This document shows, piece after piece, positions 1 to 64,000 of a stretch of DNA of 64,000 nucleotides. A program made the translations under genes and the position numbers. The DNA is taken from positions 64,001-128,000 of the forward strand of contig JALUTT010000056.1 of the NCBI GenBank assembly GCA_027021705.1, given 5' to 3'. Every line of letters starts with the position of its first letter. Within the stretch, counting starts at the first letter, position 1. This DNA comes from Anaerolineae bacterium (GTDB lineage Bacteria > Chloroflexota > Anaerolineae > S140-20). Under the pieces are notes generated by a model. The model ran no database searches, had not been told where the DNA came from, and worked only from the letters and a program-made list of their open reading frames with translations.

Positions 1-313
1 TGGCCATGTGCTCGTCGGCCCCCACCTGTAGGGCCGTCTCCCGGTCAATGGGCTGCCCTCGGGCCGTGAGGATCAGGATCGGCATCTCGGCGGTTTGGGG
101 TTGCTCCCGAAGACGGCGCACGATGTCGTACCCCGTGATGCCCGGCATCATCACGTCAATGATTGCCAGATCGGGAGGATCGGCAAGCGCTTTGCTCAGC
201 CCATCGGCGGGATCCGCCGACAGGACCACCTGGTGGCCACCGCGCTTGGCCAGAATCAACCGCATCATGTCCAACAGGTCTGCGCTGTCATCAATCACCA
301 GGATTCTGGCCAT
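1..313 (-). CDS. Response regulator receiver-domain protein (5' part; runs off the window)
   Basis: Not in the ORF track. Manual translation from ATG at 313 gives MARILVIDDSADLLDMMRLIL...PDLAIIDVMMPGITGYDIVRRLREQPQTAEMPILILTARGQ, with the REC motifs DD, D-x-x-MP and LTA. Confidence 0.9.
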   Translation of the reverse strand, partial: MARILVIDDSADLLDMMRLILAKRGGHQVVLSADPADGLSKALADPPDLAIIDVMMPGITGYDIVRRLREQPQTAEMPILILTARGQPIDRETALQVGADEHMA

Positions 314-321
314 AGGTCCCC

Positions 322-861
322 CTATCCTTCTTCTGGAATGCAGATCGCCCCGATGACATCCTTGTTGACCAAAATGATCCCCCCTGTGAACTGAATCTTG
401 GGGTTCAGGGTGGCGAAGATCGTGCCATCCAGAATGGGGATGAAACGGTCTGTGCCAATGGCCAGGACTGCCCTCAGGTCCAGCTTGCCACTCATCTGGA
501 GCAGTCCTCGCACTTCGAAGCCGGGGATCGTCAGGAAGACCTCCCGCAGGTAGGTGCCGAAGTAGCTGCCATAGGTCTGCTTCTTGGAGAGGCCGTCCTC
601 CTGGCGGGCCAACACCACCATCGTGATGTTGTCCTTAAGCAGCGAGGAGATCGGATAGCTGGCCGTGATCTCTCCCGGCCGGTCTATGGGAGAGATGTAG
701 ACCCCCTCGACATCCAGGTAGGATGTCGTGCGGTCGTTGAGCTGGTCTGCCAGGGGGCGATGGCGCACATCCACCTGACCCGAGATTCGATAGTCATGGG
801 TGAAGAAATCGGCCGTCACCCACCCGCGCCGCCGGACAACCAGATCCTGCTCCTTGGCCAT
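322..861 (-). CDS. Conserved hypothetical protein (two internally similar beta-rich halves)
   Basis: ORF 322..867. Start placed at ATG 861 after the GAGGTG RBS. Tightly packed within the operon. Confidence 0.7.
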   Translation of the reverse strand: MAKEQDLVVRRRGWVTADFFTHDYRISGQVDVRHRPLADQLNDRTTSYLDVEGVYISPIDRPGEITASYPISSLLKDNITMVVLARQEDGLSKKQTYGSYFGTYLREVFLTIPGFEVRGLLQMSGKLDLRAVLAIGTDRFIPILDGTIFATLNPKIQFTGGIILVNKDVIGAICIPEEG

Positions 862-901
862 CAACACCTCACGACCGGATTGCAGATTGCAATTCGCAGA
901 C

Positions 902-1963
902 CTATTTCCAGCCGAGCATCACGAAGGCCTCGACCAACTCCTTCCGATGGCGCACCCGGCGGAGCCCCAGAGGGCGCACCTTGACGAGCTCCTCGACTTG
1001 CACGTAGGTTTCCCGACTGAGGACGATCTCCCCGTCTCCGGCGATCTCCTCCAGCCGCTTGGCGATGTTCACGGTGTCGCCTACAGCGGTGTAGTTCATC
1101 AGCCAGGGTGCACCGATGTTGCCCACGACCGCCTCCCCCGTGTGGATGCCGATGCCGCAGACAAGCCGGTGCTCGGGTGGCAGAGCCTTGTGCAGCTGCT
1201 GCAGGCGGGTACGGATCAGCCAGGCCGCCCGGACCGCCCGTCGGGCGTGGTCGGGTTGGGGATGGGGCGCGTTGAAGATGGTCAACATCGCGTCGCCCAT
1301 AAACTTGTCCAACGTCCCCCGGTAGACGAGCACCGCCTCCGCTGCCGTCCCCAAATGGGCGTTGAGCAGTTCCAGCACCTTCTCGGGGGGAGTCCTCTCC
1401 GCCAAGGCCGTGAACCCATGCAGGTCCACGAAGAGGACCGTCACCTCCCGACGGGTCCCCCCCAGAGCGAGATCAGACCCGTTGAGGATCGTCTCGACGA
1501 CGGGCTGAGCCAGGTAGCGCTGGAGCACCTCCCGGGTCCGAGCCTGCTCCAGCCGCAATCGGTCGGCCTCTTGCTTCGCCCGCAGCCGAGCAGCGATGCG
1601 GGCCGCCAACTCTTCGAAATCGAAGGGCTTGATAATGTAGTCGTCGGCCCCCACCCCCAGCCCTTTCACCCGATCACGCAGGTCCCGCAGGCCCGTGACC
1701 ATCAACACAGGAATATCGGCGGTGAGCGGATCGGCCTTGAGCCGGCGGCAGACCTCGAACCCATCCATCCCCGGCATATGGATGTCCAGGAGCAAGAGGT
1801 CCGGGTGGAAGAGGCGGACCTTGGTCAAGGTCTCCAGGCCGTCGTGCGCAACCAGGACGTTGTAACCCAGGGCAGACAGGAAGTCGTGCAGGATGTCCGT
1901 CTCCTCTTGGGTGTCGTCAGCAGCCAGGATTGTCGCAGCCCCCGTCATTCTTTTATCTGCCAT
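902..1963 (-). CDS. Response regulator-adenylate/guanylate cyclase (class III) fusion
   Basis: N-terminal REC domain (LLLDIHMPGMDG, DYIIKPF) plus cyclase motifs VLFVDLHGFT, DKFMGDA and YTAVGDTVNIAKRLE. Start at 1963 or 1948. Confidence 0.92.
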   Translation of the reverse strand: MADKRMTGAATILAADDTQEETDILHDFLSALGYNVLVAHDGLETLTKVRLFHPDLLLLDIHMPGMDGFEVCRRLKADPLTADIPVLMVTGLRDLRDRVKGLGVGADDYIIKPFDFEELAARIAARLRAKQEADRLRLEQARTREVLQRYLAQPVVETILNGSDLALGGTRREVTVLFVDLHGFTALAERTPPEKVLELLNAHLGTAAEAVLVYRGTLDKFMGDAMLTIFNAPHPQPDHARRAVRAAWLIRTRLQQLHKALPPEHRLVCGIGIHTGEAVVGNIGAPWLMNYTAVGDTVNIAKRLEEIAGDGEIVLSRETYVQVEELVKVRPLGLRRVRHRKELVEAFVMLGWK

Positions 1964-1968
1964 TGGTG

Positions 1969-2532
1969 TCAGGTTGTATGAATCACCTCGCCTGCCGGGG
2001 CCTCGCGGAACTTCACTTGGTAAAGACGGATGGCATGGCGGATGGCTTGACGGGCCGCAGCCGCCGGCTCCCATCCCAGCGGCTCCGTGTGCACACCCTC
2101 CAGGTCCTTGTAGACCGAGAAGAAATGGGCCATCTCAGCCAGAAAGTGCTGGGGGATGTCCGTGATGTCGTGGTAGTCGGCGAAGAAGGGATCGTGCTCG
2201 AGCACCGCCAGCACCTTGTCGTCGGGCAATCCCTTGTCCAGCATTCGAAAGAGGCCGATAGGGCGTGCCTCCAGCAGACATCCTGAGAAGGTCGGGGAGT
2301 TGGTCATCACCAAGATGTCCAATGGATCCCCATCGTCGTAATAGGTCTGTGGGATCAACCCATAGTCCCCCGGGTAGTGGAGGGAAGAGTAGAGGACCCG
2401 ATCAAGGCGCAAGAGGCCCAGGTCCTTGTCGTACTCGTACTTGTTACGGCTCCCCTTGGGAATCTCCACGATGACGTAGACGATGTCCGGCGCGTTGGGG
2501 CCGGGGGAAAGCTCATGCCACAGGTTCATCAC
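1969..2532 (-). CDS. ppa: Inorganic pyrophosphatase (family I)
   Basis: EIPKGSRNKYEYD, YPGDYGLIPQT and DGDPLDIL motifs. Confidence 0.95.
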   Translation of the reverse strand: MMNLWHELSPGPNAPDIVYVIVEIPKGSRNKYEYDKDLGLLRLDRVLYSSLHYPGDYGLIPQTYYDDGDPLDILVMTNSPTFSGCLLEARPIGLFRMLDKGLPDDKVLAVLEHDPFFADYHDITDIPQHFLAEMAHFFSVYKDLEGVHTEPLGWEPAAAARQAIRHAIRLYQVKFREAPAGEVIHTT

Positions 2533-2807
2533 ACCCTCCTGCGGTCCCGGTCCTCCAAGAAGTCACCGTAGCCACCTTGGTGCCGGTCTCGATAGAGAGC
2601 CGGCTCGTTCTCGCCGCTGTCCGGCGGCCCCAACAGGGCGATCAGCCGGGTCAGCGTGGTCTCGTCGTAGACCAGGTCGCCACAGTAGTCACACCGCCAG
2701 GCAGGCACTCCGGGCAGAAGGACGAACTGCCCACCGTGCCAGCGGGCGTAGGTGGCTCGGGTAGGGCGCATCGCGCCGATGCGACAGACGGGACAAAGTT
2801 CCATCAA
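2529..2807 (-). CDS. YgiT/MqsA-type zinc finger protein
   Basis: CPVC...[11 protein letters not shown]. Overlaps both neighbouring genes by 4 nt. Confidence 0.8.
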
Positions 2808-3493
2808 CCTGCTTCCTCCTCCTTCCTCGCCTCCCGGACGATCTGAACGCCGGCGCTGGCTCCCAGGCGGGTCGCCCCGGCCGCAATCATCGCCTGAGCT
2901 GTCGTGTAATCTCGGATCCCTCCGGCGGCCTTGACCCCCATCTGGGGCCCCACCGTCCGGCGCATCAACGCCACATCGTGGACGGTGGCCCCTCCAGGGC
3001 CGAAGCCGGTGGAGGTCTTCACGAAATCCGCACCGGCCGCCTGAGCCAGCCGACAGGCTCGGATCTTCTCCTCATCGGTGAGCAGGGCTGCCTCGATGAT
3101 CACCTTGCAGAGGGCGCGATGGGCGTGGCAGAGCTCCGCGATGGCCGCGATCTCGTCACGCACCATCTCGTCGTCGCCCGCCTTGAGGGCGCCTATTTGC
3201 AGCACCATATCCACCTCGGTCGCCCCCTCCTGGAGCACCTGCTCCGCCTCGTAGCGCTTCACCGAAGGCATCGTGGCCCCCAGTGGAAACCCGACCACGC
3301 TGCAGATGGCGATCTCCGTGTCCTCCAGCATGCGCACGGCCAGCCGCACGTAGACGGGGTTCACGCAGACGGCGGCGAAGCGGTAGGTCCGGGCCTCCTC
3401 GCAGAGCCGAATGACCTGCTTCGGCGTCGCCTCGGGCTTCAGCAGCGTGTGGTCTATCATCCGCGCCAGCGCTTCCGCGTCCATTCTGGGCAT
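2804..3493 (-). CDS. deoC: Deoxyribose-phosphate aldolase
   Basis: [24 protein letters not shown] and GVKAAGGIR. Real start at ATG 3493 after AGGAG; the upstream part of ORF 2804..4279 overlaps lepB and is spurious. Confidence 0.95.
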
Positions 3494-3498
3494 CGCTC

Positions 3499-4191
3499 CT
3501 ATTCTGTCGTCCCCTCGGACGCCACCGGGCTCTGAACATCCGCAGGGAACCGGTAGTGGGCCACCAGCCCCCAGCGGGAGGGTGGCCAGTAGGAGAGCCA
3601 GGCCTTGCCTACGATCTGGTCCCGGGGCAGCAGCCAGCCGTTGTGGGAATCGCTGGAGTTGCGCCGGTTGTCCCCCAGGACGAAGTACTCGTCGGGACCC
3701 AGGGTCCAGCTCCCCGAATAGGTGGCCGGGCTGGTGATGTAGGGTTCGTAGAGGGGCTGCCCATTGATGAAGACCCGTCCGGCGCGGATCTCCACCCGCT
3801 CCCCCGGCAGTCCGATCACCCGCTTGATGAAATCCCGGCTGGGGTCCTTGGGAAAGTGGAAGACCACCACATCGCCTCGCTGGGGTGGGTGGAACTTGTA
3901 GGTCAACTTGTTGATGATCAGGTACTGACCATCGTGGAGGTTGGGCTCCATACTTTGTCCTTCGATGCGGAACCGCCCCGTCACCGTGTTGACGACGAGG
4001 AAGATGATCGCCGTCAGCAGGATGGTCTCCAGGACCTCCCGGACCAGTTTCCATCCTTGCCCCGAGGATTCCTCCCGCAGGCCGGTCGGAGGAGCGGGTT
4101 GCGCGTAGGGTTGAGGTGCCTCCTGGGGCGAGGGTGGGCCGACAAGCTCGCGTTGTTCTGCCGTCCAGGGTTCGTCTCCGATCTTCTCCAT
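3499..4191 (-). CDS. lepB: Signal peptidase I
   Basis: TM helix followed by GQSMEPNL (catalytic Ser), [11 protein letters not shown] (Lys) and [10 protein letters not shown]. Start position uncertain. Confidence 0.93.
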
Positions 4192-4267
4192 AGGTCTCAC
4201 ACCAGAACGAGATGGTTTGGAGACGGGAGGTGCCCTCTGGCATCTCTCCACGTCCACCATTTCTCGC

Positions 4268-4296
4268 ATTGTACTCCAATCGGCCACTTTATGCAA
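4268..4296 (-). promoter_or_regulatory. sigma70-type promoter for the lepB-deoC-ppa operon
   Basis: Minus strand TTGCAT-17bp-TACAAT. Confidence 0.6.
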
Positions 4297-4327
4297 GCGA
4301 CCTGGTGCAAAAGCCCCCGCGAACGGT

Positions 4328-4356
4328 TTGACACCATCCTAGAGTTATGGTATTAT
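4328..4356 (+). promoter_or_regulatory. sigma70-type promoter for roadblock/pyrG
   Basis: TTGACA-17bp-TATTAT with an extended TG. Confidence 0.7.
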
Positions 4357-4430
4357 GTTGGTGTTCGTCCTATGGACATATCGTCAGCGAGCCGTCAAAA
4401 TCCCCAGCTTCTGTGAAAGGAGCCCCTTCC

Positions 4431-4802
4431 ATGACCAAGTCGCGCACGGAGTTGATGGTCGAACGTCTTCGAGATCTACAGGCTGGCACACCCGACATCG
4501 AGGCCTCAGCCGTGGTCAGCGTAGACGGATTGATCATGGCCTCTTCACTGCCCGCCGGTGTGGAGGAAGATCGAGTCTCCGCAATGTCGGCAGCAATGCT
4601 CTCGCTGGGTGAGCGGATCGCCAGCGAACTGGGGCGCGGTACCTTGAACCAGGTCTTCATCCGGGGTGATAACGGGTTCGTCATCCTGCGGGCTGTAGGC
4701 GAAGAAGCCGTTCTCACCGTCTTGGCCCGTCGAGATGCCAAGCTGGGGCTGATCTTTCTGGACATGGATCGTGCTGCTACCGACCTAGAACGGTTGGTCT
4801 GA
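4431..4802 (+). CDS. Roadblock/LC7 (MglB-like) domain protein
   Basis: SAVVSVDGLIMAS...DRVSAMSAAMLSLGERI...KLGLIFLDM. AGGAG RBS before ATG 4431. Confidence 0.9.
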   Translation: MTKSRTELMVERLRDLQAGTPDIEASAVVSVDGLIMASSLPAGVEEDRVSAMSAAMLSLGERIASELGRGTLNQVFIRGDNGFVILRAVGEEAVLTVLARRDAKLGLIFLDMDRAATDLERLV

Positions 4803-4916
4803 GCCAGGACGATGGCTCGCTTTCGAGAGTAGACACGGAAGCCCTTTCCCTCCTCTCCGTCGCTCAGACTGAGCCCTGTAGGAAGAGGCGGCGACCGAGA
4901 GATATTGCCGCCGGCG

Positions 4917-4944
4917 GCCCGGCATTGAGGTGCCGGGCTTTTCT
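4917..4944 (+). terminator. Intrinsic terminator/attenuator between the roadblock gene and pyrG
   Basis: GCCCGGCA-ttgagg-TGCCGGGC followed by TTTTCT. Confidence 0.65.
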
Positions 4945-5109
4945 GTGACGCTGACGGCCCTCGGGTCGCCTGCCACAGGATGGATGGGCAGCGCTCCGGC
5001 CCGGTGAGCTGGAGCATCCAGTGGATCTCCTGCCCCTCCCCGGGGTCAGGAGACCCGAGACCGCGACGGCCGGGTACGCGCCCGGTCTACGACTTGAGGA
5101 GTCGTCTAG

Positions 5110-6811
<1,702 letters not shown>

Positions 6812-6848
6812 TCCCCTGTTGCCATCCCACATTAAGGAGAAGTTGCCC

Positions 6849-7793
6849 GTGAGCGAACAGAAGAACACCCAACCTACGAGCATCCGCGACCTGCAACCCA
6901 AGATGCGCCTGGAAGGGCGGGTGACCAAAGTGGAACTTTTCGGAGCGCTGGTAGACATTGGCCTGGAGCGGGAGGGGCTCCTCCACATCTCTCAACTGCC
7001 GGAGCGCGTCAACCGGGTCACCGACATCCTTCACGAGGGAGACCAGATCACGGTCTGGGTCAAGGAGGTCAACAAAAAGCGGGGGCTGGTCACGCTAACG
7101 ATGATCGAGCCCCCGCGCCTTGAATGGCGCGACCTCCAGCCCAAGCAGAAATACGTCGGCAAGGTGACCCGCATCGAGTCCTTCGGGGCCTTCGTGGACA
7201 TCGGCGCCCCCCGCGAGGGGCTGGTGCACATCTCCCGGCTGAGCCCCCAGCGGGTGGAGTCGGTCTCCGACGTGGTCCAAGTCGGCGACGAGGTGACCGT
7301 CTGGGTCCACGAGGTGAACAAGAAGGCCGGTCGGATCAGCCTGACGATGGTAGAACCTCCAGCCGTGGATTGGGATGATCTCCGGATCGGCGACATCTAC
7401 CGGGGCAAGGTGACCCGTCTGGAGTCCTTCGGAGCCTTCGTGGACATCGGTGCTCCCCGCGAGGGACTGCTCCACGTTCGGGATATGGGCGTGGGCTACC
7501 TGGACCACCCCAGCGAGTTCCTCGAGGTCGGTGAGGAGGTCGAAGTCCAGGTCCTCAAGGTGGATCGCCGCCGGGGGCGGATCGAGCTGGGGATGAAGGG
7601 GGCTGGCCTGGAACTCACCGAGGAGGAGATGGAAGAACCGCCCACGGTGATGGAACTGGCCCTCCGACAGGCCCTGGCGGAGAAGGCCCGTCAGCGCCAG
7701 CGCCAGCGAGAAGAGGAAGACGAGACGCGGGCGCGGGCCCGCCGGGAGCAGGAGGAGATCCTGGCCCGCACCCTGGAGCAGTTAAGCCGCTAG
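6849..7793 (+). CDS. S1 RNA-binding domain protein (three S1 repeats, ribosomal protein S1-like)
   Basis: Three repeats of G(K/R)VT..E.FGA.VDIG..REGL.H. GTG start at 6849 after AAGGAG. Charged C-terminal tail. Confidence 0.9.
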   Translation: MSEQKNTQPTSIRDLQPKMRLEGRVTKVELFGALVDIGLEREGLLHISQLPERVNRVTDILHEGDQITVWVKEVNKKRGLVTLTMIEPPRLEWRDLQPKQKYVGKVTRIESFGAFVDIGAPREGLVHISRLSPQRVESVSDVVQVGDEVTVWVHEVNKKAGRISLTMVEPPAVDWDDLRIGDIYRGKVTRLESFGAFVDIGAPREGLLHVRDMGVGYLDHPSEFLEVGEEVEVQVLKVDRRRGRIELGMKGAGLELTEEEMEEPPTVMELALRQALAEKARQRQRQREEEDETRARARREQEEILARTLEQLSR

Positions 7794-7834
7794 CCACCCC
7801 GCTCCGCCCATCCGCGATGGGGAGATCGAAAAAT

Positions 7835-7863
7835 GGCCCGGCTTCCTGGCCGGAAGCTGGGCC
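7835..7863. terminator. Hairpin between the convergent S1 and VKOR genes
   Basis: GGCCCGGCTTCC-tggcc-GGAAGCTGGGCC, preceded by AAAAA. Confidence 0.55.
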
Positions 7864-7892
7864 TCCTCTTGTCCTTTGTCCCGCCCTACCTC

Positions 7893-8348
7893 TCACACCT
7901 CCCACGCTGCCCGCAGGTCCCGCAGCGTCAGGGCGAAGATGGCCGTGATCACCAGCGCCGAGGTGACACACCAGAAACACCAGGCCCGGATGACGAAAGC
8001 TTCCAGGTAGGTCAGATAGAGGGAGTAGAGAAAGCCGACGAGGGCCGTTCCGAAGAGGGCTGCGGACAGGTGGAAAGCTGTCTCCCCCTGCACCCGGTCC
8101 CGCAACAACGAGAGGCCCAGCAGGACTATGTAGCCCAGGAGGCCGATGGAGGCCACAGGGATCCCTCTGATCTCGGCGTAGGGGCTGTTTTGGACCGTTG
8201 CGCAGCCGTGGTAGCCGCCGCAGTAGGGGCTCTGGCCGGCCAGGTGACTCCAAGTCAGATAGCCGGAGACACCGATGCCGATCAAGGAGAGCAAAGGAAT
8301 CTCCCAGCGGGGGATAACCTCCACCCACCCGACCACCTGTTGCTTCAT
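7893..8348 (-). CDS. Vitamin K epoxide reductase (VKOR) family membrane protein
   Basis: C-x5-C..V..S.YA loop and C-terminal CFWC redox motif; 4-5 TM segments. Confidence 0.9.
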   Translation of the reverse strand: MKQQVVGWVEVIPRWEIPLLSLIGIGVSGYLTWSHLAGQSPYCGGYHGCATVQNSPYAEIRGIPVASIGLLGYIVLLGLSLLRDRVQGETAFHLSAALFGTALVGFLYSLYLTYLEAFVIRAWCFWCVTSALVITAIFALTLRDLRAAWEV

Positions 8349-9061
8349 GTCCCCGCTCCTGCCAACACCTGCTCGATGACCTGCTGGAAGACCTCGAAAG
8401 GATAGGCCCCCCGTAGCAACTGACCGTTGACCAGGAAGGTCGGAGTAGCATCAACCCCCAGTTGCTGAGCCGACCGGATGGCCGCCTCAATCGCCTGCCG
8501 GTGCTTCTGGGAGTCCAGACACTGGGTAAAGGTATCCACGTCCAGGCCCAGATCACGGGCATAGCCTATCAAGTCGGCCCGCTGGACCCGCCCTTGATTG
8601 ACGAAGAGGGTGTGGTGGTACTCCCAGAATTTATCCTGGTCGGCGGCACAGTAGGCCGCCTCGACGATGGGGATCCGATCCGGTCCCAGGGCGAAGTAGT
8701 GGTTGATGTACTGGACCTTCCCCGTCGCCACAAAGGCTTCGTCAATGCGGGGAGCCGTCTCCAAGTTGAAGTCCCGGCAGTGAGGGCAGAGGTAATCGGA
8801 GAACTCGACGATCTTCACGGGGGCGTCGGGAGAGCCCCGATAGGGGAACCCTTCGTCGGTGAAGCCGGTAGGCACGTTGGGGTTCAGGCCGACCGTCTCC
8901 TCGCCTCCGCCTCTCTCTCCTCGGCCCGTTCCCAGCAGGATCAGGCCGCCGGTGATCAGGAGGGCGGTGACGACGATGATGCCGACCAGGATGATCCGTT
9001 GTCGTCGGCGGCGGGCCCGCGCCCTGGCTGCGGCCCGGGCGCGTTTCGTCTGACTGCTCAC
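8345..9061 (-). CDS. DsbA-family thioredoxin-fold oxidoreductase (membrane anchored)
   Basis: EFSDYLCPHC and GVDATPTFLVNG. Translationally coupled to the VKOR gene. Confidence 0.9.
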   Translation of the reverse strand: MSSQTKRARAAARARARRRRQRIILVGIIVVTALLITGGLILLGTGRGERGGGEETVGLNPNVPTGFTDEGFPYRGSPDAPVKIVEFSDYLCPHCRDFNLETAPRIDEAFVATGKVQYINHYFALGPDRIPIVEAAYCAADQDKFWEYHHTLFVNQGRVQRADLIGYARDLGLDVDTFTQCLDSQKHRQAIEAAIRSAQQLGVDATPTFLVNGQLLRGAYPFEVFQQVIEQVLAGAGT

Positions 9062-9173
9062 GATGACCTCCTCGGTTTCCAGGAGACAGCGTGCTGTGGG
9101 AGAATTCGGGAGAACAGATTCGACGCCATCCTGGCCTCCGCCCCGGCGCGGTGAGGCCGAGATGACGGGAGGA

Positions 9174-9201
9174 AGTATACCACAAGATAGGGCATCGTCA
9201 A
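9174..9201 (-). promoter_or_regulatory. Promoter for dsbA-VKOR
   Basis: Minus strand TTGACG-16bp-TATACT with an extended TG. Confidence 0.55.
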
Positions 9202-9275
9202 AAACCCCTCTAGACCTCGGGAATCTCCAGATAAAGCGTTGATAGGCCCTGGGTAGGCGACAGAGAGGAGTTGCT

Positions 9276-10166
9276 ATGCTGAGACCTTACGGGATCTTGC
9301 CGGCGATGGTCACCCCGCTGGACGCCCAGGAGAGGGTGAACGAGGCTGCGCTGCGCCGGTTGGTCCGCCATCTATTGGCGGGTGGGGTGCACGGCCTCTT
9401 CGTCCTGGGCAGTCAGGGGGAGTTCTACGCCTTCACCCCCGACGAGAAGCGGCGGGTGCTGGAGGTGGTGCTGGACGAGGTGAACGGGCGGGTGCCCGTC
9501 TACGCCCACGCCGCCGCCATCGCCACCCGCCAGGCGGTCGCCCTGGCCCGGATGATGGAGGAGACAGGGGCCGACGCCCTCGCCCTGCTCACCCCCTTCT
9601 TCGTCACCCCCAGCCAACAGGAACTCTACGACCATTACCGGGCGGTGGCCGAGGCGACGGCGCTGCCCCTCATCCTCTACGATAACCCCGGACGCACCCA
9701 CGTGCGCCTGGCCCCGGAGACGGTGGGCCGGCTGGCCGAACTCCCCAACATCGTGGGGATCAAGGATTCCGGCGGGGACCTGGGGATGACGCTGGCCTAC
9801 ATCCAGGCGACGCCCGACGACTTCGCCGTCCTGACGGGGCCGGACGCCCTCATCCTGGCCGGCCTCGTCTACGGCACTCGGGGGGCCGTCTCGGCTGTAG
9901 CCAACATCGCACCCCACCTGGCCGTGGCCGTCTACGAGCGGTTCCAGGCCGGCGATCTGGAGGGCGCCCGCCAGGCCCAGGCGCGGCTGGCCGCCCTGCG
10001 CCGGGCCTTCCGCTGGGGCACCTACCCCGGCGTCACCAAAGAGGCGCTGAACCTGCTGGGGATCGAGGTGGGGCCACCCCGCCGTCCCGTAGGCCCCCTC
10101 TCCGAAGAGGCCCGCCGTCGTCTGGCAAGCCTCCTGGAGGAGGTGGGGGTGCTCCCCACGGCCTGA
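9276..10166 (+). CDS. Dihydrodipicolinate synthase (DapA/NAL) family aldolase
   Basis: GSQGE, LYDNPGRT and GIKDSGG (Schiff-base Lys). Confidence 0.9.
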   Translation: MLRPYGILPAMVTPLDAQERVNEAALRRLVRHLLAGGVHGLFVLGSQGEFYAFTPDEKRRVLEVVLDEVNGRVPVYAHAAAIATRQAVALARMMEETGADALALLTPFFVTPSQQELYDHYRAVAEATALPLILYDNPGRTHVRLAPETVGRLAELPNIVGIKDSGGDLGMTLAYIQATPDDFAVLTGPDALILAGLVYGTRGAVSAVANIAPHLAVAVYERFQAGDLEGARQAQARLAALRRAFRWGTYPGVTKEALNLLGIEVGPPRRPVGPLSEEARRRLASLLEEVGVLPTA

Positions 10167-10228
10167 CGGGTTGGCCCTGGAAGGGCCTCCTATCAGACTT
10201 TGATAAACCGCTTGCGGGGCCGTCGTCT

Positions 10229-10779
10229 CCCATCCGCTCAATCCGTTCTCCAATCCGTTGACAGCTTGTCCGTTCCGGCCACGGCAAGGGACACGAAGGG
10301 CACCAAGAGCTCAAAGGGCACAAAGCGGTGCGAAAGTCTGGACAACCCCTCTTGGGAGCCCCCCCCCATCCGTTCCAAATCCGTTCAATCCGTTCCCAAT
10401 CCGTTGACAGCTATCCGCTTCCCCAATCCGTCGCCAGCTCGTCCGTTCCGGCCACGGCAAGGGACACGAAGGGCACCAAGAGCTCAAAGGGCACAAAGCG
10501 GTGCGAAAGTCTGGACAACCCCTCTTGGGAGCACCAACCCCCCATCCGTTCAATCCGTTCCCAATCCGTTGACAGCTATCCGCTTCCCCAATCCGTCGCC
10601 AGTTCGTCCGCTCCGGCCACGGCAAGGGACACGAAGGGCACCAAGAGCTCAAAGGGCACAAAGCGGTACGAAAGTCTGGACAACCCCTCTTGGGAGCACC
10701 AACCCCCCATCCGTTCCAAATCCGTTCAATCCGTTCCCAATCCGTTGACAGCTATCCGCTTCCCCAATCCGTCGCCAGC
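10229..10779. repeat. Tandem repeat, ~165-173-bp unit, about 3.3 copies
   Basis: ACGGCAAGGGACACGAAGGGCACC recurs at 10281, 10454 and 10619. Units are nearly identical and built from AAGGGCAC-like and ATCCGTT sub-repeats. Confidence 0.95.
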
Positions 10780-11663
10780 ACCTCCTTTGTCACCCGGGGC
10801 AGGTCGGCGAAGGACTCGACGACGTGGGCACCCGCCTCCCGTAACCGGGCCACCTTGCCCTCGTAGGTCCCGCGCCCCCCTTCGATGATGGCGCCGGCGT
10901 GGGAGAAACGGGTGCCGCTGCGGGCTGCCCGCCCCCCAATGTAGGCGACGACCGGCTTCGTCACCTCCCCCGCCTCCATCAGGTCGGCCACCTGCTCCTC
11001 CTGGGAGGTGCCGATCTCCCCGAAGATCACCACCGCCTTCGTCTCCGGGTCCCGCTGGAAGCGCAGGACGATCTCGGGTAGGGGCAGGCCAACGACGGGG
11101 TCGCCTCCCACGTGGACCATCGTCGTCGCCCCGATCCCCTCCCGGGCCAGGTAATAGGCGGTGGCCGAGGTCATCCCTCCACTGCGAGAAGCGATGCCCA
11201 CCGGCCCCGGCATGAACCAGGCCCGGGCGCTGGCCGCCCGCCCACCCATCATCCCCAGCACCGCCTTGCCGGGGCTGAGCACCCCCAGCGTGTTGGGGCC
11301 GACGAAGTGGGCACCGGCCTCCCGCGCCGCCTTGTGGATCTCCAGCACGTCGTAGAGGGGAACCCGGTCGGGCACGATGACCAGCAGCTTGACGCCGGCC
11401 TCGATGGCCTCCAGCGCCGCGCTCCTCACCAATGGAGCCGGGATGAAGAGGACGCTGACATCAATGGGGCCGACCTCCTCCCAAGCCTCCTCCACCGTGT
11501 CGAAGACGGGCACCCCTTCCACCTCTTGCCCTCGCCGCCCCGGCGTCACACCGCCGACGATCTGGGTGCCGTAAGCCTTCATCAGGCGGGTGCGGGTCCG
11601 CCCTTCCCGCCCGGTGATCCCTTGGACGATAACCCGTTTGGTGCGGTCAATGAGGATAGACAT
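10752..11663 (-). CDS. Succinyl-CoA synthetase alpha-like subunit (ADP-forming acyl-CoA ligase)
   Basis: VIVQGITG, GPNTLG, SRSGG and the phospho-His motif FSHAGAII. Confidence 0.9.
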   Translation of the reverse strand: MSILIDRTKRVIVQGITGREGRTRTRLMKAYGTQIVGGVTPGRRGQEVEGVPVFDTVEEAWEEVGPIDVSVLFIPAPLVRSAALEAIEAGVKLLVIVPDRVPLYDVLEIHKAAREAGAHFVGPNTLGVLSPGKAVLGMMGGRAASARAWFMPGPVGIASRSGGMTSATAYYLAREGIGATTMVHVGGDPVVGLPLPEIVLRFQRDPETKAVVIFGEIGTSQEEQVADLMEAGEVTKPVVAYIGGRAARSGTRFSHAGAIIEGGRGTYEGKVARLREAGAHVVESFADLPRVTKEVLATDWGSG

Positions 11664-11669
11664 CGTGGC

Positions 11670-13229
11670 TCACTCCTCCATGCCAATGCGCTGACGGTAG
11701 GCCTCCAGCCCCGGGATGGGGAGACGGACGTAGCCCCCACCGGCCCCCAGGAAGTGGCACTCGATCTGACAGGCCAGGCATTCGGTGCAGCCTCCCCGCT
11801 TCGCCTCCTCTTCGCTGATGTTGAGGACCGGCAGCCCCTCCTCGTTAAGGGTCAGGATCTGGGGAACGCAGGTCTCGACGCAGACCTTGCTCTCGCAGGT
11901 AGCGCAGACGGCGTGGTCCAGGATCACCGTCCCCCCCGTCACCGTCTCGAAGCGGTAGGGCTTCCGGGGCTCCGGTGGGCGGAAGCCCTGGGGTTTCTCG
12001 GCCGGTGGCCGATAGCTCTTGATGAGCGCCTCCAGCCGCTCAGCACAGAAATCGGCGGAGTCATCCTTGCCGTAGGCCTCCAGGGGGGCCGGGAGTTCCG
12101 GCGCGGCTCGCTGAAGGATCTCGATGGCCTTCTCCTCGGCGTTCCCCCCCAGCCGGATGACGGCCGGCACGGTCAGGGGCTCCTCCAGGAAGGCCTTGAC
12201 CAGCCCTCGGGCCGAGTGGAACTGCTCCTGAGAGGCGACACCGGAGCCGGAGGCGAAGTAGCCGTCAATCCCCGGCTGGCTGAGGATGATCTTGGCCGCC
12301 CGATAGACCTTGCTGGCCGGCGGGTTGCCGCTGGTGTCCACGAAGTTGGCCAGCTTGTAGCCTCGGCGCAGCAGGGCATCCATGCTCATCATCGAGCCGC
12401 CGCCACCCGCGCCGTGGAAGCCGATGTAACCCTCCCCCTTGGCGAAGCCTTGGGCCATCTGGATGAAGTAGAAGGTGCCCCGATAGTCGCCCTCCTCGAC
12501 CTTGTAAGCGATCCGCTCCAGCTCCGTGGGGGGGCGGTCCAGCTCCCGGGCGAAGTCAATCCCCAACTCCGGGTGGCGGAAGACGGCGTAGTCGTCCACG
12601 GTAATGCGGCAGTCGGCGGCCACCAGCTTGCCCTCCTTCGTCAGGACGAGGGGGTTGATCTCGGCGGCGCGGGCCTCGTAGGTGCGGGCCACCTCGTAGA
12701 GGCGGGCGAGCACATTGCCCACCTGCAACTGCAGCTTGCCGTGGATACCCGTTCGGCGGACCAGGTTGCGGGCCTGATAGTCCCGCAGGCCGTGCTCAAT
12801 GTCCACGACGAAGCGGGCCACCCGGTCGGGATGGGCCTGGGCGATCTCCTCGATGCCCGTCCCGCCGACGCTGGAGAAGATGACGACGGGGGCAGCGTTT
12901 CGGTCGTCCACGATGAGGCCGGCGTAGAACTCCTGGGCGATCTCCAGCCGCTCCTCAACGAGCACCTGTTCCACGGTGAAGTTGCCGATCTGCATCCCCA
13001 GGATGGCCTTGGCCGCCTGGGCAGCCTCGTCGGGGCTCTCGGCGAAGCGGATCGCCCCCCGGTCGGCCCGGCCCGTCACCCAGACCTGGGCCTTGACGAC
13101 CACCGGCCCTCCGATCTCCTCGGCGACCTGGCGGGCCTCCTCCGGCGTCGTCGCCACCCGTCCCCGAGGGATGGGGATCCGGTGCTGGCTCAACAACGCT
13201 TTGCCTTGGTGTTCGTGGATGCGGGTCAT
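11670..13229 (-). CDS. Succinyl-CoA synthetase beta-like subunit (ATP-grasp) with C-terminal ferredoxin-like domain
   Basis: HEHQGK, VVKAQV, EINPL, ANFVD.SG and IRLGG motifs; C-terminal CATCESKVCVETC...CTECLACQIEC. ATG at 13229 after AGGAGG. Confidence 0.88.
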   Translation of the reverse strand: MTRIHEHQGKALLSQHRIPIPRGRVATTPEEARQVAEEIGGPVVVKAQVWVTGRADRGAIRFAESPDEAAQAAKAILGMQIGNFTVEQVLVEERLEIAQEFYAGLIVDDRNAAPVVIFSSVGGTGIEEIAQAHPDRVARFVVDIEHGLRDYQARNLVRRTGIHGKLQLQVGNVLARLYEVARTYEARAAEINPLVLTKEGKLVAADCRITVDDYAVFRHPELGIDFARELDRPPTELERIAYKVEEGDYRGTFYFIQMAQGFAKGEGYIGFHGAGGGGSMMSMDALLRRGYKLANFVDTSGNPPASKVYRAAKIILSQPGIDGYFASGSGVASQEQFHSARGLVKAFLEEPLTVPAVIRLGGNAEEKAIEILQRAAPELPAPLEAYGKDDSADFCAERLEALIKSYRPPAEKPQGFRPPEPRKPYRFETVTGGTVILDHAVCATCESKVCVETCVPQILTLNEEGLPVLNISEEEAKRGGCTECLACQIECHFLGAGGGYVRLPIPGLEAYRQRIGMEE

Positions 13230-13246
13230 AGCGCCTCCTGACACGT

Positions 13247-13275
13247 TTGCAAATTGTGAGGTTTGTTGATATACT
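13247..13275 (+). promoter_or_regulatory. Promoter for the IMPase/CysQ gene
   Basis: TTGCAA-17bp-TATACT. Confidence 0.55.
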
Positions 13276-13326
13276 ACCGTTCCTCAAGATCATCGCGATT
13301 CACGAAACACGAAGAGGATCCCTCCT

Positions 13327-14157
13327 ATGACCGTTATCTCCCGTCCCCCTGAACTCTCCGTTGCCCTGGCAGCGGCCCGAGAGGCCGGCCAGGCCATCCG
13401 TCGCTACTACCGCAATGCCTACGAGGTCGAGGACAAGAGCCCTGACAACCCTATCACCGATGCGGACCGGGAGGCGGACCGAATCCTGCGGGAGCGGATC
13501 ACAGCGGCTTTTCCCGGGGATGGCTGGCTCTCCGAGGAGACGCGGGATAACCCAGCCCGCCTCTCGAAGGAGCGGGTCTGGATCGTGGACCCGCTGGATG
13601 GGACGAAGGATTTCATCGGTGGCATCCCCGAATTCGCCCTCTCCATCGCCCTGTGGGCAGCGGGGGAGATCGTCCTGGGTGTCACCCACAACCCGGCCAC
13701 CGGCGAACTCTTCTACGCACTGCGAGGTGAAGGAGCCTGGCAGGTGGGGGGTGGGGCCGACGGTCAGCGCCGTCTCCAGGTGACCTCCCGAGGTCGGCTG
13801 GAAGGGTGCCGGGTGCTGGCCAGCCGTTCCGAATATGGCCGGGGGGAGTTTGAGGGCTTCATCGTGCCTCTGGAGATCGTCCCGACCGGGAGCATCGCCT
13901 ACAAGCTGGCGCTGGTGGCGGCCGGTCGGGCCGACGCCACCTGGAGCCAGGGTCCCAAGAGCGAGTGGGACATCGCTGCCGGCGTCCTGTTGGTCACCGA
14001 GGCCGGCGGACAGGTGACCGACCTGGACGGAGCACCCCACCGCTTCAACCAGCTCCAACCGGCGGTCAACGGCATCGTCGCTACCAATGGGCACCTCCAC
14101 GCAGCGGTAATGGCCCTGCTGGAGACCCACCCTGTCGAGCGGGAGGGCTGGCGTTAA
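13327..14157 (+). CDS. Inositol monophosphatase / CysQ (PAP phosphatase) family protein
   Basis: LSEE, WIVDPLDGTKDF and WDIAAG motifs. Confidence 0.92.
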   Translation: MTVISRPPELSVALAAAREAGQAIRRYYRNAYEVEDKSPDNPITDADREADRILRERITAAFPGDGWLSEETRDNPARLSKERVWIVDPLDGTKDFIGGIPEFALSIALWAAGEIVLGVTHNPATGELFYALRGEGAWQVGGGADGQRRLQVTSRGRLEGCRVLASRSEYGRGEFEGFIVPLEIVPTGSIAYKLALVAAGRADATWSQGPKSEWDIAAGVLLVTEAGGQVTDLDGAPHRFNQLQPAVNGIVATNGHLHAAVMALLETHPVEREGWR

Positions 14158-14158
14158 G

Positions 14159-15316
14159 CTACCCTGTGGGAAGGGGCTCCAGCACCCTGAAGGTGCCACC
14201 ACCCAGGTAGGCATCATCCACGTAGAGGGCCCACTCCCACTGACCGGAAGGGATGCCGTCCTCGTACTGAAGGTAGATGTAGGTGCGTCCGGCTGGGGTC
14301 GGCTCGTTCCAACCGACCACCCCGGAGACCTCAGGCTCCCCGTCCAGCAGCCAGACCGAGTAGACCTCGCGGACCTCTTCAAAACCGCTGTAGTCGAAAG
14401 AAGCGTAGATCCCTGTGGTGCCGGCCGGGAAGGTGGTGGCCGGTTCGATGGGCTGGGAATCGGACGTCACATCGCGGGAGAAGGCCACGTTGGCGATGGC
14501 TGGACCAGCCGTTGCCTCAGTCGGGGGCCGACGCACCACCAGGTTGTCGAAGCGAATCCGCGTACCCTCAGGCTGATAGGCCGAGACGATCAGTCCGACC
14601 TCCCCCTCGGACGGCCCATCGCCGGCGACATCGGCGACCAACGTGTCGTCCACGTAGAGCCGAAACCGATTCCCCACGCAGTCGGCCCGCAGATGGTGCT
14701 GGGTAGGCACCGGATCCCAATCCACCGCCTCGGCCCAGTCCGCCAGGGGGATGCTCTCCCCTGCCTTCTGCTGCTCAACCAGCGAGTAGCCGTCGGAGCT
14801 GATCACCAGCCGGACGAAGTTGTCAATATCCTGGTAGCGACAGACAATGCCGAAAGCGTTGTCGGCGCTGCCGCCCAGCCATCGGGCGTCCACCTCCACC
14901 ACCACATCGTCAAAGGTGGCCTCGTAGGAACTGACCTGCACCCACCCTTCGGCATCCTCGGGCAGTTCCAAGATCTCGATGATGTACCCCCCGTCCTCGT
15001 ACCCCCGCCGACTGATCTCGTCGCCGTCGTCAGGCCAGCCGCTGGTCGGATCCGAGAAGTCGTCCTGAAGGAGGACCTCGGACCCCATCTCAAGAGGTGG
15101 GGAGGGGGAGGGCTGAGGGGAAGGCGGCGAGGATTCCAGGGTGGCCGGCGGTGGGGTGGGTAGGATCACCCTGGCCCGCGTCGGCGTTGGGAAGAGGGTG
15201 GGCGCAGCCGTTGGTGTAGGCGTTGCCCGTCCAAAGGAGAGGCTACAGGCCAGCGTCGCCAGCGCCATCATGGCAACCGCCAGCGAGATGGCGGGAGAAC
15301 CTTGCTTCGCTTGCAT
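14159..15316 (-). CDS. Putative lipoprotein with Pro/Thr linker and lectin/ConA-like (DUF1080-like) domain
   Basis: Lipobox-like ATLAC, PT-rich linker and a DDFSDPTSGW...FDNL beta-sandwich pattern. ATG at 15316 after GGAGAG. Confidence 0.7.
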   Translation of the reverse strand: MQAKQGSPAISLAVAMMALATLACSLSFGRATPTPTAAPTLFPTPTRARVILPTPPPATLESSPPSPQPSPSPPLEMGSEVLLQDDFSDPTSGWPDDGDEISRRGYEDGGYIIEILELPEDAEGWVQVSSYEATFDDVVVEVDARWLGGSADNAFGIVCRYQDIDNFVRLVISSDGYSLVEQQKAGESIPLADWAEAVDWDPVPTQHHLRADCVGNRFRLYVDDTLVADVAGDGPSEGEVGLIVSAYQPEGTRIRFDNLVVRRPPTEATAGPAIANVAFSRDVTSDSQPIEPATTFPAGTTGIYASFDYSGFEEVREVYSVWLLDGEPEVSGVVGWNEPTPAGRTYIYLQYEDGIPSGQWEWALYVDDAYLGGGTFRVLEPLPTG

Positions 15317-15380
15317 ATCGGTCTCTCCGTGGCGCACAACATGCAGTCCGTGACGGATGGCCCAGGACAGGTCCGCCGGG

Positions 15381-15409
15381 ATTCTAACACAACCCTCCCT
15401 CCCGGTCAA
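15381..15409 (-). promoter_or_regulatory. sigma70 promoter adjacent to MITE copy 1
   Basis: Minus strand TTGACC (15409-15404), 17-bp spacer, TAGAAT (15386-15381). Confidence 0.7.
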
Positions 15410-15419
15410 CGCAGGGGGT

Positions 15420-15531
15420 CGGTGATTACCCCATCGCCCTGCCAATCCATTGACAGCAGTCCGCTATGGGACTCAACGTGCCCTCTTCCCGGACGGCCAA
15501 TCCCCCTATCCCCGAGGTCCGGGTAATCACC
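15420..15531. mobile_element. MITE-like element, copy 1 (short, diverged)
   Basis: Terminal inverted repeats CGGTGATTACCC...GGGTAATCACC. The right portion resembles the B end of the 155-bp copies. Confidence 0.7.
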
Positions 15532-15541
15532 TGGCTATTCT

Positions 15542-15678
15542 GCGGAGATAGGGAGACCAGCCGTCCACGAAGGGGGCACGAATACACGAATTAAGGACCG
15601 CCTCATTCGTGCATTGGTGAGAAATTCGTGGACGGCCTGCTACAGACCACTCTCTCGCTCACTTATGGGTAATCACCA
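15542..15678. mobile_element. MITE-like element, copy 2 (one TIR missing)
   Basis: Near-identical reverse complement of the 20461 copy, ending in TGGGTAATCACC at 15677. Confidence 0.85.
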
Positions 15679-15690
15679 TGCTGTTCTTCC

Positions 15691-15719
15691 TTGCCGGGAT
15701 GGGGATAGGCGGGTATAAT
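15691..15719 (+). promoter_or_regulatory. sigma70 promoter adjacent to MITE copy 2
   Basis: TTGCCG-17bp-TATAAT. Confidence 0.75.
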
Positions 15720-15937
15720 GAGGCTTAACTGCTAGCGCCTCCCGGCGGCTGGAAGCCGCCGCTATGAGTAGCGAAGCCGCCCCTCGGCAGCTCCTGACCC
15801 TGCCGGATCAGGAGTCTGACGAAGGCCCGGCCTTGCCTCCTGAAGCCCGCGGCTTCCGTCGCAGGGGACAGAAGCGGAAAGTGTCGGAGGATCAAGGGAG
15901 AGGCCAGCAAGCTGTCAGGTACTCGGAAGGAGAGAGC

Positions 15938-17062
15938 ATGGAACTGGACGTAGGAATGTGGCACGCTGGTGGACCGGCCTGGCCGGTGGGAGAGCCGCTC
16001 ATTCTGCTCCAATTGCGCGAGACAGTGGCCGACCTGATGACCATCGAGCGAGTCGAAGTGTTGCACCCCCCGGCCCAGGTCGTCCGCTTCCGGGGTCGCT
16101 TGATGGGAGACCCGGAGAGGATCTTTCAGCGCTTACTCCAGCGTTTCGAGGCGTTAGGATACACGCCGACGCTGGCCCGCGAGGGGACCCAGGACCTGAT
16201 CACGGCCCACCAAGGGGTGGTCCGTCCCCGCCCCGCCAGGACCTGGATCAACGCCCTTCTCTTCGTGGCGACCATCCTGACCACCCTCTACGCCGGCGCC
16301 GCCCAGCAGGGCGTTGACCTGCTGCGGGAGCCAGGCCAGTGGACAACGGGCCTCCCCTTTGCCCTCACCCTGCTGGTCATCCTGGGCACCCACGAGTTCG
16401 GCCACTACTTTGCGGCCCGCTACCACCGAGCCGCCGTCACCCTGCCCTACTTCATCCCAATGCCCTTCAACTTCCTGGGGACGATGGGAGCCTTCATCCA
16501 GCTCCGCTCGCCCATTAAGGACCGCAAGTCTCTCTTCGACATTGGCGTGGCCGGGCCACTGGCCGGTCTGGCCGTCGCCATCCCGCTGCTCCTCTACGGC
16601 CTGAGCATCTCCCCCGTGGGTCCCATTGGGCCGGGCCTGCTGGAGGGCAATTCCCTGCTCTACCTGGCCCTGAAGTACCTGGTCCACGGGCGAATCCTGC
16701 CCGGCAACGGCCTGGACGTCTGGCTCGATCCCATCGCCTTCGCCGCCTGGTTTGGGCTGTTGGTCACCTGCTTCAACCTGCTCCCCATCGGCCAACTCGA
16801 CGGCGGTCACATCGCCTACGCCCTCTGGGGACGCCGAGCCTGGACCATCGCCTCCCTCTCCATCATCATGCTCTTCGCCCTCTCCTTCTTGTGGATGGGC
16901 TGGCTGACCTGGGCGCTCCTGGTCTTCTTCCTAGGGCTGCGCCATCCGCCCCCGCTGAACGACCTAACCCCCTTAGATGGGAAGCGGCGGGCCGTGGGCA
17001 TCGCCACGGTGATCCTCTTCTTCCTGGTCTTCACCCCGGTGCCTCTCCAGGCCATCCCGTGA
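15938..17062 (+). CDS. Site-2 protease (peptidase M50) family membrane metalloprotease
   Basis: HEFGH, AGPLAG and NLLPIGQLDGGH. ATG at 15938 after AAGGAG. Confidence 0.92.
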   Translation: MELDVGMWHAGGPAWPVGEPLILLQLRETVADLMTIERVEVLHPPAQVVRFRGRLMGDPERIFQRLLQRFEALGYTPTLAREGTQDLITAHQGVVRPRPARTWINALLFVATILTTLYAGAAQQGVDLLREPGQWTTGLPFALTLLVILGTHEFGHYFAARYHRAAVTLPYFIPMPFNFLGTMGAFIQLRSPIKDRKSLFDIGVAGPLAGLAVAIPLLLYGLSISPVGPIGPGLLEGNSLLYLALKYLVHGRILPGNGLDVWLDPIAFAAWFGLLVTCFNLLPIGQLDGGHIAYALWGRRAWTIASLSIIMLFALSFLWMGWLTWALLVFFLGLRHPPPLNDLTPLDGKRRAVGIATVILFFLVFTPVPLQAIP

Positions 17063-17064
17063 GC

Positions 17065-19491
17065 ATGCCAATGGGACGAGTTGTGCGCTTCACCCGGCTG
17101 TGGGCTCCTCTGCTGTTCGCTTTGCTCTCCCTGAGCCTGGTCCACCGGCTCCTAGATGGCACATCCTCGGCGATGGAGGAGGCCAAACCGGTCCTCTCCG
17201 CTTCCCCATCACTGCAGGGAGGAAAGGTCCAGCCGGCGTCCGTCAAGACCCTCGGCTCCGGTCAGGCCCTCTTCCCGCCCTACGGCAACGACCGGGACCG
17301 CTTTGGCTTCGATGCTGGCGCCAACCTGAGCCGCTTCGATGTGAGCCTGCTCAAGGCCGGCTGGTACAGCAATTGGTGGTACAACCTCGATCCACGCCAT
17401 CCTGACCGTCTCACCTACGTCCAGATGATCCGTCTCCGCGCCGGTGCGGATCCCTATGACCCGACCCAGGTCGCCATCACGCCGGACCTGGCGACCATTG
17501 CCCAGATCGCTCAAACCCACCCCGGCTCCCTCTGGCTGTTGGGCAACGAGCCCGATTCCCTCTACCAGGGCGAGCCCATCTACCCCGAGGTCTACGCCGT
17601 CGTCTACCACAATCTCTACTACTACATCAAGGGGGCAGACCCCACCGCCATCATCGCCAATGGAGGCATCGTTCAGCCGACCCCCTGCCGGATGGAGTAC
17701 CTGGACATCGTCTGGGAGACCTACCAGCAGACCTACGAGGAGCCGATGCCTGTGGATGTCTGGAACATCCACGCCTTCATCCTGCGGGAGGTCTACGGAA
17801 GCTGGGGGGCGAGCACTCCGCCCGGTGTGGACCCCAGTTGTGGCATAGACTACAAGATCCGGGAAGGAGATGACATCAACATCTTCCGTGCCAACCTCAT
17901 CGCCTTCCGCCAGTGGATGAAGGACAAAGGCCAGCAGAACAAGCCCCTCATCATCAGCGAGTACGGCATCCTTTGGCCCGACTGGCTGAAGGACGAGGAT
18001 GGGCGGGGATGGCCCCCGGAGCGGGTCAGCCGCTTTATGACCCGGACCTTCGACCTCTTCCTGAACGAGACCTACCCCGACGTAGGCTATCCGGCGGACG
18101 GCTACCGGTTGGTGCAGGCCTGGGCCTGGTATAGCCTCTCCGACGACCAGCAGTACAACGGCTATCTCTTCCGCAGCGACAGCTATGAGATCTCGCCGAT
18201 GGGGCAGACCTACGCCACCTACACCGCCGCTCTGTCCGACACCCCTCAGGCCGACCTGACGGTGCGGCTCTCGGTGCTGCGGGAGGGAGCGCTACGCCAC
18301 TGGGCAGCCCAGCAGCCCTCAAACACGCTGACGGTAACGCTGGAGCTGACGGGAGAAGTGGCGAACTTGGGGAAGCTGACCGCCACCAACATGAGCCTCT
18401 ACTTCGCGCCCGTCCGTTACGAGGCAACGGGAACGGTGGCGCTACCTTTCTCCACCACGCCGGTCACCGTGCCGCCCCGCTACGACGGCGTACTGGCCTG
18501 GCCCCTCTCCCTCACCTTGCAACCCCGCTACCGCTACGACCTGACCTTCCAGGCCGACCCCACCGATCAGGTAGAGGAACCACGCGAGTGGAACAACGCC
18601 GTCACCGTCACGCTGGACCTCCGGGCGGACCTGTGGCTGCGCCAGATGAGCTATGCACTGAGGGATCCCATTGGCGGACCGGGCGCTCTGACGGCCACAC
18701 TGGTGCTGACCAATGGGGGGGATTGGTGGGCAGAGCCAACCCACCTGGGCCTCGTCCTACGGGGCGAGACGGGCACGCTGCTGACCGGCCAACTAGTCTC
18801 CCAGCCCTGGTTGGCCCCCGCTCAGGGCGTAACGCTGACGGGGGTCATCAGCCGGCCGGCTCCCGGCGGTGACTTCTACCTCCTCTCCGCCGAGGTAGAT
18901 ACCTCCGATACCATCCCTGAGCAAGATGAAGGGAACAACCTCATCACGATCCCCATCCCCGTCGTCCTGACGACCACCCTCTTCCCCACCCAGACGGTCG
19001 TCCTCACGTCGGCGAGCGGCGATCTGGCCTTCGTCCTCCCGGCGGGCCTGGTGTCGCAAACATCCGTCGTGACCTACACCCCCTACTGGCTGAGCGACCT
19101 GGAGGCCACACCCTTCCACGCCGCCACAGCCTTCTCGCTGACGCTGGACAGGCCCTTGATGCCGGGGCAGGTCATCTCGTTGACCTGGCGCTACCGCGAC
19201 GAGGACCTGGCAGGCTACCCCGAGGAGCGGTTGACCCTGTACAGGCGGGCAGGAGGAACCTGGCAGCAGGCCGCCTGTGCCCCCTACCAGCGCCAGCCGG
19301 GGGTCAATCGCCTGACCGTGGGACTCTGTCAGACCGGCTTCTTCGCGCTGGGACCCGGTTACACCATCCTTGTGCCCATCGTGGCCCGAGAAGGGGTGGG
19401 GAGCACAGCGTCAGGAGCACTCCTTGGGGAGTCCGTGGGGAGAGCAGAGCGAGGGCAGCGCATCGGCCCCCTGCTGTTGCCCGATCGGTGA
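17065..19491 (+). CDS. Secreted glycoside hydrolase (clan GH-A-like TIM barrel) with CARDB/Ig-like domains
   Basis: Signal peptide, acid/base LGNEPD and nucleophile IISEYG, two CARDB-like ends (E..E.NN), and a C-terminal TILVPIVAR tail. Confidence 0.75.
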   Translation: MPMGRVVRFTRLWAPLLFALLSLSLVHRLLDGTSSAMEEAKPVLSASPSLQGGKVQPASVKTLGSGQALFPPYGNDRDRFGFDAGANLSRFDVSLLKAGWYSNWWYNLDPRHPDRLTYVQMIRLRAGADPYDPTQVAITPDLATIAQIAQTHPGSLWLLGNEPDSLYQGEPIYPEVYAVVYHNLYYYIKGADPTAIIANGGIVQPTPCRMEYLDIVWETYQQTYEEPMPVDVWNIHAFILREVYGSWGASTPPGVDPSCGIDYKIREGDDINIFRANLIAFRQWMKDKGQQNKPLIISEYGILWPDWLKDEDGRGWPPERVSRFMTRTFDLFLNETYPDVGYPADGYRLVQAWAWYSLSDDQQYNGYLFRSDSYEISPMGQTYATYTAALSDTPQADLTVRLSVLREGALRHWAAQQPSNTLTVTLELTGEVANLGKLTATNMSLYFAPVRYEATGTVALPFSTTPVTVPPRYDGVLAWPLSLTLQPRYRYDLTFQADPTDQVEEPREWNNAVTVTLDLRADLWLRQMSYALRDPIGGPGALTATLVLTNGGDWWAEPTHLGLVLRGETGTLLTGQLVSQPWLAPAQGVTLTGVISRPAPGGDFYLLSAEVDTSDTIPEQDEGNNLITIPIPVVLTTTLFPTQTVVLTSASGDLAFVLPAGLVSQTSVVTYTPYWLSDLEATPFHAATAFSLTLDRPLMPGQVISLTWRYRDEDLAGYPEERLTLYRRAGGTWQQAACAPYQRQPGVNRLTVGLCQTGFFALGPGYTILVPIVAREGVGSTASGALLGESVGRAERGQRIGPLLLPDR

Positions 19492-19520
19492 GTCGGTGAG
19501 GAGGCATCAGGAGGAAAAGG

Positions 19521-19985
19521 ATGAGCACGATTCAAGGGGTCGAGTTCAAAGAACTGGTCACCCACACCGATGAGCGCGGCTTTTTCCGCGAGGTCCTCCG
19601 GGCTTCGGATCCCATCCTGCGCGAGGGGTTCGCCCAGTGGAGCCACACGATGTCTTATACCGGCGTGGCCAAGGCATGGCACATCCACCGGAAGCAGACC
19701 GATTGGTGGTACGTGCCGGTGGGAACGATCAAAGTGGCCCTCTACGATGCCCGGCCCGACTCTCCGACGCGGGGACAGTTGATGGAGTTCCTAATGGGGG
19801 AGCGCCACGGGGCAAAAGTTCTGAAGATCCCACCCGGCGTCGCCCACGGTTACCGGGTGCTGGAGGGGCCGGCTCACGTCTTCTACTTCGTCTCCCACGA
19901 GTACGACGGGACCGACGAAGGGCGTATCCCTCACGACGACCCGGAGATCGGTTACGACTGGACTGCCGGCCCTCCGATCCGCTGA
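19521..19985 (+). CDS. dTDP-4-dehydrorhamnose 3,5-epimerase (RmlC-like cupin)
   Basis: DERGFFRE, KAWHIHRKQTD and IPPGVAHGY. Confidence 0.88.
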   Translation: MSTIQGVEFKELVTHTDERGFFREVLRASDPILREGFAQWSHTMSYTGVAKAWHIHRKQTDWWYVPVGTIKVALYDARPDSPTRGQLMEFLMGERHGAKVLKIPPGVAHGYRVLEGPAHVFYFVSHEYDGTDEGRIPHDDPEIGYDWTAGPPIR

Positions 19986-20036
19986 GGCGATCCGCAGGTC
20001 TTCCAAAAGGTGGCTTCGGGGGAGATGAGGCTGCTC

Positions 20037-20288
20037 TCAATGCCTCGTCGCCCGGCTGGACCGGAGCTGGACCTGATACCGGTCCAGCAGGGTCCCTAGG
20101 AGGCGACGGACCTGGCGCTCATCCAGGTGGGTCTGGAAGATGAACTGCCAGTAGGGGGGCGACCAGCGCGTGTATCCGCACAGTCCGTACTCCTGGAGCA
20201 CCGCCTGAACGGCGATACAGCCGTTCTGGTCACCAACTCCCTTGACTTCGTAAGCATGGGTAGCCTCAATCCAGGAAATGCTGTTCAT
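20037..20288 (-). CDS. Small hypothetical protein
   Basis: 83-aa ORF with a GGGAG RBS, downstream of its own promoter (20420-20448). Confidence 0.6.
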   Translation of the reverse strand: MNSISWIEATHAYEVKGVGDQNGCIAVQAVLQEYGLCGYTRWSPPYWQFIFQTHLDERQVRRLLGTLLDRYQVQLRSSRATRH

Positions 20289-20419
20289 GTTCACTCCCGG
20301 CATTGCAAGAGAACCCGCTGCGTACCCTGGCAGACAACCCCCACAGCCGGCAAGGCTATCGGCCTGCCTCCGGAGGAGATAGAGCGGGGCTCTGAAGAGA
20401 TCCCGCGCCTTTACAGGAT

Positions 20420-20448
20420 ATGATAGCGCAAACCATCCACTACGTCAA
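20420..20448 (-). promoter_or_regulatory. sigma70 promoter adjacent to MITE copy 3
   Basis: Minus strand TTGACG-17bp-TATCAT. Confidence 0.7.
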
Positions 20449-20460
20449 GGGCGGTGCACG

Positions 20461-20615
20461 CGGTGATTACCCACAAGTGAGCGAGAGCGTGGTCCGTAGC
20501 AGGCCGTCCACGAATTTCTCACCAATGCACGAATGAGGCGGTCCTTAATTCGTGTATTCGTGCCCCCTTCGTGGACGGCCAGCCTCCCTATCTCCAAAGA
20601 TATGGGTAATCACCG
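20461..20615. mobile_element. MITE-like element, copy 3 (155 bp, complete)
   Basis: 13-bp TIR CGGTGATTACCCA; internal IR GGCCGTCCACGAA/TTCGTGGACGGCC; flanking 10-bp direct repeat GCGGTGCACG / CCGGTGCACG. Confidence 0.9.
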
Positions 20616-20652
20616 CCGGTGCACGCCGTTTTTTGCTTCGTCTGTTCGCGGA

Positions 20653-23600
20653 CTATTGGGCCTCGATCCGCACCGGCAGGGGGAGGGCGTCGGCGCCGTC
20701 GGGGGCGACCAGCCGTTGGCCGCTCTCCGGGTCGTAGAGCCCCGCGCTCAGCGTGTAAACGCCCGCCGGCAATGCCCCCGGCAGTTTCAGCACCCGCTCG
20801 TCCACCACCACCTCCCCCGGCAACCACCCCGTCGTCGGGCGCCTCCACCCCGCCGGCACCCCATCCGACTGGGCCACCATCTCCCCCCCAGGCCCCCGCA
20901 GGTGCAGGAAGACGTGATAGCTCCGCTCCATCTCCGCCTCCGCCCGCCAGACCAGCGTCACCGTCAGCACCCCGCCGGGCTCCAACGCCACCACCGGCCC
21001 CTCCATCGGCGTCAAGTTCGCCCCCAGCAGCGTCGCCCGCCCTCCCAGCGTCACCCCCACAGGCAGGGCCGGCGGCGGGGCCTCCCACACCCGCGCCGGC
21101 GCGTGCAGGGTCAGCTTCCCCCAGGAGAGGGCGGCCCCGTCGGGAAGGACGAGCCGCCAGGTGTAGGCGCCGTCGGCGAGGCCGGCGGGGAGGCGGAGCA
21201 GGCGCTGGGCGCGCCAGAGACCGGCGGGGAGAACGGGCAGGGTGATGGGCCAGGAGGCGGCGACCTCCCCCGCGTCGTCCACCAACCGGAGGGGCACCGC
21301 CTGCTGCGCTCCTGCCTGCGCCCCCTCGGGCGGAGACCAGAAGAGGGTGACGAGGGCGGGGTCGCCGGGGGCGGCCTCGGCGCGGTCCACGGCGGCTCCC
21401 CAGAAGCAGGGGCGGTCGGGGGGTGGCGGGGTGCACGCCTCCAGCCGGTAGGGCATCGCCACCGCTGTCGGGTCCCAGGGCCGGCGGGGGGGCGTCACCC
21501 GCACCCGGCCCAGCTCCACCCAGGGGCCCAGGCTTCGACCGGATGGGTCGTAGATGGTGAGGGGCGTCAGCGTCTCCCGCTCGAAGAGGCTCAGCCGCAG
21601 CGTGTAATCCCCCGGCGGTGTCCCCGGCAGAGGGTCCACCAGGAAGGCGGTAAGGGCGTAGCCCTCGGCGGGCCACTCGTAGGTGGGCGGGGGGTTGCGA
21701 TACCAGCGGGAGTCCCGCAGGCCCGCCGCCGACCAGCGCAGGCCGGCCTCGTCCACCAGCGTCAGCCCCACCCGGTAGTCGCCCCTCCCCACGACCAGGG
21801 GACGCCAGTAGAGGACGACCTCCAGGGGGCCGTCGGCGGGTAGGGCCTCCGGGAGCCGCCGGTGGCCCAGCAGGGCCAGCCGCGCCTGGGCCGGATCGGG
21901 GCTGCCGAAGGTGAGCGGGAGAGGGCGATCCAAGCCCGCCAGCCCCCCCGTCGGCCCCAGCCGTGAGCGGCGCAACGGTGTGGCTCCTTGGTCCACCAGC
22001 AGGAGCTTCAGGGCGAGGAGCAGCAGGCCGAGGAGGACGTAGGGCCACAGGGCCACGGTCTCTCGGTCGAGAGGATGGGATCTCGGGCGGGCAGTCCCCA
22101 GGGCAGCGAGCAGCAGGATCAGGCTGAGCAGCGAGAGCCCGTCGGCCAGGAGCCGCAGAGGGGTCTCCTCGAAGCGGAGGACGACGGTGTGGCGACCGGC
22201 CGGCAGGTCGAGAGCGATCAGCCCTTCGGGGTCCGTGGGAACGATGGGCACCGGCTCGCCGTCCAGCCAGGCCCGCCAGCCGGGGAAGTAGAAGGCCCGG
22301 AGACGGGCCTGGAAGGCCACCGGCGTCTCCACCTCGACCCGAAGGTCGAGGGGGCCGTAGTCGGCCTGGAGGAGCCGACCGCCCTCGGGCAGATCGGCGA
22401 GGGGGAACCGCGCCTCCCAGGGCGGTCGGTCCCCCTCGTCCTGAGGCATCCGCCGGACCCAGATGGGCAGCAGTTCCCCTTTGGCCGTGGTGCCCAGGGT
22501 GTGGGTAGTCCGCTCCCAGGCGACCATTCCCTGGAGAGTCGTGTCGGCCGGCGGCGGGCAGCGGCGGGGGTAGAACCAGCCCCAGTGGCCCATCCCCAGC
22601 AGGAGGAGGAAGACCGGAGGGAGCAACAGAGGAACCCAGCGGGCGAGAGCGGTCCGGCTCCCGACGGCGGCATCGGACCGGTGGGTGCGCGGAACCGATC
22701 TGCCCTCCACGGGAGCCCCGGTCAGGAGAGCAGCGATCAGGGTGGCCGGGGCCAGGAAGCGCCACGGGAACTGGAAGGCGGCCAGGGGAGGCAGGGCGTC
22801 CCACAGGGGCCGGGAGAGGGGCAAGGCCAGCAGGAGGTAGCCGGCCAGGGCCAGGAGGAGCAGTCCCGTGAGGATGCGTCGTTCGCGGTCCCGTCGGAGG
22901 CCGACCAGCCCTCCCCCCAGGGCCAGGACCAGGAGGAGCCCTCCCAGCCCCCGGGGGGGCCAGTCGTTGATGAGGGTGGGATCGGCATTGCGGGGCAGGG
23001 CCAACATCTGGTCCAAGGGGAGGAAGTTGTAGGCGTACTGGAAGGGCCAGGCGCTCTGGGCCCGCTGAAACTGGATGGTGCCTCGTTCCAAGAGAGCCGG
23101 CAGCCAGAAGAGGGCACTTCCCCCCAGCCCCAGGGCCAGGGCCAGCCCTCCTCGCCCTAGGGAACCCAAGAGCGGCCCGTGGCTGTGGGTCCCTGCGGGG
23201 CGGGGAGGCCGGGGTGCCCGGTCGGACTCTCCCAGGGCGACGGCCAGCATCCATCCTAGGAAGAGGGGGAGGAAAGCGTAGGCCGAGACATCGTGGGTCA
23301 ACATCAAGGCGACCAGCCCCAGGACGGCGGCGGCCAGCCCTCGGCGCTCCCTCCATCGCTGCCAACGACGAAGCCCCCACAGGACGAGAGGGGGAAAGCT
23401 CCAGGCCAACGTCTCCGAGAGGCTGGCCCGGTAGAAGGCGACGTAAGCGTGGAAGGGGGCGTAGAGGAAGGCGATGGCCGCAGCCCAACCGCCGGACTCT
23501 CCCCACAGGTCCCGGGCCAGCAGCCAGAGGGTCAAGCCGGAGAGGAGCAGTCCCAGCCCATAGGTGGCGTTGAGGGCCAGAGACCACGGGAGCCCCACCA

Positions 23601-23868
23601 GGTTCAAGCCGGCCGCCAGGAGGGCGGAGAGGGGGGCCTGAAACAGGAAGAGGGGATAGCCATAACCGTGGGCCATATGGGGAGCCCAACGAGAGAAGAG
23701 GACCCCCTGGCGCAGCAGCGCCCCCACCTCTACGGCGCGCCAGAGATGGAAGACGTTGTCATAGCCACAGGTGAGGTCCTGACTCAGAAGGGGCTGGAGG
23801 GCCGGCAGGGCCAACAGCAGCAGCAGCAATGGGATGGCGAAGGCTCTTCGCATCCGTGGGTCTCGCAT
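20653..23868 (-). CDS. Large multi-TM membrane protein, GT-C-like (PTPS-related/YfhO-type) with repeated C-terminal Ig-like domains
   Basis: RWAP..A.GYGYPLF, FQFPWRFL and YFPGW.A..DG motifs, many TM segments, and repeated L.V.L.W...Y.V...P...P.G.Y.L modules. Start at 23868 or 23853. Confidence 0.8.
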   Translation of the reverse strand: MRDPRMRRAFAIPLLLLLLALPALQPLLSQDLTCGYDNVFHLWRAVEVGALLRQGVLFSRWAPHMAHGYGYPLFLFQAPLSALLAAGLNLVGLPWSLALNATYGLGLLLSGLTLWLLARDLWGESGGWAAAIAFLYAPFHAYVAFYRASLSETLAWSFPPLVLWGLRRWQRWRERRGLAAAVLGLVALMLTHDVSAYAFLPLFLGWMLAVALGESDRAPRPPRPAGTHSHGPLLGSLGRGGLALALGLGGSALFWLPALLERGTIQFQRAQSAWPFQYAYNFLPLDQMLALPRNADPTLINDWPPRGLGGLLLVLALGGGLVGLRRDRERRILTGLLLLALAGYLLLALPLSRPLWDALPPLAAFQFPWRFLAPATLIAALLTGAPVEGRSVPRTHRSDAAVGSRTALARWVPLLLPPVFLLLLGMGHWGWFYPRRCPPPADTTLQGMVAWERTTHTLGTTAKGELLPIWVRRMPQDEGDRPPWEARFPLADLPEGGRLLQADYGPLDLRVEVETPVAFQARLRAFYFPGWRAWLDGEPVPIVPTDPEGLIALDLPAGRHTVVLRFEETPLRLLADGLSLLSLILLLAALGTARPRSHPLDRETVALWPYVLLGLLLLALKLLLVDQGATPLRRSRLGPTGGLAGLDRPLPLTFGSPDPAQARLALLGHRRLPEALPADGPLEVVLYWRPLVVGRGDYRVGLTLVDEAGLRWSAAGLRDSRWYRNPPPTYEWPAEGYALTAFLVDPLPGTPPGDYTLRLSLFERETLTPLTIYDPSGRSLGPWVELGRVRVTPPRRPWDPTAVAMPYRLEACTPPPPDRPCFWGAAVDRAEAAPGDPALVTLFWSPPEGAQAGAQQAVPLRLVDDAGEVAASWPITLPVLPAGLWRAQRLLRLPAGLADGAYTWRLVLPDGAALSWGKLTLHAPARVWEAPPPALPVGVTLGGRATLLGANLTPMEGPVVALEPGGVLTVTLVWRAEAEMERSYHVFLHLRGPGGEMVAQSDGVPAGWRRPTTGWLPGEVVVDERVLKLPGALPAGVYTLSAGLYDPESGQRLVAPDGADALPLPVRIEAQ

Positions 23869-23945
23869 TCCTTGGGAGCGCAGGCAAGTAGTCCCAATGA
23901 TACCACACCGGCTGGCAAAGGACAACAGGCGGGAGAGGGGGGAAA

Positions 23946-23973
23946 TTGACAGGGCAGGCAACAACGGTATAAT
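23946..23973 (+). promoter_or_regulatory. Promoter for modABC
   Basis: TTGACA-16bp-TATAAT. Confidence 0.75.
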
Positions 23974-23996
23974 TCGGGGGACTCTTGGAGCAGACG

Positions 23997-24839
23997 ATGA
24001 CCCCTCTCAAAGCCTTGGCCGAGCCGACGGGAGTGGATCTCCTCAAGCCTCAGCGGGTCTGGGGGCCCTGGCGGCTGGTGACCCTCATCCTGCTCCTGGT
24101 GGGGCTGCTTCCGGCCTGCCGCCGGACCGACGGCGATGGACCGCAGCGCCCCGTCACGCTGACCGTCTCGGCGGCGTCCGACCTCACCCTCGCCTTCCGG
24201 GAGATCGGCCGGGAGTTCGAGGAGGAAACAGGCATCCGGGTGCGCTTCAACTTCGGTTCCAGCGGCCAACTGGCCCAGCAGATCGAGCAGGGTGCGCCCG
24301 TGGACCTCTTCGCCTCGGCCAACGTGGCCTACATCGAAGAGCTGGAGGAGCGGGGGTTGATCCTCCCCGACACGAAGCAGGTCTACGCCCGAGGCCGGAT
24401 CATCCTCTGGACCCGGGCCGACAGCCCGCTGCAGATCGAAGGGATCGAGGAGCTGGCCCGCCCCCAGGTGGAGCGGATCGCCATCGCCAACCCAGACCAC
24501 GCCCCCTACGGCGTCGCCGCCCGACAGGCCCTCCAGACAGCCGGCCTCTGGGAGGCGATCCAGCCCAAGCTGGTGCTGGGTGAGAACGTGCGCCAGACCC
24601 TTCAGTACGCCGAGACGGGCAACGTGGATGTGGCCATCGTCGCCCTCTCACTGGGTGTGGGGGGAGAAGGGCGCTGGGTGCTGATCCCTGAGGCACTCCA
24701 CCGGCCCATAGACCAAGCGATGGCCGTCGTCCGGGGCACGCCCCACGAAGAGGAGGCCCGTCGGTTCGCCGCCTTCGTCAGCGGTCCCCAGGGACGGCCG
24801 ATCTTGCGCCGGTACGGCTTTACCCTGCCCGGCGAGTGA
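23997..24839 (+). CDS. modA: Molybdate ABC transporter substrate-binding lipoprotein
   Basis: AASDL, FGSSGQL, DLFASAN, APYG and GENVRQ motifs; lipobox LPAC. Confidence 0.92.
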   Translation: MTPLKALAEPTGVDLLKPQRVWGPWRLVTLILLLVGLLPACRRTDGDGPQRPVTLTVSAASDLTLAFREIGREFEEETGIRVRFNFGSSGQLAQQIEQGAPVDLFASANVAYIEELEERGLILPDTKQVYARGRIILWTRADSPLQIEGIEELARPQVERIAIANPDHAPYGVAARQALQTAGLWEAIQPKLVLGENVRQTLQYAETGNVDVAIVALSLGVGGEGRWVLIPEALHRPIDQAMAVVRGTPHEEEARRFAAFVSGPQGRPILRRYGFTLPGE

Positions 24840-24906
24840 GTGTCCATCCTGGCCCTCTCGCCGATCGGAGCGCTGTAGCGGCCTTTCTTCAGAGGGAGCA
24901 ACGGTT

Positions 24907-25548
24907 ATGGACTGGCAGCCCCTTCTCCTGTCGCTCCGGGTGACGGCGGTCGCCGTCGTCCTCATCTTCGGGGTGGGATTGGCTCTGGCCGTCCTCCTGG
25001 CCCGGAGCCGTTTTCCCGGCCAGACCCTGCTGGAGACGGTGATCAACCTGCCCCTGGTGTTGCCCCCCAGCGTGGTGGGCTACTACCTGCTGCTGGCCTT
25101 GGGGCGGGGGAGTCCGCTGGCCGAGGGGTTGGGGGTGCGCCTGCTCTTCACCTGGCCGGCCGCTGCCCTCGCCTCGGCCAGCGTCGGGCTGCCGCTGATG
25201 GTCCAGGCCGCCCGGGCGGCCATCGCCAGCGTGGACCCGGCCCTGGAGAACGCCGCCCGCACCCTGGGCTCCTCGGAGCCGGAGGTCTTCTGGCGGGTCA
25301 CCTTCCCTCTGGCCCGGCGGGGGATCTTGGCCGGCCTGGTGCTGAGCGCCGCTCGCGCCCTGGGGGAGTTTGGGGCTACCCTGATGGTGGCCGGCAACAT
25401 CCCCGGACGCACCCAGACGCTCCCTCTGGCCATCTACGATGCGGTCCAGAACCGCCAGTACGCTATGGCCAACCAGATGGTCCTGCTGATGACGGTCCTC
25501 GCCTTCCTCAGCCTGATTCTGGTGCGCCGGCTGGAGCAGACCGGCTGA
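24907..25548 (+). CDS. modB: Molybdate ABC transporter permease
   Basis: LPLVLPPSVVGY and ARALGEFGATLMVAGNIPGRTQT. Confidence 0.95.
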   Translation: MDWQPLLLSLRVTAVAVVLIFGVGLALAVLLARSRFPGQTLLETVINLPLVLPPSVVGYYLLLALGRGSPLAEGLGVRLLFTWPAAALASASVGLPLMVQAARAAIASVDPALENAARTLGSSEPEVFWRVTFPLARRGILAGLVLSAARALGEFGATLMVAGNIPGRTQTLPLAIYDAVQNRQYAMANQMVLLMTVLAFLSLILVRRLEQTG

Positions 25549-25567
25549 GGCAGGAGTTCTGACAACG

Positions 25568-26731
25568 ATGCCCTCAACCCGCTTGGTGGCCGACATCGAG
25601 AAGCAACTGGAGCACTTCCGCCTGGCCCTTCGGCTGGAGGTGGGGACCGAGGTCCTGGTCCTCTTCGGTCCCTCCGGCGCGGGCAAGACGACGGTCCTGA
25701 ACGCCATCGCCGGGCTGATGACCCCCGATGCCGGGGAGATCACGCTGGACGGGCGGCCCTTCTTCCGACGTCACCGCCCCGGGCCGGCGGTGAACCTGCC
25801 GGCCCGCAAGCGGCGGATCGGCTACGTCTTCCAGCAGTACGCCCTCTTCCCCCATCTGACGGCGCTGGAGAACGTGGCCTACCCCCTGCGACGCCGGCGG
25901 GACGGGCCTCAGCAGGCGATGGCCCTCCTGAAGAAGATGGGCATCGCCCACCTGGCCCATCGTTACCCCCACGAGATGTCCGGCGGCCAGCAACAGCGGG
26001 TCGCCATCGCCCGGGCCCTGGCCGCCGACCCCCAGGTCCTCCTCCTGGACGAGCCCTTCTCGGCGCTGGACACCACCTTGCGCGAACGGCTCCAGCGGGA
26101 GCTGCGCGACCTGCAGCGGGAGCTGGAGCTGGTGGTGCTCTACGTAACCCACAGCTTGGAAGATGCCTTCGCCGTGGGCCATCGGCTGGCGGTCATCCGT
26201 CAAGGGCAGGTCGAGCAGATGGGGCCGGTGGAGGCCGTCTTCCGCCGCCCGACGAACCGCCAGGTGGCGGAGATCATGGGCATCCGTAACCTCTTCCACG
26301 CCCGCGTGGTGGAACGGAGGGCGACAGGCTTGGTGCTGGATTGGGACGGGCTGCGGCTGGAAGCGCCCCCCCAGCCGGCCGGGGTGGGGGAGGTGGTGAC
26401 CGCCTACATCCGCCCCGAGGACATCAAGGTGCTCTACCCCGACCGACCCTTGCGGCCCATCCTCCGGCCCAACCAGGTGGTCGGTCGGATCGTGCAACGG
26501 CAGCCCAACTCCAGCTTCCAGACCCTGCGGGTCGCCCTGGCCAACGGCCACCAGGTGGAGATCCGGTTCCCCGTCTACGCCTACGCGCCCCTTTCGCTGA
26601 GGCCGGGGGAGGAGGTCCACCTCTCCCTCCGCAAAGATGGGTTGGTGATCCTCCACCCGCCCCCCTCGCGCCGGTCGGGCTCGGAGCCGTCGGGCTTGGA
26701 AAGCCCTCCTACGGCAGCAGACCGGATGTAG
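25568..26731 (+). CDS. modC: Molybdate ABC transporter ATP-binding protein with TOBE domain
   Basis: GPSGAGKT, MSGGQQQR and LLLDEPF. Confidence 0.9.
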   Translation: MPSTRLVADIEKQLEHFRLALRLEVGTEVLVLFGPSGAGKTTVLNAIAGLMTPDAGEITLDGRPFFRRHRPGPAVNLPARKRRIGYVFQQYALFPHLTALENVAYPLRRRRDGPQQAMALLKKMGIAHLAHRYPHEMSGGQQQRVAIARALAADPQVLLLDEPFSALDTTLRERLQRELRDLQRELELVVLYVTHSLEDAFAVGHRLAVIRQGQVEQMGPVEAVFRRPTNRQVAEIMGIRNLFHARVVERRATGLVLDWDGLRLEAPPQPAGVGEVVTAYIRPEDIKVLYPDRPLRPILRPNQVVGRIVQRQPNSSFQTLRVALANGHQVEIRFPVYAYAPLSLRPGEEVHLSLRKDGLVILHPPPSRRSGSEPSGLESPPTAADRM

Positions 26732-27010
26732 GAGGCCCTTCCAGGGCCGAGCTTCCGGGCCGAACGCACGTCGAGCTTGGAAAGCTCTCCTACAGCAGCA
26801 GACCGGATGTAGGAGGCCCTTCCAGGGCCGAGCTTCCGGGCCGAACGCACGTCGAGCTTGGAAAGCTCTCCTACAGCAGCAGACCGGGCGTAGGAGGCCC
26901 TTCCAGGGCCGAGCTTCCGGGCCGAACGCACGTCGAGCTTGGAAAGCTCTCCTACAGCAGCAGACCGGGCGTAGGAGGCCCTTCCAGGGCCGAGCTTCCG
27001 GGCCGAACGC
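26695..27010. repeat. Tandem array of GTAG-type REP pairs (81-bp unit, ~4 copies; BIME/REPIN-like)
   Basis: CTTGGAAAG recurs at 26695, 26776, 26857 and 26938. Each unit holds GTAGGA-GGCCCT-TCC-AGGGCC-GA and an inverted GTAGGA-GAGCTT-TCC-AAGCTC-GA. Lies between convergent genes. Confidence 0.92.
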
Positions 27011-27834
27011 TAGCCGCTCCGGTGGAGCTTGCCGGCCCGCTTGGCGTACCGCTCCGCCAGGCCGAAGACCCACAGCCCAACGGGAACGGCTATCAGGCCC
27101 ATCACCAGCACCGGCCAGACGTAGGGCCAGAGGCGCAGGGTAGGCAGCCCCTCCAGCAGCGCCCGACGGGTCCCCTCCAGTACGTAGGTGGCCGGGCTGA
27201 GGATGGCCAACCGCTGCAGGAAGGCGGGCAGCACCTCCACCGGGTAGTAGACGCCCGAGACCAGCAGCAGCATAGCGATGACGACGTGGGTCATCTGGGA
27301 GCCCCGCTCCGGGAACAGGAGGGGCAGGATCGAGGCCATAATCCCCACGCCGATGAAGGAGAGGCTGCCGGCCATCAGCATCAGTGTGCCGCCGAAGAGG
27401 TTGGCCCCCTTTAGGCTGATGTCGAAGAGCAACACCGTCACCAACAGGATGACGGCGGTGAAGGCCAGGCTGTAGAGGACGGCGAAGAGGGTCTGGCCGG
27501 CCATGTGGGTGATGCGCCGGATGGGGGCCATCAGGGTGTACTCGATGGTCCCCTCCCAGCGCTCCATCCCGATCACGTCGGTGATCCAGTAGAAGATCAT
27601 CGAGAGATAGCGCCAAACCAGCGTCCCGATCACCAGGTAGAGCACCAAGAAGCGGGCATCCATCTCTTGACCGCTGATCCGCTCCATTCCCAGGCCAATG
27701 TAGCTGACGGAGAGGCTGTTGGCGATGGAGTAGACCAGCCAGACCATCTCCCAGGACCAGTACCGTTTAACCAGGTTGGCGTTGCGCTCCACAAAGGCGT
27801 AAGAGGCACGCAGTTGGTGTAGGGCCATTGACAT
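27010..27834 (-). CDS. ABC-2 type exporter permease
   Basis: Six TM segments, ERWEGTIE and SGVYYPVEVLP. Confidence 0.9.
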   Translation of the reverse strand: MSMALHQLRASYAFVERNANLVKRYWSWEMVWLVYSIANSLSVSYIGLGMERISGQEMDARFLVLYLVIGTLVWRYLSMIFYWITDVIGMERWEGTIEYTLMAPIRRITHMAGQTLFAVLYSLAFTAVILLVTVLLFDISLKGANLFGGTLMLMAGSLSFIGVGIMASILPLLFPERGSQMTHVVIAMLLLVSGVYYPVEVLPAFLQRLAILSPATYVLEGTRRALLEGLPTLRLWPYVWPVLVMGLIAVPVGLWVFGLAERYAKRAGKLHRSG

Positions 27835-27835
27835 C

Positions 27836-28675
27836 TCAGCCTCCCGATTCTGGTTCTTCTTCGGTAAGCGGTCGCCCCGTCAACGCCAGGAAGACGTCCT
27901 CCAGAGTAGGCAGGTCCCCGTTTTGCTGGGGCACCAGGGCTTTCAGGTTGCCGGGGGTGTCAAGGGCCACGATGCGCCCCCGGTCCATAATGGCGATGCG
28001 GTCGCAGAGGACCTCGGCTTCCGCCATATCGTGGGTGGTGAGCAGGATGGTCGTCCCGTGCACCTCCCGCAGCTCCCGCACCACCGCCTGCACCTCCCGC
28101 TTGGAGCGGGGGTCTAGGCCGGTGGTCGGCTCGTCCAGCAGCAATAGGCGGGGGCGGGAGAGGAGGGCGCGGGCGATGGCGACCTTCTGCTGCATGCCGC
28201 GCGACATCTCCTCCATCGGGCGGTAGATGACCCGCTCTTCCAGCCCCAGCCGGGTGAGGATTTCGACCACCTGGCGGCGGATCTCGCGCCCGCCCATTCC
28301 GTAAAGGCGGGCCCCGTACTGCAGGTTCTCCATCGGCGAGAGCTTCTTGAAGAAACTGGCCTCGACCGAGACGCGGTTGATCAGCCGCTGGACCTGCATA
28401 GCCTGTCGGACCACGTCGTAGCCGAAGACCAGGATCTCCCCGCCGTCGGGGAGGAGCAGGGTGGCGATCAGCCGGATCAGGGTGGACTTGCCGGAACCGT
28501 TAGGCCCCAGCACTCCGAAGATCTCCCCCTCCCGCACAGTGAAGGAGACGTGGTCCACAGCGACCACACGGGGTTGTCCATTGCCGCTCCCCCTTTGGCG
28601 CAGGCGCTGCCAGAGGGGGACCCCACGCTTGCCAAAGTGTTTGTACGCCTCACGGACGATGACAGCCTCTGACAT
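27836..28675 (-). CDS. ABC-2 exporter ATP-binding protein (DrrA-like)
   Basis: GPNGSGKST, MSRGMQQK, DEPTTGLDP and C-terminal PTLEDVFL.LTG. Confidence 0.92.
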   Translation of the reverse strand: MSEAVIVREAYKHFGKRGVPLWQRLRQRGSGNGQPRVVAVDHVSFTVREGEIFGVLGPNGSGKSTLIRLIATLLLPDGGEILVFGYDVVRQAMQVQRLINRVSVEASFFKKLSPMENLQYGARLYGMGGREIRRQVVEILTRLGLEERVIYRPMEEMSRGMQQKVAIARALLSRPRLLLLDEPTTGLDPRSKREVQAVVRELREVHGTTILLTTHDMAEAEVLCDRIAIMDRGRIVALDTPGNLKALVPQQNGDLPTLEDVFLALTGRPLTEEEPESGG

Positions 28676-28694
28676 CGTTTCACCTCGCTCGTAA

Positions 28695-28738
28695 GGAAAA
28701 GAAAAAGGCCACGGAGAGGGTCAGGGAACCCCGTGGCC
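28695..28738 (-). terminator. Intrinsic terminator 2 in the ABC exporter leader
   Basis: Minus strand GGCCACGG...CCGTGGCC followed by TTTTTCTTTTCC. Confidence 0.7.
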
Positions 28739-28759
28739 AGGGAAGGGCGAAGACAGGCC

Positions 28760-28800
28760 AAAAGGAAGCGGCCACGGGGCTGGAGTGCGCCCGTGGCCGC
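28760..28800 (-). terminator. Intrinsic terminator 1 in the ABC exporter leader
   Basis: Minus strand GCGGCCACGGG-cgcactccagc-CCCGTGGCCGC followed by TTCCTTTT. Confidence 0.7.
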
Positions 28801-28822
28801 AATAAGGACCGAAAAAGATTAC

Positions 28823-28915
28823 CTACTTTTCAGGGGGCGCACTCCAGAAGTGGAAAGAAACACTGCTGCTAGGAACGGTGCGCAGGCGGATGATGGGGCG
28901 AAAGCCGCCGAACAT
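28823..28915 (-). CDS. Putative 30-aa leader peptide (MFGGFRPIIRLRTVPSSSVSFHFWSAPPEK)
   Basis: Strong AAGGAGG RBS; lies between the promoter and the terminators; its 3' end is complementary to terminator 1. Confidence 0.6.
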   Translation of the reverse strand: MFGGFRPIIRLRTVPSSSVSFHFWSAPPEK

Positions 28916-28970
28916 TGGGTGCGCCTCCTTTCTTGCATCTCTTGCACTGAAGATCGGAAGAAGTGCCAAA

Positions 28971-28999
28971 AGTGTACCACAATTCGGGCAGGGCGTCAA
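28971..28999 (-). promoter_or_regulatory. sigma70 promoter of the ABC exporter operon, adjacent to MITE copy 4
   Basis: Minus strand TTGACG-17bp-TACACT with an extended TG. Confidence 0.75.
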
Positions 29000-29010
29000 G
29001 GTCATTTCCG

Positions 29011-29165
29011 CGGTGATTACCCACAAGTGAGCGAGAGCGTGGTCCGTAGCAGGCCGTCCACGAATTTCTCACCAATGCACGATTGAGGCGGTCCTTCATT
29101 CGTGTATTCGTGCCCCCTTCGTGGACGGCTAGCCTCCCTATCTCCAAAGATATGGGTAATCACCG
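29011..29165. mobile_element. MITE-like element, copy 4 (155 bp, complete)
   Basis: Almost identical to copy 3; flanking 10-bp repeat GTCATTTCCG / GTCCTTTCCG. Confidence 0.9.
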
Positions 29166-31166
29166 GTCCTTTCCGTCCACGGTGATCATGCCCACGACGA
29201 CCTCATCCCCCACCCGGCTGCGGGCATCGGTGAAAGCGGCGAAGGGGGAGCCGCTGTCGTACCAGCCCACCAAGAGAGGGTAGCGCCCTGGAGCTACCTC
29301 ATCCGGCAGGAGGACCTCGAAGCGCTCCCGTACCCCTTGGCCCGGCTGCCACGCCGTCGTGGGGTACAGCGCCAGGGTGGGGAGGTGGACGATGCGGGCA
29401 TCGTCCACGCCCCCCAGCCGGCTCACCGCCAGCAGGGGAGGGCGATCGGCCAGAGAGCCTAGAGCGATCCAGTCGTAGCGCAGGCGGAACCGCCGCCCGC
29501 CCAGGGGCTCCACCTCTGCCCCCACCAACCCGATGGCCTCCCCAAAGCGGGCCTGAAGGGGGGAAGGATCGGCGGCAAACCACTCGACCTGCTGCCCCAG
29601 CGCCCGGCCGGCCGGTGGGTGGCGCTGGAAGAGGAGTAAGCCATCCCGGGCAGCCACCAGCCCGAAGGCCGGATCGCGCAGCAGCAGCGTGATGGCAGGC
29701 ACGTCGTACATCACGCCGCCGGCGATGTAGGCCCCCTTGACGGGAACGGCGTAGTCGAAGAGGGCATCGGGCAGCGCGTAGGCCACCTCATCCAGACGAC
29801 GGGCCAGACGCAGGGAGGCCGGGCTGGGGGGCTCGTCCCCATAGCGCACCAGGTAGAGGGTCGGGCGGTTGGTCAGGCGTGGGGCCAGAAAGGTGGAGAC
29901 CGCCAAGGGGAGGTCGGGAGGGACTTGGGCCGGCAGCCAGCGATCCTTAAGGGCATCGCGGGAGGTACGGCCATAGGCCCAGGGGTCAAGGCCCCGCCCG
30001 GGCACCCCCGTCCAGAAGAGGGGGCTGAGAGGGGTGTCCACGAGCCCCGCGTTGAAGAGGGCAACGATGGCCAGGGTCAGGAAGACCTGCCCCCGCCAGG
30101 GCGGGCGGGTTCTCCGCCGATCGGAGGCCTGAAGTGCCGGCCCCCTGACCAGGGCAGCGGCACCGTAGACAATGGCGGCCACCAGGAAGGGGACGGCCAG
30201 GGCGTAGTGGTGGTAGCGGTAGTCATAGACGGGGCCGGGGCCGGTGCTGAGGAGCACGGGGAGGGCGATGATGGCGGCCGGGAGGAACCAAGAGGGGGCG
30301 TGGCGTCCCAGCAGCAGGGCCGGGCCGAAGACTACGATGCCGTTCAGGAGCCGGTCGCCCACCGTGGCAGGCACCAACCGGTTCAGCGCCCCGAAGTAGA
30401 AGGTCAGCAGGTAGTCCAGGCCGGTGGGAGAGGGAGGAGGCATCTGGGCCGGGGCAAAGAGGGGCTGCACGACCAGGAGGGCCATCCCTGTCCAGGCCAG
30501 ACCGGCCAGGATGGTGATCCGGCCCATCCGGCGCTCGCCCCGCCATCCGATGACCACCCCCAGGGTGGTGACGACGATGCCCACGTAGAGCTTGCAGCTG
30601 AGGGCCAGGGCCAGCCAGAGGGCGTAGGGCCGCCAGGCCCGACGGTCGAGAGCCTCGATGGTCAGGAGCAGCAAGGGCATCGCCAGGGTGTCGCCGTGAA
30701 AATCGAAGAGCACAGCGGTCTGGGCAACAGGGTAGAGCAGGTAGCTCAGCATCAGCGCCCGAGCAGCGTTCCGGCTGCCGGTGTGGCGCAGGACCAGCCG
30801 GTAGACAGGCAACGCCCCCAACGTGAAGAGGGCCGCCTGGACCACCAGCAGGAGGCGGGGATCGGGCCAGAGCCGGTAGGGGAGGGCGAGGAGGAAGTAG
30901 ATCACCTCGACGTGGAGGGCAAGACGGCTGAGGTTACCTTCCGTAAAGGTGAACTCCAGGGGCCGCCCGTGACCGGCACTCCAGATCGCCTGAGCCATAT
31001 TGCCCAGATCGAACATCCCAACGTTGTAAGCCCCGTAGCGCATCAAGCTGAGGGTGGTCAGCATCCCCCCCACGACCAGTGCCATCACCAACGCCCACCC
31101 ATCCATTGGAGGCGGATGATGGCCCCTAACCCTCGCCGCCGGTCGGTCAACGGCCTGGCTCATCAT
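29160..31166 (-). CDS. DUF2079-like multi-TM membrane protein (putative GT-C glycosyltransferase) with C-terminal Ig-like domain
   Basis: FDLGNMAQAIW, H.E.I, LFDFHGDTLA and YRYHHY motifs. The stop codon lies inside the MITE TIR. Confidence 0.8.
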   Translation of the reverse strand: MMSQAVDRPAARVRGHHPPPMDGWALVMALVVGGMLTTLSLMRYGAYNVGMFDLGNMAQAIWSAGHGRPLEFTFTEGNLSRLALHVEVIYFLLALPYRLWPDPRLLLVVQAALFTLGALPVYRLVLRHTGSRNAARALMLSYLLYPVAQTAVLFDFHGDTLAMPLLLLTIEALDRRAWRPYALWLALALSCKLYVGIVVTTLGVVIGWRGERRMGRITILAGLAWTGMALLVVQPLFAPAQMPPPSPTGLDYLLTFYFGALNRLVPATVGDRLLNGIVVFGPALLLGRHAPSWFLPAAIIALPVLLSTGPGPVYDYRYHHYALAVPFLVAAIVYGAAALVRGPALQASDRRRTRPPWRGQVFLTLAIVALFNAGLVDTPLSPLFWTGVPGRGLDPWAYGRTSRDALKDRWLPAQVPPDLPLAVSTFLAPRLTNRPTLYLVRYGDEPPSPASLRLARRLDEVAYALPDALFDYAVPVKGAYIAGGVMYDVPAITLLLRDPAFGLVAARDGLLLFQRHPPAGRALGQQVEWFAADPSPLQARFGEAIGLVGAEVEPLGGRRFRLRYDWIALGSLADRPPLLAVSRLGGVDDARIVHLPTLALYPTTAWQPGQGVRERFEVLLPDEVAPGRYPLLVGWYDSGSPFAAFTDARSRVGDEVVVGMITVDGKDR

Positions 31167-32178
31167 CCTCTTCGATCACCACTGACTCCTCCTCGAAGAG
31201 AAGCCCACAGGTCGGACAGATGACGTCGTCGGGTAGGAGCTCAGCACCGCACTGGGGGCAGACCAGGACCAGGTCCGCTCCGCAGAGGGCGCAGCGGGTC
31301 TCCGCCTCCTGCACCGGGGCACCGCAGAGCGGGCAGAGGGGCTGACCGCAAGCCTCACATTCCGGGGATTCCGGAGGGACGGGGACGCTGCAGCGGGGGC
31401 AGTGCTGTCCCAAGGCACCGCCACAGCGGGGGCAGGCCGTCTCCTCAGGGAACACCTGCAGGTAGCAGTGAGGGCAGAGGGGATCACCGCAGCGCGGGCA
31501 TCGTCCCTGCTGGGGGAAGAAGCTGGTCCCGCAGCCCGGGCAGATGACCCAGGAGACAGCGGTACCGTCCACCTCCTGGGTGACCTGGGCGGCCACAGGA
31601 CGGCGCAGGAGGGGGATCGGTGTTCCGCACTCCGGGCAGCGCTCCGGGCTGCCAAAGAGGAGGGTTCCACAGGCGGGGCAGTGGCGGACGAAGAGTAGCC
31701 CACACTCCGGGCAGGCTTCGGCGGTGGCGAGGAGCTCAAAGTCGCAATCGGGGCAGGGGAAGGTGAGGGTCAGGCCGCAGTTGAAGCAGCGCCGCTCCTC
31801 TTCCCGCACGGCTGCGCCGCAGCCGGGGCAGAGGAGCTGACCGCAGGCCAAACAGTGCCCATCGCTGAGGGTGACGGCCGAGCCGCAGTGGGGGCAGACC
31901 GGCCCTTCCTCCCCCTCTGCCTCTTCCTCTTCGTCGGTACCCACCTCCAGGGGGTGGCATCGGGGGCAGGCGGGCAGGCCGGCGGGGATAGGCTGCTCGC
32001 AGGTGGGGCAGAGGAAGAGCAGGGCGGTGCCGCAGGCGGGGCAGCGGGGTTCCGTCCGACCTAAGGGGATGCCGCAGTGGGCACAGCGCAGACCCAGACA
32101 GTGGGTGCAGATGCTTGCCCGGGCCGAGATCTCTTCGCCGCAGTGAGGGCAGGGAACAGTCGAGCGTCGGAAGATCAT
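31147..32178 (-). CDS. Poly-zinc-ribbon protein (24 CxxC motifs)
   Basis: ATG at 32178 overlaps the upstream stop (ATGA). Twelve CxxC-x10-CxxC units in 343 aa. Confidence 0.85.
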   Translation of the reverse strand: MIFRRSTVPCPHCGEEISARASICTHCLGLRCAHCGIPLGRTEPRCPACGTALLFLCPTCEQPIPAGLPACPRCHPLEVGTDEEEEAEGEEGPVCPHCGSAVTLSDGHCLACGQLLCPGCGAAVREEERRCFNCGLTLTFPCPDCDFELLATAEACPECGLLFVRHCPACGTLLFGSPERCPECGTPIPLLRRPVAAQVTQEVDGTAVSWVICPGCGTSFFPQQGRCPRCGDPLCPHCYLQVFPEETACPRCGGALGQHCPRCSVPVPPESPECEACGQPLCPLCGAPVQEAETRCALCGADLVLVCPQCGAELLPDDVICPTCGLLFEEESVVIEEDDEPGR

Positions 32179-34499
32179 CCCGTCCCTCGCCATCGTTGGA
32201 AGACCGTCGGCAGGTAGAGCCGGACCAAGGTAGCGGAAGGGGGCGGACGCCGGTAGTAGCCCGTCCCCGGTGAGGCGAGCCAGAGGGTGTGAGGGGGGGT
32301 GGGCTCCACGGCGATGGCGTTGGCGAAGGGCCACGCCAGCCCCTCGTTGAAGGCGATCCACGTCTGTCCGCCGTCGGCGCTGAAGAGGACACCGTGGGAG
32401 GCGGGGTCGTATCCGCCGGCGTAGAGGGCACTGCTGGAAGCGATGAGGAGTTGGTCGGGGTCGGTGGGGAAGGGGACCACATCGCGCAAGAAGTCGTCCG
32501 TCCACAGCTTCCTCCAGGTCGCGCCCCCATCCCGGCTGCGGTACAGCCCTTTCCCCGGTCCGAAGACGGCCACGTAAACCCATCCTGAGCGGACCGGGTC
32601 GGGCCGAATGGCGGCCACGCCCTCCCAATCGCTTTCCCAGAAGCCGGTGCCGGGCGTGCCCACCATAGCCGGCGGACCGATGGGGTCCCACGATCCGGGA
32701 GCGCCACCCTGAGAGGACCGCCAGAGGCCCGCTTCACCGCCGGCGTAAACCAGACGGCCGTCCTGAGGGTCCACGGCGGTGTAACGGCAGCCGTTGCAGT
32801 CCAAGACCAAGCTCCAACTCTCTCCATCGTCCCGGCTGCGGTAGACGTCGCCGTCCACAGTGATGAAGAGGGTGCGGGTGTCAGAGGGGCTGGTGGGGTC
32901 CACGCTCAGGCCGGCGGGGATGCCGTCGGGGAGGCCGTCGTTGGCCGGCCGCCAGGTTGCGCCATAATCGTCGCTGCGCAGCAGGGTGTGCCTGCTCTCC
33001 TCGATCTCGTTCGCCTGGGTGATCCAGACCACGTTGGGGCGGGTAGGGTCGGTGGCAACGGTCATGCTATTGCCGCCGTAGCCGTTCCAGGTCCCCACGT
33101 AGTCAGGGTCGTTGCAGTTCTGCCAACTCGCGCCGCCGTCATCGCTGCGGAAGCAGCCCAGGTCGGGCATCGCCAGGTAGACGTGGGTGGCGTCGGCGCT
33201 GATGGCCAGGCCGAAGGTCACGATGTTGTCCACCCCCCGGGATCTCCACCGGCCCGGCGCGACCTCGTCGGTGTAGAGGGGAGCGAAGGTGCGCCCGTCG
33301 TCCCGGCTGGCCCAGAGGAACTGGCTGTCGGCCCACAGGAGTGCATCGGGGTCCGACGGGTCCACCCCCAGGGTCTTGGCATCGCCGTTGAAACTGATGC
33401 CGTAGGCGTGGTCCTCGTCCGTCCAGCCCACCTCCCAGTCGCTCTTGTCGCCGATGAGGTTCCAGTGGACGCCGCCATCGGTGGATTCCCACAGCGCGGG
33501 GTAGTCCATAGCGATGAGGCGGATGGCCCGTTGGTCGTCGGCGTCCAGCCAGATCAGCCAGTTGCCGGCTTCCAGGTTGTCTCCGTTGGTCAGCTGCTCC
33601 CACGTCCAGTGGCCGTCGAAGGTGCCTCGGTAGAGGTACCCCCCTTGGGGGTCGTCGTAAACGCAGGTGTAGCCAGGGTCCCACACGTCGCCGTAGGTGG
33701 TCAGGTAAAGGGTATTGGCATCGTTGGGATCCAGGGCAACGTCGGCGATCTGCCCCAGGTGGGTGGCGATGGGAGTCCAGTGGACGCCGCCATCGGTGCT
33801 CTCGTAGAGGGCGGCCGGACCACAGGCGAAGCGGCCCTCCCCGGCCAGCAGGTAGAGGACCTCTTCGTCTTCCCAGTCCACGATCAGCCGGAGGATGTGC
33901 AGGCCGCCGGGCAGGGTATCGTCGCTGACGCGCTCCCAGCTCAGACCCCGGTCGGTGGTCCTGTAGACCACGCCGTCAGCGATGTTGTGCTGCGAGTGGT
34001 AGGCTGCGTAGCCCACCCGAGGGTTGCTGGGAGCGACGGCGATGTCAGTGATATAGCCGTGATCCAGGACGGGTTCGAAAGTGTCGCCGTAGTCGTCGCT
34101 GCGGAAGATGCCCATCTCGGTGCCCAGGTAGAGGATGGCCGGGTCGTCGGGATCGAAGCCGAGGCCGCTGACATGGGTGGAGGTCAGGCCACGGAAGGAG
34201 CCGATGACATCCCAGCTCTTCCCACCGTCGCGGGAGCGGTAGGCCCCGCTCAGGTCGCTGGCAGCCAGGATGATCCCGGTCGGTCCGGCCCCGATGGTGG
34301 AGAAAGCACCGCCCCCGCCGGGGTTGGTCCGCTGCCACCGGGAGGGGGGAAGGGAGGGGAGGGAGGGCCGGGTCGGCGCGGTGAGAGGAGGGACGGTCAG
34401 GGCGATGGTGGGGGAGCCCAGGTTCGGCCTCCCACAGGCAAAGAGGAAGACGAGGAGGAAGAGCAGAGCTGGACAGGCCCTGGACTTTGGCGACTTCAT
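32175..34499 (-). CDS. Secreted/lipoprotein BNR (Asp-box) repeat beta-propeller, GH74/VPS10-like
   Basis: Lipobox LFAC, many S.DGG.(S/T)W Asp-boxes and a C-terminal LYLPTV tail. Confidence 0.85.
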   Translation of the reverse strand: MKSPKSRACPALLFLLVFLFACGRPNLGSPTIALTVPPLTAPTRPSLPSLPPSRWQRTNPGGGGAFSTIGAGPTGIILAASDLSGAYRSRDGGKSWDVIGSFRGLTSTHVSGLGFDPDDPAILYLGTEMGIFRSDDYGDTFEPVLDHGYITDIAVAPSNPRVGYAAYHSQHNIADGVVYRTTDRGLSWERVSDDTLPGGLHILRLIVDWEDEEVLYLLAGEGRFACGPAALYESTDGGVHWTPIATHLGQIADVALDPNDANTLYLTTYGDVWDPGYTCVYDDPQGGYLYRGTFDGHWTWEQLTNGDNLEAGNWLIWLDADDQRAIRLIAMDYPALWESTDGGVHWNLIGDKSDWEVGWTDEDHAYGISFNGDAKTLGVDPSDPDALLWADSQFLWASRDDGRTFAPLYTDEVAPGRWRSRGVDNIVTFGLAISADATHVYLAMPDLGCFRSDDGGASWQNCNDPDYVGTWNGYGGNSMTVATDPTRPNVVWITQANEIEESRHTLLRSDDYGATWRPANDGLPDGIPAGLSVDPTSPSDTRTLFITVDGDVYRSRDDGESWSLVLDCNGCRYTAVDPQDGRLVYAGGEAGLWRSSQGGAPGSWDPIGPPAMVGTPGTGFWESDWEGVAAIRPDPVRSGWVYVAVFGPGKGLYRSRDGGATWRKLWTDDFLRDVVPFPTDPDQLLIASSSALYAGGYDPASHGVLFSADGGQTWIAFNEGLAWPFANAIAVEPTPPHTLWLASPGTGYYRRPPPSATLVRLYLPTVFQRWRGTG

Positions 34500-34554
34500 C
34501 GGCTACAATCCCGGTGTTGTTGAGCAGTCACCACATCGGCAGGAGGTTCATCCG

Positions 34555-35526
34555 ATGAAACAAGTATACCACGACCGTTCGGGTTCGGACAAGGCCCCCT
34601 CCCCCAACGATCCCTCCGTGGCGGTTTTCGGCAACGTGACCCTCGACGTCATCTGCTTCCCGGTCAACGATGTCCCTCGCTACGAGTCCATCGCCTTCGA
34701 GCGGGCCGTCATTTCACCGGGCGGCTGTGCCTCCAACACCGCCATCGGCCTGGCAGCGCTGGGCGTCCCGACGCTGCTGGTGGCCCGCGTCGGCGATGAC
34801 GAGGCCGGAGAGATGGCCCAGCGCTACTGGCAACGGGCCGGGGTCGAGACCCGCTTCGTCCGCCGCGTCGCCGATGTGGGGACGGCGGTCAGCGTGGGGC
34901 TGGTGGACAGGGAGTTCCAGCCCCGCTTCGTACACACGCCGGGGGCCAACGCAGGTCTCACGGTGGACGACCTGGACCTGCCCACCCTCGCGGAGGCCGG
35001 CGTCCGCTGGCTCCACGTGGCTGGCTACTTTGTGCTGCCGGGGCTGCTGGATGGGCGGCTGGCCGACGCCTTGGCCCAGGCCCATTCCCTGGGGATGCGC
35101 ACCTCCCTAGACGTGGTGCGGAACATACGCATGGACGACCCCCAGGCGCGGGCTGTCTTCTGGTCTTGCCTGCCCCACTTGGATGTCTGGATGGGTAACG
35201 CCCACGAAGCCCAACGCCTGACGGGGACGGAGGACCCGGTGGCGGCGGCCCAGGCCCTGCGGGCCGGCGGGGTGCGCCTCGTCCTTGTCAAGCTAGGGGC
35301 AGCGGGCTGCCGCGCCGAGGGTGAGGGCTTCCAAGGTGTCGTCCCGGCACCTCGGGTGGATGTCGTGGACACCACCGGGGCGGGCGACGCCTTCGCCGCC
35401 GGCTTCATCGCCGCGACGCTGCGCGGCGCCGATGTGGAGGCGGCCTGCCGGGCGGGCAACGAGGCCGGTGCCCGGGTGGTGGGCCGACTGGGGCCGGTAG
35501 CCGCCTGGTTCGACGGCATGGCGTGA
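34555..35526 (+). CDS. PfkB-family carbohydrate kinase
   Basis: PGGCASNTA and VDTTGAGDAF. ATG at 34555 after AGGAGG. Confidence 0.92.
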   Translation: MKQVYHDRSGSDKAPSPNDPSVAVFGNVTLDVICFPVNDVPRYESIAFERAVISPGGCASNTAIGLAALGVPTLLVARVGDDEAGEMAQRYWQRAGVETRFVRRVADVGTAVSVGLVDREFQPRFVHTPGANAGLTVDDLDLPTLAEAGVRWLHVAGYFVLPGLLDGRLADALAQAHSLGMRTSLDVVRNIRMDDPQARAVFWSCLPHLDVWMGNAHEAQRLTGTEDPVAAAQALRAGGVRLVLVKLGAAGCRAEGEGFQGVVPAPRVDVVDTTGAGDAFAAGFIAATLRGADVEAACRAGNEAGARVVGRLGPVAAWFDGMA

Positions 35527-35689
35527 TGGGTTCCCCTTGAGCACCGAAAAGCTCCAACCCTCAGAGGGTCATTGCGCAAATTCGCTTTTGGTGGTAGGAT
35601 AGGGGAAGGAATTCGGAGCTTCAACTCCAAATTTGTTCGAGGTTCGTTGGCCGGTTCTCTCCCGTTTCTTAGCAGGAAGGAGAAGGCAA

Positions 35690-38600
35690 ATGCAGCGAGA
35701 CCGATCGGTAAAACGTTCTGCCGGACCTCGTGCTCCTCTTAGGCAGCCTCTGTACGGAGGTCTGGCCCTCTTGATGTTGATCCTGGGAGTGGTGGGTCTG
35801 ACGAGCGCCGCCAGCAAACCGAGCTTCCTCACCGAGAGCACTTCCAACGTCTCGGCCGGCACCAAGACCTACCGCATCTGGTACACCACCGACTGCAACG
35901 GCGGTGCCGACTGCGAATGCGACACCGCCCTGGACACGGATACCAGCGACCCACCTGACGGTACTCCCGACCAGGACTCCCCCAACGATTGCATCGCCAC
36001 CGTGGACAGCGATTCGGACGGTGTCTTCGACACCGGCCCCGACGATGACAGCGACGGTGTGCTGAACGTGGTGGACCTGGACTGGTTCGGGGGCGGGACC
36101 GGTGTCGTGGAGAGCGTGCCCCGCAACGTGCAGCGCACCATCGCCCGGTACGTCAACGACTGGGGCCTCAAAGAGCCCAAGTGGGACCGGGATACGAACC
36201 GCAACATCTACATCTACGACATCGCAGCCCTAGGCATCTCCTATGGCGATGGGAGTGGAGAGGAACTGGACACCGAGTGGATGCTGACCCAGGCACCCGA
36301 GCCCCGGGGCACCGTGCTGCACGAGCTCTGGCACAACACCCAGTTCGCCTACGGCGTCAGTGCCGGAAAGTGGTTGGTGGAGGGCCAGGCCCGGATGCTC
36401 CAGGACAAGGTCTTCGACGACCTGGACAACCGGGTGGGCAGTCGCTACCACAACTCGGTGGCGGCCTACCTGGGCAACCCCACCTACGTCATCAGGGAAG
36501 ACCGGGATGACGACGGCACGGGAGAGTTCGCCCAGGCCAAGGGGCTGCTGGGGGCCAGCTACAACGCCTCCCTCTGGTGGACTTACGTCGCCGAGCAAGC
36601 GGGCACCCTGTACACCGGCACGGCCGGTGAGGGGATGGACGCCCTGGAGGCGGTGTTGAAGCAAGCCGACGACCACGGTCGCCAAGGGGTGGATGCCGTG
36701 GACCGGGTGCTGCGCGACCGCCTGGGCCGGGGCTTCGACGACACCTTCTGGGACTTCACCATCGCCAACTACGCCAAGGAGTTCGACCTGAGCCTGCTGG
36801 ACCACAGCTACCTGGACGGTCGGGACCCGGAGCGAGTGCTCACCTACCGGGATGAGAAGCGCACCCCTCCTGACCAACTGATCTACCGCTACAACGACCC
36901 CACCTTGGGGTGGGTCAACGGTCCGAAGCGGCAGCGCTTCACCGGTACCACGCTCTTCAGCGGGGCCAACGGCCGCGTAGACGCGATGGACCCGGAGGTC
37001 AACGACCCCGATGCGATGTCGGCCTACGGGGCCAAGTACTACGAGGCCGAGGTCAACGCCGATTGCCTCCTCATCTACTGGCGGGTCCTCGGCGATCCGG
37101 GAGCCCGTTTCATGCACTCCTGGATGATGATCCAAGAGGATTCCAACGGTGACGGCTCTGAGGAGATCATCACGCTGTTGCGCAGCGAGGGGGAGGACTT
37201 CGCCCGGGCGGCTTGGATTCCCCGCCGGAGCACCGGCCTGCCCCAGTACACCCGGATGGTGGCCATCGTCGCCACCGGCAGCCGGGCTTACGGCTACAAC
37301 TGGGAACTGGGCTGTACCCAGCCCAGCGTTAACATCGTCTCGCCGACGACGGCCAATCCGGCCTACGTGGGGGACCCCGGCGAACCCGGGCGCTTCCTGC
37401 TCTGGCTGGAGGTGACGGGGGCGGCGGGCACCAGCACCTACGTGGCCGGGCTGGAGTGGAGCCGCGACTTCACCGTCACCGTGGGGACCGATGTCGCCCA
37501 GATCCTCAACGGGGGCTACGTGCAGAACCAGTACTGGCTGGTGGTCCAGGCCCCCACCAAGCCCGGTGCCAGCCTCGGCGACAAGTTCGATGTCACCGTG
37601 CAACTGGGACCCAGCACCAGCACCTCCGACACGGAGGTCCAGGCCGTCGTCTACGACCTGCGGACCAGCGATCAGGTCCTGGTGGTGGACGCCAGCGGCA
37701 GCATGGGGTACAACGACAAGCTGGTCTCCGCCAAAGCCGCGGCCCGCCTCTTCGCCGACGTCAAGCAGCAGTTCGACCAATTGGGTGTGGTCAGCTTCAG
37801 CACGGATGCCACCCAGGAGTTCCCCCTGACGGTGGTGCCGGACCAAGATGATGCGGCCGGTGTGCGGGCCAGCGCCCAGACGGCCATTAACGGGATCACG
37901 GAGAAGACCACCACCTCCATCGGCGACGGCCTGCAGATGGGCCAGAGCATGTTGGCTGCCAGCGGCAGCCCCGATCACCAGTGGGTGATGGTGCTGCTCA
38001 GCGACGGGATGGAGAACGAGCCCCTCTACTGGAGCAACGTCCGAGCCAGCATCGTCGCCTCCGGGACGAAGGTACACGCCATCGCTTTAGGGCGGGACGC
38101 CGACGAGGAGCTGATGCGGGAGATCGCCGAGGCCACCTGCGGCTCCGTCTGGGTGGACCAGTGCTACCACTACATCGAGGAAAGCGGGGTCCTGACGACG
38201 ACGGGGATGAGCACCGCTGCCGTCAGCAACCTGCCCAACGCCCTGGCCGACATCTACCGGCGGGCCGAGGAGACCATCGCCGGTCACCAACGGCTCTGGC
38301 AGGGGGGTGGCACACTCAGCGGCAGCCAGTCCATCCCCGTGACCATCGCCGAGGATGGCGTGCGGAACGCCTTCTTCAGCTTCCACTGGAACGATTCGAC
38401 GGCCCCCTTGAACGTGAGCATCACCGGCCCCGGGGGGGTCTCCTTCATCCAGCTTAGCGATGGCAAGAACCACCAGGTCTTCTACGCCGATAAATTGCCG
38501 CCGGGCACCTACACCCTTCACCTCTCCGCGCCCGGCGGGGCCACCACCTGGATCGGCAGCCTCTCCGGTCGGATGGTCTACGGCACCGAGATGTACGCCT

Positions 38601-40321
38601 TCCTGGACAACACCCAGGCCGAGCGCTACCCCGGCCTCCCGGTGCGCCTGCAGGCCAGCCTGACCGACCACAAAGGGCCGGTGACCGGGGCGGTCATCAG
38701 CGCCACCGTCTACCACCCCGACCTGGGCGTTGAGGTAGTCCGGCTGGTGGACGACGGCGGCCCCTATGACGATGTGGCCAACGACGGCGTCTACGGCTAC
38801 GTCTACGACCGGATCAACCGGCCCCTCAAGATAGACGTTCAGTTGGGCCACACTTGGGTCTTCGACCTCTACGCCACCGGGGTCAACAACGATGGCAAGC
38901 CCTTCGAGCGCTACCAGCGGCTGACCTACACCCCCTTCCTGGGCCGGGAGCAGGTCTCGCTGGACACCGATGGCGACGGGATGTTGGACCGATGGGAGGA
39001 CCGCTTCGAGGGCCCCTCGACCGGTGTGGCCGACGACGGTGAAGACCCGGATGGGGATGGCCTGACCAACAAGGAGGAGTTTGAGCGAGGGACCAATCCC
39101 GACGACCCCGACACCGACAAGGGGGGAGAGACCGACGGGAGCGAGGTCGCCCGAGGGCAGAACCCCCTCTTCACCGCCGACGACGCCATCCCGCCCATCA
39201 CCGACTTCTGGGTGGAGAACCAGCCCGAGAGCGTGATCCTGCACTTCAACCCCCGGCCCGAGTACCAGAAGATGCGGATCTACCGGCGCACGGGTCTGAC
39301 GGGGACCTTCACCCTGATCACCGAGGTCGTCCTGCCCTCGATGACGACCTCCCTGGCCTCCGCGCCGTTGGTGCCCAGCCGTAGCGTGTCCGGCTTCGAC
39401 CCCTCCAAAGGGCAAGTCCGCGACACCGGGCTGGTCAACGATCAGGACTACTTCTACTACCTCCAGCCGGTGGGGGCCTCCAGCGTGGTGGGAGCCCCCA
39501 GCGAGGTGCGCTACGCCGAACCGGCCAAGGACCCCTATCAGCCGGAGGGGGTGGTGGTCATCAACGACGACGATCCCTTCACCACCAGCAAGAACGTGAC
39601 CCTCACCTTCCAGGGGCTGACGCCGCCCGACGGGAGCCTCGACATCCGCGCCGTGCAGATCAGCAACTCTCCAGAGCTGACGGGTGTCGCCTGGCAGCCC
39701 TTCCAGCCGGAGATCCCCTGGACCCTCGATCCCGATCCGACGACGGGAGTAGCTTTCGTCCACGTCCGCTTCCGCGACGGCGCGGGCAACGAGAGCGATG
39801 TGATCTACGGCGATGGGATCGTCTACCGGCCTCCCCTCATCCTGCCGCCCGGCCTGCTGGACTTCGGCTGGGTCATCGCCGACTTCCAGGACCCTTGGTT
39901 CAAGGACCTAACCATCCTCTACACCCCTCTGCGCTGGCCTGACCTGGGCCTGGGCAGCTCGGCTCTGCGTGCCTCGGCGGTGGATCAGGCGGGGAAGCCC
40001 CTCTTCTACGCCGGCATCGGCTTTGAGCTCCAGGCGATGGACGCCCTGAGCCAGCCGGTTACCCAGTTCGATCGCCCCTTCACCCTGACGGTCAGCTACG
40101 AAGATTGGCAATGGCAGAGCGCCGGGATCGGCTCCGAAGACTCGCTGAACCTCTACTGGAACAGCAGAGGGACCTGGGAGCCGGTGCTGCCTTGCACCGG
40201 CTGCAGCCACGACCCGACGGAGAACGTCTTCATCATCCCGCTGACCCACCTAACCCGGTTCGCCCTGTTGGGGAGGCCGGCCTCCCCCGTCTACCTGCCT
40301 ATCGTCTTCAAGGGGTTCTGA
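35690..40321 (+). CDS. Large secreted protein: HExxH metallopeptidase-like domain, VWA domain, Ca-binding Asp-rich repeats, FN3-like domain, C-terminal domain with YLPIV tail
   Basis: Signal peptide; HELWH...WLVEGQA; MIDAS motif DASGSM...LSDG; DTDGDG repeats; ends ...HLTRFALLG...VYLPIVFKGF. Confidence 0.8.
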   Translation: MQRDRSVKRSAGPRAPLRQPLYGGLALLMLILGVVGLTSAASKPSFLTESTSNVSAGTKTYRIWYTTDCNGGADCECDTALDTDTSDPPDGTPDQDSPNDCIATVDSDSDGVFDTGPDDDSDGVLNVVDLDWFGGGTGVVESVPRNVQRTIARYVNDWGLKEPKWDRDTNRNIYIYDIAALGISYGDGSGEELDTEWMLTQAPEPRGTVLHELWHNTQFAYGVSAGKWLVEGQARMLQDKVFDDLDNRVGSRYHNSVAAYLGNPTYVIREDRDDDGTGEFAQAKGLLGASYNASLWWTYVAEQAGTLYTGTAGEGMDALEAVLKQADDHGRQGVDAVDRVLRDRLGRGFDDTFWDFTIANYAKEFDLSLLDHSYLDGRDPERVLTYRDEKRTPPDQLIYRYNDPTLGWVNGPKRQRFTGTTLFSGANGRVDAMDPEVNDPDAMSAYGAKYYEAEVNADCLLIYWRVLGDPGARFMHSWMMIQEDSNGDGSEEIITLLRSEGEDFARAAWIPRRSTGLPQYTRMVAIVATGSRAYGYNWELGCTQPSVNIVSPTTANPAYVGDPGEPGRFLLWLEVTGAAGTSTYVAGLEWSRDFTVTVGTDVAQILNGGYVQNQYWLVVQAPTKPGASLGDKFDVTVQLGPSTSTSDTEVQAVVYDLRTSDQVLVVDASGSMGYNDKLVSAKAAARLFADVKQQFDQLGVVSFSTDATQEFPLTVVPDQDDAAGVRASAQTAINGITEKTTTSIGDGLQMGQSMLAASGSPDHQWVMVLLSDGMENEPLYWSNVRASIVASGTKVHAIALGRDADEELMREIAEATCGSVWVDQCYHYIEESGVLTTTGMSTAAVSNLPNALADIYRRAEETIAGHQRLWQGGGTLSGSQSIPVTIAEDGVRNAFFSFHWNDSTAPLNVSITGPGGVSFIQLSDGKNHQVFYADKLPPGTYTLHLSAPGGATTWIGSLSGRMVYGTEMYAFLDNTQAERYPGLPVRLQASLTDHKGPVTGAVISATVYHPDLGVEVVRLVDDGGPYDDVANDGVYGYVYDRINRPLKIDVQLGHTWVFDLYATGVNNDGKPFERYQRLTYTPFLGREQVSLDTDGDGMLDRWEDRFEGPSTGVADDGEDPDGDGLTNKEEFERGTNPDDPDTDKGGETDGSEVARGQNPLFTADDAIPPITDFWVENQPESVILHFNPRPEYQKMRIYRRTGLTGTFTLITEVVLPSMTTSLASAPLVPSRSVSGFDPSKGQVRDTGLVNDQDYFYYLQPVGASSVVGAPSEVRYAEPAKDPYQPEGVVVINDDDPFTTSKNVTLTFQGLTPPDGSLDIRAVQISNSPELTGVAWQPFQPEIPWTLDPDPTTGVAFVHVRFRDGAGNESDVIYGDGIVYRPPLILPPGLLDFGWVIADFQDPWFKDLTILYTPLRWPDLGLGSSALRASAVDQAGKPLFYAGIGFELQAMDALSQPVTQFDRPFTLTVSYEDWQWQSAGIGSEDSLNLYWNSRGTWEPVLPCTGCSHDPTENVFIIPLTHLTRFALLGRPASPVYLPIVFKGF

Positions 40322-40481
40322 GGGCGGTGGCGATCAGCCGTGGGAGCCGGGTCCGGTCTGGTGCCGGATCCGGCTTCGCTTCTACGGGGCTACCCAAGGC
40401 TTCGATCGAGGGTATAATAGAGGGAGCAGGGGGAGGTCCGGTGGCAAAACGACCGTGCGAGTTCGAGCTTAGGGAGGAACG

Positions 40482-41255
40482 ATGAGCATCCACGTACCCG
40501 ACCGGCACAACGAGAAGCTGCATCGTCTCGTGGAGCGGATCAACGCCGATGCCGAGTTGATCCAGCTCTGGAAGTGTGCCAACGTCAACGCCGTGGACCG
40601 GACCGGCATCAGCGACCACGGTGAGGTCCACATCCGCATCGTCGCCAACGCGGCGCTGCGCATCCTGCGCCTGCTGGTGGAGGCCGGCGTCGAACCCAGC
40701 GTCGTCACCCACCACGGGCTGACGCCGGAGGATGCCGAGTTGGTCGTCGTGCTGGCCGCCTGTCTGCACGACCTGGGCATCGCCGTGCACCGGGACGACC
40801 ACGAATGGTACAGCCTGATCCTGGGCTATCCCAAGGCCCGACAGCTTCTGAGCGGCATCTACGAGGAGCCGGCGCTGACCATTATGGTCTCCGAGGTGCT
40901 CCACGCCGTCATCGCCCACCGCTGGGACGTGCGTTGCCTGACCATCGAGGCGGGCGTGCTGAAGGTGGCCGACGCTCTGGACATGACCGAGGGCCGTTCT
41001 CGCATCCCCTTCGAGGCAGGCCAGGTCAACATCCACTCCGTCTCCGCCCTGGCCGTCGAGAACGTGGCCATCGAGCGGGGGGAGGAGCGGCCGGTGCGCA
41101 TCGCCATCCGGCTGGGAAATTCGGCCGGCATCTTCCAAGTGGACGAACTGCTCAAGCGCAAGCTCCAGAACTCCACCTTAACGCCTTACGTCGAGGTCGT
41201 CGCCCATCTGGAAGGGGAGATGGAGAAGCGGCTGGTGGGCATCTACCGGCTCTGA
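40482..41255 (+). CDS. HD-domain metal-dependent phosphohydrolase
   Basis: DHGEVH, LHDLG, H and VADALD motifs. Confidence 0.9.
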   Translation: MSIHVPDRHNEKLHRLVERINADAELIQLWKCANVNAVDRTGISDHGEVHIRIVANAALRILRLLVEAGVEPSVVTHHGLTPEDAELVVVLAACLHDLGIAVHRDDHEWYSLILGYPKARQLLSGIYEEPALTIMVSEVLHAVIAHRWDVRCLTIEAGVLKVADALDMTEGRSRIPFEAGQVNIHSVSALAVENVAIERGEERPVRIAIRLGNSAGIFQVDELLKRKLQNSTLTPYVEVVAHLEGEMEKRLVGIYRL

Positions 41256-41270
41256 GGGCCGGAAATTCCC

Positions 41271-41425
41271 CGGTGATTGCCCATATCTTTGGAGATAGGG
41301 AGACCGGCCGTCCACGAATGGGGCACGAATACACGAATTAAGGACCCCCTCATTCGTGCATTGGTGAGAAATTCGCGGACGGCCTGCTACGGACCACGCT
41401 CTCGCTCCCTTGTGGGTAATCACCG
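41271..41425. mobile_element. MITE-like element, copy 5 (155 bp, complete, opposite orientation to copies 3 and 4)
   Basis: TIRs CGGTGATTGCCCA / TGGGTAATCACCG; flanking repeat GGAAATTCCC / CGAAATTCCC. Confidence 0.9.
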
Positions 41426-41437
41426 CGAAATTCCCTC

Positions 41438-41466
41438 TTGACAGAATTTCTCAAAGTGGTCATAAT
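41438..41466 (+). promoter_or_regulatory. sigma70 promoter of the acyl-CoA synthetase, adjacent to MITE copy 5
   Basis: TTGACA-17bp-CATAAT. Confidence 0.8.
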
Positions 41467-41514
41467 GGACTTACCTGCCCAGTTCTTACCCCCTGCATCC
41501 AAAGGAGGTTCCCA

Positions 41515-43137
41515 ATGGCTGCTTACCCCTTCCAACTGTTGCTCAAGCACATCCTCCACTACGGCGTGGCCTGGGCTCCCGACCAGGAGATCGTCTACCG
41601 GGACCAGGTCCGCTACACCTACCGGGATATGGCCCAGCGGGTGCTCCGGCTGGCCGGCGCCCTGCGCACCCTGGGCGTGGAGAAGGGAACCAAAGTCGGC
41701 GTCATCGAGTGGGACAGCCATCGCTACCTGGAAATCTACTTCGCCGTTCCCGGCATCGGAGCCATCCTCCACACCATCAACCCTCGCCTGGCCCCCGAGG
41801 ACCTGGTCTACACGATGGCCCACGCCGAGGACGAGGTGCTCATCTTCCACGAGGACTTCCTCCCCCTGGTGGAACGGGTGCGCCCCCGCCTGCCCTCCAT
41901 CCGTAAGTACGTGCTGATCACCGACAAGGCGGAGAAGCCGGAGGTCAAGGTTGACGCCGAGTACGAGGAACTCCTGGCCGGCGCCACCCCCCTGGACGAA
42001 CTGCCCGACCTGGACGAGAACACTCAGGCCACCCTGGCCTACACCACCGGAACGACGGGCAAGCCCAAGGGGGTCTACTTCAGCCACCGCCAGTTGGTCC
42101 TGCACACGCTGGTGGGTGGCGTCACCCTGGCCGCCTTCGGCAACTACGGCGGCCTGAACAAGCACGATGTCTACATGCCCCTGACCCCGATGTTCCACGT
42201 TCACGCCTGGGGCCTGCCCTACATGGCCACCCTCTTCGGCCTGAAGCAGGTCTACCCCGGCCGCTACGAGCCGGAGATGCTCCTCCGCCTCATCTTGGGG
42301 GAGAAGGTGACCTTCAGCCACTGCGTGCCCACCATCCTCCAGATGATCGTCACCGCGCCCGCCGTTCAGAACCTGGACCTGAGCCGCTGGAAGGTGATCA
42401 TCGGTGGGGCCCGGCTCTCCAAGGGGCTGGCGCTGCAGGCGACAAAGCTGGGCATCAAGGTCTACGCGGGCTACGGGATGTCGGAGACCTGCCCGGTCCT
42501 CACCATCGCCAACCTCAAGCCGTTCATGGAGGACGAGTGGGACGAGGAGAAGCAACTGGACTGGGCCATCAAGACCGGCTTCCCGGTCCCCTTGGTCCAC
42601 CTGAAGGTGGTGAGCCCGACGGGCGAGGAGGTGGCCCACGATGCCCACGAGACGGGCGAAATCGTAGTGCGGGCTCCCTGGCTGACCGAGGGGTACTACA
42701 AGGAGCCGGAGCGGACGGAGGAGCTGTGGGCCGGTGGGTGGCTCCACACGGGCGATGTGGCCCACGTGGACGAGTACGGCTACGTCCAGATCGTGGACCG
42801 GCTCAAGGACGTCATCAAGAGCGGAGGCGAGTGGATCGTCTCTCTGGAGCTGGAGAACCTCCTCAGTCTGCACGAGGGGGTGCAGGAGGCCGCCGTCATC
42901 GGCATCCCCGACGAGAAGTGGGGCGAGCGGCCCCTGGCCATCGTCGTGCCTCGGGAAGGGTACAAGGAGCGTCTGACGGACGAGGCGCTCAAAGCCCACC
43001 TGACCAAGTTCGTCGAGGATGGGGTGATCACCTCCTGGGCAGTGCCCGACCAGTACGTCTTCGTGGATGAACTGCCCAAGACCAGCGTGGGCAAGATTGA
43101 CAAGAAGGTACTGCGAAGTCGCCACGGCGCTGCCTGA
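41515..43137 (+). CDS. AMP-forming medium/long-chain fatty-acid--CoA ligase
   Basis: YTTGTTGKPKG, GYGMSET, LHTGD and LPKTSVGKIDKK. ATG at 41515 after AGGAGG. Confidence 0.95.
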   Translation: MAAYPFQLLLKHILHYGVAWAPDQEIVYRDQVRYTYRDMAQRVLRLAGALRTLGVEKGTKVGVIEWDSHRYLEIYFAVPGIGAILHTINPRLAPEDLVYTMAHAEDEVLIFHEDFLPLVERVRPRLPSIRKYVLITDKAEKPEVKVDAEYEELLAGATPLDELPDLDENTQATLAYTTGTTGKPKGVYFSHRQLVLHTLVGGVTLAAFGNYGGLNKHDVYMPLTPMFHVHAWGLPYMATLFGLKQVYPGRYEPEMLLRLILGEKVTFSHCVPTILQMIVTAPAVQNLDLSRWKVIIGGARLSKGLALQATKLGIKVYAGYGMSETCPVLTIANLKPFMEDEWDEEKQLDWAIKTGFPVPLVHLKVVSPTGEEVAHDAHETGEIVVRAPWLTEGYYKEPERTEELWAGGWLHTGDVAHVDEYGYVQIVDRLKDVIKSGGEWIVSLELENLLSLHEGVQEAAVIGIPDEKWGERPLAIVVPREGYKERLTDEALKAHLTKFVEDGVITSWAVPDQYVFVDELPKTSVGKIDKKVLRSRHGAA

Positions 43138-43164
43138 CGCCGCCCCCAGGACAGGCGTCTTGCC

Positions 43165-43200
43165 AAGAGGCCGGGCATCGCTGCCGTGCCCGGCCTCTTT
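43165..43200 (+). terminator. Intrinsic terminator after the acyl-CoA ligase
   Basis: AAGAGGCCGGGCA...TGCCCGGCCTCTT(T). Confidence 0.7.
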
Positions 43201-43294
43201 CCCAATGTATGGGGCTGCGCCGGTGGACGATGGCTCCAGCGAGAAGTCCTTCTGGGACATCCTCGGCGCGGCGAACCCCTGATCTGCATTCATT

Positions 43295-43447
43295 GGTGAT
43301 TACCCATATCTTGGGGGTAGGGAGATCAGCCGTCCACGAATGGAGCACAAATACGCGAATTAGGAGCCGCCCCATTCGTGCATTCGCGAGAAATTCGTGG
43401 ACAGCCTACTGCAGCCCACTCCCCCACTCACTTGTGGGTAGTCACCG
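43295..43447. mobile_element. MITE-like element, copy 6 (diverged)
   Basis: GGTGATTACCCA...TGGGTAGTCACCG with the same internal palindrome; degenerate flanking repeat TGCATTCATT / GGCATCCACT. Confidence 0.85.
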
Positions 43448-43458
43448 GGCATCCACTC

Positions 43459-43487
43459 TGGTCCAATTGCGAGAAACGTGGCATAAT
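43459..43487 (+). promoter_or_regulatory. Extended -10 promoter of the two-component operon, adjacent to MITE copy 6
   Basis: TGGTCC (weak -35)-17bp-CATAAT with TGn extension. Confidence 0.55.
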
Positions 43488-43532
43488 CCTAGCAAAGGCT
43501 CCGGGTTCCTGATGGTCTTCGGGGGGGAGACG

Positions 43533-45050
43533 ATGGCCAAGGAAAGGGGAGAGGCCCACCTGGTCGCTATGCTCTCCCGGCTGCGCTGGGCGATGCCGAC
43601 GGCTACGGCCCTGCTCAGCGTGAGCTACGTCCTCTTCGAGCACCGCATTCTCCTCCGCAGCGCCCTGAACGCCCACATCATCCGCGAACTCCTCTTCTTC
43701 GGTCTCGTGGGGCCTTTCCTGGCCGGATTGGTCCTGGAGTGGGCCACGGAGGCCGCCCTCGCCCGGCATCGGGCCCGGGAGGAGCTGCGGGAGCGCAACC
43801 GCCAGTTGGCTGGGCTGAACAGCATCAGCGAAGCTGTCAATCGGTCCCTGGACCTCCAAGAGGTGCTGGACGAAGCCCTGGACCGGGTGATGGACCTCCT
43901 ACAGGTGGACGTGGGAGAGGTGCGCCTGCTGAGGGAGGGCACCTTGCGTCTGGAGAGCTACCGGGGGCTCTCCCCAGGCTTCGTGGACGCCGACAGGGTG
44001 GTCGCCCTGGGTGAGTGCCTGTGTGGTCTGGCCGCCTACCATTCCCAGCCTTTCACCGTCAACGACCTCCGAGTGGCCCCCGCCGTCACGCGACGAGCCT
44101 GTCTGGACGATGGGCTCCGGTCCATCATGTGCGTCCCCGTCATCAGCAAGACCCGGGTGGTGGGGGTGATCCACGTGGGGTGTCGGCAGCCTCGCACTTT
44201 CTCCCCGCAGGAGGAGGCTTTCCTGGCCGCCATCGGTCGTCAGATCGGCATGGCCATCGAAAACGCCTCTCTCTACGCCCGGGTCAAGGCCCTCAACCGC
44301 GAGTTGGAGGCCCGTGTGCGGGAGCGGACGATCGAGTTGGAGCGGGCCCGGCAGGAGATCGCCCAGAAGGCACAACAGCTCCAGAAACTGTTGGCCGAGA
44401 CGGTGCAGATCCAGGAGCGGGAGCGGGCACGCATCGCCCACGACATGCACAACGGCGTCATCCAGCTCATCGCGGGGGCCCTGTACGAGGTGCAGGCGGC
44501 CAAGGATGCGGCGACGACGAACCCCGACCGGATGCACGCCTGCTTGGAGGCCGCTCTGGAGTTGATCCAGCAGATCGAGGCGGAGACCCGCCGCACCATC
44601 TACGACCTGCGCCCCCCCATCCTGGATGCCAAGGGGCTGATTCCGGCGCTGCGCCAGTACGCCTTCCGCTATCAGGACCTGACCGGCATCCCCTGCTCGC
44701 TCCACGTCTCCGGCGCCCCTCGGCGGCTGAGCACCGACGCCGAGGTGGCCATCTACCGGGTCGTGCAGGAGGCGTTGCACAACATCCAGTGCCACGCCCG
44801 GGCGACGATGGCCGAGGTCCTGGTGCGCTTCGGCCCTCGCGGACTCTGGCTGATGATCCGCGATGACGGTCAGGGCTTCGACCCCCAGGCGGTCGCCTGC
44901 CACGCCGACCGGCACCTGGGCCTGGTCGGGATGCGGGAGCGCATTCAGAGCGTCGGTGGACAACTCGAGATCGAGGCGGAGCCAGGGCGGGGCACGAGCA
45001 TCGTCATCCGTATCCCAGCCCAGGCTTTCGCTCGGGAGGAGGTCCGATGA
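43533..45050 (+). CDS. Sensor histidine kinase (2 TM, GAF, HisKA_3, HATPase; NarX-like class)
   Basis: ERARIAHDMHN, QEALHN, DDGQGF and HLGLVGMRER. The GAF domain contains GECLCG. Confidence 0.92.
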   Translation: MAKERGEAHLVAMLSRLRWAMPTATALLSVSYVLFEHRILLRSALNAHIIRELLFFGLVGPFLAGLVLEWATEAALARHRAREELRERNRQLAGLNSISEAVNRSLDLQEVLDEALDRVMDLLQVDVGEVRLLREGTLRLESYRGLSPGFVDADRVVALGECLCGLAAYHSQPFTVNDLRVAPAVTRRACLDDGLRSIMCVPVISKTRVVGVIHVGCRQPRTFSPQEEAFLAAIGRQIGMAIENASLYARVKALNRELEARVRERTIELERARQEIAQKAQQLQKLLAETVQIQERERARIAHDMHNGVIQLIAGALYEVQAAKDAATTNPDRMHACLEAALELIQQIEAETRRTIYDLRPPILDAKGLIPALRQYAFRYQDLTGIPCSLHVSGAPRRLSTDAEVAIYRVVQEALHNIQCHARATMAEVLVRFGPRGLWLMIRDDGQGFDPQAVACHADRHLGLVGMRERIQSVGGQLEIEAEPGRGTSIVIRIPAQAFAREEVR

Positions 45051-45685
45051 CCATCCGCGTTCTGGTCGTGGACGATCATCCGGTGGTACGGCACGGCATC
45101 CAGCATCTGCTGGAGAACGACGCCGAAGTCGAAGTGGTCGGCGAGGCCGATAGCGGCCCCCGGGCCTTAGAGCAGGTCGCCCTCCTGCACCCCGACATCG
45201 TCATCCTGGATGTGCGGCTGCCAGGCTCCGACGGTGTCGAGATCACCCACCAACTCCGGCGGACCTACCCCAACATCAAGGTGATCGTGCTCACCGCCTA
45301 CCGGGACGAGGAGTACCTTCTGGGGGCGCTGCGGGCGGGGGCCCACGCCTACCTGCTCAAGCACGCCTCCCATCAGATGCTGTGCGAGGCCATCCACCGA
45401 GTGTACAGGGGGGAGCGCCTCCTGAGCCCTTCCCTCATCAGCCGCGTCCTGGAGGAGTTCGAGGCGATGGCTCGGGAGCGGGTGATCGAGAACTCTCAGC
45501 TCACCGGGACGGAGCTGCAGATCCTGAACTACATCGCGGCTGGGGATACGACCCGGGAGATCGCGCAGAAGCTCCACTGGAGCGAGGCGACGGTCAATCG
45601 GCGGGTGCAGGAGATCCTGACCAAGCTGAACGTCTCCAACCGGGCCCACGCCGTTGCCGAGGCGATCCGGCGCGGGCTGATCTGA
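45047..45685 (+). CDS. NarL/FixJ-family response regulator (REC + LuxR HTH)
   Basis: VDDHPVVR and LDVRLP; C-terminal LT..E..IL...REIA..L..S..TV...KL.V.NR. Confidence 0.93.
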   Translation: MTIRVLVVDDHPVVRHGIQHLLENDAEVEVVGEADSGPRALEQVALLHPDIVILDVRLPGSDGVEITHQLRRTYPNIKVIVLTAYRDEEYLLGALRAGAHAYLLKHASHQMLCEAIHRVYRGERLLSPSLISRVLEEFEAMARERVIENSQLTGTELQILNYIAAGDTTREIAQKLHWSEATVNRRVQEILTKLNVSNRAHAVAEAIRRGLI

Positions 45686-45724
45686 GTTGATAGGATTTCA
45701 CCGCGAAACTGATCGGTTTTGATA

Positions 45725-45753
45725 TTGTGGTTCGCCTCTCCCCCTCCTATAAT
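45725..45753 (+). promoter_or_regulatory. Putative promoter of the formate dehydrogenase operon
   Basis: TTGTGG-17bp-TATAAT. Confidence 0.5.
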
Positions 45754-45958
45754 TACCTCAAGTTCCTCCGTGCCTCCCCCCGCTCGATCCACCATTACGC
45801 AAGACGTACACCATTGCGAGTGAAGAGGGCGTTTCCCAGCCTCCCGGGCGGACTCCTAATCCGCCCGGTCCTGCCGGGCGTGCCCTCCTGGCGGGTTGTG
45901 GACCCGTCTGGAGTCGCGTTGTCCAACCGTTGAGTGCTAAGGAGGAGGTGAGCACGCG

Positions 45959-48955
45959 ATGAAAGTCAGCCGAAGGGATTTCCTGAAGCTCTCAGGGGCC
46001 GCAGCCGGTAGCCTGCTCTTACCCGGCGGTGCCGCGTTGGCCGTCCGGGAGGCCCCGCAATTCCCACTGCGCAAGAAGGTTGGCGAGGTGACCACCATCT
46101 GCACCTACTGCGCCGTCGGCTGTGGTCAGGTGGTGGCCACGGTAGGTGGCAAGGTGGTCAACATCGAGGGGGACCCGGACCATCCCATCAACCGGGGAGC
46201 CCTCTGCAGCAAGGGCGCGGCCTCCCTACAGATCATCAACAACCCGCGCCGGCTCACCAAAGTGCTCTACCGGGCCCCTGGGGCCACCGACTGGGAGGAG
46301 AAGGATTGGGACTGGGCCTTGGACCGCATCGCCCAGCGCATCAAGGAGACCCGCGACGCCCACTGGATCTCCACGGGCGAGAGCGGCAAGCCGGTCAACC
46401 GCACCGAGGCCATCGCCTTCGTGGGCGGCTCCCAGAACACCAACGAGGAGTGCTACCTCTGGGTGAAGGCGCTGCGGGCGATGGGCCTGGTCTACATCGA
46501 GCACCAGGCGCGCATATGACACTCCGCTACCGTTGCGGCTCTGGCAGAGTCGTTCGGTAGAGGGGCGATGACCAACCACTGGATTGACATCAAGAACGCC
46601 GATGTGATCATGATCATCGGCTCCAACGCGGCCGAGAACCACCCCATTTCCATCAAATGGGTGGAGGAAGCACGCCGCAACGGTGCAGTGCTGATCAGCG
46701 TGGACCCCCGCTTTACCCGGACCTCCGCCCTGGCGGACATCTACGCGCCGTTGCGGTCGGGCACCGACATCGCCTTCATCGGCGGGCTGATCAACTACGT
46801 CTTGGAGAACGAGCTCTACCACAAGGAGTACGTCGCCGAGTACACCAACGCCTCCTTCCTCATCAACCCCGACTTCGGCTTCGAGAACGGCCTCTTCGTG
46901 GGCTACGACCCCAACAAGCGGAAGTACGACAAGTCCGCCTGGTCCTACCAGACCGACGCCGACGGCATCCCCCTCGAGGACAAGACCCTCCAAGATCCCA
47001 ACACCGTCTTCCAGCACCTCAAGCGCCACTACGCCCGCTACGACCTGGACACCGTCTCCGCCATCACCGGCACGCCCAAGGAGGTGCTGGAGAAGGTCTA
47101 CAGCACCTACGCCTCCACCGGTCAGCCGGGCAAGGCCGGGACGATTATGTACGCGATGGGGGCGACGCAGCACACCTACGGCACCCAGAACGTGCGCTCC
47201 TACGCCATCCTCCAGTTGCTCTTGGGCAACATTGGCGTGGCCGGCGGCGGCATCAACGCCCTGCGCGGCCTGCACAACGTGCAGGGTTCCACCGACATGT
47301 GCCTCCTCTTCCACATCCTGCCCGGCTACCTCAAGACCCCCATCGAGGCCGACGAGACGCTGGCGGCCCACCTGGAGCGGGTGACGCCCAGGACCAACGA
47401 CCCCAAGAGCGTCAACTGGTGGAAGAACTACCCCAAGTACATGGTCAGCCTGCTCAAAGCCTGGTGGGGCGATGCCGCGACGCCCGAGAACGACTTCGCC
47501 TTCCACTACCTGCCCCGGAACAGCGCCAACTACTCCCACATCGCCCTCTTCGAGGCCATGTACCGGGGCGACATCAAGGGGTTCATCGTCCTCGGCCAGA
47601 ACCCGGCCGTGGGCGGCCCCAACTCCAACATGGAGCGGAAGGCGATGGAGAACTTGGACTGGCTGGTGGTCATTGACCTGTGGGAGACGGAGACCGCCGC
47701 CTTCTGGAAGCGCCCGGATGTGGACCCCGCCAGCATCCAGACCGAGGTCTTCCTGCTGCCGGCCGCTTCCTACGTGGAGCGGGAGGGGAGCGTGACCAAC
47801 TCCGGCCGCTGGATCCAGTGGCGCTACAAGGCCATAGACCCCATCGGCGATGCCAAGGAGGACCTCTGGATCGTCAACCAGATCATGCGTCGCCTGCGGG
47901 ACCTGTATGCCACCCAGGGAGGGGCCTTCCCCGACCCCATCGTGAACCTCACCTGGGATTACGGCGACGGCCTGCCTGACGCCGAGCAGATCGCCCGGGA
48001 GATCAGCGGCACGGCCCTGGTGGACCTGAAGGACAAGGAGGGCAACGTCATCGTCAAGGCGGGCCAGCAGGTCAAGAACTTCACCCAACTGCGGGACGAC
48101 GGTTCCACCGCCTGTGGCAACTGGCTCTACAACTACTACACCCAGGAAGGCAACCTGGCCAAGCGCCGGGACACGGTGGACAGATCGGGCATCGGCCTCT
48201 ACTCCAACTGGGGCTGGTGCTGGCCGGTCAACCGCCGCATCATCTACAACCGGGCCTCGGTCCACCCCGTCACCGGGGAGCCGTGGGACAAGGAGCATCC
48301 GGTCATCCGCTGGGACCCGGTGGCCAAGAAGTGGATCGGCGACGTGCCCGACGGCGGCACCCCGCCCAACACCATCCACCCCTTCATTATGAAGCCCGAA
48401 GGCCACGCCCGCATCTTCGGTCTGGGGATGGCCGACGGCCCCTTCCCCGAGCACTACGAGCCCTGGGAGAGCCCGGTGCCCAACCTCCTCTCCGGCACCC
48501 AGAACAACCCGGCCTTCAAGATCTGGGCCTCGGAGATGGACTACAAGGGGGAGGCCGACAAGTACCCGATCATCGCCACCACCTACCGGATCACGGAGCA
48601 CATGCAGGCCGGGGCGATGACCCGCAACCTCCCCTGGCTGGTGGAGGCGATGCCGGAGCTCTTCGTCGAGATGAGCCCGGAGCTGGCCGAGGAGAAGGGG
48701 ATCCGCAACGGCGACAAGGTCGTCGTGGAGACGGCCCGGGGCTCGGTGACGGGCGTGGCCCTGGTGACACCTCGTTTCCGCCCCTTCCAGGTGAACGGTC
48801 GGATGCTCCACCAGATCGGCGTGCCCTGGCACTGGGGCTATATGGGCATCTCCACCGGCGACAGCGCCAACGTGCTCACCCCCCACGTGGGCGACGCCAA
48901 CACGATGATCCCGGAGTTCAAGGCCTTCCTGTGCGATGTGAGAAAGGCGGTGTGA
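45959..48955 (+). CDS. fdnG: Formate dehydrogenase alpha subunit, selenocysteine-containing, Tat-exported
   Basis: ORFs 45959..46519 and 46568..48955 are in frame and joined by TGA 46517-46519 in the conserved active site HQARI-U-HSATV. Tat motif SRRDFLK; CTYCAVGC Fe-S motif. Confidence 0.95.
46520..46562 (+). promoter_or_regulatory. Bacterial SECIS-like hairpin
   Basis: Directly after UGA: CTACCG...GCGGCTCT-GGC-AGAGTCGT...CGGTAG nested stem-loop. Confidence 0.75.
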
Positions 48956-48956
48956 T

Positions 48957-49757
48957 ATGGGCAAGGTTGCGATGCTGATAGACACCTCCAAGTGCACCGG
49001 CTGCCGGGGATGTCAGGTGGCCTGCAAAGAGTGGAACGACCTGCCGGCGACCACCACGACCAACTGGGGCAGCTACGAGAACCCGCCCGATCTATCGGCC
49101 TCCACCTGGACCCGCATCTCCTTCCACGAGGTGGCCGATGACCGGGGTGTGCGCTGGCTCTTCTTCAAGGAAGGGTGTCTGCACTGCACCGAGGCGGCCT
49201 GCGTCGAGGTGTGCCCCACGGCCGCCCTCCAGTACCACGAGATGGGCTTCGTCTCGCTGGACGAGGATCGCTGCAACGGCTGTGGCTACTGCGTCGAGTT
49301 CTGCCCCTTCCAGATCCCCCGCCTGGAGATCAACCCCCTCACCGGTCAGGGCAAGGCGTACAAGTGCACCCTCTGCCAGGACCGGGTGACCAACGACCTG
49401 ATCCCGGCCTGTGCCAAGACCTGTCCGGCCAACGCGATCCAGTTCGGGGATCGGGAGGCGATGGTGACGATGGCCCAGAAGCGGGTGGAGGAGTTGAAGG
49501 CCATCGGCTACACCAACGCCGTCGTCTACGGGGACAAGGAGCTGGGCGGGCTGGGCCGCATCTACGTGCTGATGGAGCGGCCCAGCGTCTACGGCCTGCC
49601 GGAGAACCCCCAGGTTCCGGCCTTGACCCGTCTCTGGCAGAAGGGGATCCAGCCCTTCGGCTACGCCGCCGTGGGGCTGACCCTCCTGGGGCTGGGCTTC
49701 AACTGGGTGGTGCAGCGCCGGGTCGCCCGGGCAGCAGAAGCGGAGGAGGAGGGCTAA
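48957..49757 (+). CDS. fdnH: Formate dehydrogenase beta (Fe-S) subunit with C-terminal TM anchor
   Basis: CTGCRGCQVAC, CLHCTEAACVEVC, CNGCGYCVEFC and KCTLC..R...PACAKTC. Confidence 0.93.
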   Translation: MGKVAMLIDTSKCTGCRGCQVACKEWNDLPATTTTNWGSYENPPDLSASTWTRISFHEVADDRGVRWLFFKEGCLHCTEAACVEVCPTAALQYHEMGFVSLDEDRCNGCGYCVEFCPFQIPRLEINPLTGQGKAYKCTLCQDRVTNDLIPACAKTCPANAIQFGDREAMVTMAQKRVEELKAIGYTNAVVYGDKELGGLGRIYVLMERPSVYGLPENPQVPALTRLWQKGIQPFGYAAVGLTLLGLGFNWVVQRRVARAAEAEEEG

Positions 49758-49758
49758 G

Positions 49759-50421
49759 ATGGAAGAGCGATATGTGAAGCGGTTCTCGGCCAGCGAGCGG
49801 TTGGCCCACTGGTTGCACTTCCTGGCCTTCACCGTGCTGCTGGGCACGGGCGGCTTTCTCTACATGCCGGCGTTGCAGCCCTTCACCGTCGGCACCGCCG
49901 GCGAGGCGGCCCGGCTGGCCCATCGCGTGGCGGCCGTCGTCTTCATCGCCTGCCCCCTGATCTACCTCATCGGCGACCCCAAGGGCTTCTTCTACAGCCT
50001 CCGAGAAGCCTTCTCCTGGGGGGCCGAGGACGTTCAGTGGCTGCGGCTGGCCTGGTGCTACTACACGCGGGGGGCCAAGTGCGCGGGCATCCCCCCCCAG
50101 GGCAAGTACAACGCCGGCCAGAAGCTCAACGTCCTCACCCAGATCGTCGCCTTCATCCTCTTCACCGTCACCGGCCTGATTATGTGGTTCGGCCACGGTG
50201 TGGTGTCTCCAGCCCTCTTCCGCTGGGCGGTGATCATCCACGACCTGAGCGTGACGGCGGTGCTGGTCCTCTTCCTGCTGCACCTCTACCTGGTAGCCAT
50301 CCACCCCTTCACCCGCGAGTCCATTATGGCGATGTTCGAGGGGGTGGTGACCCGCGAGTACGCTCAGGAACACCACGCCCGCTGGTACGAGGAGATGAAG
50401 GCCGGCGGTGAGGCCGGATAA
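49759..50421 (+). CDS. fdnI: Formate dehydrogenase gamma subunit (cytochrome b)
   Basis: ERLAHW, GKYNAGQK, heme His ligands and HHARW. Confidence 0.93.
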   Translation: MEERYVKRFSASERLAHWLHFLAFTVLLGTGGFLYMPALQPFTVGTAGEAARLAHRVAAVVFIACPLIYLIGDPKGFFYSLREAFSWGAEDVQWLRLAWCYYTRGAKCAGIPPQGKYNAGQKLNVLTQIVAFILFTVTGLIMWFGHGVVSPALFRWAVIIHDLSVTAVLVLFLLHLYLVAIHPFTRESIMAMFEGVVTREYAQEHHARWYEEMKAGGEAG

Positions 50422-50477
50422 AAGGGCGGGGGTGGCGGGGGCCGTGCCCTCCGCCACCCCCAACGAGCATCCAGGAG

Positions 50478-51254
50478 GTGCCTGTGGCCCGGAGCATCGA
50501 GGGCCTGCTGGAGGCGCTGCGGGAAGCCCGCTCCCGAAACCCCCAACTGGCCTCCACGATAGCGTTCTACGTCGCCCTGCTGGAGGCGCAAGCCCGAACG
50601 GCCCTGCCCGACCTCCCACCGCCCCCATCGCCGGAGGCGGCCCGCCGGGCGCTGGCCGAGGGGCGTCCGCTCATCGAGTTGACCCCCCTGCCGCTGGACG
50701 CGCCGGCCCTGCGGGCGCTGGCGGACGAGGTCTGCACCATCACCGCCCGGCACCGCCCCGAACTGGCCGAGGCCCTGGAAGCCATCCGCGCCCGCCTCTC
50801 CGACGGGGGTCTCCTCGACGAAGGGACCTTCGCCGACGAGGTGGGGGCCTTCGTGCGCACCCAGGCGTGGCGGCCCTTGCTGCGGGCCTGGGCTGCCCGG
50901 ATGGCCGAGCAGGTGGAGATCGCCGACTGGCGGCAGCCCATCTGCCCCTTCTGCGGCAGCCCCCCCGACCTGGGGGCCCTGGGGGCCGAGGACGGCCGGC
51001 GCTACCTGCTCTGCAGCCGCTGCGACACCGAGTGGGCCTTCGCCCGCGTCGCCTGCCCCTTCTGCGGCGACACCCGCCACCAGGCCTACTTCCCCGGCGA
51101 GGACGAGCGGTACCGCCTCTACGTCTGCGACGCCTGCAAGCGCTACCTCAAGGTGGTGGACCTGCGCCGGGGGTGGCGTCCCGTGATGCTGCCCGTCGAG
51201 CGGGTGCTCACCATCCCGATGGACCTGGCCGCCCGCCAGGCCGGTTACCGGTGA
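50478..51254 (+). CDS. fdhE: Formate dehydrogenase maturation protein FdhE
   Basis: CPFCGS, CSRCDTEW, CPFCG and CDACKRYLK. Confidence 0.9.
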   Translation: MPVARSIEGLLEALREARSRNPQLASTIAFYVALLEAQARTALPDLPPPPSPEAARRALAEGRPLIELTPLPLDAPALRALADEVCTITARHRPELAEALEAIRARLSDGGLLDEGTFADEVGAFVRTQAWRPLLRAWAARMAEQVEIADWRQPICPFCGSPPDLGALGAEDGRRYLLCSRCDTEWAFARVACPFCGDTRHQAYFPGEDERYRLYVCDACKRYLKVVDLRRGWRPVMLPVERVLTIPMDLAARQAGYR

Positions 51255-51255
51255 G

Positions 51256-52050
51256 ATGGACCGACGCGAGGGAGGACAGGTTCGCACAGGCTACTACCTG
51301 GTCTGGGACAGCCGCTGGGAGCCGGTGGCGGCGGGCGGGGTGCCCGAGGAAGCTCCCCTCACCCTCTACGTCAACGCCCAGGAACTGGTCACGATGATGG
51401 CCACCCCCATCCGGCAGGAGTGGCTGGCCCTGGGCTTCCTGGCCAACGAGGGGATCATCGAGGGGATGGAGGCGGTGCGGGAGGTCCGCGTCTGCCCAAC
51501 GGGCCGGCGCGTGGACGTCTGGCTCCGCTTCACCCCCCGGCTGCCCCGACGGCCCATCCTGACCTCCGGCTGCGGCGGCGGCATCACCTTCGACGACCTC
51601 TCCCGGCAGGTGAAGCCGGTGACCGCCGACCTCCCGGTGACGCCGGCCCAGATCGCCGACCTGATGCGCCGGCTCTACCAAGCCGAAGGGCTCTACCGCC
51701 AGGTGCGGGGCGTCCACACCTCCGCCCTGAGCGACGGGGAGCGGCTGCTGGTGGTGGCCGAGGACGTGGGGCGGCACAACACGCTGGACAAGGTGCGGGG
51801 GGCCTGCCTGATGCAGGGCATCGAGACGGCGGGCCGGGTCCTGCTCTCCACCGGGCGGATCAGCAGCGAGATGCTGAACAAGGCGGCCCGGATGGGGGTA
51901 CCCGTCGTCGTCTCCCGCACCTCCCCGACGAGCCTCTCCGTCGCCCTGGCCCGGCGCTGGGGCATCACCCTCGTCGGCTACGCCCGGCGGGGCCGGATGC
52001 GCATCTACGCCCACCCGGAGCGAATCCTGGACACCGCCCCCCCGCTCTGA
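51256..52050 (+). CDS. fdhD: Formate dehydrogenase sulfurtransferase FdhD
   Basis: TSGCG, EDVGRHNTLDK and TGRISSEM. Confidence 0.93.
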   Translation: MDRREGGQVRTGYYLVWDSRWEPVAAGGVPEEAPLTLYVNAQELVTMMATPIRQEWLALGFLANEGIIEGMEAVREVRVCPTGRRVDVWLRFTPRLPRRPILTSGCGGGITFDDLSRQVKPVTADLPVTPAQIADLMRRLYQAEGLYRQVRGVHTSALSDGERLLVVAEDVGRHNTLDKVRGACLMQGIETAGRVLLSTGRISSEMLNKAARMGVPVVVSRTSPTSLSVALARRWGITLVGYARRGRMRIYAHPERILDTAPPL

Positions 52051-52057
52051 GGCCCCC

Positions 52058-52507
52058 CTACGCCGTCACGTAGGCCAGGGATTGGATGCGCGTGTCGTGG
52101 AGCCGGTCCCGGACGACCTGGGCGACCCGCTGCATCATCAGGTAGCCGAAGCGCCAGTCGGACTCGAACTCCTTCCAGAGCGCCCGGCGCTCGAAGGCGA
52201 CCACCCGGCACGGCGTCAGGGCCTTGGCGCCGGCCGTGGCCGTGTAGGGGGGCACCACCGTGGACCAGGCGAAGGTCTCGCCGGGCCCCAGCGTGCTGAT
52301 GATGCTCTCCCGGTCCGGGAGTTCCACCACGATGGCGACCATCCCCTCCAGGATCAGGTAGAAGGTGTCCAGTTTCTCCCCCTCGTGGAAGAAGTAGTGG
52401 CCGGCCTCCACCTCCACCTCGTCGGCCACCTTGGCCAGCGTCACGAGCTGGTCCGTATCCAGGCCGGCGAAGAAGGGGTACCGCCGGAGCAGTTCAGGCG
52501 AAACCAT
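52058..52507 (-). CDS. Stand-alone cyclic-nucleotide-binding (cNMP/Crp N-terminal) domain protein
   Basis: LRRYPFFAGL, F.EGE, YLILEG and GPGETF; no HTH. Confidence 0.88.
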   Translation of the reverse strand: MVSPELLRRYPFFAGLDTDQLVTLAKVADEVEVEAGHYFFHEGEKLDTFYLILEGMVAIVVELPDRESIISTLGPGETFAWSTVVPPYTATAGAKALTPCRVVAFERRALWKEFESDWRFGYLMMQRVAQVVRDRLHDTRIQSLAYVTA

Positions 52508-52543
52508 CTCCCTCCTCCTCTCTCAACCCCTCAACCCTAACCC

Positions 52544-52643
52544 TTCACCCTCCCGCAGATTAGGCGCGTTTCCAACGCGAAACCGTGCTTCAAATCGCCC
52601 ATCGGGGCTGAAAGCGCCCTCGACCGGTGACCTGTGGGAGGGT
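52544..52643. repeat. ~97-bp palindromic dispersed repeat, copy A
   Basis: Ends ACCCTCCCGCAG / CTGTGGGAGGGT; imperfect reverse complement of 60623-60721. Confidence 0.85.
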
Positions 52644-52657
52644 AGGCATGGATACTC

Positions 52658-53119
52658 TCAACCCGTCACCAGCAGCCTCACCATCTGAGCGCGAGTGGCC
52701 CGGAGACGGCTGACGATGACCTGGCAGACCCGGGTGATGATGGTGCAGCAGAGCTCGGGGTCGGTCTCAAGGAGCCGGCGCAGGTCGTCCCTCCGGACCC
52801 TGACGGCGCTCACCGGGCTGGCACAGCGGGCCGAGGCGGTGTAGACGTAGGGCTCGACGAGGGCCGACCAGCCGAAGAGGTCGCCGGGGGAGAGGATCGT
52901 CACCGGTTCACGCCGGTCCCCGGAGGCATCCATGTTGACCAGGATGTCCACCCAGCCGTCGAGGAGCAGGTAGAAGGTGTGGGCCGGCTCCCCCTCGGCG
53001 AAGATAAGGGTGCCTCGGGGGAAGGAGACCTCTTCGGCAATGGCGGCCAGTTGCCTCAGTGCCCCCTCGTCGAGACCGGCGCAGAGCGGAAAGCGCTTCA
53101 GAACCTCGGGAGAGACCAT
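52658..53119 (-). CDS. Stand-alone cyclic-nucleotide-binding domain protein (paralogue)
   Basis: MVSPEVLKRFPL, IFAEGE and PGDLFGWSAL. Confidence 0.88.
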   Translation of the reverse strand: MVSPEVLKRFPLCAGLDEGALRQLAAIAEEVSFPRGTLIFAEGEPAHTFYLLLDGWVDILVNMDASGDRREPVTILSPGDLFGWSALVEPYVYTASARCASPVSAVRVRRDDLRRLLETDPELCCTIITRVCQVIVSRLRATRAQMVRLLVTG

Positions 53120-53224
53120 CCTACGTCTTGCGTTTCCCGTGCAGCGTGCTCCGCCGCCGGCGGTCCACAGTCGGCGGTCGGCGGTCTGTGGTCGGCGGTC
53201 CGCGGTCGGCTACCGACAGTCGTT

Positions 53225-55249
53225 TCACGCCATCACCAACTCCCGCTCCCGCTCCCGCTCCCTCCCGTCGGGAGAGCGCACGTCCCACAGGATGCCCTCG
53301 ATCTGAGCCATCACCTGCTCGCTGGTGAAGTGGGCGCCGGTGATGGCGGCGCTGGGGCAGGCCGCCACGCAGGTCCCACACCCCTGGCAGAGGGCCGTCA
53401 CCACCTCCGACACCCCCCGGTCCTCGTGGTAGACGATGGCGTTGTAGGGGCAGAGGTTGTTGCAGATGCGGCAGCCGGAGCAGAGCTCCTCGTTGATGTG
53501 GGCCCGCACCGGCTCCATCAGCACCGTCCCCTGGCTGATCAGGCTGGCCACCCGGGCCGCCGCCGCCGCCCCCTGGGCCACCGACTCGGGGATGTCCTTC
53601 GGCCCCTGGCAGGCCCCGGCGATGAAGACCCCCTCCGTCATCGTCGCCACCGGGTCCAGCTTCGGGTGGCGCTCGACGAAGAAGCCGTCGAAGTCGCACC
53701 CCAGCCCGAAGCGCTGGGCCACCTCCCGCGAGTCGTGCCGCGCCTCCAGCCCCGCGCTCAGGATCACCATATCCACCGGGATGCGCCGCTGTACCCCGAA
53801 GAGGGTGTCGTACACCTGGACGATCAGCTTGCCCTCCTCCTCCGGCGTGCGGGCGGCATCGGTCACCTCGGCCACCCGGCCCCGGATGAAGTGGGTCTCC
53901 TCGTCCATCAACCTCCGGTAGAACTCTTCGTACCCCTTGCCGGGGGTGCGGATGTCAATGTAGAAGTTGTAGACCTCGGCGTTGGGCAGCCGCTCGTGGA
54001 CCAGGTGGGCGAACTTGAGGGAGTACATACAGCAGACCTTGGAGCAGTACTCGTGGTAGTTCTTGTCCCGCGAGCCCACGCAGTGGATGATGGCCACGCT
54101 CTGGGGCTCCGTCACCCCATCCCGCAGGACGATCCGACCCCCCGTCGGCCCCGCCGCGTTCACCATCCGCTCGAACTCCAGGCTGGTGAAGACGTTGGCC
54201 AGCCGCCCGTAGCCATACTGGGGAATCCGGCGCGGGTCGAAGAGGTCGTACCCCGTCGCCAGAATGATGTTCCCCACCTCGATCTGCAGGATCTCGTCCT
54301 CCTGCTCGAAGTCTATGGCTTTGGTCGGGCAGAGGATTTCACAGGCCCGACACTTCCCTCGCTCGAAGTAGATGCAGTTCTCCACGTCAATGACGGGGTA
54401 CTTGGGCACCGCCTGGGGGAAGGGGCGGTAGATCGCCTTGCGGTAGCCCAGCCCGGCCTCGAAGACCTCGTCCAGCACCTTCTTGGGGCACTTCTCCTCG
54501 CAGATGCCGCAGCCGGTGCAGAGCTCCTCGTTGACGTAGCGGGCCTTCTTGCGCACGGTGACGGTGAAGTTGCCGATGTACCCCTCCACCTCCTCCACCT
54601 CGCTGTAGCTCAGCAGGGTGATGTGGGGGTGCTGCCCCACCTCGACCATCTTGGGGGTGAGGATGCAGGCGGAGCAGTCGAGGGTGGGGAAGGTCTTGTC
54701 CAACTGGGCCATATGGCCGCCGATGGAGGGCTCCCGCTCGACCAGGTAGACGGGGTAGCCGGCGTTGGCCAGCTCCAGGGCGGCGGTGATGCCGGCGATG
54801 CCGCCGCCGACGACGAGGGTGGCGGGGTTGATCTGGACGGGCAGGGGCTCCAAGGGCTGATGGTGGACGACCCGCTCGATGGCCCCTTTGACCAATGCCT
54901 TGGCCTTCTCGGTGGCCGCCTCCCGGTCGTCGGTGGCCCAGGAGTTGTGCTCGCGGATGTTGGCCATCTCGAAGAGGAAGGGGTTGAGGCCGGCTCGCTG
55001 ACAGGCGGTGCGGAAGGTCTTCTCGTGCATGTGGGGGGAGCAGGCGGCGACGACGACGCGGGTGAGGCCCAGTTCGCGGATGTCCTCTTCGATGAGGTCC
55101 TGGCCCAGGCTGGAGCACATGAACTTGTAGTCGCGGGCCACCGCCACGTGGGGCTGCTCACCGGCCCAGCGGGCGACCGCTTCCACGTCCACCGTGCGGG
55201 CGATGTTCGTACCGCAGTGACAGATGTAGACACCGACTCTCTCAGCCAT
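53225..55249 (-). CDS. hdrA: Heterodisulfide reductase subunit A-like flavoprotein (FAD, multiple 4Fe-4S)
   Basis: VGVYICHCG.NI, VVAACSP..HE, GGGIAG, DKTFPTLDCSACIL, HCVGSRD, YCSKVCC and GPKDIP. ATG at 55249. Confidence 0.95.
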   Translation of the reverse strand: MAERVGVYICHCGTNIARTVDVEAVARWAGEQPHVAVARDYKFMCSSLGQDLIEEDIRELGLTRVVVAACSPHMHEKTFRTACQRAGLNPFLFEMANIREHNSWATDDREAATEKAKALVKGAIERVVHHQPLEPLPVQINPATLVVGGGIAGITAALELANAGYPVYLVEREPSIGGHMAQLDKTFPTLDCSACILTPKMVEVGQHPHITLLSYSEVEEVEGYIGNFTVTVRKKARYVNEELCTGCGICEEKCPKKVLDEVFEAGLGYRKAIYRPFPQAVPKYPVIDVENCIYFERGKCRACEILCPTKAIDFEQEDEILQIEVGNIILATGYDLFDPRRIPQYGYGRLANVFTSLEFERMVNAAGPTGGRIVLRDGVTEPQSVAIIHCVGSRDKNYHEYCSKVCCMYSLKFAHLVHERLPNAEVYNFYIDIRTPGKGYEEFYRRLMDEETHFIRGRVAEVTDAARTPEEEGKLIVQVYDTLFGVQRRIPVDMVILSAGLEARHDSREVAQRFGLGCDFDGFFVERHPKLDPVATMTEGVFIAGACQGPKDIPESVAQGAAAAARVASLISQGTVLMEPVRAHINEELCSGCRICNNLCPYNAIVYHEDRGVSEVVTALCQGCGTCVAACPSAAITGAHFTSEQVMAQIEGILWDVRSPDGRERERERELVMA

Positions 55250-55369
55250 AGCTCTCCCTCCCTCGCTGCGCATTTCGCGTCCGATGCCAGGGGTGGTGTG
55301 CTGCCCACCTTATGTTGCCGACCGCGGACCGCCGACGGACGACCGCTACGCGCAAGCACGCATCGCACC

Positions 55370-57361
55370 TCAGGCCTGCATCGCTTCGTAGACCAACTCG
55401 ACCAACTCCTTGACCACCAGGCGGTCTTCGTAGCCGGTGGTCTTCAGCGCGTCCCGGTACATGGCGACATCCTTGGGGCAGGCGACGACGAGGACCTGCA
55501 CGCCGTCCAGTTGCGCCGCCTCTCGGATGCGGGCCTCGCTGGGGCGCTCCTTGACCTCACCCTCCTCCATCCAGATGCGGCCTCCGCCGGCACCGCAGCA
55601 GAAGGACCGCTCGCGGTGGCGCGGCATCTCGACCAGCGTGCAGCCGGTCGCCTCGATCACCCGTCGCGGCGACTCGTACACACCGTTGTAGCGCCCCAGG
55701 TAGCAGGGATCGTGGTAGGTGACGGTGTAGCCCAGCTTCCGGCCCAGCCGGAGCCGGCCGGAGGTGATCAGCCGGTCCAGCAGCTCGGCGTGATGGAGCA
55801 CCGGACGGTCCCCGATCACCTCGGGCGGGTACTCGTTCTTGAGGGTGTTGTAGGTGTGGGGGTCGGTGGTGACGATGGCCTGGAAGGTGCACCGGCTCAG
55901 CGCCGCGCCGTTCCGCTCCATCAGCATCTCGAAGAGCCCCTCCTCTCCCACCCGGCGCACGTCGTTGCCGGCGCTCCGTTCCCCGTCGTACAGGATGCCG
56001 AAGTCCAGCCCGGCCTGCTGGAAGACCTGGGCCGCCTGGCGCGTCACCTCGACCAGGCCGGCGTGGTAGGAGGCGTAGTCGCCGACGAACCAGAGGTACT
56101 CGACCGCCTCCTTCCGGGCGTCCTTGATCCGGGGCCGGAGGGGTTGGCTCCACCTCGCCCGCATCCGGGGGGATTGACCGAAGGCGTTGCCGTAGCGGGC
56201 CAGGTTGGCCAGCGCCTCCTGGAGCTGCGGGTCCACCTCCCCCTCGTTGACCAGGTAGCGGCGCAGGTCCACGATCAGCGCGACGGGATCGGTGAAGATG
56301 GGGCAGACCTGGGCGCAGGCCCGGCAGCTCGTGCAGGCCCACACCTCCGCCGGGGAGATCAGGTCGCCGTGGAGCGCCCGACCGTTGCCGCGCTGCCACA
56401 GGTGGAGCTTCAGCTTGACCATCAGGTCGCGGGGGGAGAAGGGGAGGCCACTGGCGTGGGCCGGGCACTGGTCCTGGCAGCGGCCACAGCGGACGCAGGC
56501 CTCGAAGTCCAGGATCTGCTTCCAGGTGAAGTCGCGCCAGGTTGCCGCGCCCACAGGACTGCTGTGATAGGCCGGGGCCAGGGCTCCGGCCGGCCCCAGG
56601 GAGCGGAAGAAGATGTTGAGGGGGGCCGCCACGATGTGGAAGAGCTTGGTGAAGGGGATGCTGGCGATGAAGGTGAAGGCCAGCAGCCCGTGGGTGATCC
56701 AGAGGACCAGGTGCAGGGTGCGGCCGGTCGGATCGCCCAGGGCGGCGAAGAGGGAGGCCACGGCGCTCCCCACCGGCGACCAGGCGGCCCAGCTCGGCCG
56801 GAGGACGGCGATGCGCAGCCCCTCGATCAGGTAGCCGGTGAGGGCGATGAGGGCCAGCATGGCGAGGGCGTAGGCGTCCTCCCAGGCGAACTCCCGCTCC
56901 CGCCCGCCCTGCAGGCGCGGCGGGCGGACGACGTAGCGGCGGTAGGCCGCCATGCCCAGGCCGACCAGCAGGAGCAGCCCGAAGAGGTCCAGGACCAGCT
57001 CGTAGAGCACGTAGACCCCGTTGGTCAGGAACTGGAAGCCGAAGAAGAGGCGGGTGATGTCCCAGTCCACCGTCGCCAGCACCGTTCCGGCGAAGAGGGC
57101 GACCATCCCCCAGAAGATGGCCAGGTGCATCACGCCGGGGTAGGGGTCTTGGACCGTTCGGACCTGGGCAATGGCGTGGACGAGCACGGCACGGAGGCGT
57201 GCGCCCAGGCGGTCGGTGCGCCGCTCCGGGCGGCCCATCCGCCAGCGCCGGACCCGGCGGGCGACGCCCAAGAGGAAGATGAGGACCGTCAGCAGCCCCA
57301 AGAGGTACTGACCGACCTCGGCCCAATGGGGAATGTTCCAGAAGGTCTCCCGCACAGCCAT
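55370..57361 (-). CDS. Membrane-bound Fe-S oxidoreductase (NarI-like cytochrome b TM domain + 2x4Fe-4S + CCG domains; HdrF/FadF/EMO-like)
   Basis: N-terminal TM helices with His residues, CVRCGRCQDQCP, CTSCRACAQVCP, YHDPCYLGR and CCGAGG. Confidence 0.9.
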   Translation of the reverse strand: MAVRETFWNIPHWAEVGQYLLGLLTVLIFLLGVARRVRRWRMGRPERRTDRLGARLRAVLVHAIAQVRTVQDPYPGVMHLAIFWGMVALFAGTVLATVDWDITRLFFGFQFLTNGVYVLYELVLDLFGLLLLVGLGMAAYRRYVVRPPRLQGGREREFAWEDAYALAMLALIALTGYLIEGLRIAVLRPSWAAWSPVGSAVASLFAALGDPTGRTLHLVLWITHGLLAFTFIASIPFTKLFHIVAAPLNIFFRSLGPAGALAPAYHSSPVGAATWRDFTWKQILDFEACVRCGRCQDQCPAHASGLPFSPRDLMVKLKLHLWQRGNGRALHGDLISPAEVWACTSCRACAQVCPIFTDPVALIVDLRRYLVNEGEVDPQLQEALANLARYGNAFGQSPRMRARWSQPLRPRIKDARKEAVEYLWFVGDYASYHAGLVEVTRQAAQVFQQAGLDFGILYDGERSAGNDVRRVGEEGLFEMLMERNGAALSRCTFQAIVTTDPHTYNTLKNEYPPEVIGDRPVLHHAELLDRLITSGRLRLGRKLGYTVTYHDPCYLGRYNGVYESPRRVIEATGCTLVEMPRHRERSFCCGAGGGRIWMEEGEVKERPSEARIREAAQLDGVQVLVVACPKDVAMYRDALKTTGYEDRLVVKELVELVYEAMQA

Positions 57362-57398
57362 CTCACCCCATCCTTCGGTTGCTCTGGGTCCGGTTCTG

Positions 57399-58391
57399 TC
57401 ACGCGGCGGCCAGGGCGGGTGCGGACCGGGCCTGGCGGACCTTCTCCGTCAGCACCGGGACCAGGTCGAAGAGGTCCACGGCGGCCCCGTACTGGGCGAC
57501 GTCGAAGATGGGCGCGGCGGGGTCGGTGTTGACGGCGATGATGACCTCGCTGTCGGTGATGCCCTGGACGTGCTCCGGAGCCCCGCTGATGCCCAGGGCC
57601 AGGTAGACCTTGGGCCGGACCCGTTTGCCCGATTTGCCCACCAGCCGCGTCGTCGGCAGCCACCCCTGGTCCACCACCGGGCGCGAGGCGCAGACGACGC
57701 CCCCCAGCGCTTCGGCCAGGGCCTCGGCCAGCGGGAGGTTGTCCTGGTTCTGGATCCCGCGCCCCACGGCGACCAGGATGGGCGCTTTGGCGATGTCCAC
57801 GTCCTCCTCTTCGGGCTCGATGTACTGCTTCAGCGTGATGCGCAGCCCTTCGAGGGATGGGGCGGGCTCCGGGATCACCTCGGGGGGATGGGGGCTCCGC
57901 CCCTGCTCCGGCTTGAAGCCGCCGGGGATCATCGTCACCAGCGCCGTGGGGGCCGGCAGCTCACCCTCGGCCATCAGCCGGCCGCCGCAGATCTGGCTGA
58001 CGAAGGTGAGGGTCCCGTCGTCGGCGCGGAGGGTGCGGCAGTAGCCCACCAGGGGGAGCCCCAGTTGGGCGGAGAGCCGGCCCGCCACATCCGCGCCGAC
58101 GGAGGTCTCGCCCAGGAGCAGCGCCCGAGGGGGCTTTCTCTCCATCAGATCTGCCAGCACTCGCTGGTAGGCGTCCGGCGTGAACTCGGCCAGCGCCGGA
58201 TGGTCCACGTACAGCACCCGGTCGGCGGCCAGGTCCTGGGCCAGCGCCTGGGCGTCGTGGCCCAGCAGCAGCGCGACGACGGGGCCGCCGGTCCCTCGGG
58301 CCAGTTCCTGGGCTGCCGCCAGCATCACGTAGGAAATCTCGGCCACCTGACCGCGCAGGTGCTCCACCAGCACGTAGATTTCCTGGTGCAT
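57399..58391 (-). CDS. etfA: Electron transfer flavoprotein alpha subunit
   Basis: GRG, ASRPVVD, VGKSGK, LGISGAPEH and AVNTDPAAPIF. Confidence 0.93.
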   Translation of the reverse strand: MHQEIYVLVEHLRGQVAEISYVMLAAAQELARGTGGPVVALLLGHDAQALAQDLAADRVLYVDHPALAEFTPDAYQRVLADLMERKPPRALLLGETSVGADVAGRLSAQLGLPLVGYCRTLRADDGTLTFVSQICGGRLMAEGELPAPTALVTMIPGGFKPEQGRSPHPPEVIPEPAPSLEGLRITLKQYIEPEEEDVDIAKAPILVAVGRGIQNQDNLPLAEALAEALGGVVCASRPVVDQGWLPTTRLVGKSGKRVRPKVYLALGISGAPEHVQGITDSEVIIAVNTDPAAPIFDVAQYGAAVDLFDLVPVLTEKVRQARSAPALAAA

Positions 58392-58447
58392 CGGTTCACT
58401 CCTTCCCGTGGTGCATATGGCGTGCTGCCTGTTGCGGGTTGTGGGGC

Positions 58448-59215
58448 TTACGCGAGCACGCCCAACTCCTCGAGGATTCCGACCAGTCGTGTGGCGATCT
58501 CGTCCACATCGCCTTCGAGCATCGTCGCCCGCTCGCCGACCTCGGGCTGGAAGAGCCGGCGCACCGCCGGCCCCCCGCTGGGGTCGAGTTCATCCACGGG
58601 CCACTCCTCGATGGCTGCCGTCTTCATCGCCTGGCGGATCTTGCTGAAGGCGACGTAGCGGGGCGGCTCTTCGGCGGCCTGGATGCCCAGGACGGCGGGG
58701 AGGGCCACTTCCATCTCGGCGAGGAGGGCGCCGGGGTGCTCCTTGCGCACGAGGCATCGGTCCCCCTGCACCCTCACGCCGGCCACGTAGCCGACGTAGG
58801 GCAGGCCCAAGAGCCCGGCCAATTGGGGTCCTACCGGCCCGTCCAGGTCGCTGTGGGCCTGCACGCCCGTCAGCACCAGGTCGGGCTGGAGTTCCCGCAC
58901 CACCGGGGCGAAGGCGCGGGCCAGGGCGTGGTTGTTCACCGTCGGCTCGAAGGGTCCCACCAGCCGGATCAGCCGGTCGGCCCCCTTGGCCGCAGCGGTG
59001 AAGAGCACATCGTCCGCCCCTTCCACGTCGGGAACCACCACCGTCACCTGGGCTCCGTCCCGTTCCTTCAGCAGGATGGCCTGCTCGATGGCGTGGTCGT
59101 CGAACTCGCTGAGGATCAGGCTCAGCCAGGTGGTGTCCAGGGCCGTCCCGCTCTCGTCAATCAGGAGTTCCTCCACCAGATCGGGCACGAGTTTGACAGG
59201 GACCACGATCTTCAT
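58448..59215 (-). CDS. etfB: Electron transfer flavoprotein beta subunit
   Basis: MKIVVPVKLVPD, D..AIEQA, DLVLTGVQA..D and PRY. Confidence 0.92.
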   Translation of the reverse strand: MKIVVPVKLVPDLVEELLIDESGTALDTTWLSLILSEFDDHAIEQAILLKERDGAQVTVVVPDVEGADDVLFTAAAKGADRLIRLVGPFEPTVNNHALARAFAPVVRELQPDLVLTGVQAHSDLDGPVGPQLAGLLGLPYVGYVAGVRVQGDRCLVRKEHPGALLAEMEVALPAVLGIQAAEEPPRYVAFSKIRQAMKTAAIEEWPVDELDPSGGPAVRRLFQPEVGERATMLEGDVDEIATRLVGILEELGVLA

Positions 59216-59254
59216 CGCTGCACCTCACAAAGGTCACGGGTTACGGGTTGCCTG

Positions 59255-60463
59255 TTATGCCTCTTCCATCGCTTCGGCCAGCAGTTCGGCGATGTCCTTG
59301 ACGACGAGCCGGCTGGCCCCCTCGACCATCTTGATGGCGTCCTCGAAGCGGGGGGGCTCGTAGGGGCAGGCCACCGCCAGGATGTCGGCTTTGATGGCCA
59401 CCGCTTCGCGCACGCGCCACTCGGAGAGGCGGACCCGGGCCTTCTCCCACTGGAACCCATCCAGCCACATTCCGCCGCCGCCCCCGCCGCAGCAGAGGCT
59501 GGTGGAACGGTTGTGGGACATCTCCACCAGCGTCACGCCGGGGATGGCTTCCAGGAGTGCCCGGGGCTCCTCGTAGACCCCGTTGACGCGGCCCAGGTAG
59601 CAGGGGTCGTGGAAGGTGACCCGGGCCTTCAGCTCCCGCTTCAGCAGCGGCCTCAGTTGGTCCAGCCGCTCGGCCAGGAACTGGGTGTAGTGGCGCACGG
59701 GGTAGGCGATGCCCAGCTCCGGGTAGGCGTTCTTCAGGGCGTTGTAGGCGTGGGGGTCCGTGGTGATGATCTCGCGGAAGGTGTACCGGCGGAAGGCCCG
59801 TCCGTTCTTCTCGGCCAGCCGCTCGAAGAGGCCGCGCTCACCGGCCAGCCGCAGCGAGTCGCCGTCGCTCTGTTCCTCGGGTCCCAGGATGCCGAAGTCC
59901 ACCCCCAGCGCGTTGAGGACCCGGACCAGGGCCCGGCTGACCCTCTGGACCCGGGGGTGGTAGGAGGCGTAGTCACCGACGAACCAGAGGACATCCACGG
60001 GCCGCCGGACCTGCCGGAGGATGGGGACGGGGGGATCGAGGCCCAGGGCCCAGTCGGCCCGCTTGCGGGGCGACTCTCCCAGGGGGTTGCCGTAGTGCAG
60101 CGTCTTCTCCAGGGCGTCCTGGAGTTCGGTGGGGACGTGGCCGGCCAGGACCATCTCCTCCTTGGTCCGGGCCATCAGGCCGGCGGTGAGGGGGATCTTC
60201 GAGGGGCAGACCTGGGTACAGGCGTAGCAGGAGACGCACATCCAGACCGTGTCGGTTTTCAGCACCCGGTCGAACATCCTGGCCCGCAGCGCGGCGATCA
60301 TCCGGCTGGGGGGGAAGTCCATCAGGTAGCCGAAGGGGCAGACGCCGCTGCAGGTGCCACACTGGAGGCAGGTGCGGATCCGCTCGCCGTCGGCCACTTC
60401 TTGCAGACTGGCGTAGAAGGCCTCGCTGAAGGAGGGCCTTGGGGAGACTATGGTCACGGCCAT
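59255..60463 (-). CDS. Soluble HdrD-like Fe-S protein (HdrC-type ferredoxin + CCG domains)
   Basis: CLQCGTCSGVCP, CVSCYACTQVCP, FHDPCYLGR and CCGGGG. ATG at 60463 after AAGGAGG. Confidence 0.9.
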   Translation of the reverse strand: MAVTIVSPRPSFSEAFYASLQEVADGERIRTCLQCGTCSGVCPFGYLMDFPPSRMIAALRARMFDRVLKTDTVWMCVSCYACTQVCPSKIPLTAGLMARTKEEMVLAGHVPTELQDALEKTLHYGNPLGESPRKRADWALGLDPPVPILRQVRRPVDVLWFVGDYASYHPRVQRVSRALVRVLNALGVDFGILGPEEQSDGDSLRLAGERGLFERLAEKNGRAFRRYTFREIITTDPHAYNALKNAYPELGIAYPVRHYTQFLAERLDQLRPLLKRELKARVTFHDPCYLGRVNGVYEEPRALLEAIPGVTLVEMSHNRSTSLCCGGGGGGMWLDGFQWEKARVRLSEWRVREAVAIKADILAVACPYEPPRFEDAIKMVEGASRLVVKDIAELLAEAMEEA

Positions 60464-60519
60464 CGAGCACCTCCTTGGCTGGTGCACAGGGGACGACACC
60501 GCTTCTCACGCTCGCTTCC

Positions 60520-60549
60520 ATTGTACTGTATCCCTGGGGTGAATGTCTA
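60520..60549 (-). promoter_or_regulatory. Putative promoter of the hdr-etf operon
   Basis: Minus strand TAGACA-18bp-TACAAT. Confidence 0.5.
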
Positions 60550-60622
60550 TGGGGGAACCTCCCCCTTTGCCGCCGGGAAGCCCCCCCTTTGAGGTGGGGG
60601 GAGGTGTCTACGAGTGGGGGTG

Positions 60623-60721
60623 ACCCTCCCGCAGGTTGCCGGTCGAGGGCGCTTTCGGCCCCGATGGGCTGTCTGAAGCACGGTTTCGCGTCGGAACACG
60701 TCTAACCTGCGGGAGGGTGAA
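60623..60721. repeat. ~97-bp palindromic dispersed repeat, copy B
   Basis: ACCCTCCCGCAGGTT...AACCTGCGGGAGGGT; inverted relative to copy A. Confidence 0.85.
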
Positions 60722-60773
60722 CAGTTACGAGGGGGGTATGGATGATGGGCAGGGGAGGTCTGGGGGGCAGCGC

Positions 60774-60873
60774 AGGCCGTCCACGAATGGGGCACGAATA
60801 CACGAACTCACGAATAGCCCCCATAGGGGCGCTGCCCATTCGTGCATTCGTGAACACAATTCGTGGACGGCCT
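60774..60873. repeat. Stand-alone palindromic core related to the MITE interior (no TIRs)
   Basis: AGGCCGTCCACGAAT...GCACGAATACACGAA...ATTCGTGCATTCGTG...ATTCGTGGACGGCCT. Confidence 0.8.
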
Positions 60874-60898
60874 CTTTGCTACCTCGCTACGCCGCCGC

Positions 60899-60928
60899 TT
60901 GCAACGCCGCCGGAGAGTGTGGTATACT
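60899..60928 (+). promoter_or_regulatory. Promoter upstream of the sacsin-like gene
   Basis: TTGCAA-18bp-TATACT with an extended TG. Confidence 0.55.
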
Positions 60929-61054
60929 TGGGGGGAGCACTGCGGATGGGTGATGGGTGGCGGCCGGCCGACCTCTTCCATTCGTTCATTCGTTCACCAC
61001 TCGTCGTCCAATCCCACCCCACGCCGCCACGCAACCCGCAAGCTGGGAGGGGTT

Positions 61055-64000
61055 ATGCTAAAGTCAGAAACTGGCATAACAGCAATTTACGAGCGCATCC
61101 GTGAGCGAAATAAGAAGCTATGGGGAACCAACCGGTTGAGGATCGTCCGCGCATTGGGTACTGACCTGCGTGCGACGATGCGAGATTTGGTTATGGAGCT
61201 CGTTCAGAATGCTGAGGATGCAGAAGCCAAGAAACTGGGCTTCCACCTGAGCGATTCGGGTCTTCTGGTTTGGAATGATGGGCATATGTTTACAGAGAGA
61301 GATGTAGAGGCCATCTCCGGCCTGTTGGTGTCCACAAAGGATGCCCGCTCCATAGGGCACTTTGGCATCGGATTCAAGACTGTGCTCTTGGTCACAACCC
61401 GCCCATACGTTCTCTCTGGTCGTTTTCGCTTTTGGCTTGAGGGAGCTCTTGACCCCTACCCCATTGATAGGAACAGCGCAACCCAGATCCCGCAAGAGGC
61501 CCATAAGCTGGCTGACGCAGGTAAGACAGTCTTCTGGCTGCCCTTCAAACCAGAAATCAGGCAAGAGGCCCAACGAGTGCTCAGCTTTCTAGAAGGGGAG
61601 ACCACTGACAAGCTCTTGCTGTTCTTAGACCACTTAGAAGAAATCGAGGTAGAGGGTGTGAATGGTCGGAATGAAGCTGGCAAACATCAAGCCCTTTACC
61701 TTGCCTCACGGCGCCCCTATCCAGGGGCCGCAGGGGAGGAATGGAAGGTCTATAAAGTGTCGTTCTTGTTTCAAACCGACAAACGAGAGGGAGAAAGCAC
61801 CTGGTTGCGCCTTGATCGTTTTGTTGTGCTTCCCGAGGAAGTGAAGCAAGAACTGATCAATCGGCTCCGTGCGGAGGGGGACGAAGAGGGTGCAAAACGG
61901 TGGGAGAAAGTTGATGCTTCCGTATTACAGCGCATTTCTGTAGCCTTTCAAATCCAAGAGGAAGAACGTAATGTGAAGATGCAACCCGCAGAAAGAGGCT
62001 TCGTGTTTGTCCGCCTTCCTACCCGACAGGAAACGGGCTTGAAATTCCACCTGAGTGGGCGGTTTGCGGCAACTTTAGACCGGGCCGGTGTTCGTGAGGA
62101 TGATCCGTTGACCCAGTGGGCATTGGAAGAAGCCATCCACACGGTCCGGCAGCTACCCGATCAACTACGGTCTCTTGGCGCATTTCCTCCTTCAGTCTGG
62201 CAGATTTTCCCCCGCGAGATTGAAGGTAGGGCTCCTTTCCTCAGAATCGCATCGGAGTTACGTGAGGCTCTGCGCAGCGGTTCTTATTTCCATGACGCAG
62301 AAGGTAGCCCTCGCTTGAAGGAAGAGGTATTTCTTGCTCGCACTTCAATGCTCTACTCTCTCCTCGGTCCGGCTGAATTGGAGGAATTAACGGAGATTCC
62401 CGGTGCCCGTTGGGTACATCCTGAATTGCGAAAGGGCAGAGCCAAAGAGGTAGTCTCCAGCCTCGGTGTGCAAGAGATATCGGCACGGCACGTAATCGCG
62501 TGGTTAGAAAGCAAAGAGGACACTTGGTTTGCTTCACGCTCCCCCGAGTGGCTGGGCAAGCTGTACCAGTACTTGGCATCCCAGAAAGACCTTCATTCCC
62601 GTGCGGGCCAATTACCTATCGTTCTTCTGCATAGTGGAAAGTGCGTTCAACCCGAACATGCGCTCTTCCCCCCCTCGAAACTCCCTAAGAACCTAAAACC
62701 TTTCATTCATCACCTCCTCCTTGTGGCAGATACGGTCACGGAGGATCAGGATACACACAGAGCGCTGCGTGACCTCGGAGTGCAGGAATTCCAAATCAGT
62801 AGAGCTTTACACCATCTCTTTCGTGCCCTTTATGGGGATCAAACGTCGCCGCCTCCCCCTCAAGAGAATCGCCAGCACATTCGGATGCTCTTCTCTTTGT
62901 GGAAGGAGGGGGAAGTCGCCCCAGCCGATTTGAAAAAGTGGAGTCGTCTCCCCCTTTTACGTACCCAGTATGGTGATTATCAGCGGCCATATCGGGTCTA
63001 CTTGCCTGCCGGCTTGGGTGGATTGTCAGAGGTCGAGATGTACTTCCGGCTTGCCGGAGGCCGGCCCTTTGTGGCCGTTGATTACAGGGATGGAGAGGAG
63101 CCCGATGATTGGAAACAGTTCCTCTCTTTGCTCGGTGTGCGCAATCTTCCGACTATAAGCGAGGATCCTTTTTCAGAAGTCGGGGAACGAGAAGCAAGGG
63201 AATGGTTCAGCGAGCGGGAACCAGACCGAAAACTTCCACGTAGTAGTACAGGCCGTTATTCAGGATTAGACTGGACGATTGATGGTTTTCAGGAAGTACT
63301 CAATGCACTTCGCCAGGGCTTAAGCATTGAAGATATCCGGGCAATCTGGGTGGTAATGGGGCACCTCATCAGCTCGGAGGAGGATATACTGACCGATTAT
63401 GGCGCTCGGTTACCCGATTATGGCGCTCAGTTATATGAGGCGATCCTGTACTTTTACTACTATAAAGGGCAGAACGAGCGTATCACAGCCTATTGGCTCA
63501 GACGCTTGCAGGATATCCCCTGGCTTCCTGATGAAGAAGGGCATCTGGCACGTCCTGCTAATCTCTTCGCCCCTTATTTGAAGCCCTTCTTGGGACCGGG
63601 ATTGCGATATCTGCACCAGCGCATCCCCTTGAGCAAGAAATACGAGAAGTTAGCTCAGTTGCTCGAGCTTCGTGTGGCTGCCGATGTGGATACCGTGTTG
63701 AAGTACCTGCGTTCCCTAGCCGGAGAGGACCGGTGTACTATATCCCAGGTCTCTCCCGTCTACGAGTGGTTGGCGGAACAGCGTGAAAGCACCAAACGCA
63801 TCAAAAGTGCCTTTCAGAGTGAAGCGTTGATCTTGATCCCCGACCAAGGATGGTTTCGTACCGATGAGGTGTGTTGGCTGGATCGTACCCACGTAGTTCC
63901 CTCCCTGATGGAAGCGTGGGGAGAAACTCAGCTCAAGCCCTTCTTTTTGCAGATGGTAGGCGTTCAGGAGGAACCTCAACCGCACCATCTGGCTAGATAT
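61055..64000 (+). CDS. Large sacsin/NOV-type GHKL (HSP90-like) ATPase protein, 3'-truncated by the window
   Basis: Not in the ORF track, consistent with no stop before the window end. ATG 61055 after GGGAGG gives ...MELVQNAEDA...VWNDGHMFTERDVEAI...SIGHFGIGFKTV...LPT..ETGL.FHL.G.F. The last codons in this frame read VQEEPQPHHLARY. Confidence 0.88.
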   Translation, partial: MLKSETGITAIYERIRERNKKLWGTNRLRIVRALGTDLRATMRDLVMELVQNAEDAEAKKLGFHLSDSGLLVWNDGHMFTERDVEAISGLLVSTKDARSIGHFGIGFKTVLLVTTRPYVLSGRFRFWLEGALDPYPIDRNSATQIPQEAHKLADAGKTVFWLPFKPEIRQEAQRVLSFLEGETTDKLLLFLDHLEEIEVEGVNGRNEAGKHQALYLASRRPYPGAAGEEWKVYKVSFLFQTDKREGESTWLRLDRFVVLPEEVKQELINRLRAEGDEEGAKRWEKVDASVLQRISVAFQIQEEERNVKMQPAERGFVFVRLPTRQETGLKFHLSGRFAATLDRAGVREDDPLTQWALEEAIHTVRQLPDQLRSLGAFPPSVWQIFPREIEGRAPFLRIASELREALRSGSYFHDAEGSPRLKEEVFLARTSMLYSLLGPAELEELTEIPGARWVHPELRKGRAKEVVSSLGVQEISARHVIAWLESKEDTWFASRSPEWLGKLYQYLASQKDLHSRAGQLPIVLLHSGKCVQPEHALFPPSKLPKNLKPFIHHLLLVADTVTEDQDTHRALRDLGVQEFQISRALHHLFRALYGDQTSPPPPQENRQHIRMLFSLWKEGEVAPADLKKWSRLPLLRTQYGDYQRPYRVYLPAGLGGLSEVEMYFRLAGGRPFVAVDYRDGEEPDDWKQFLSLLGVRNLPTISEDPFSEVGEREAREWFSEREPDRKLPRSSTGRYSGLDWTIDGFQEVLNALRQGLSIEDIRAIWVVMGHLISSEEDILTDYGARLPDYGAQLYEAILYFYYYKGQNERITAYWLRRLQDIPWLPDEEGHLARPANLFAPYLKPFLGPGLRYLHQRIPLSKKYEKLAQLLELRVAADVDTVLKYLRSLAGEDRCTISQVSPVYEWLAEQRESTKRIKSAFQSEALILIPDQGWFRTDEVCWLDRTHVVPSLMEAWGETQLKPFFLQMVGVQEEPQPHHLARY

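Follow-up and report, generated by a model that had tools for sequence, protein, structure and literature searches.

The window analysed here is a 64,000-nucleotide stretch of contig JALUTT010000056.1. Within it the terminal inverted repeat (TIR) core GGTGATTACCCA occurs 19 times at two mismatches or fewer, against 3.3 occurrences expected, and none of 100 shuffles reached 19. The cores pair into six elements, at 15421-15531, 15539-15677, 20462-20614, 29012-29164, 41272-41424 and 43295-43446, which are copies of a miniature inverted-repeat transposable element (MITE). A first-pass annotation of this DNA had placed beside each of the six an external -35/-10 pair with a 17-bp spacer, and direct reading agrees in all six cases; the distance of 10-12 that it gave, counted from CGGTG, equals 11-13 nt from the GGTG core in the window copies. 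The features are listed below; the promoters are predicted from the sequence, and TSD denotes the target-site duplication.

15381..15409, minus strand: promoter of copy 1, leftward; -35 box TTGACC (15404-15409), 17-bp spacer, -10 box TAGAAT (15381-15386)
15419..15533, no strand assigned: MITE copy 1, a 111-bp variant with the same TIR cores at 15421-15432 and 15520-15531
15539..15679, plus strand: MITE copy 2, model positions 16-153; R end at 15677, then 2 terminal nt
15691..15719, plus strand: promoter of copy 2; TTGCCG, 17 bp, TATAAT; 13 nt from the core
20420..20448, minus strand: promoter of copy 3; TTGACG (20443-20448), 17 bp, TATCAT (20420-20425)
20460..20616, minus strand: MITE copy 3, R end at left; 8-bp TSD CGGTGCAC at 20452-20459 and 20617-20624
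28971..28999, minus strand: promoter of copy 4; TTGACG (28994-28999), 17 bp, TACACT (28971-28976); 12 nt from the core
29010..29166, minus strand: MITE copy 4, R end at left; TSD of 7-8 bp, TCATTTCC / TCCTTTCC, with one mismatch
41270..41426, plus strand: MITE copy 5; 8-bp TSD GAAATTCC at 41262-41269 and 41427-41434
41438..41466, plus strand: promoter of copy 5; TTGACA, 17 bp, CATAAT; 3 bp from TSD to -35 box
43293..43448, plus strand: MITE copy 6; TSD of about 7 bp, GCATTCA / GCATCCA
43459..43487, plus strand: promoter of copy 6; weak -35 box TGGTCC, 17 bp, TG-n-CATAAT

The right half of copy 1 is similar to the L end of the 153-bp family, and its -35 box lies 11 nt from the GGTG core; copy 2 abuts copy 1 and lacks the L terminus. 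In copy 3 the TSD and the -35 box are 3 bp apart. Copy 6 is the most diverged of the window copies (73-82% to the others). A gene for an M50 peptidase (ATG 15764) lies downstream of the promoter of copy 2, a ribosome binding site and an ATG at 41516 follow that of copy 5, and a GAF histidine-kinase gene (ATG 43533) lies downstream of that of copy 6. The duplicated target separates the TIR from the -35 box, and the promoters are therefore host DNA and not element-borne, as the annotation had held; their sequences also vary among copies.

The MITE family across the genome

The MITE is 153 bp long and non-coding, and it is bounded by a 14-nt TIR, (G/C)CGGTGATTACCCA, that extends to about 19 nt. 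An nhmmer search of the whole draft genome gave approximately 181 non-overlapping loci, 105 of them full length, with a median identity of 96% to the consensus, and 298 TIR cores were counted at one mismatch or fewer. Flanking direct repeats fall in register 11, 12 or 13, which corresponds to a TSD of 7, 8 or 9 bp, the mode being 8; the repeat is exact over at least 7 nt in 62 of 103 full copies. The TIR, the 7-9-bp TSD and the number of loci bear out the annotation's view of a non-autonomous element. Neither the MITE nor its TIR is present in the same-family genomes G001-G003.

Ordinary bacterial MITEs such as Correia, ERIC and RUP are short and non-coding, with a TIR, a TSD, a folding core and many intergenic copies. 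The core of the present MITE also folds strongly (z -5.7); unlike these families, however, it occupies one defined position relative to promoters, and its core hairpin is found also alone and as a tandem array.

Position of insertions relative to predicted promoters

Flanks were scored for promoters by log-odds, a position passing when its score exceeded the 99th percentile of random positions. By this test a sigma70-type promoter lies 11-15 nt past the TIR core in 87 of 103 full copies, whereas at offsets 30-34 on the same flanks 7 of 103 pass; 16 of 103 lack a promoter-like site. A strict promoter is found at offsets 11-15 in 66 of the 103, where the background is 1.9e-4 per position; at offsets 12-14 strict promoters occur on 49 of 141 R flanks and 30 of 125 L flanks, and there is about one at each other offset. 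The fixed distance that the annotation had read from six copies is thus strongly enriched genome-wide, although the flanking motifs are predicted promoters.

The TSD had been described as abutting the -35 box, but 3 bp intervene: in 44 of the 47 informative copies the 7-9-bp duplication stops that far short of the -35 box, on its upstream side. Duplications of 7, 8 and 9 bp match offsets of 12, 13 and 14, respectively, and the spacing is constant within +/-1 bp, so that genome-wide the -35 box lies 10-12 bp from the tip of the element and 12-14 nt from the GGTG core. Three tandem pairs preserve the repeated target. One 8-bp target appears thrice in the pair G000:C156:16617/16783, on the left, between the elements and on the right; the pair C75:22747/22920 has the repeated 8-bp target on the left and between, and C99:82995/83084 has it between the elements and also on the right, there with one mismatch. 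The claim that the same end always faces the promoter holds for the window (6 of 6) but not for the genome, where scoring gives 51 copies with the R end towards the promoter and 36 with the L end (binomial p 0.13), and the strict definition 37 and 29.

Among contigs of four DNA runs from three studies that fall on 28800-43900, no joint skipping a copy, and hence no empty site, was found; these contigs break at the three copies within that interval. In one run pair, 23 nt are deleted at the left junction of copy 6.

The proposal that insertion is aimed at complete sigma70-type promoters, at a fixed distance and with transcription directed away from the element, is upheld by these data. A -10 box accompanies 82-87% of the TTG-type -35 boxes adjacent to the MITE, against 2.5-18% genome-wide and 6-11% of TTG-type hexamers in ORF-free DNA, a small control that makes up 1.3% of the genome. 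Because of this abundance of -10 boxes we infer guidance by holoenzyme or sigma, that is, an enzyme that would read a promoter occupied by RNA polymerase holoenzyme and not a DNA word. It is less probable, though still worth weighing, that the transposase reads a TTGACA-like word at a fixed distance without RNA polymerase, and that complete promoters are enriched by loss of insertions elsewhere. The exact anchor, with its 3-bp gap in 44 of 47 copies, is in keeping with such a reader, as is the -35 hexamer being the best-conserved feature of the flank; selection against genic insertions, moreover, is certain to exist and must also shape the distribution, and it is partly controlled for by the ORF-free DNA. 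A reader of the -35 box alone, however, would leave many copies at lone intergenic hexamers, and even in that small control (1.3% of the genome) the hexamers with a -10 box fall far below the proportion beside the MITE.

A probable partner insertion sequence with a Tn5-type transposase

Full-length insertion sequences (IS) with the same TIRs, for which the annotation had suggested a search, exist in other Chloroflexota genomes. A transposase family of 80 loci includes 68 distinct elements bounded on either side by the TIR core, the two cores being 1340-1520 bp apart. The partner IS is about 1.43 kb long (most are 1420-1460 bp) and encodes a transposase of approximately 442 amino acids; MITE and IS share the ends (G/C)CGGTGATTACCCA-YAWST, and the terminus is CT at both ends in 24 of 63 partner elements. 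These elements, too, lie beside predicted promoters: among the 64 for which both flanks were present, strict promoters at offsets 11-15 accompany 35 (the 3' side in 19, the 5' side in 14 and both sides in 2), and by score 38 of 63 pass at these offsets, compared with 1-4 of 63 at three control offsets.

A structure model of the transposase (pLDDT 84) has as its best structural match in the PDB the Tn5 transposase, over the whole length (Foldseek E 4e-15, TM 0.62-0.65), whereas the IS256-type ISCth4 gives E 0.04 and TM 0.18 against the same model. In a profile search of the PDB the six best matches were Tn5 transposase (E 0.011), and these were the only transposases among the matches listed. 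D208 and E344, the second D and the E of the catalytic triad, align to the Tn5 positions, and the first D is probably D116, judging from invariant columns. The residues W337, R340, E344 and Q351 are invariant and give W-R-E-Q in place of the YREK signature Y-(2)-R-(3)-E-(6)-K. Among six members scanned, the NCBIfam IS4, IS701 and IS1380 models stayed below cut-off (best 43 bits vs 160), Pfam DDE_Tnp_1 passed in one, and the ISKra4, ISLre2 and IS256 models gave no match.

The available text of De Palmenaer et al. (2008, PMC2266710) describes the IS50 subgroup of IS4 as elements of 1350-1550 bp with 8-9-bp repeats and the end consensus CW------Y---CA-A--W-. The partner resembles IS50/Tn5 in its best structural and PDB sequence match, in its size (1.42-1.46 kb), in repeats of 7-9 bp, which we count as a likeness, and in its ends, CT-GGTGATTACCCA-YAWST, which fit this consensus where the terminus is CT. 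It differs in having W-R-E-Q for YREK and in not reaching the curated IS4-family score, and by the criterion in the same text a variant signature marks a separate family. Promoter targeting is not described for the IS50 subgroup there, and the word 'promoter' is absent from that text.

The transposase gene was not found in the window's own genome, a draft that is 94.9% complete in 183 contigs: tblastn with nine family proteins gave nothing at E <= 0.01, and no TIR pair 1-3 kb apart is present. Another genome, G305, has three transposase copies, all frameshifted; tblastn with the N-terminal half of its protein likewise gave nothing in the own genome, and tblastx gave only compositional noise. 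Genome G142 has eight contig starts that end in the TIR, about 112 nt in; none of these was linked to an interior contig, and a search there for a homologue of the G305 protein found none.

The annotation had instead implied a Mutator-like partner of the TnGBS/ISLre2 type, and this is not borne out. According to the parts of Guerillot et al. (2014, PMC3942029) available to us, TnGBS ICEs and ISLre2 (p-MULT 3) and the ISKra4 group (p-MULT 4) have Mutator-like DDE transposases that target promoters, inserting 15-17 bp upstream of the -35 box with 8-9-bp direct repeats. Mobilization of the MITE by an ISKra4-family transposase is quite improbable in our view. The own genome does contain an ISKra4-family transposase fragment (contig C168, 247 bits vs a cut-off of 205), and the group is known to insert upstream of sigmaA promoters on either side, with 8-9-bp repeats (PMC3942029, in the text available). 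However, none of 12 ISKra4-family loci, from the own genome and 11 relatives, has the TIR core at one mismatch or fewer, the DNA beyond the end of the C168/C41 gene lacks such a TIR, the core brackets 68 elements with a Tn5-type transposase, and the distance is 10-12 bp here. The N-terminal part and the ends of the C168 element were not found.

Within the same portion of that source, the MITE resembles TnGBS, ISLre2 and ISKra4 in its fixed distance upstream of the -35 box, in its use of housekeeping-sigma promoters, in sparing genes and, as we count it, in the length of its repeats (7-9 vs 8-9 bp). Both orientations are used here, as they are by the ISKra4 group and by ISLbu1, whose two inverted repeats are near-identical. 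Unlike those elements, the MITE is non-autonomous, with about 180 copies, its TIR-linked enzyme has a Tn5 fold, and, as the annotation had anticipated, it has a geometry of its own.

Proposed mechanism and its meaning

We consider it very probable that the 153-bp MITE, which has the ends of a Chloroflexota Tn5/IS4-type IS, is inserted next to complete sigma70-type promoters by a transposase acting in trans. A DDE transposase of this type (~442 aa) would move the MITE, making staggered cuts, the nearer one 3 bp upstream of the -35 hexamer and the second another 7-9 bp away from it in the same direction, so that the target would correspond to approximately -39 to -46 in conventional numbering. 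Either end of the MITE may face the promoter. The DNA further upstream of the target would be displaced by the element, while the promoter core and the gene, lying downstream of both cuts, would remain intact. The proximal cut would fall where RNA polymerase holoenzyme bends the DNA, with sigma region 4 and, on the proximal UP subsite, the alpha C-terminal domain. The transposase may sense the holoenzyme by contact with sigma or alpha, or through a preference for the polymerase-made bend just upstream of the -35 box.

Random or AT- or intergenic-biased insertion followed by purifying selection, or promoters carried by the element, can hardly be credited: intergenic accumulation is a general habit of MITEs and, in a genome of 66% G+C, no DNA is richer in AT than the promoter-facing flank, but the +/-1-bp spacing, the 7-, 8- and 9-bp duplications that track offsets 12, 13 and 14, the independent insertions into the same 8 bp and the empty control offsets on the same flanks all argue against the former, and the host target between the TIR and promoters of varying sequence against the latter.

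In the available text of PMC3942029, fixed-distance insertion upstream of bacterial promoters is described for Mutator-like elements only, and a large IS survey singles out a special IS-to-gene distance for ISLre2 and ISKra4 only (PMC9208149, in the portion available). No report of promoter-targeted IS4/Tn5-type elements or MITEs was found in a literature search of limited coverage. A Tn5-type lineage is now seen to share the habit, which is therefore convergent; a single genome supplies about 90 scored insertions, and the rule, 3 bp from the -35 box, is sharper. The fuller proposal, that promoter homing arose independently in the Tn5/IS4-type lineage and that the enzyme reads a polymerase-bound promoter and not a DNA word, is put forward tentatively, with the balance tilting slightly against it. 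If it is true, the bend that the polymerase induces would serve generally as a landing mark, which would explain the convergence of unrelated transposase families on promoter homing and which would be open to in vitro study with a relative of the best-understood transposase.

A relative of the best-studied transposase thus becomes available for working out promoter recognition, and the MITE copies chart about 90 likely promoters in the genome of an uncultured member of the Chloroflexota. In the host, the core promoter is kept and the DNA upstream of about -47 is replaced, by which distal UP-element or activator sites could be lost. Other MITEs, with the same TIR and different cores, lie beside promoters in genomes G153 and G208.

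The miniature element and its promoters in the window

The core of the terminal inverted repeat (TIR), GGTGATTACCCA, occurs 19 times in the window at up to two mismatches, against 3.3 expected, and the cores pair into six elements at the positions proposed by the first-pass annotation. Five of the six belong to a single 153-bp family of non-coding elements (MITEs), whose two ends are here called R and L; the member at 15539 lacks the L terminus, and the sixth element, at 15421-15531, is a variant of 111 bp that shares the TIRs. Read base by base, all six copies are accompanied by a -35/-10 pair with a 17-bp spacer, which starts 11-13 nt past the GGTG core of the TIR and is directed away from the element. 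The stretch between TIR and -35 box holds a duplicated host target, as in the two copies listed below, and the promoters are therefore host DNA and not element-borne, as had been proposed. Recognisable genes downstream of two of these promoters encode an M50 peptidase and a GAF histidine kinase.

Target duplications of two MITE copies in the window
20452-20459 and 20617-20624: target duplication CGGTGCAC
41262-41269 and 41427-41434: target duplication GAAATTCC

Copies 1 and 2 stand back to back, with the two divergent promoters on their outer sides (window 15419-15679), copy 2 being the one without its L terminus. At the left junction of copy 6 (window 43283-43305), 23 nt are absent from X2 and X4, two sets of contigs from separate DNA runs, a strain difference at the edge of the element. 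The window also contains an 81-nt tandem repeat (26688-27010; 4.0 copies, 97% alike).

Promoter adjacency and insertion geometry across the genome

The genome searched (5.19 Mb in 183 contigs, 66% G+C) contains 298 TIR cores at up to one mismatch, and a profile made from 84 copies identified 181 non-overlapping MITE loci, 105 of them full length, with a median identity to the consensus of 96%. A strict promoter was required to have xTGxxx and xAxxxT hexamers, separated by a spacer of 16-18 bp and agreeing with TTGACA and TATAAT, respectively, in at least 4/6 positions; across the genome such promoters occur at a background rate of 1.9e-4 for each position and strand. Strict promoters start at offset 12, 13 or 14 past the core in 15, 24 and 10 of 141 R flanks and in 5, 17 and 8 of 125 L flanks, while each remaining offset has about one. 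Promoters were also scored by log-odds with custom weights, the threshold being the 99th percentile of the scores at 20,000 random positions; 87 of 103 full copies with 80-nt flanks exceeded this threshold, compared with just 7/103 at offsets 30-34 of the same flanks. The pile-up and the scores against their controls therefore confirm the enrichment predicted by the first-pass annotation: the MITE is adjacent to sequence-predicted promoters far more strongly than chance would allow. The claim that the same end always faces the promoter, however, does not hold beyond the window, since strict promoters in the 103 full copies lie at R in 37, at L in 29, at both in none and at neither in 37, and the score places R in 51 and L in 36 (binomial p 0.13).

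The adjacent sequences are complete predicted promoters and not lone hexamers. A -10 box at 16-18 bp accompanies 82-87% of MITE-adjacent TTG-type -35 boxes, compared with 2.5-18% of such boxes genome-wide and 6-11% in DNA without any 100-codon open frame, a small control covering 1.3% of the genome.

Among 62 MITE copies with an exact flanking direct repeat of at least 7 nt, the repeat is in register 11, 12 or 13 in 11, 35 and 14 copies, and in register 10 or 14 in one copy each; duplication lengths of 7, 8 and 9 bp follow if the element tip is placed 2 nt outside the core. Duplication length tracks promoter offset, with 7, 8 and 9 bp paired with offsets 12, 13 and 14 in 9, 23 and 11 copies, and the gap from duplication to -35 box is 3 bp in 44/47 informative copies, the remaining three having 4 bp. 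From this constant gap and the pairing of length with offset it follows that one cut is fixed relative to the -35 box, while the second varies by +/-1. Targets have also been used repeatedly. In a tandem pair on contig C156 (copies at 16617 and 16783; site 16617-16945), two full copies have the same 8-bp target left, between and right, in a site between two divergent promoters that is similar to window 15419-15679. A pair at C75:22747/22920 repeats its 8-bp target left and between, and one at C99:82995/83084 has it between and, with one mismatch, right. Because the same 8 bp were hit repeatedly, these sites argue for aimed insertion over the survival of random insertions.

The probable partner insertion sequence and its transposase

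When 401 genomes of the class were scanned with the 13-nt TIR, 160 occurrences were found in the window's own genome, 47 in G153, and fewer in G142, G208 and G305. In G305 a TIR pair 1,384 bp apart encloses a frameshifted transposase gene, and a promoter of the TTGACA-17-TATATAAT type lies 12 nt from the pair; full-length relatives have about 442 aa. Eighty loci encoding such relatives were taken from species-representative genomes, with titles nearly all of Chloroflexota MAGs, and 68 distinct loci among them are bounded on either side by the TIR core, with a distance of 1340-1520 bp between the two cores. The first-pass annotation had suggested looking for full-length insertion sequences with the same TIRs, and these elements are such; in the window's own genome, tblastn with nine proteins of the family gave no match at E <= 0.01. 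Of 64 such elements, 35 have a strict promoter at offsets 11-15 (3' side 19, 5' side 14, both 2), and by score 38/63 pass, versus 1-4/63 at three control offsets; the full-length elements thus follow the same promoter-spacing rule as the MITE. In G153 and G208, further MITEs that share these ends but have different cores are likewise found next to promoters.

No NCBIfam model reached its cut-off for the transposase (best IS4, 43 bits vs 160; IS701, 40 vs 150; IS1380, 32 vs 180), and no Mutator-type NCBIfam model appeared; Pfam DDE_Tnp_1 passes in 1/6 members. An AlphaFold model from 23 sequences (pLDDT 84, pTM 0.86) has Tn5 transposase as its best PDB structural matches (E 4e-15 to 6e-13, TM 0.60-0.65), compared with E 0.04 and TM 0.18 for the IS256-type ISCth4. 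In a profile search of PDB sequences the six best matches were Tn5 transposase chains, the sole transposases among those listed (E 0.011). Both the second aspartate and the glutamate line up with those of Tn5, but the YREK signature is replaced by W-R-E-Q. In size, repeat length and ends the insertion sequence agrees with the IS50 subgroup as it appears in Table 1 of PMC2266710. The transposase, which the first-pass annotation had left to be classified, is placed in the IS4 superfamily, as a divergent lineage closest to IS50/Tn5 and outside any named family. G153 encodes a homologue of this Tn5-like transposase. At locus L027 (G305:C48, about 2100-3549) a copy of the insertion sequence lies just upstream of an rpoD-like sigma-70 gene.

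What these data show is a DDE family of the cut-and-paste type: in its own copies and in the derived MITEs alike, the proximal edge of the target lies 3 bp upstream of the -35 box of a complete promoter, with the element in either orientation. The enzyme may recognise promoters to which holoenzyme is bound. In conventional numbering, the 8-bp target would span about -39 to -46, which is the proximal UP subsite. There the alpha C-terminal domain is placed next to sigma region 4 and the DNA carries a bend, and recognition could be by direct contact or by a preference for the bend.

Known promoter-homing elements and neighbouring repeats

A fragment from the interior of a transposase gene of the ISKra4 family (Mutator-like) occupies C168:1-1123 of the window's genome (247 bits vs a cut-off of 205) and runs on through a 40-nt overlap into the end of C41, outside the window; the ends of this element were looked for and not found. 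The genome thus also contains a member of a family already known to aim at promoters. As a partner for the MITE it is unlikely, the C168 locus and 11 related loci being without the TIR core. In PMC3942029, TnGBS/ISLre2 insert 15-17 bp upstream of the -35 box, and ISKra4-group elements with symmetric repeats do so at the same distance in both orientations. Compared with that account, the behaviour here is the same in kind but differs in enzyme family, distance (10-12 bp) and miniature form. No report of promoter targeting by IS4/Tn5-type elements or MITEs was found in the literature searched.

The core of the MITE is a hairpin with 32-nt arms, GCCGTCCACGAA...TTCGTGGACGGC. The same hairpin is found without TIRs in the window (60777-60873), and on another contig (C77:115628-116265) about 8 units of it, repeating every 86 nt or so, are arranged head to tail. 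Repeats matching its arms are present in three further genera of the class (G016, G018, G019). The MITE thus has the appearance of a separate palindromic repeat enclosed by insertion sequence ends. Just outside the window (C56:140371-140500), a MITE L end is broken after 38 nt by an insert of about 100 nt bordered by CTAG, which may represent another family of small elements.

Follow-up and report, generated by a model that had tools for sequence, protein, structure and literature searches.

Mvh-type (group 3c) hydrogenases are, together with HdrA, common in non-methanogenic bacteria. These organisms, to our knowledge, do not have CoM-S-S-CoB, which raises the question of what accepts the downhill electron from their bifurcating enzyme. 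In the MvhADG-HdrABC complex of hydrogenotrophic methanogens (PDB 5ODC, 8RVU), H2-driven bifurcation to ferredoxin uses CoM-S-S-CoB as acceptor, and the literature also accepts hdr and mvh genes at separate locations (PMC6085437). FixABCX/EtfABCX, as described in the excerpted text of PMC10734219, has the bifurcating flavin in the Etf, NADH as donor and EtfCX as quinone reductase; menaquinone (~-74 mV) is its downhill and ferredoxin its uphill acceptor. In the solved structures of EMO/EtfD proteins, which are ETF:(methyl)menaquinone oxidoreductases, the clusters transfer electrons and the FAD of ETF docks at the NCB domain (PMC13083937; preprint 10.64898/2026.08.18.745454; both in excerpt). 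A type II sHdr system is recognised when shdrC1B1AH is syntenic with B3 and etfAB within a single gene cluster (Tanabe et al. 2024, PMC11094781, excerpt).

Organization of the gene cluster

The 64,000-nucleotide stretch of DNA analysed here, termed the window, originates from an Anaerolineae bacterium (GCA_027021705.1 JALUTT010000056.1:64001-128000) and carries seven co-oriented ORFs, all on the minus strand, whose positions and domains agree exactly with a preliminary description of the locus. The first gene (59255..60463) codes for an HdrD-like (sHdrB3-like) soluble Fe-S protein with two 4Fe-4S motifs plus CCG. It is followed by genes assigned through domain matches to EtfB, the small (beta) Etf subunit (58448..59215), and EtfA, the large (alpha) subunit, which contains the ET-FAD domain (57399..58391), by a gene for an EMO/EtfD-type membrane protein (55370..57361), by full-length hdrA (53225..55273), and by two genes for stand-alone proteins with a cNMP-binding-like domain (52658..53119 and 52058..52507). 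The intergenic gaps measure, in gene order, 39, 56, 37, 96, 105 and 150 bp, and 127 bp of the last one are occupied by a MITE-like repeat (52530..52656). None of these gaps could accommodate an overlooked gene for MvhD, HdrB, Flx or an acyl-CoA dehydrogenase; the absence of these genes from the cluster, as noted in the preliminary description, is thus real. The repeat is multi-copy in the genome (at least 177 copies of at least 90 nt on 81 contigs), and contigs of two sequencing runs (X2 and X3) omit precisely this stretch. The EMO/hdrA junction is spanned by contigs from three public runs of two studies, and one run (X1) has a contig of 715 bp across the junction of hdrA and the first cNMP gene, indicating that the gene arrangement is not an assembly chimera.

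The ATG of the HdrD-like gene at 60463 is preceded by AAGGAGG, and a sigma-70-like promoter match is located on the same strand 57 bp upstream of this start codon (60520..60549). The match is weak evidence, because the region contains one such site while 0.6 are expected by chance. No terminator-like site was seen on the minus strand of the region.

HdrA and a second hdr locus

The HdrA protein, with a length of 682 aa of the methanogen type, scored 860 bits against the NCBIfam HdrA2 model and 737 bits against PDB 8rvu_a (residues 11-663). Its FAD site and all six Fe-S cluster motifs are present, as are the N-terminal, the inserted ferredoxin and the C-terminal ferredoxin domains; translation may actually begin at the ATG at position 55249. 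HdrB (with two complete CCG motifs), HdrC and MvhD, MvhG and MvhA are missing from the window, but the same genome encodes them on another contig, C142, in the order hdrC-hdrB-hdrA-mvhD-mvhG-mvhA (group-3c-type mvhDGA). The preliminary description, which had HdrA without MvhD or HdrB partners, is therefore correct for the window locus only, the more so as 9 of 23 related loci carry mvhDGA directly after hdrA. The two hdrA copies share 96% nucleotide identity over 2015 bp, with unrelated flanks; dS is 0.09, dN/dS is 0.28, and the differences are patchy. This mosaic identity looks like the outcome of gene conversion.

Full-length HdrA and the presence of mvhDGA and hdrCB in the genome are shared with the methanogen complex, and the H2-driven reduction of ferredoxin that we propose from the sequence would follow the same logic. 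Unlike in methanogens, HdrBC would be replaced by an HdrC/HdrB fusion with one cluster of the non-catalytic type, EtfAB and a membrane-bound EMO, and the proposed acceptor is menaquinone instead of CoM-S-S-CoB.

The membrane protein and its soluble paralogue

The membrane protein matched EtfD of M. smegmatis (9ojn_A) with 283 bits. Like this protein and the EMO of S. aciditrophicus, it has an N-terminal, multi-helix NarI-like cytochrome b domain (Pfam Nitrate_red_gam, residues 84-254) and a pair of cubane 4Fe-4S motifs ahead of an NCB (CCG) domain that holds a proximal noncubane cluster and a conserved His, and its gene adjoins etfAB. The cubane motifs (C289/292/295/299 and C343/346/349/353) as well as H79 and H242 are invariant in the EMO alignment; judging from their position, the two histidines are probably equivalent to the haem ligands of the solved EMOs. 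Residues C553, C588, C589, C628 and H502 align with C637, C672, C673, C709 and H583 of 9OJN, which form the proximal noncubane cluster site with its His, whereas the fifth ligand C712 is replaced by D631 (motif CPKD). At the distal site, all four ligand positions are non-Cys, C503/C538/C581/C584 of 9OJN corresponding to D428/S463/D500/T503. The HdrD-like protein follows the same pattern, confirming the degeneration of the first CCG motif in both proteins. Intactness of the second motif, as previously stated, applies to most of its ligands; its last Cys is an Asp in the EMO and a Glu (CPYE) in the HdrD-like protein. The distal cluster, which is a linear 3Fe-4S cluster in M. smegmatis and a 4Fe-5S cluster in S. 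aciditrophicus, is called variable, and FadF and DgcB are without it (PMC13083937; preprint 10.64898/2026.08.18.745454; in the excerpted parts), so that its loss does not exclude membership in the EMO/EtfD family. Further differences from the characterised EMO/EtfD systems are the missing beta-oxidation context of the locus and the soluble paralogue encoded alongside.

In a tree of 92 EMO sequences, one clade of 48 (SH-aLRT 100), set apart from 44 classical EMOs, holds all 22 HdrA-linked and 13 of the 15 sHdr-labelled EMOs. Cys is absent from the four distal-cluster positions and Asp occupies the fifth D2 position in 41 of the 48 members, while none of the 44 classical EMOs has Asp there. EMOs attached to HdrA or sHdr, as judged from the alignment, share a signature, namely loss of the distal site and a Cys-to-Asp exchange of the fifth noncubane ligand (Glu in the soluble paralogue), which is diagnostic and could be used for annotating such systems.

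The HdrD-like protein showed 177 bits to EtfD (9ojn_A), and its residues 21-133 showed 60 bits to HdrC (8rvv_C). Its first CCG motif has no Cys, the second one ends in Glu, and both this Glu as the fifth ligand and H238 are invariant in 32 of 32 aligned sequences. The corresponding His of the solved EMOs blocks the substrate site (PMC13083937; preprint 10.64898/2026.08.18.745454; in excerpt). These properties set the protein apart from a methanogen HdrD of the HdrDE type, in which two complete CCG motifs form the catalytic pair of noncubane clusters and HdrE is the partner. Both CCG proteins of the cluster are of the electron-transferring EMO/EtfD type, and the single noncubane cluster together with the retained blocking His makes disulfide chemistry unlikely for either, contrary to the thiol/disulfide substrate considered in the preliminary description.

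The Etf subunits

EtfB had its best PDB match in a non-bifurcating ETF (1o94_C, 112 bits, as compared to 87 bits for 5ol2_B). According to the excerpted text of PMC10734219, bifurcating (group 2) Etfs are marked by a large subunit carrying RPxFGG, including the Arg, and a small subunit carrying RxGV and GxxSPTxV. In EtfA, the RPxFGG site reads SQICGG, with Ser in place of Arg, and SQxxGG is also the consensus across 29 members of the family; EtfB reads GPFEPTVNNHALA where 5ol2_B and 4kpu_B carry the ..GADT.ATS region. With SQICGG in EtfA and the motifs of the Bf-FAD region missing from EtfB, the Etf does not belong to the bifurcating group, as assigned by motifs and PDB matches. The cluster would resemble FixABCX/EtfABCX in combining a mid-potential donor with menaquinone as downhill and ferredoxin as uphill acceptor (PMC10734219, excerpt). 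It differs in that the Etf is without group-2 motifs, the candidate for bifurcation is HdrA, and the putative quinone reductase is the EMO.

Relationship to type II sHdr systems and conservation

The arrangement of the first four genes, which the preliminary description treated as part of a possibly uncharacterised module, is already known, as the order B3-etfB-etfA-emo occurs in type II sHdr (shdrC1B1AHB3-etfAB-emo; PMC11094781, excerpt), with which the EMO clade is also shared. A complete type II sHdr locus with its own sHdrB3-EtfBA-EMO is located on contig C99 of the same genome, and the proteins of the two quartets are 45-54% identical (51% for the HdrD-like and sHdrB3-like proteins). By sequence comparison, the window quartet is a paralogue of the sHdrB3-etfAB-emo module. 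The window contains only the B3-like gene, etfBA, emo and full-length hdrA; unlike type II sHdr loci, it has no shdrC1, shdrB1, short shdrA, shdrH, lbpA or sulfur-transferase gene, and its 682-aa methanogen-type HdrA contrasts with an sHdrA of 368 aa.

Synteny was compared for the window, L005-L007 and 19 of 80 named loci, making 23 loci or genomes with a window-type EMO next to or near hdrA. In nine of these, mvhDGA directly follows the cluster's own hdrA; four have the order EMO, two-component genes, hdrC-hdrB-hdrA-mvhDGA (the genes in the gap being identified in two, L025 and L030); in one (L031) the contig ends within hdrA; seven have a second hdrA, at the locus itself or elsewhere in the genome, in six cases with mvhD beside it; and for the last two the comparison covered the locus itself. 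Over all 23, the hdrA that accompanies EMO/HdrD precedes unrelated or cNMP genes in five. By record titles, the sequences belong to Chloroflexota, Zixiibacteriota, Ignavibacteriota, Verrucomicrobiota, Bacteroidota, Acidobacteriota and Planctomycetota. At least seven phyla thus keep the module as a block with hdrA, usually together with mvhDGA. Among five genomes carrying the single-cluster form (genome completeness not given), two yielded no match to the one HdrB query used, suggesting that HdrBC can be missing alongside the module. We found no published description of an HdrA-HdrD-like-Etf-EMO module in the literature. The earlier proposal of an uncharacterised bifurcating module thus stands insofar as an Etf and a quinone-linked membrane protein are joined, in a widely conserved manner, with a full-length HdrA of the bifurcation type, but not with respect to a disulfide.

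Proposed electron route and alternatives

On balance, we take the cluster to encode the branch towards menaquinone in an electron-bifurcating system that is built on HdrA and linked to a hydrogenase. H2 would be oxidised by the MvhAGD of contig C142, which would feed the FAD of HdrA, where the electron pair would be split. One electron would pass uphill to ferredoxin via the inserted ferredoxin domain, and the other downhill into the HdrD-like protein, where it would cross the HdrC-like domain to reach the only noncubane cluster; a contact between HdrA and the HdrD-like protein is assumed by analogy with HdrA-HdrC. From there, electrons would reach the FAD of EtfAB, which would shuttle them to the equivalent cluster of the EMO; the two cubane clusters and haem b would then conduct them to menaquinone. 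Menaquinone as acceptor of a bifurcating enzyme has a thermodynamic precedent in EtfABCX (PMC10734219). HdrD-like protein, Etf and EMO might thereby replace HdrBC and the disulfide as high-potential acceptor, or work beside them. A MenA that passes the family cut-off agrees with the use of menaquinone, and a CdhC/AcsB homologue in the genome would draw on the reduced ferredoxin. MenA was, however, the only enzyme found for menaquinone synthesis, MenD being below its cut-off and MqnA/D absent although the genome is 95% complete, which speaks against the route. What this route leaves without explanation is the need for an Etf between two Fe-S proteins. Tentatively, one Mvh might serve two downhill exits, a disulfide via HdrBC and menaquinone via HdrD-like/Etf/EMO, through hdrA paralogues kept interchangeable by gene conversion, possibly as an asymmetric HdrA heterodimer; the HdrD-like protein would then be an ETF-docking adaptor with a carboxylate-ligand noncubane cluster of a type not yet described.

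We expect the reaction to be able to run either way, and the direction of flow is not readable from the sequence. Flavin-based bifurcation being reversible, the same complex could join menaquinol or reduced Etf with reduced ferredoxin at HdrA to form H2 via Mvh, disposing of quinol-level electrons in fermentative or syntrophic growth. Together with a formate dehydrogenase of the membrane, the EMO of S. aciditrophicus operates a reverse redox loop (preprint 10.64898/2026.08.18.745454, excerpt), and an FDH-N-type operon directly adjoins the cluster; this operon is, however, convergent and not co-transcribed with it. Considering also that the cluster contains no acyl-CoA dehydrogenase and that the genome has a CdhC/AcsB (acetyl-CoA synthase) homologue, which consumes reduced ferredoxin, we regard such a reverse run as rather unlikely. 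A complex of HdrA, HdrD-like protein, Etf and EMO without any hydrogenase, in which HdrA would pass electrons from reduced ferredoxin or, via Etf, from a dehydrogenase to menaquinone, is conceivable in view of the lack of mvhDGA at the window locus and of the five loci with other genes after hdrA. The corresponding loci of L007 (G040), G036, L045 and L047 also lack mvh, and L044 has NuoE/NuoF-like genes between its two hdrA genes. Yet mvhD lies beside another hdrA in all five class genomes checked for a second locus (G000, G024, G036, G040, G039), and the window hdrA remains 96% identical to the Mvh-linked copy, rendering hydrogenase independence improbable.

EMO/EtfD with EtfAB is the characterised electron route of fatty-acid oxidation (PMC13083937; preprint 10.64898/2026.08.18.745454; excerpts), and an AMP-binding acyl-CoA-synthetase-like gene is located at 41410-43137 of the window. 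Nevertheless, we give little credence to an ordinary beta-oxidation route from acyl-CoA dehydrogenase via Etf and EMO to menaquinone with hdrA as a chance neighbour: the window EMO falls into a clade apart from the classical EMOs with a distinct ligand signature, the block is conserved with hdrA and the extra soluble EMO paralogue in seven phyla, the cluster has no acyl-CoA dehydrogenase, and the genome encodes another EMO on C27 and additional Etf pairs on C97 and C144. Hardly more can be said for a second electron exit of the sulfur-oxidising sHdr system, the least probable reading. While the similarity of the quartet to the C99 genes and the common EMO clade would agree with it, the C99 locus has its own module, the window contains no shdrC1/B1/A/H, lbpA, dsrE or lplA gene, and the partner is a full-length HdrA there and at 22 other loci.

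The menaquinone branch, as preferred here, would be a concrete and testable answer to the question of the downhill acceptor, with electrons passing from HdrA via Etf and an EMO-type protein to menaquinone; the cluster probably shows the destination of the "easy" electron from hydrogen in non-methanogens. If so, hydrogen-driven ferredoxin reduction would be tied directly to the respiratory quinone pool, and the B3-Etf-EMO block of sulfur oxidisers would serve Hdr-type flavoproteins in general as an exit module.

Both cNMP-like proteins accompany the module as conserved accessories. The first has its best PDB match in 3mdp_A and a non-canonical phosphate-binding cassette, reading FGWS...PYVYTAS as compared to FGEL...PRTSS in CRP-family chains. 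The second, with a single cNMP-binding-like domain, is 65% identical to the product of a cNMP gene on contig C142, located after mvhA and a maturation protease gene.

Gene cluster and its surroundings

Seven co-oriented ORFs on the minus strand occupy 52058–60463, and their Pfam and NCBIfam assignments agree with the list in the preliminary description: a soluble HdrD-like protein with two 4Fe-4S motifs and CCG, EtfB, EtfA, an EtfD-type membrane protein (EMO; 55370–57361, 663 aa) that combines a NarI-like cytochrome b domain with two 4Fe-4S motifs and CCG, HdrA (682 aa), and two proteins of about 150 aa each that consist of a cNMP-binding-like domain only. The ATG of the HdrD-like gene at 60463 is preceded by AAGGAGG, and the gaps between successive genes are 39, 56, 37, 96, 105 and 150 bp. 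The first gene has a promoter-like match 57 bp upstream, the sole one in a consensus scan of the region, which is weak evidence; on the minus strand the scan gave nothing resembling a terminator. As had been claimed, the seven-ORF block contains no gene for MvhD, HdrB, Flx or an acyl-CoA dehydrogenase. All parts of the cluster are of known kinds, and EMO/EtfD proteins have solved structures.

Upstream of the cluster, and convergent with it at a distance of 7 bp between stop codons, lies an FDH-N-type operon (45959–52050) comprising fdnG, fdnH, fdnI (cytochrome b), fdhE and fdhD. Plain ORF calling splits fdnG into two pieces at an in-frame TGA (approximately 46517–46519, within HQARI*HSAT), which probably encodes selenocysteine. 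Downstream, an ORF of 1508 aa whose N-terminal ATP-binding domain is sacsin-like extends from 60863 to 64000 and on to position 129389 of the contig; it sits in an island of about 5–6 kb with a GC content of 0.53–0.59, compared to about 0.70 around it, and this region may therefore have been acquired horizontally. An rRNA as the cause of the GC-poor window end was rejected, since it is a protein gene and Rfam gave no match at gathering score in 44000–64000. A MITE-like element of about 105–127 bp is present at 52530–52656 and 60623–60727. The idea that the two copies delimit a mobile unit of 8 kb was rejected, because the element is spread over 81 of 183 contigs in no fewer than 177 copies. 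Contigs of two other sequencing runs lack the copy that separates the cNMP genes, 8 bases being shared at the joint; this copy therefore represents a recent insertion in this strain.

A second hdrA beside a hydrogenase

The genome (a MAG of 5.19 Mb, 94.9% complete, 4.5% contaminated) carries on another contig, C142, the order hdrC-hdrB-hdrA-mvhD-mvhG-mvhA, followed by genes for a maturation protease and a cNMP-like protein. The claim that HdrA has no MvhD or HdrB partner is thus true of the window locus, but not of the genome. The two hdrA genes share 96% nucleotide identity over 2015 bp (all but the first ~10 codons), while their flanks are unrelated. At a dS of 0.09 and a dN/dS of 0.28, the differences are patchy: codons 39–245 are identical at the nucleotide level, changes cluster at codons 297–318 and 443–494, and all cysteines are kept, a mosaic that looks like the result of gene conversion. 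In a HdrA tree of 29 rows (quick method), the in-genome copies are sisters in the window's own genome (support 82) and in two genomes of the same class, G024 (93) and G036 (99), and the two copies of a third, G040, fall into different subclades; this fits an older paralogy, homogenised in some lineages.

An assembly chimera at hdrA was rejected, since both hdrA junctions are bridged by contigs from public sequencing runs. In run X1, which possibly is the source sample and hence not independent, a contig of 5421 bp is identical to the window and covers 55202–60622, and another of 715 bp covers 52624–53338; the EMO/hdrA junction is also bridged by contigs of runs X2 and X3 from another study. 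The hdrA interior is fragmented in the runs, at a depth of about 1.7-fold, as expected for two near-identical copies. The window hdrA is exactly bordered by 33-nt inverted repeats (53181–53213 and 55314–55346) with a GGTCGGCGGTC-type motif, which has about 19 further intergenic sites in the genome. These further sites led us to reject a cassette bounded by the repeats, an idea also countered by the adjacency of hdrA to EMO/HdrD in other phyla.

Distribution of the cluster

An EMO-like match was found in 37 of 41 genomes of the same class, the window's own included; the 20 best full-length matches were fetched and 27 query proteins mapped onto them. A species-level scan (one genome per GTDB species, with an EMO alignment as query) gave more than 584 matches, of which the best 80 were evaluated; the best came from Chloroflexota/Anaerolineales MAGs, and among these 80 loci a window-type EMO occurred with hdrA in 19, and 13 were type II sHdr loci. 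All such frequencies describe the loci examined, not taxa. Taking both surveys and the window together, EMO and hdrA are kept together in 23 loci or genomes, whose record titles name seven phyla, so that the synteny proposed for survey is indeed conserved.

In 9 of the 23, mvhDGA directly follows the EMO-linked hdrA. In four others, EMO is followed by a sensor kinase, a hybrid kinase and a receiver (identified by scanning two of these loci, L025 and L030) and then by hdrC-hdrB-hdrA-mvhDGA. Seven have a second hdrA in the locus or genome, adjoined by mvhD in six; two, examined at the locus only, have unrelated genes after hdrA, and one stops inside hdrA at a contig end. Within the class, G024 shows the order HdrD-EtfB-EtfA-EMO-HdrA-MvhD-MvhG-MvhA, then two cNMP genes, G036 and G040 have the window form with no mvh after hdrA, and each of the three also has a separate hdrCBA-mvhDGA-cNMP locus. 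In G039 a contig end cuts the cluster, and another contig begins with hdrA-mvhDGA. Of five genomes that have the single-cluster form, for which completeness was not given, two gave no match to the HdrB query used. In an Ignavibacteria MAG, NuoE-like and NuoF-like genes (L044:7065–9798) lie between the cluster's two hdrA genes, possibly a sign of a variant linked to NAD(H).

Relation to sHdr systems and ligand signature of the EMO clade

Contig C99 of the same genome contains a complete type II sHdr locus (L001:855–16635) in the order dsrE, dsrE, lbpA, shdrC1, shdrB1, shdrA (368 aa), shdrH, shdrB3, etfB, etfA, emo, lbpA, lplA; a gene for an NrfD/4Fe-4S fusion adjoins it. Its sHdrB3 (an HdrD-like paralogue), EtfB, EtfA and EMO are 51, 54, 52 and 45% identical to their window counterparts. 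The arrangement of this quartet is the published one of sulfur oxidisers, given in PMC11094781 as shdrC1B1AHB3-etfAB-emo, where sHdrB3 is described as a C2-B2 fusion able to bind one noncubane cluster only. For its combination with full-length HdrA and Mvh, no description was found in the literature searched. What appears to be new is a hydrogenase supplied in trans together with a gene-conversion-like hdrA pair, a single clade common to Hdr-attached EMOs, and a Cys-to-Asp/Glu ligand signature.

A tree of 92 EMO rows (quick method) splits 48/44 with an SH-aLRT of 100. The clade of 48 holds every one of the 22 HdrA-linked EMOs and 13 of the 15 sHdr-labelled ones, the label of the other two resting only on a nearby GCV_H-like match; the window EMO groups with those of L025 and L026 (support 98). 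Ligands were mapped by alignment onto all 92 rows from Mycobacterium smegmatis EtfD, as described in PMC13083937. In 41 of the 48, all four distal-cluster positions lack Cys and Asp stands at the fifth ligand position of the proximal noncubane cluster in place of Cys, with the His retained; the other seven, EMOs with neither Etf nor Hdr genes nearby, carry the complete set of Cys. That Asp occurs in none of the 44 classical EMOs (Cys in 41, gap in three). The soluble HdrD-like/sHdrB3 family has Glu at the equivalent position in 32 of 32 sequences, and the His is invariant.

In solved EMOs, according to PMC13083937 and preprint 10.64898/2026.08.18.745454, the noncubane-domain clusters serve electron transfer, the His fills the position at which HdrB binds its substrate, and the FAD of ETF docks beside the clusters. 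Because of the electron-transfer role and the occupied substrate site, the analogy argues against thiol/disulfide chemistry at the CCG proteins of the cluster, a coupling which had been suggested; it also suggests that the soluble HdrD-like protein may partner ETF in the way EMO does. A predicted complex of the HdrD-like protein with EtfA and EtfB scored 0.77, and a control with EtfA replaced 0.68, values that count neither for nor against such a contact.

Aligned with methanogen HdrA, the window HdrA is of full length and retains all Cys motifs as well as the FAD site; it is therefore the candidate bifurcating flavoprotein. The best PDB scores of EtfA are to bifurcating Etfs (163–173 bits; W3A1 ETF, 146), and its RPxFGG position reads SQICGG (family consensus SQxxGG); the Arg of this motif is required for ferredoxin reduction by Thermotoga maritima EtfABCX, as stated in PMC10734219. 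EtfB scores best with the non-bifurcating W3A1 ETF (112 versus 87 bits), and comparison with PDB Etfs revealed none of the Bf-FAD region motifs. By this typing, which uses only motifs from that paper and PDB comparisons, the window Etf is probably a simple carrier with one FAD. Overall, what the preliminary description observed stands, and its interpretation is partly supported.

Proposed electron route

We infer a route in which electrons from H2 would pass via MvhAGD, encoded on C142, to the FAD of HdrA, which would deliver one electron to ferredoxin and the other through the HdrD-like protein, EtfAB and EMO to menaquinone. A MenA score above cut-off fits a route to menaquinone; in this 95%-complete genome MqnA/D of the futalosine pathway gave no match and MenD stayed below its cut-off, neither of which proves absence. 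The proposed mechanism also fits the presence of an acetyl-CoA synthase (CdhC/AcsB) homologue (58811–59272 of contig C92), located next to a further Hdr locus, which lies about 7.8 kb downstream with several ORFs between. This locus (L003:6643–15604), in which a 1583-aa ORF composed of multiple HdrA-like segments precedes mvhD and hdrC/hdrB, resembles an Hdr associated with the Wood-Ljungdahl pathway. A VKOR-family gene adjoining a DsbA-like thioredoxin gene (7893–9061) represents a disulfide-bond system linked to quinone, which is consistent with the use of menaquinone.

Stand-alone cNMP-like genes recur 3' of mvhA or hdrA, namely in the window (52058–53119), on C142, in G024, G036 and G040, and at locus L062. 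The cNMP-like proteins have a non-canonical phosphate-binding cassette, with Trp and Tyr/Thr compared to the Glu and Arg of CRP-family chains, and their best PDB match, 3mdp_A, bears in its deposition only the generic name of a cyclic nucleotide-binding domain. The same window encodes a response-regulator receiver fused to an adenylate/guanylate cyclase domain (902–2074).
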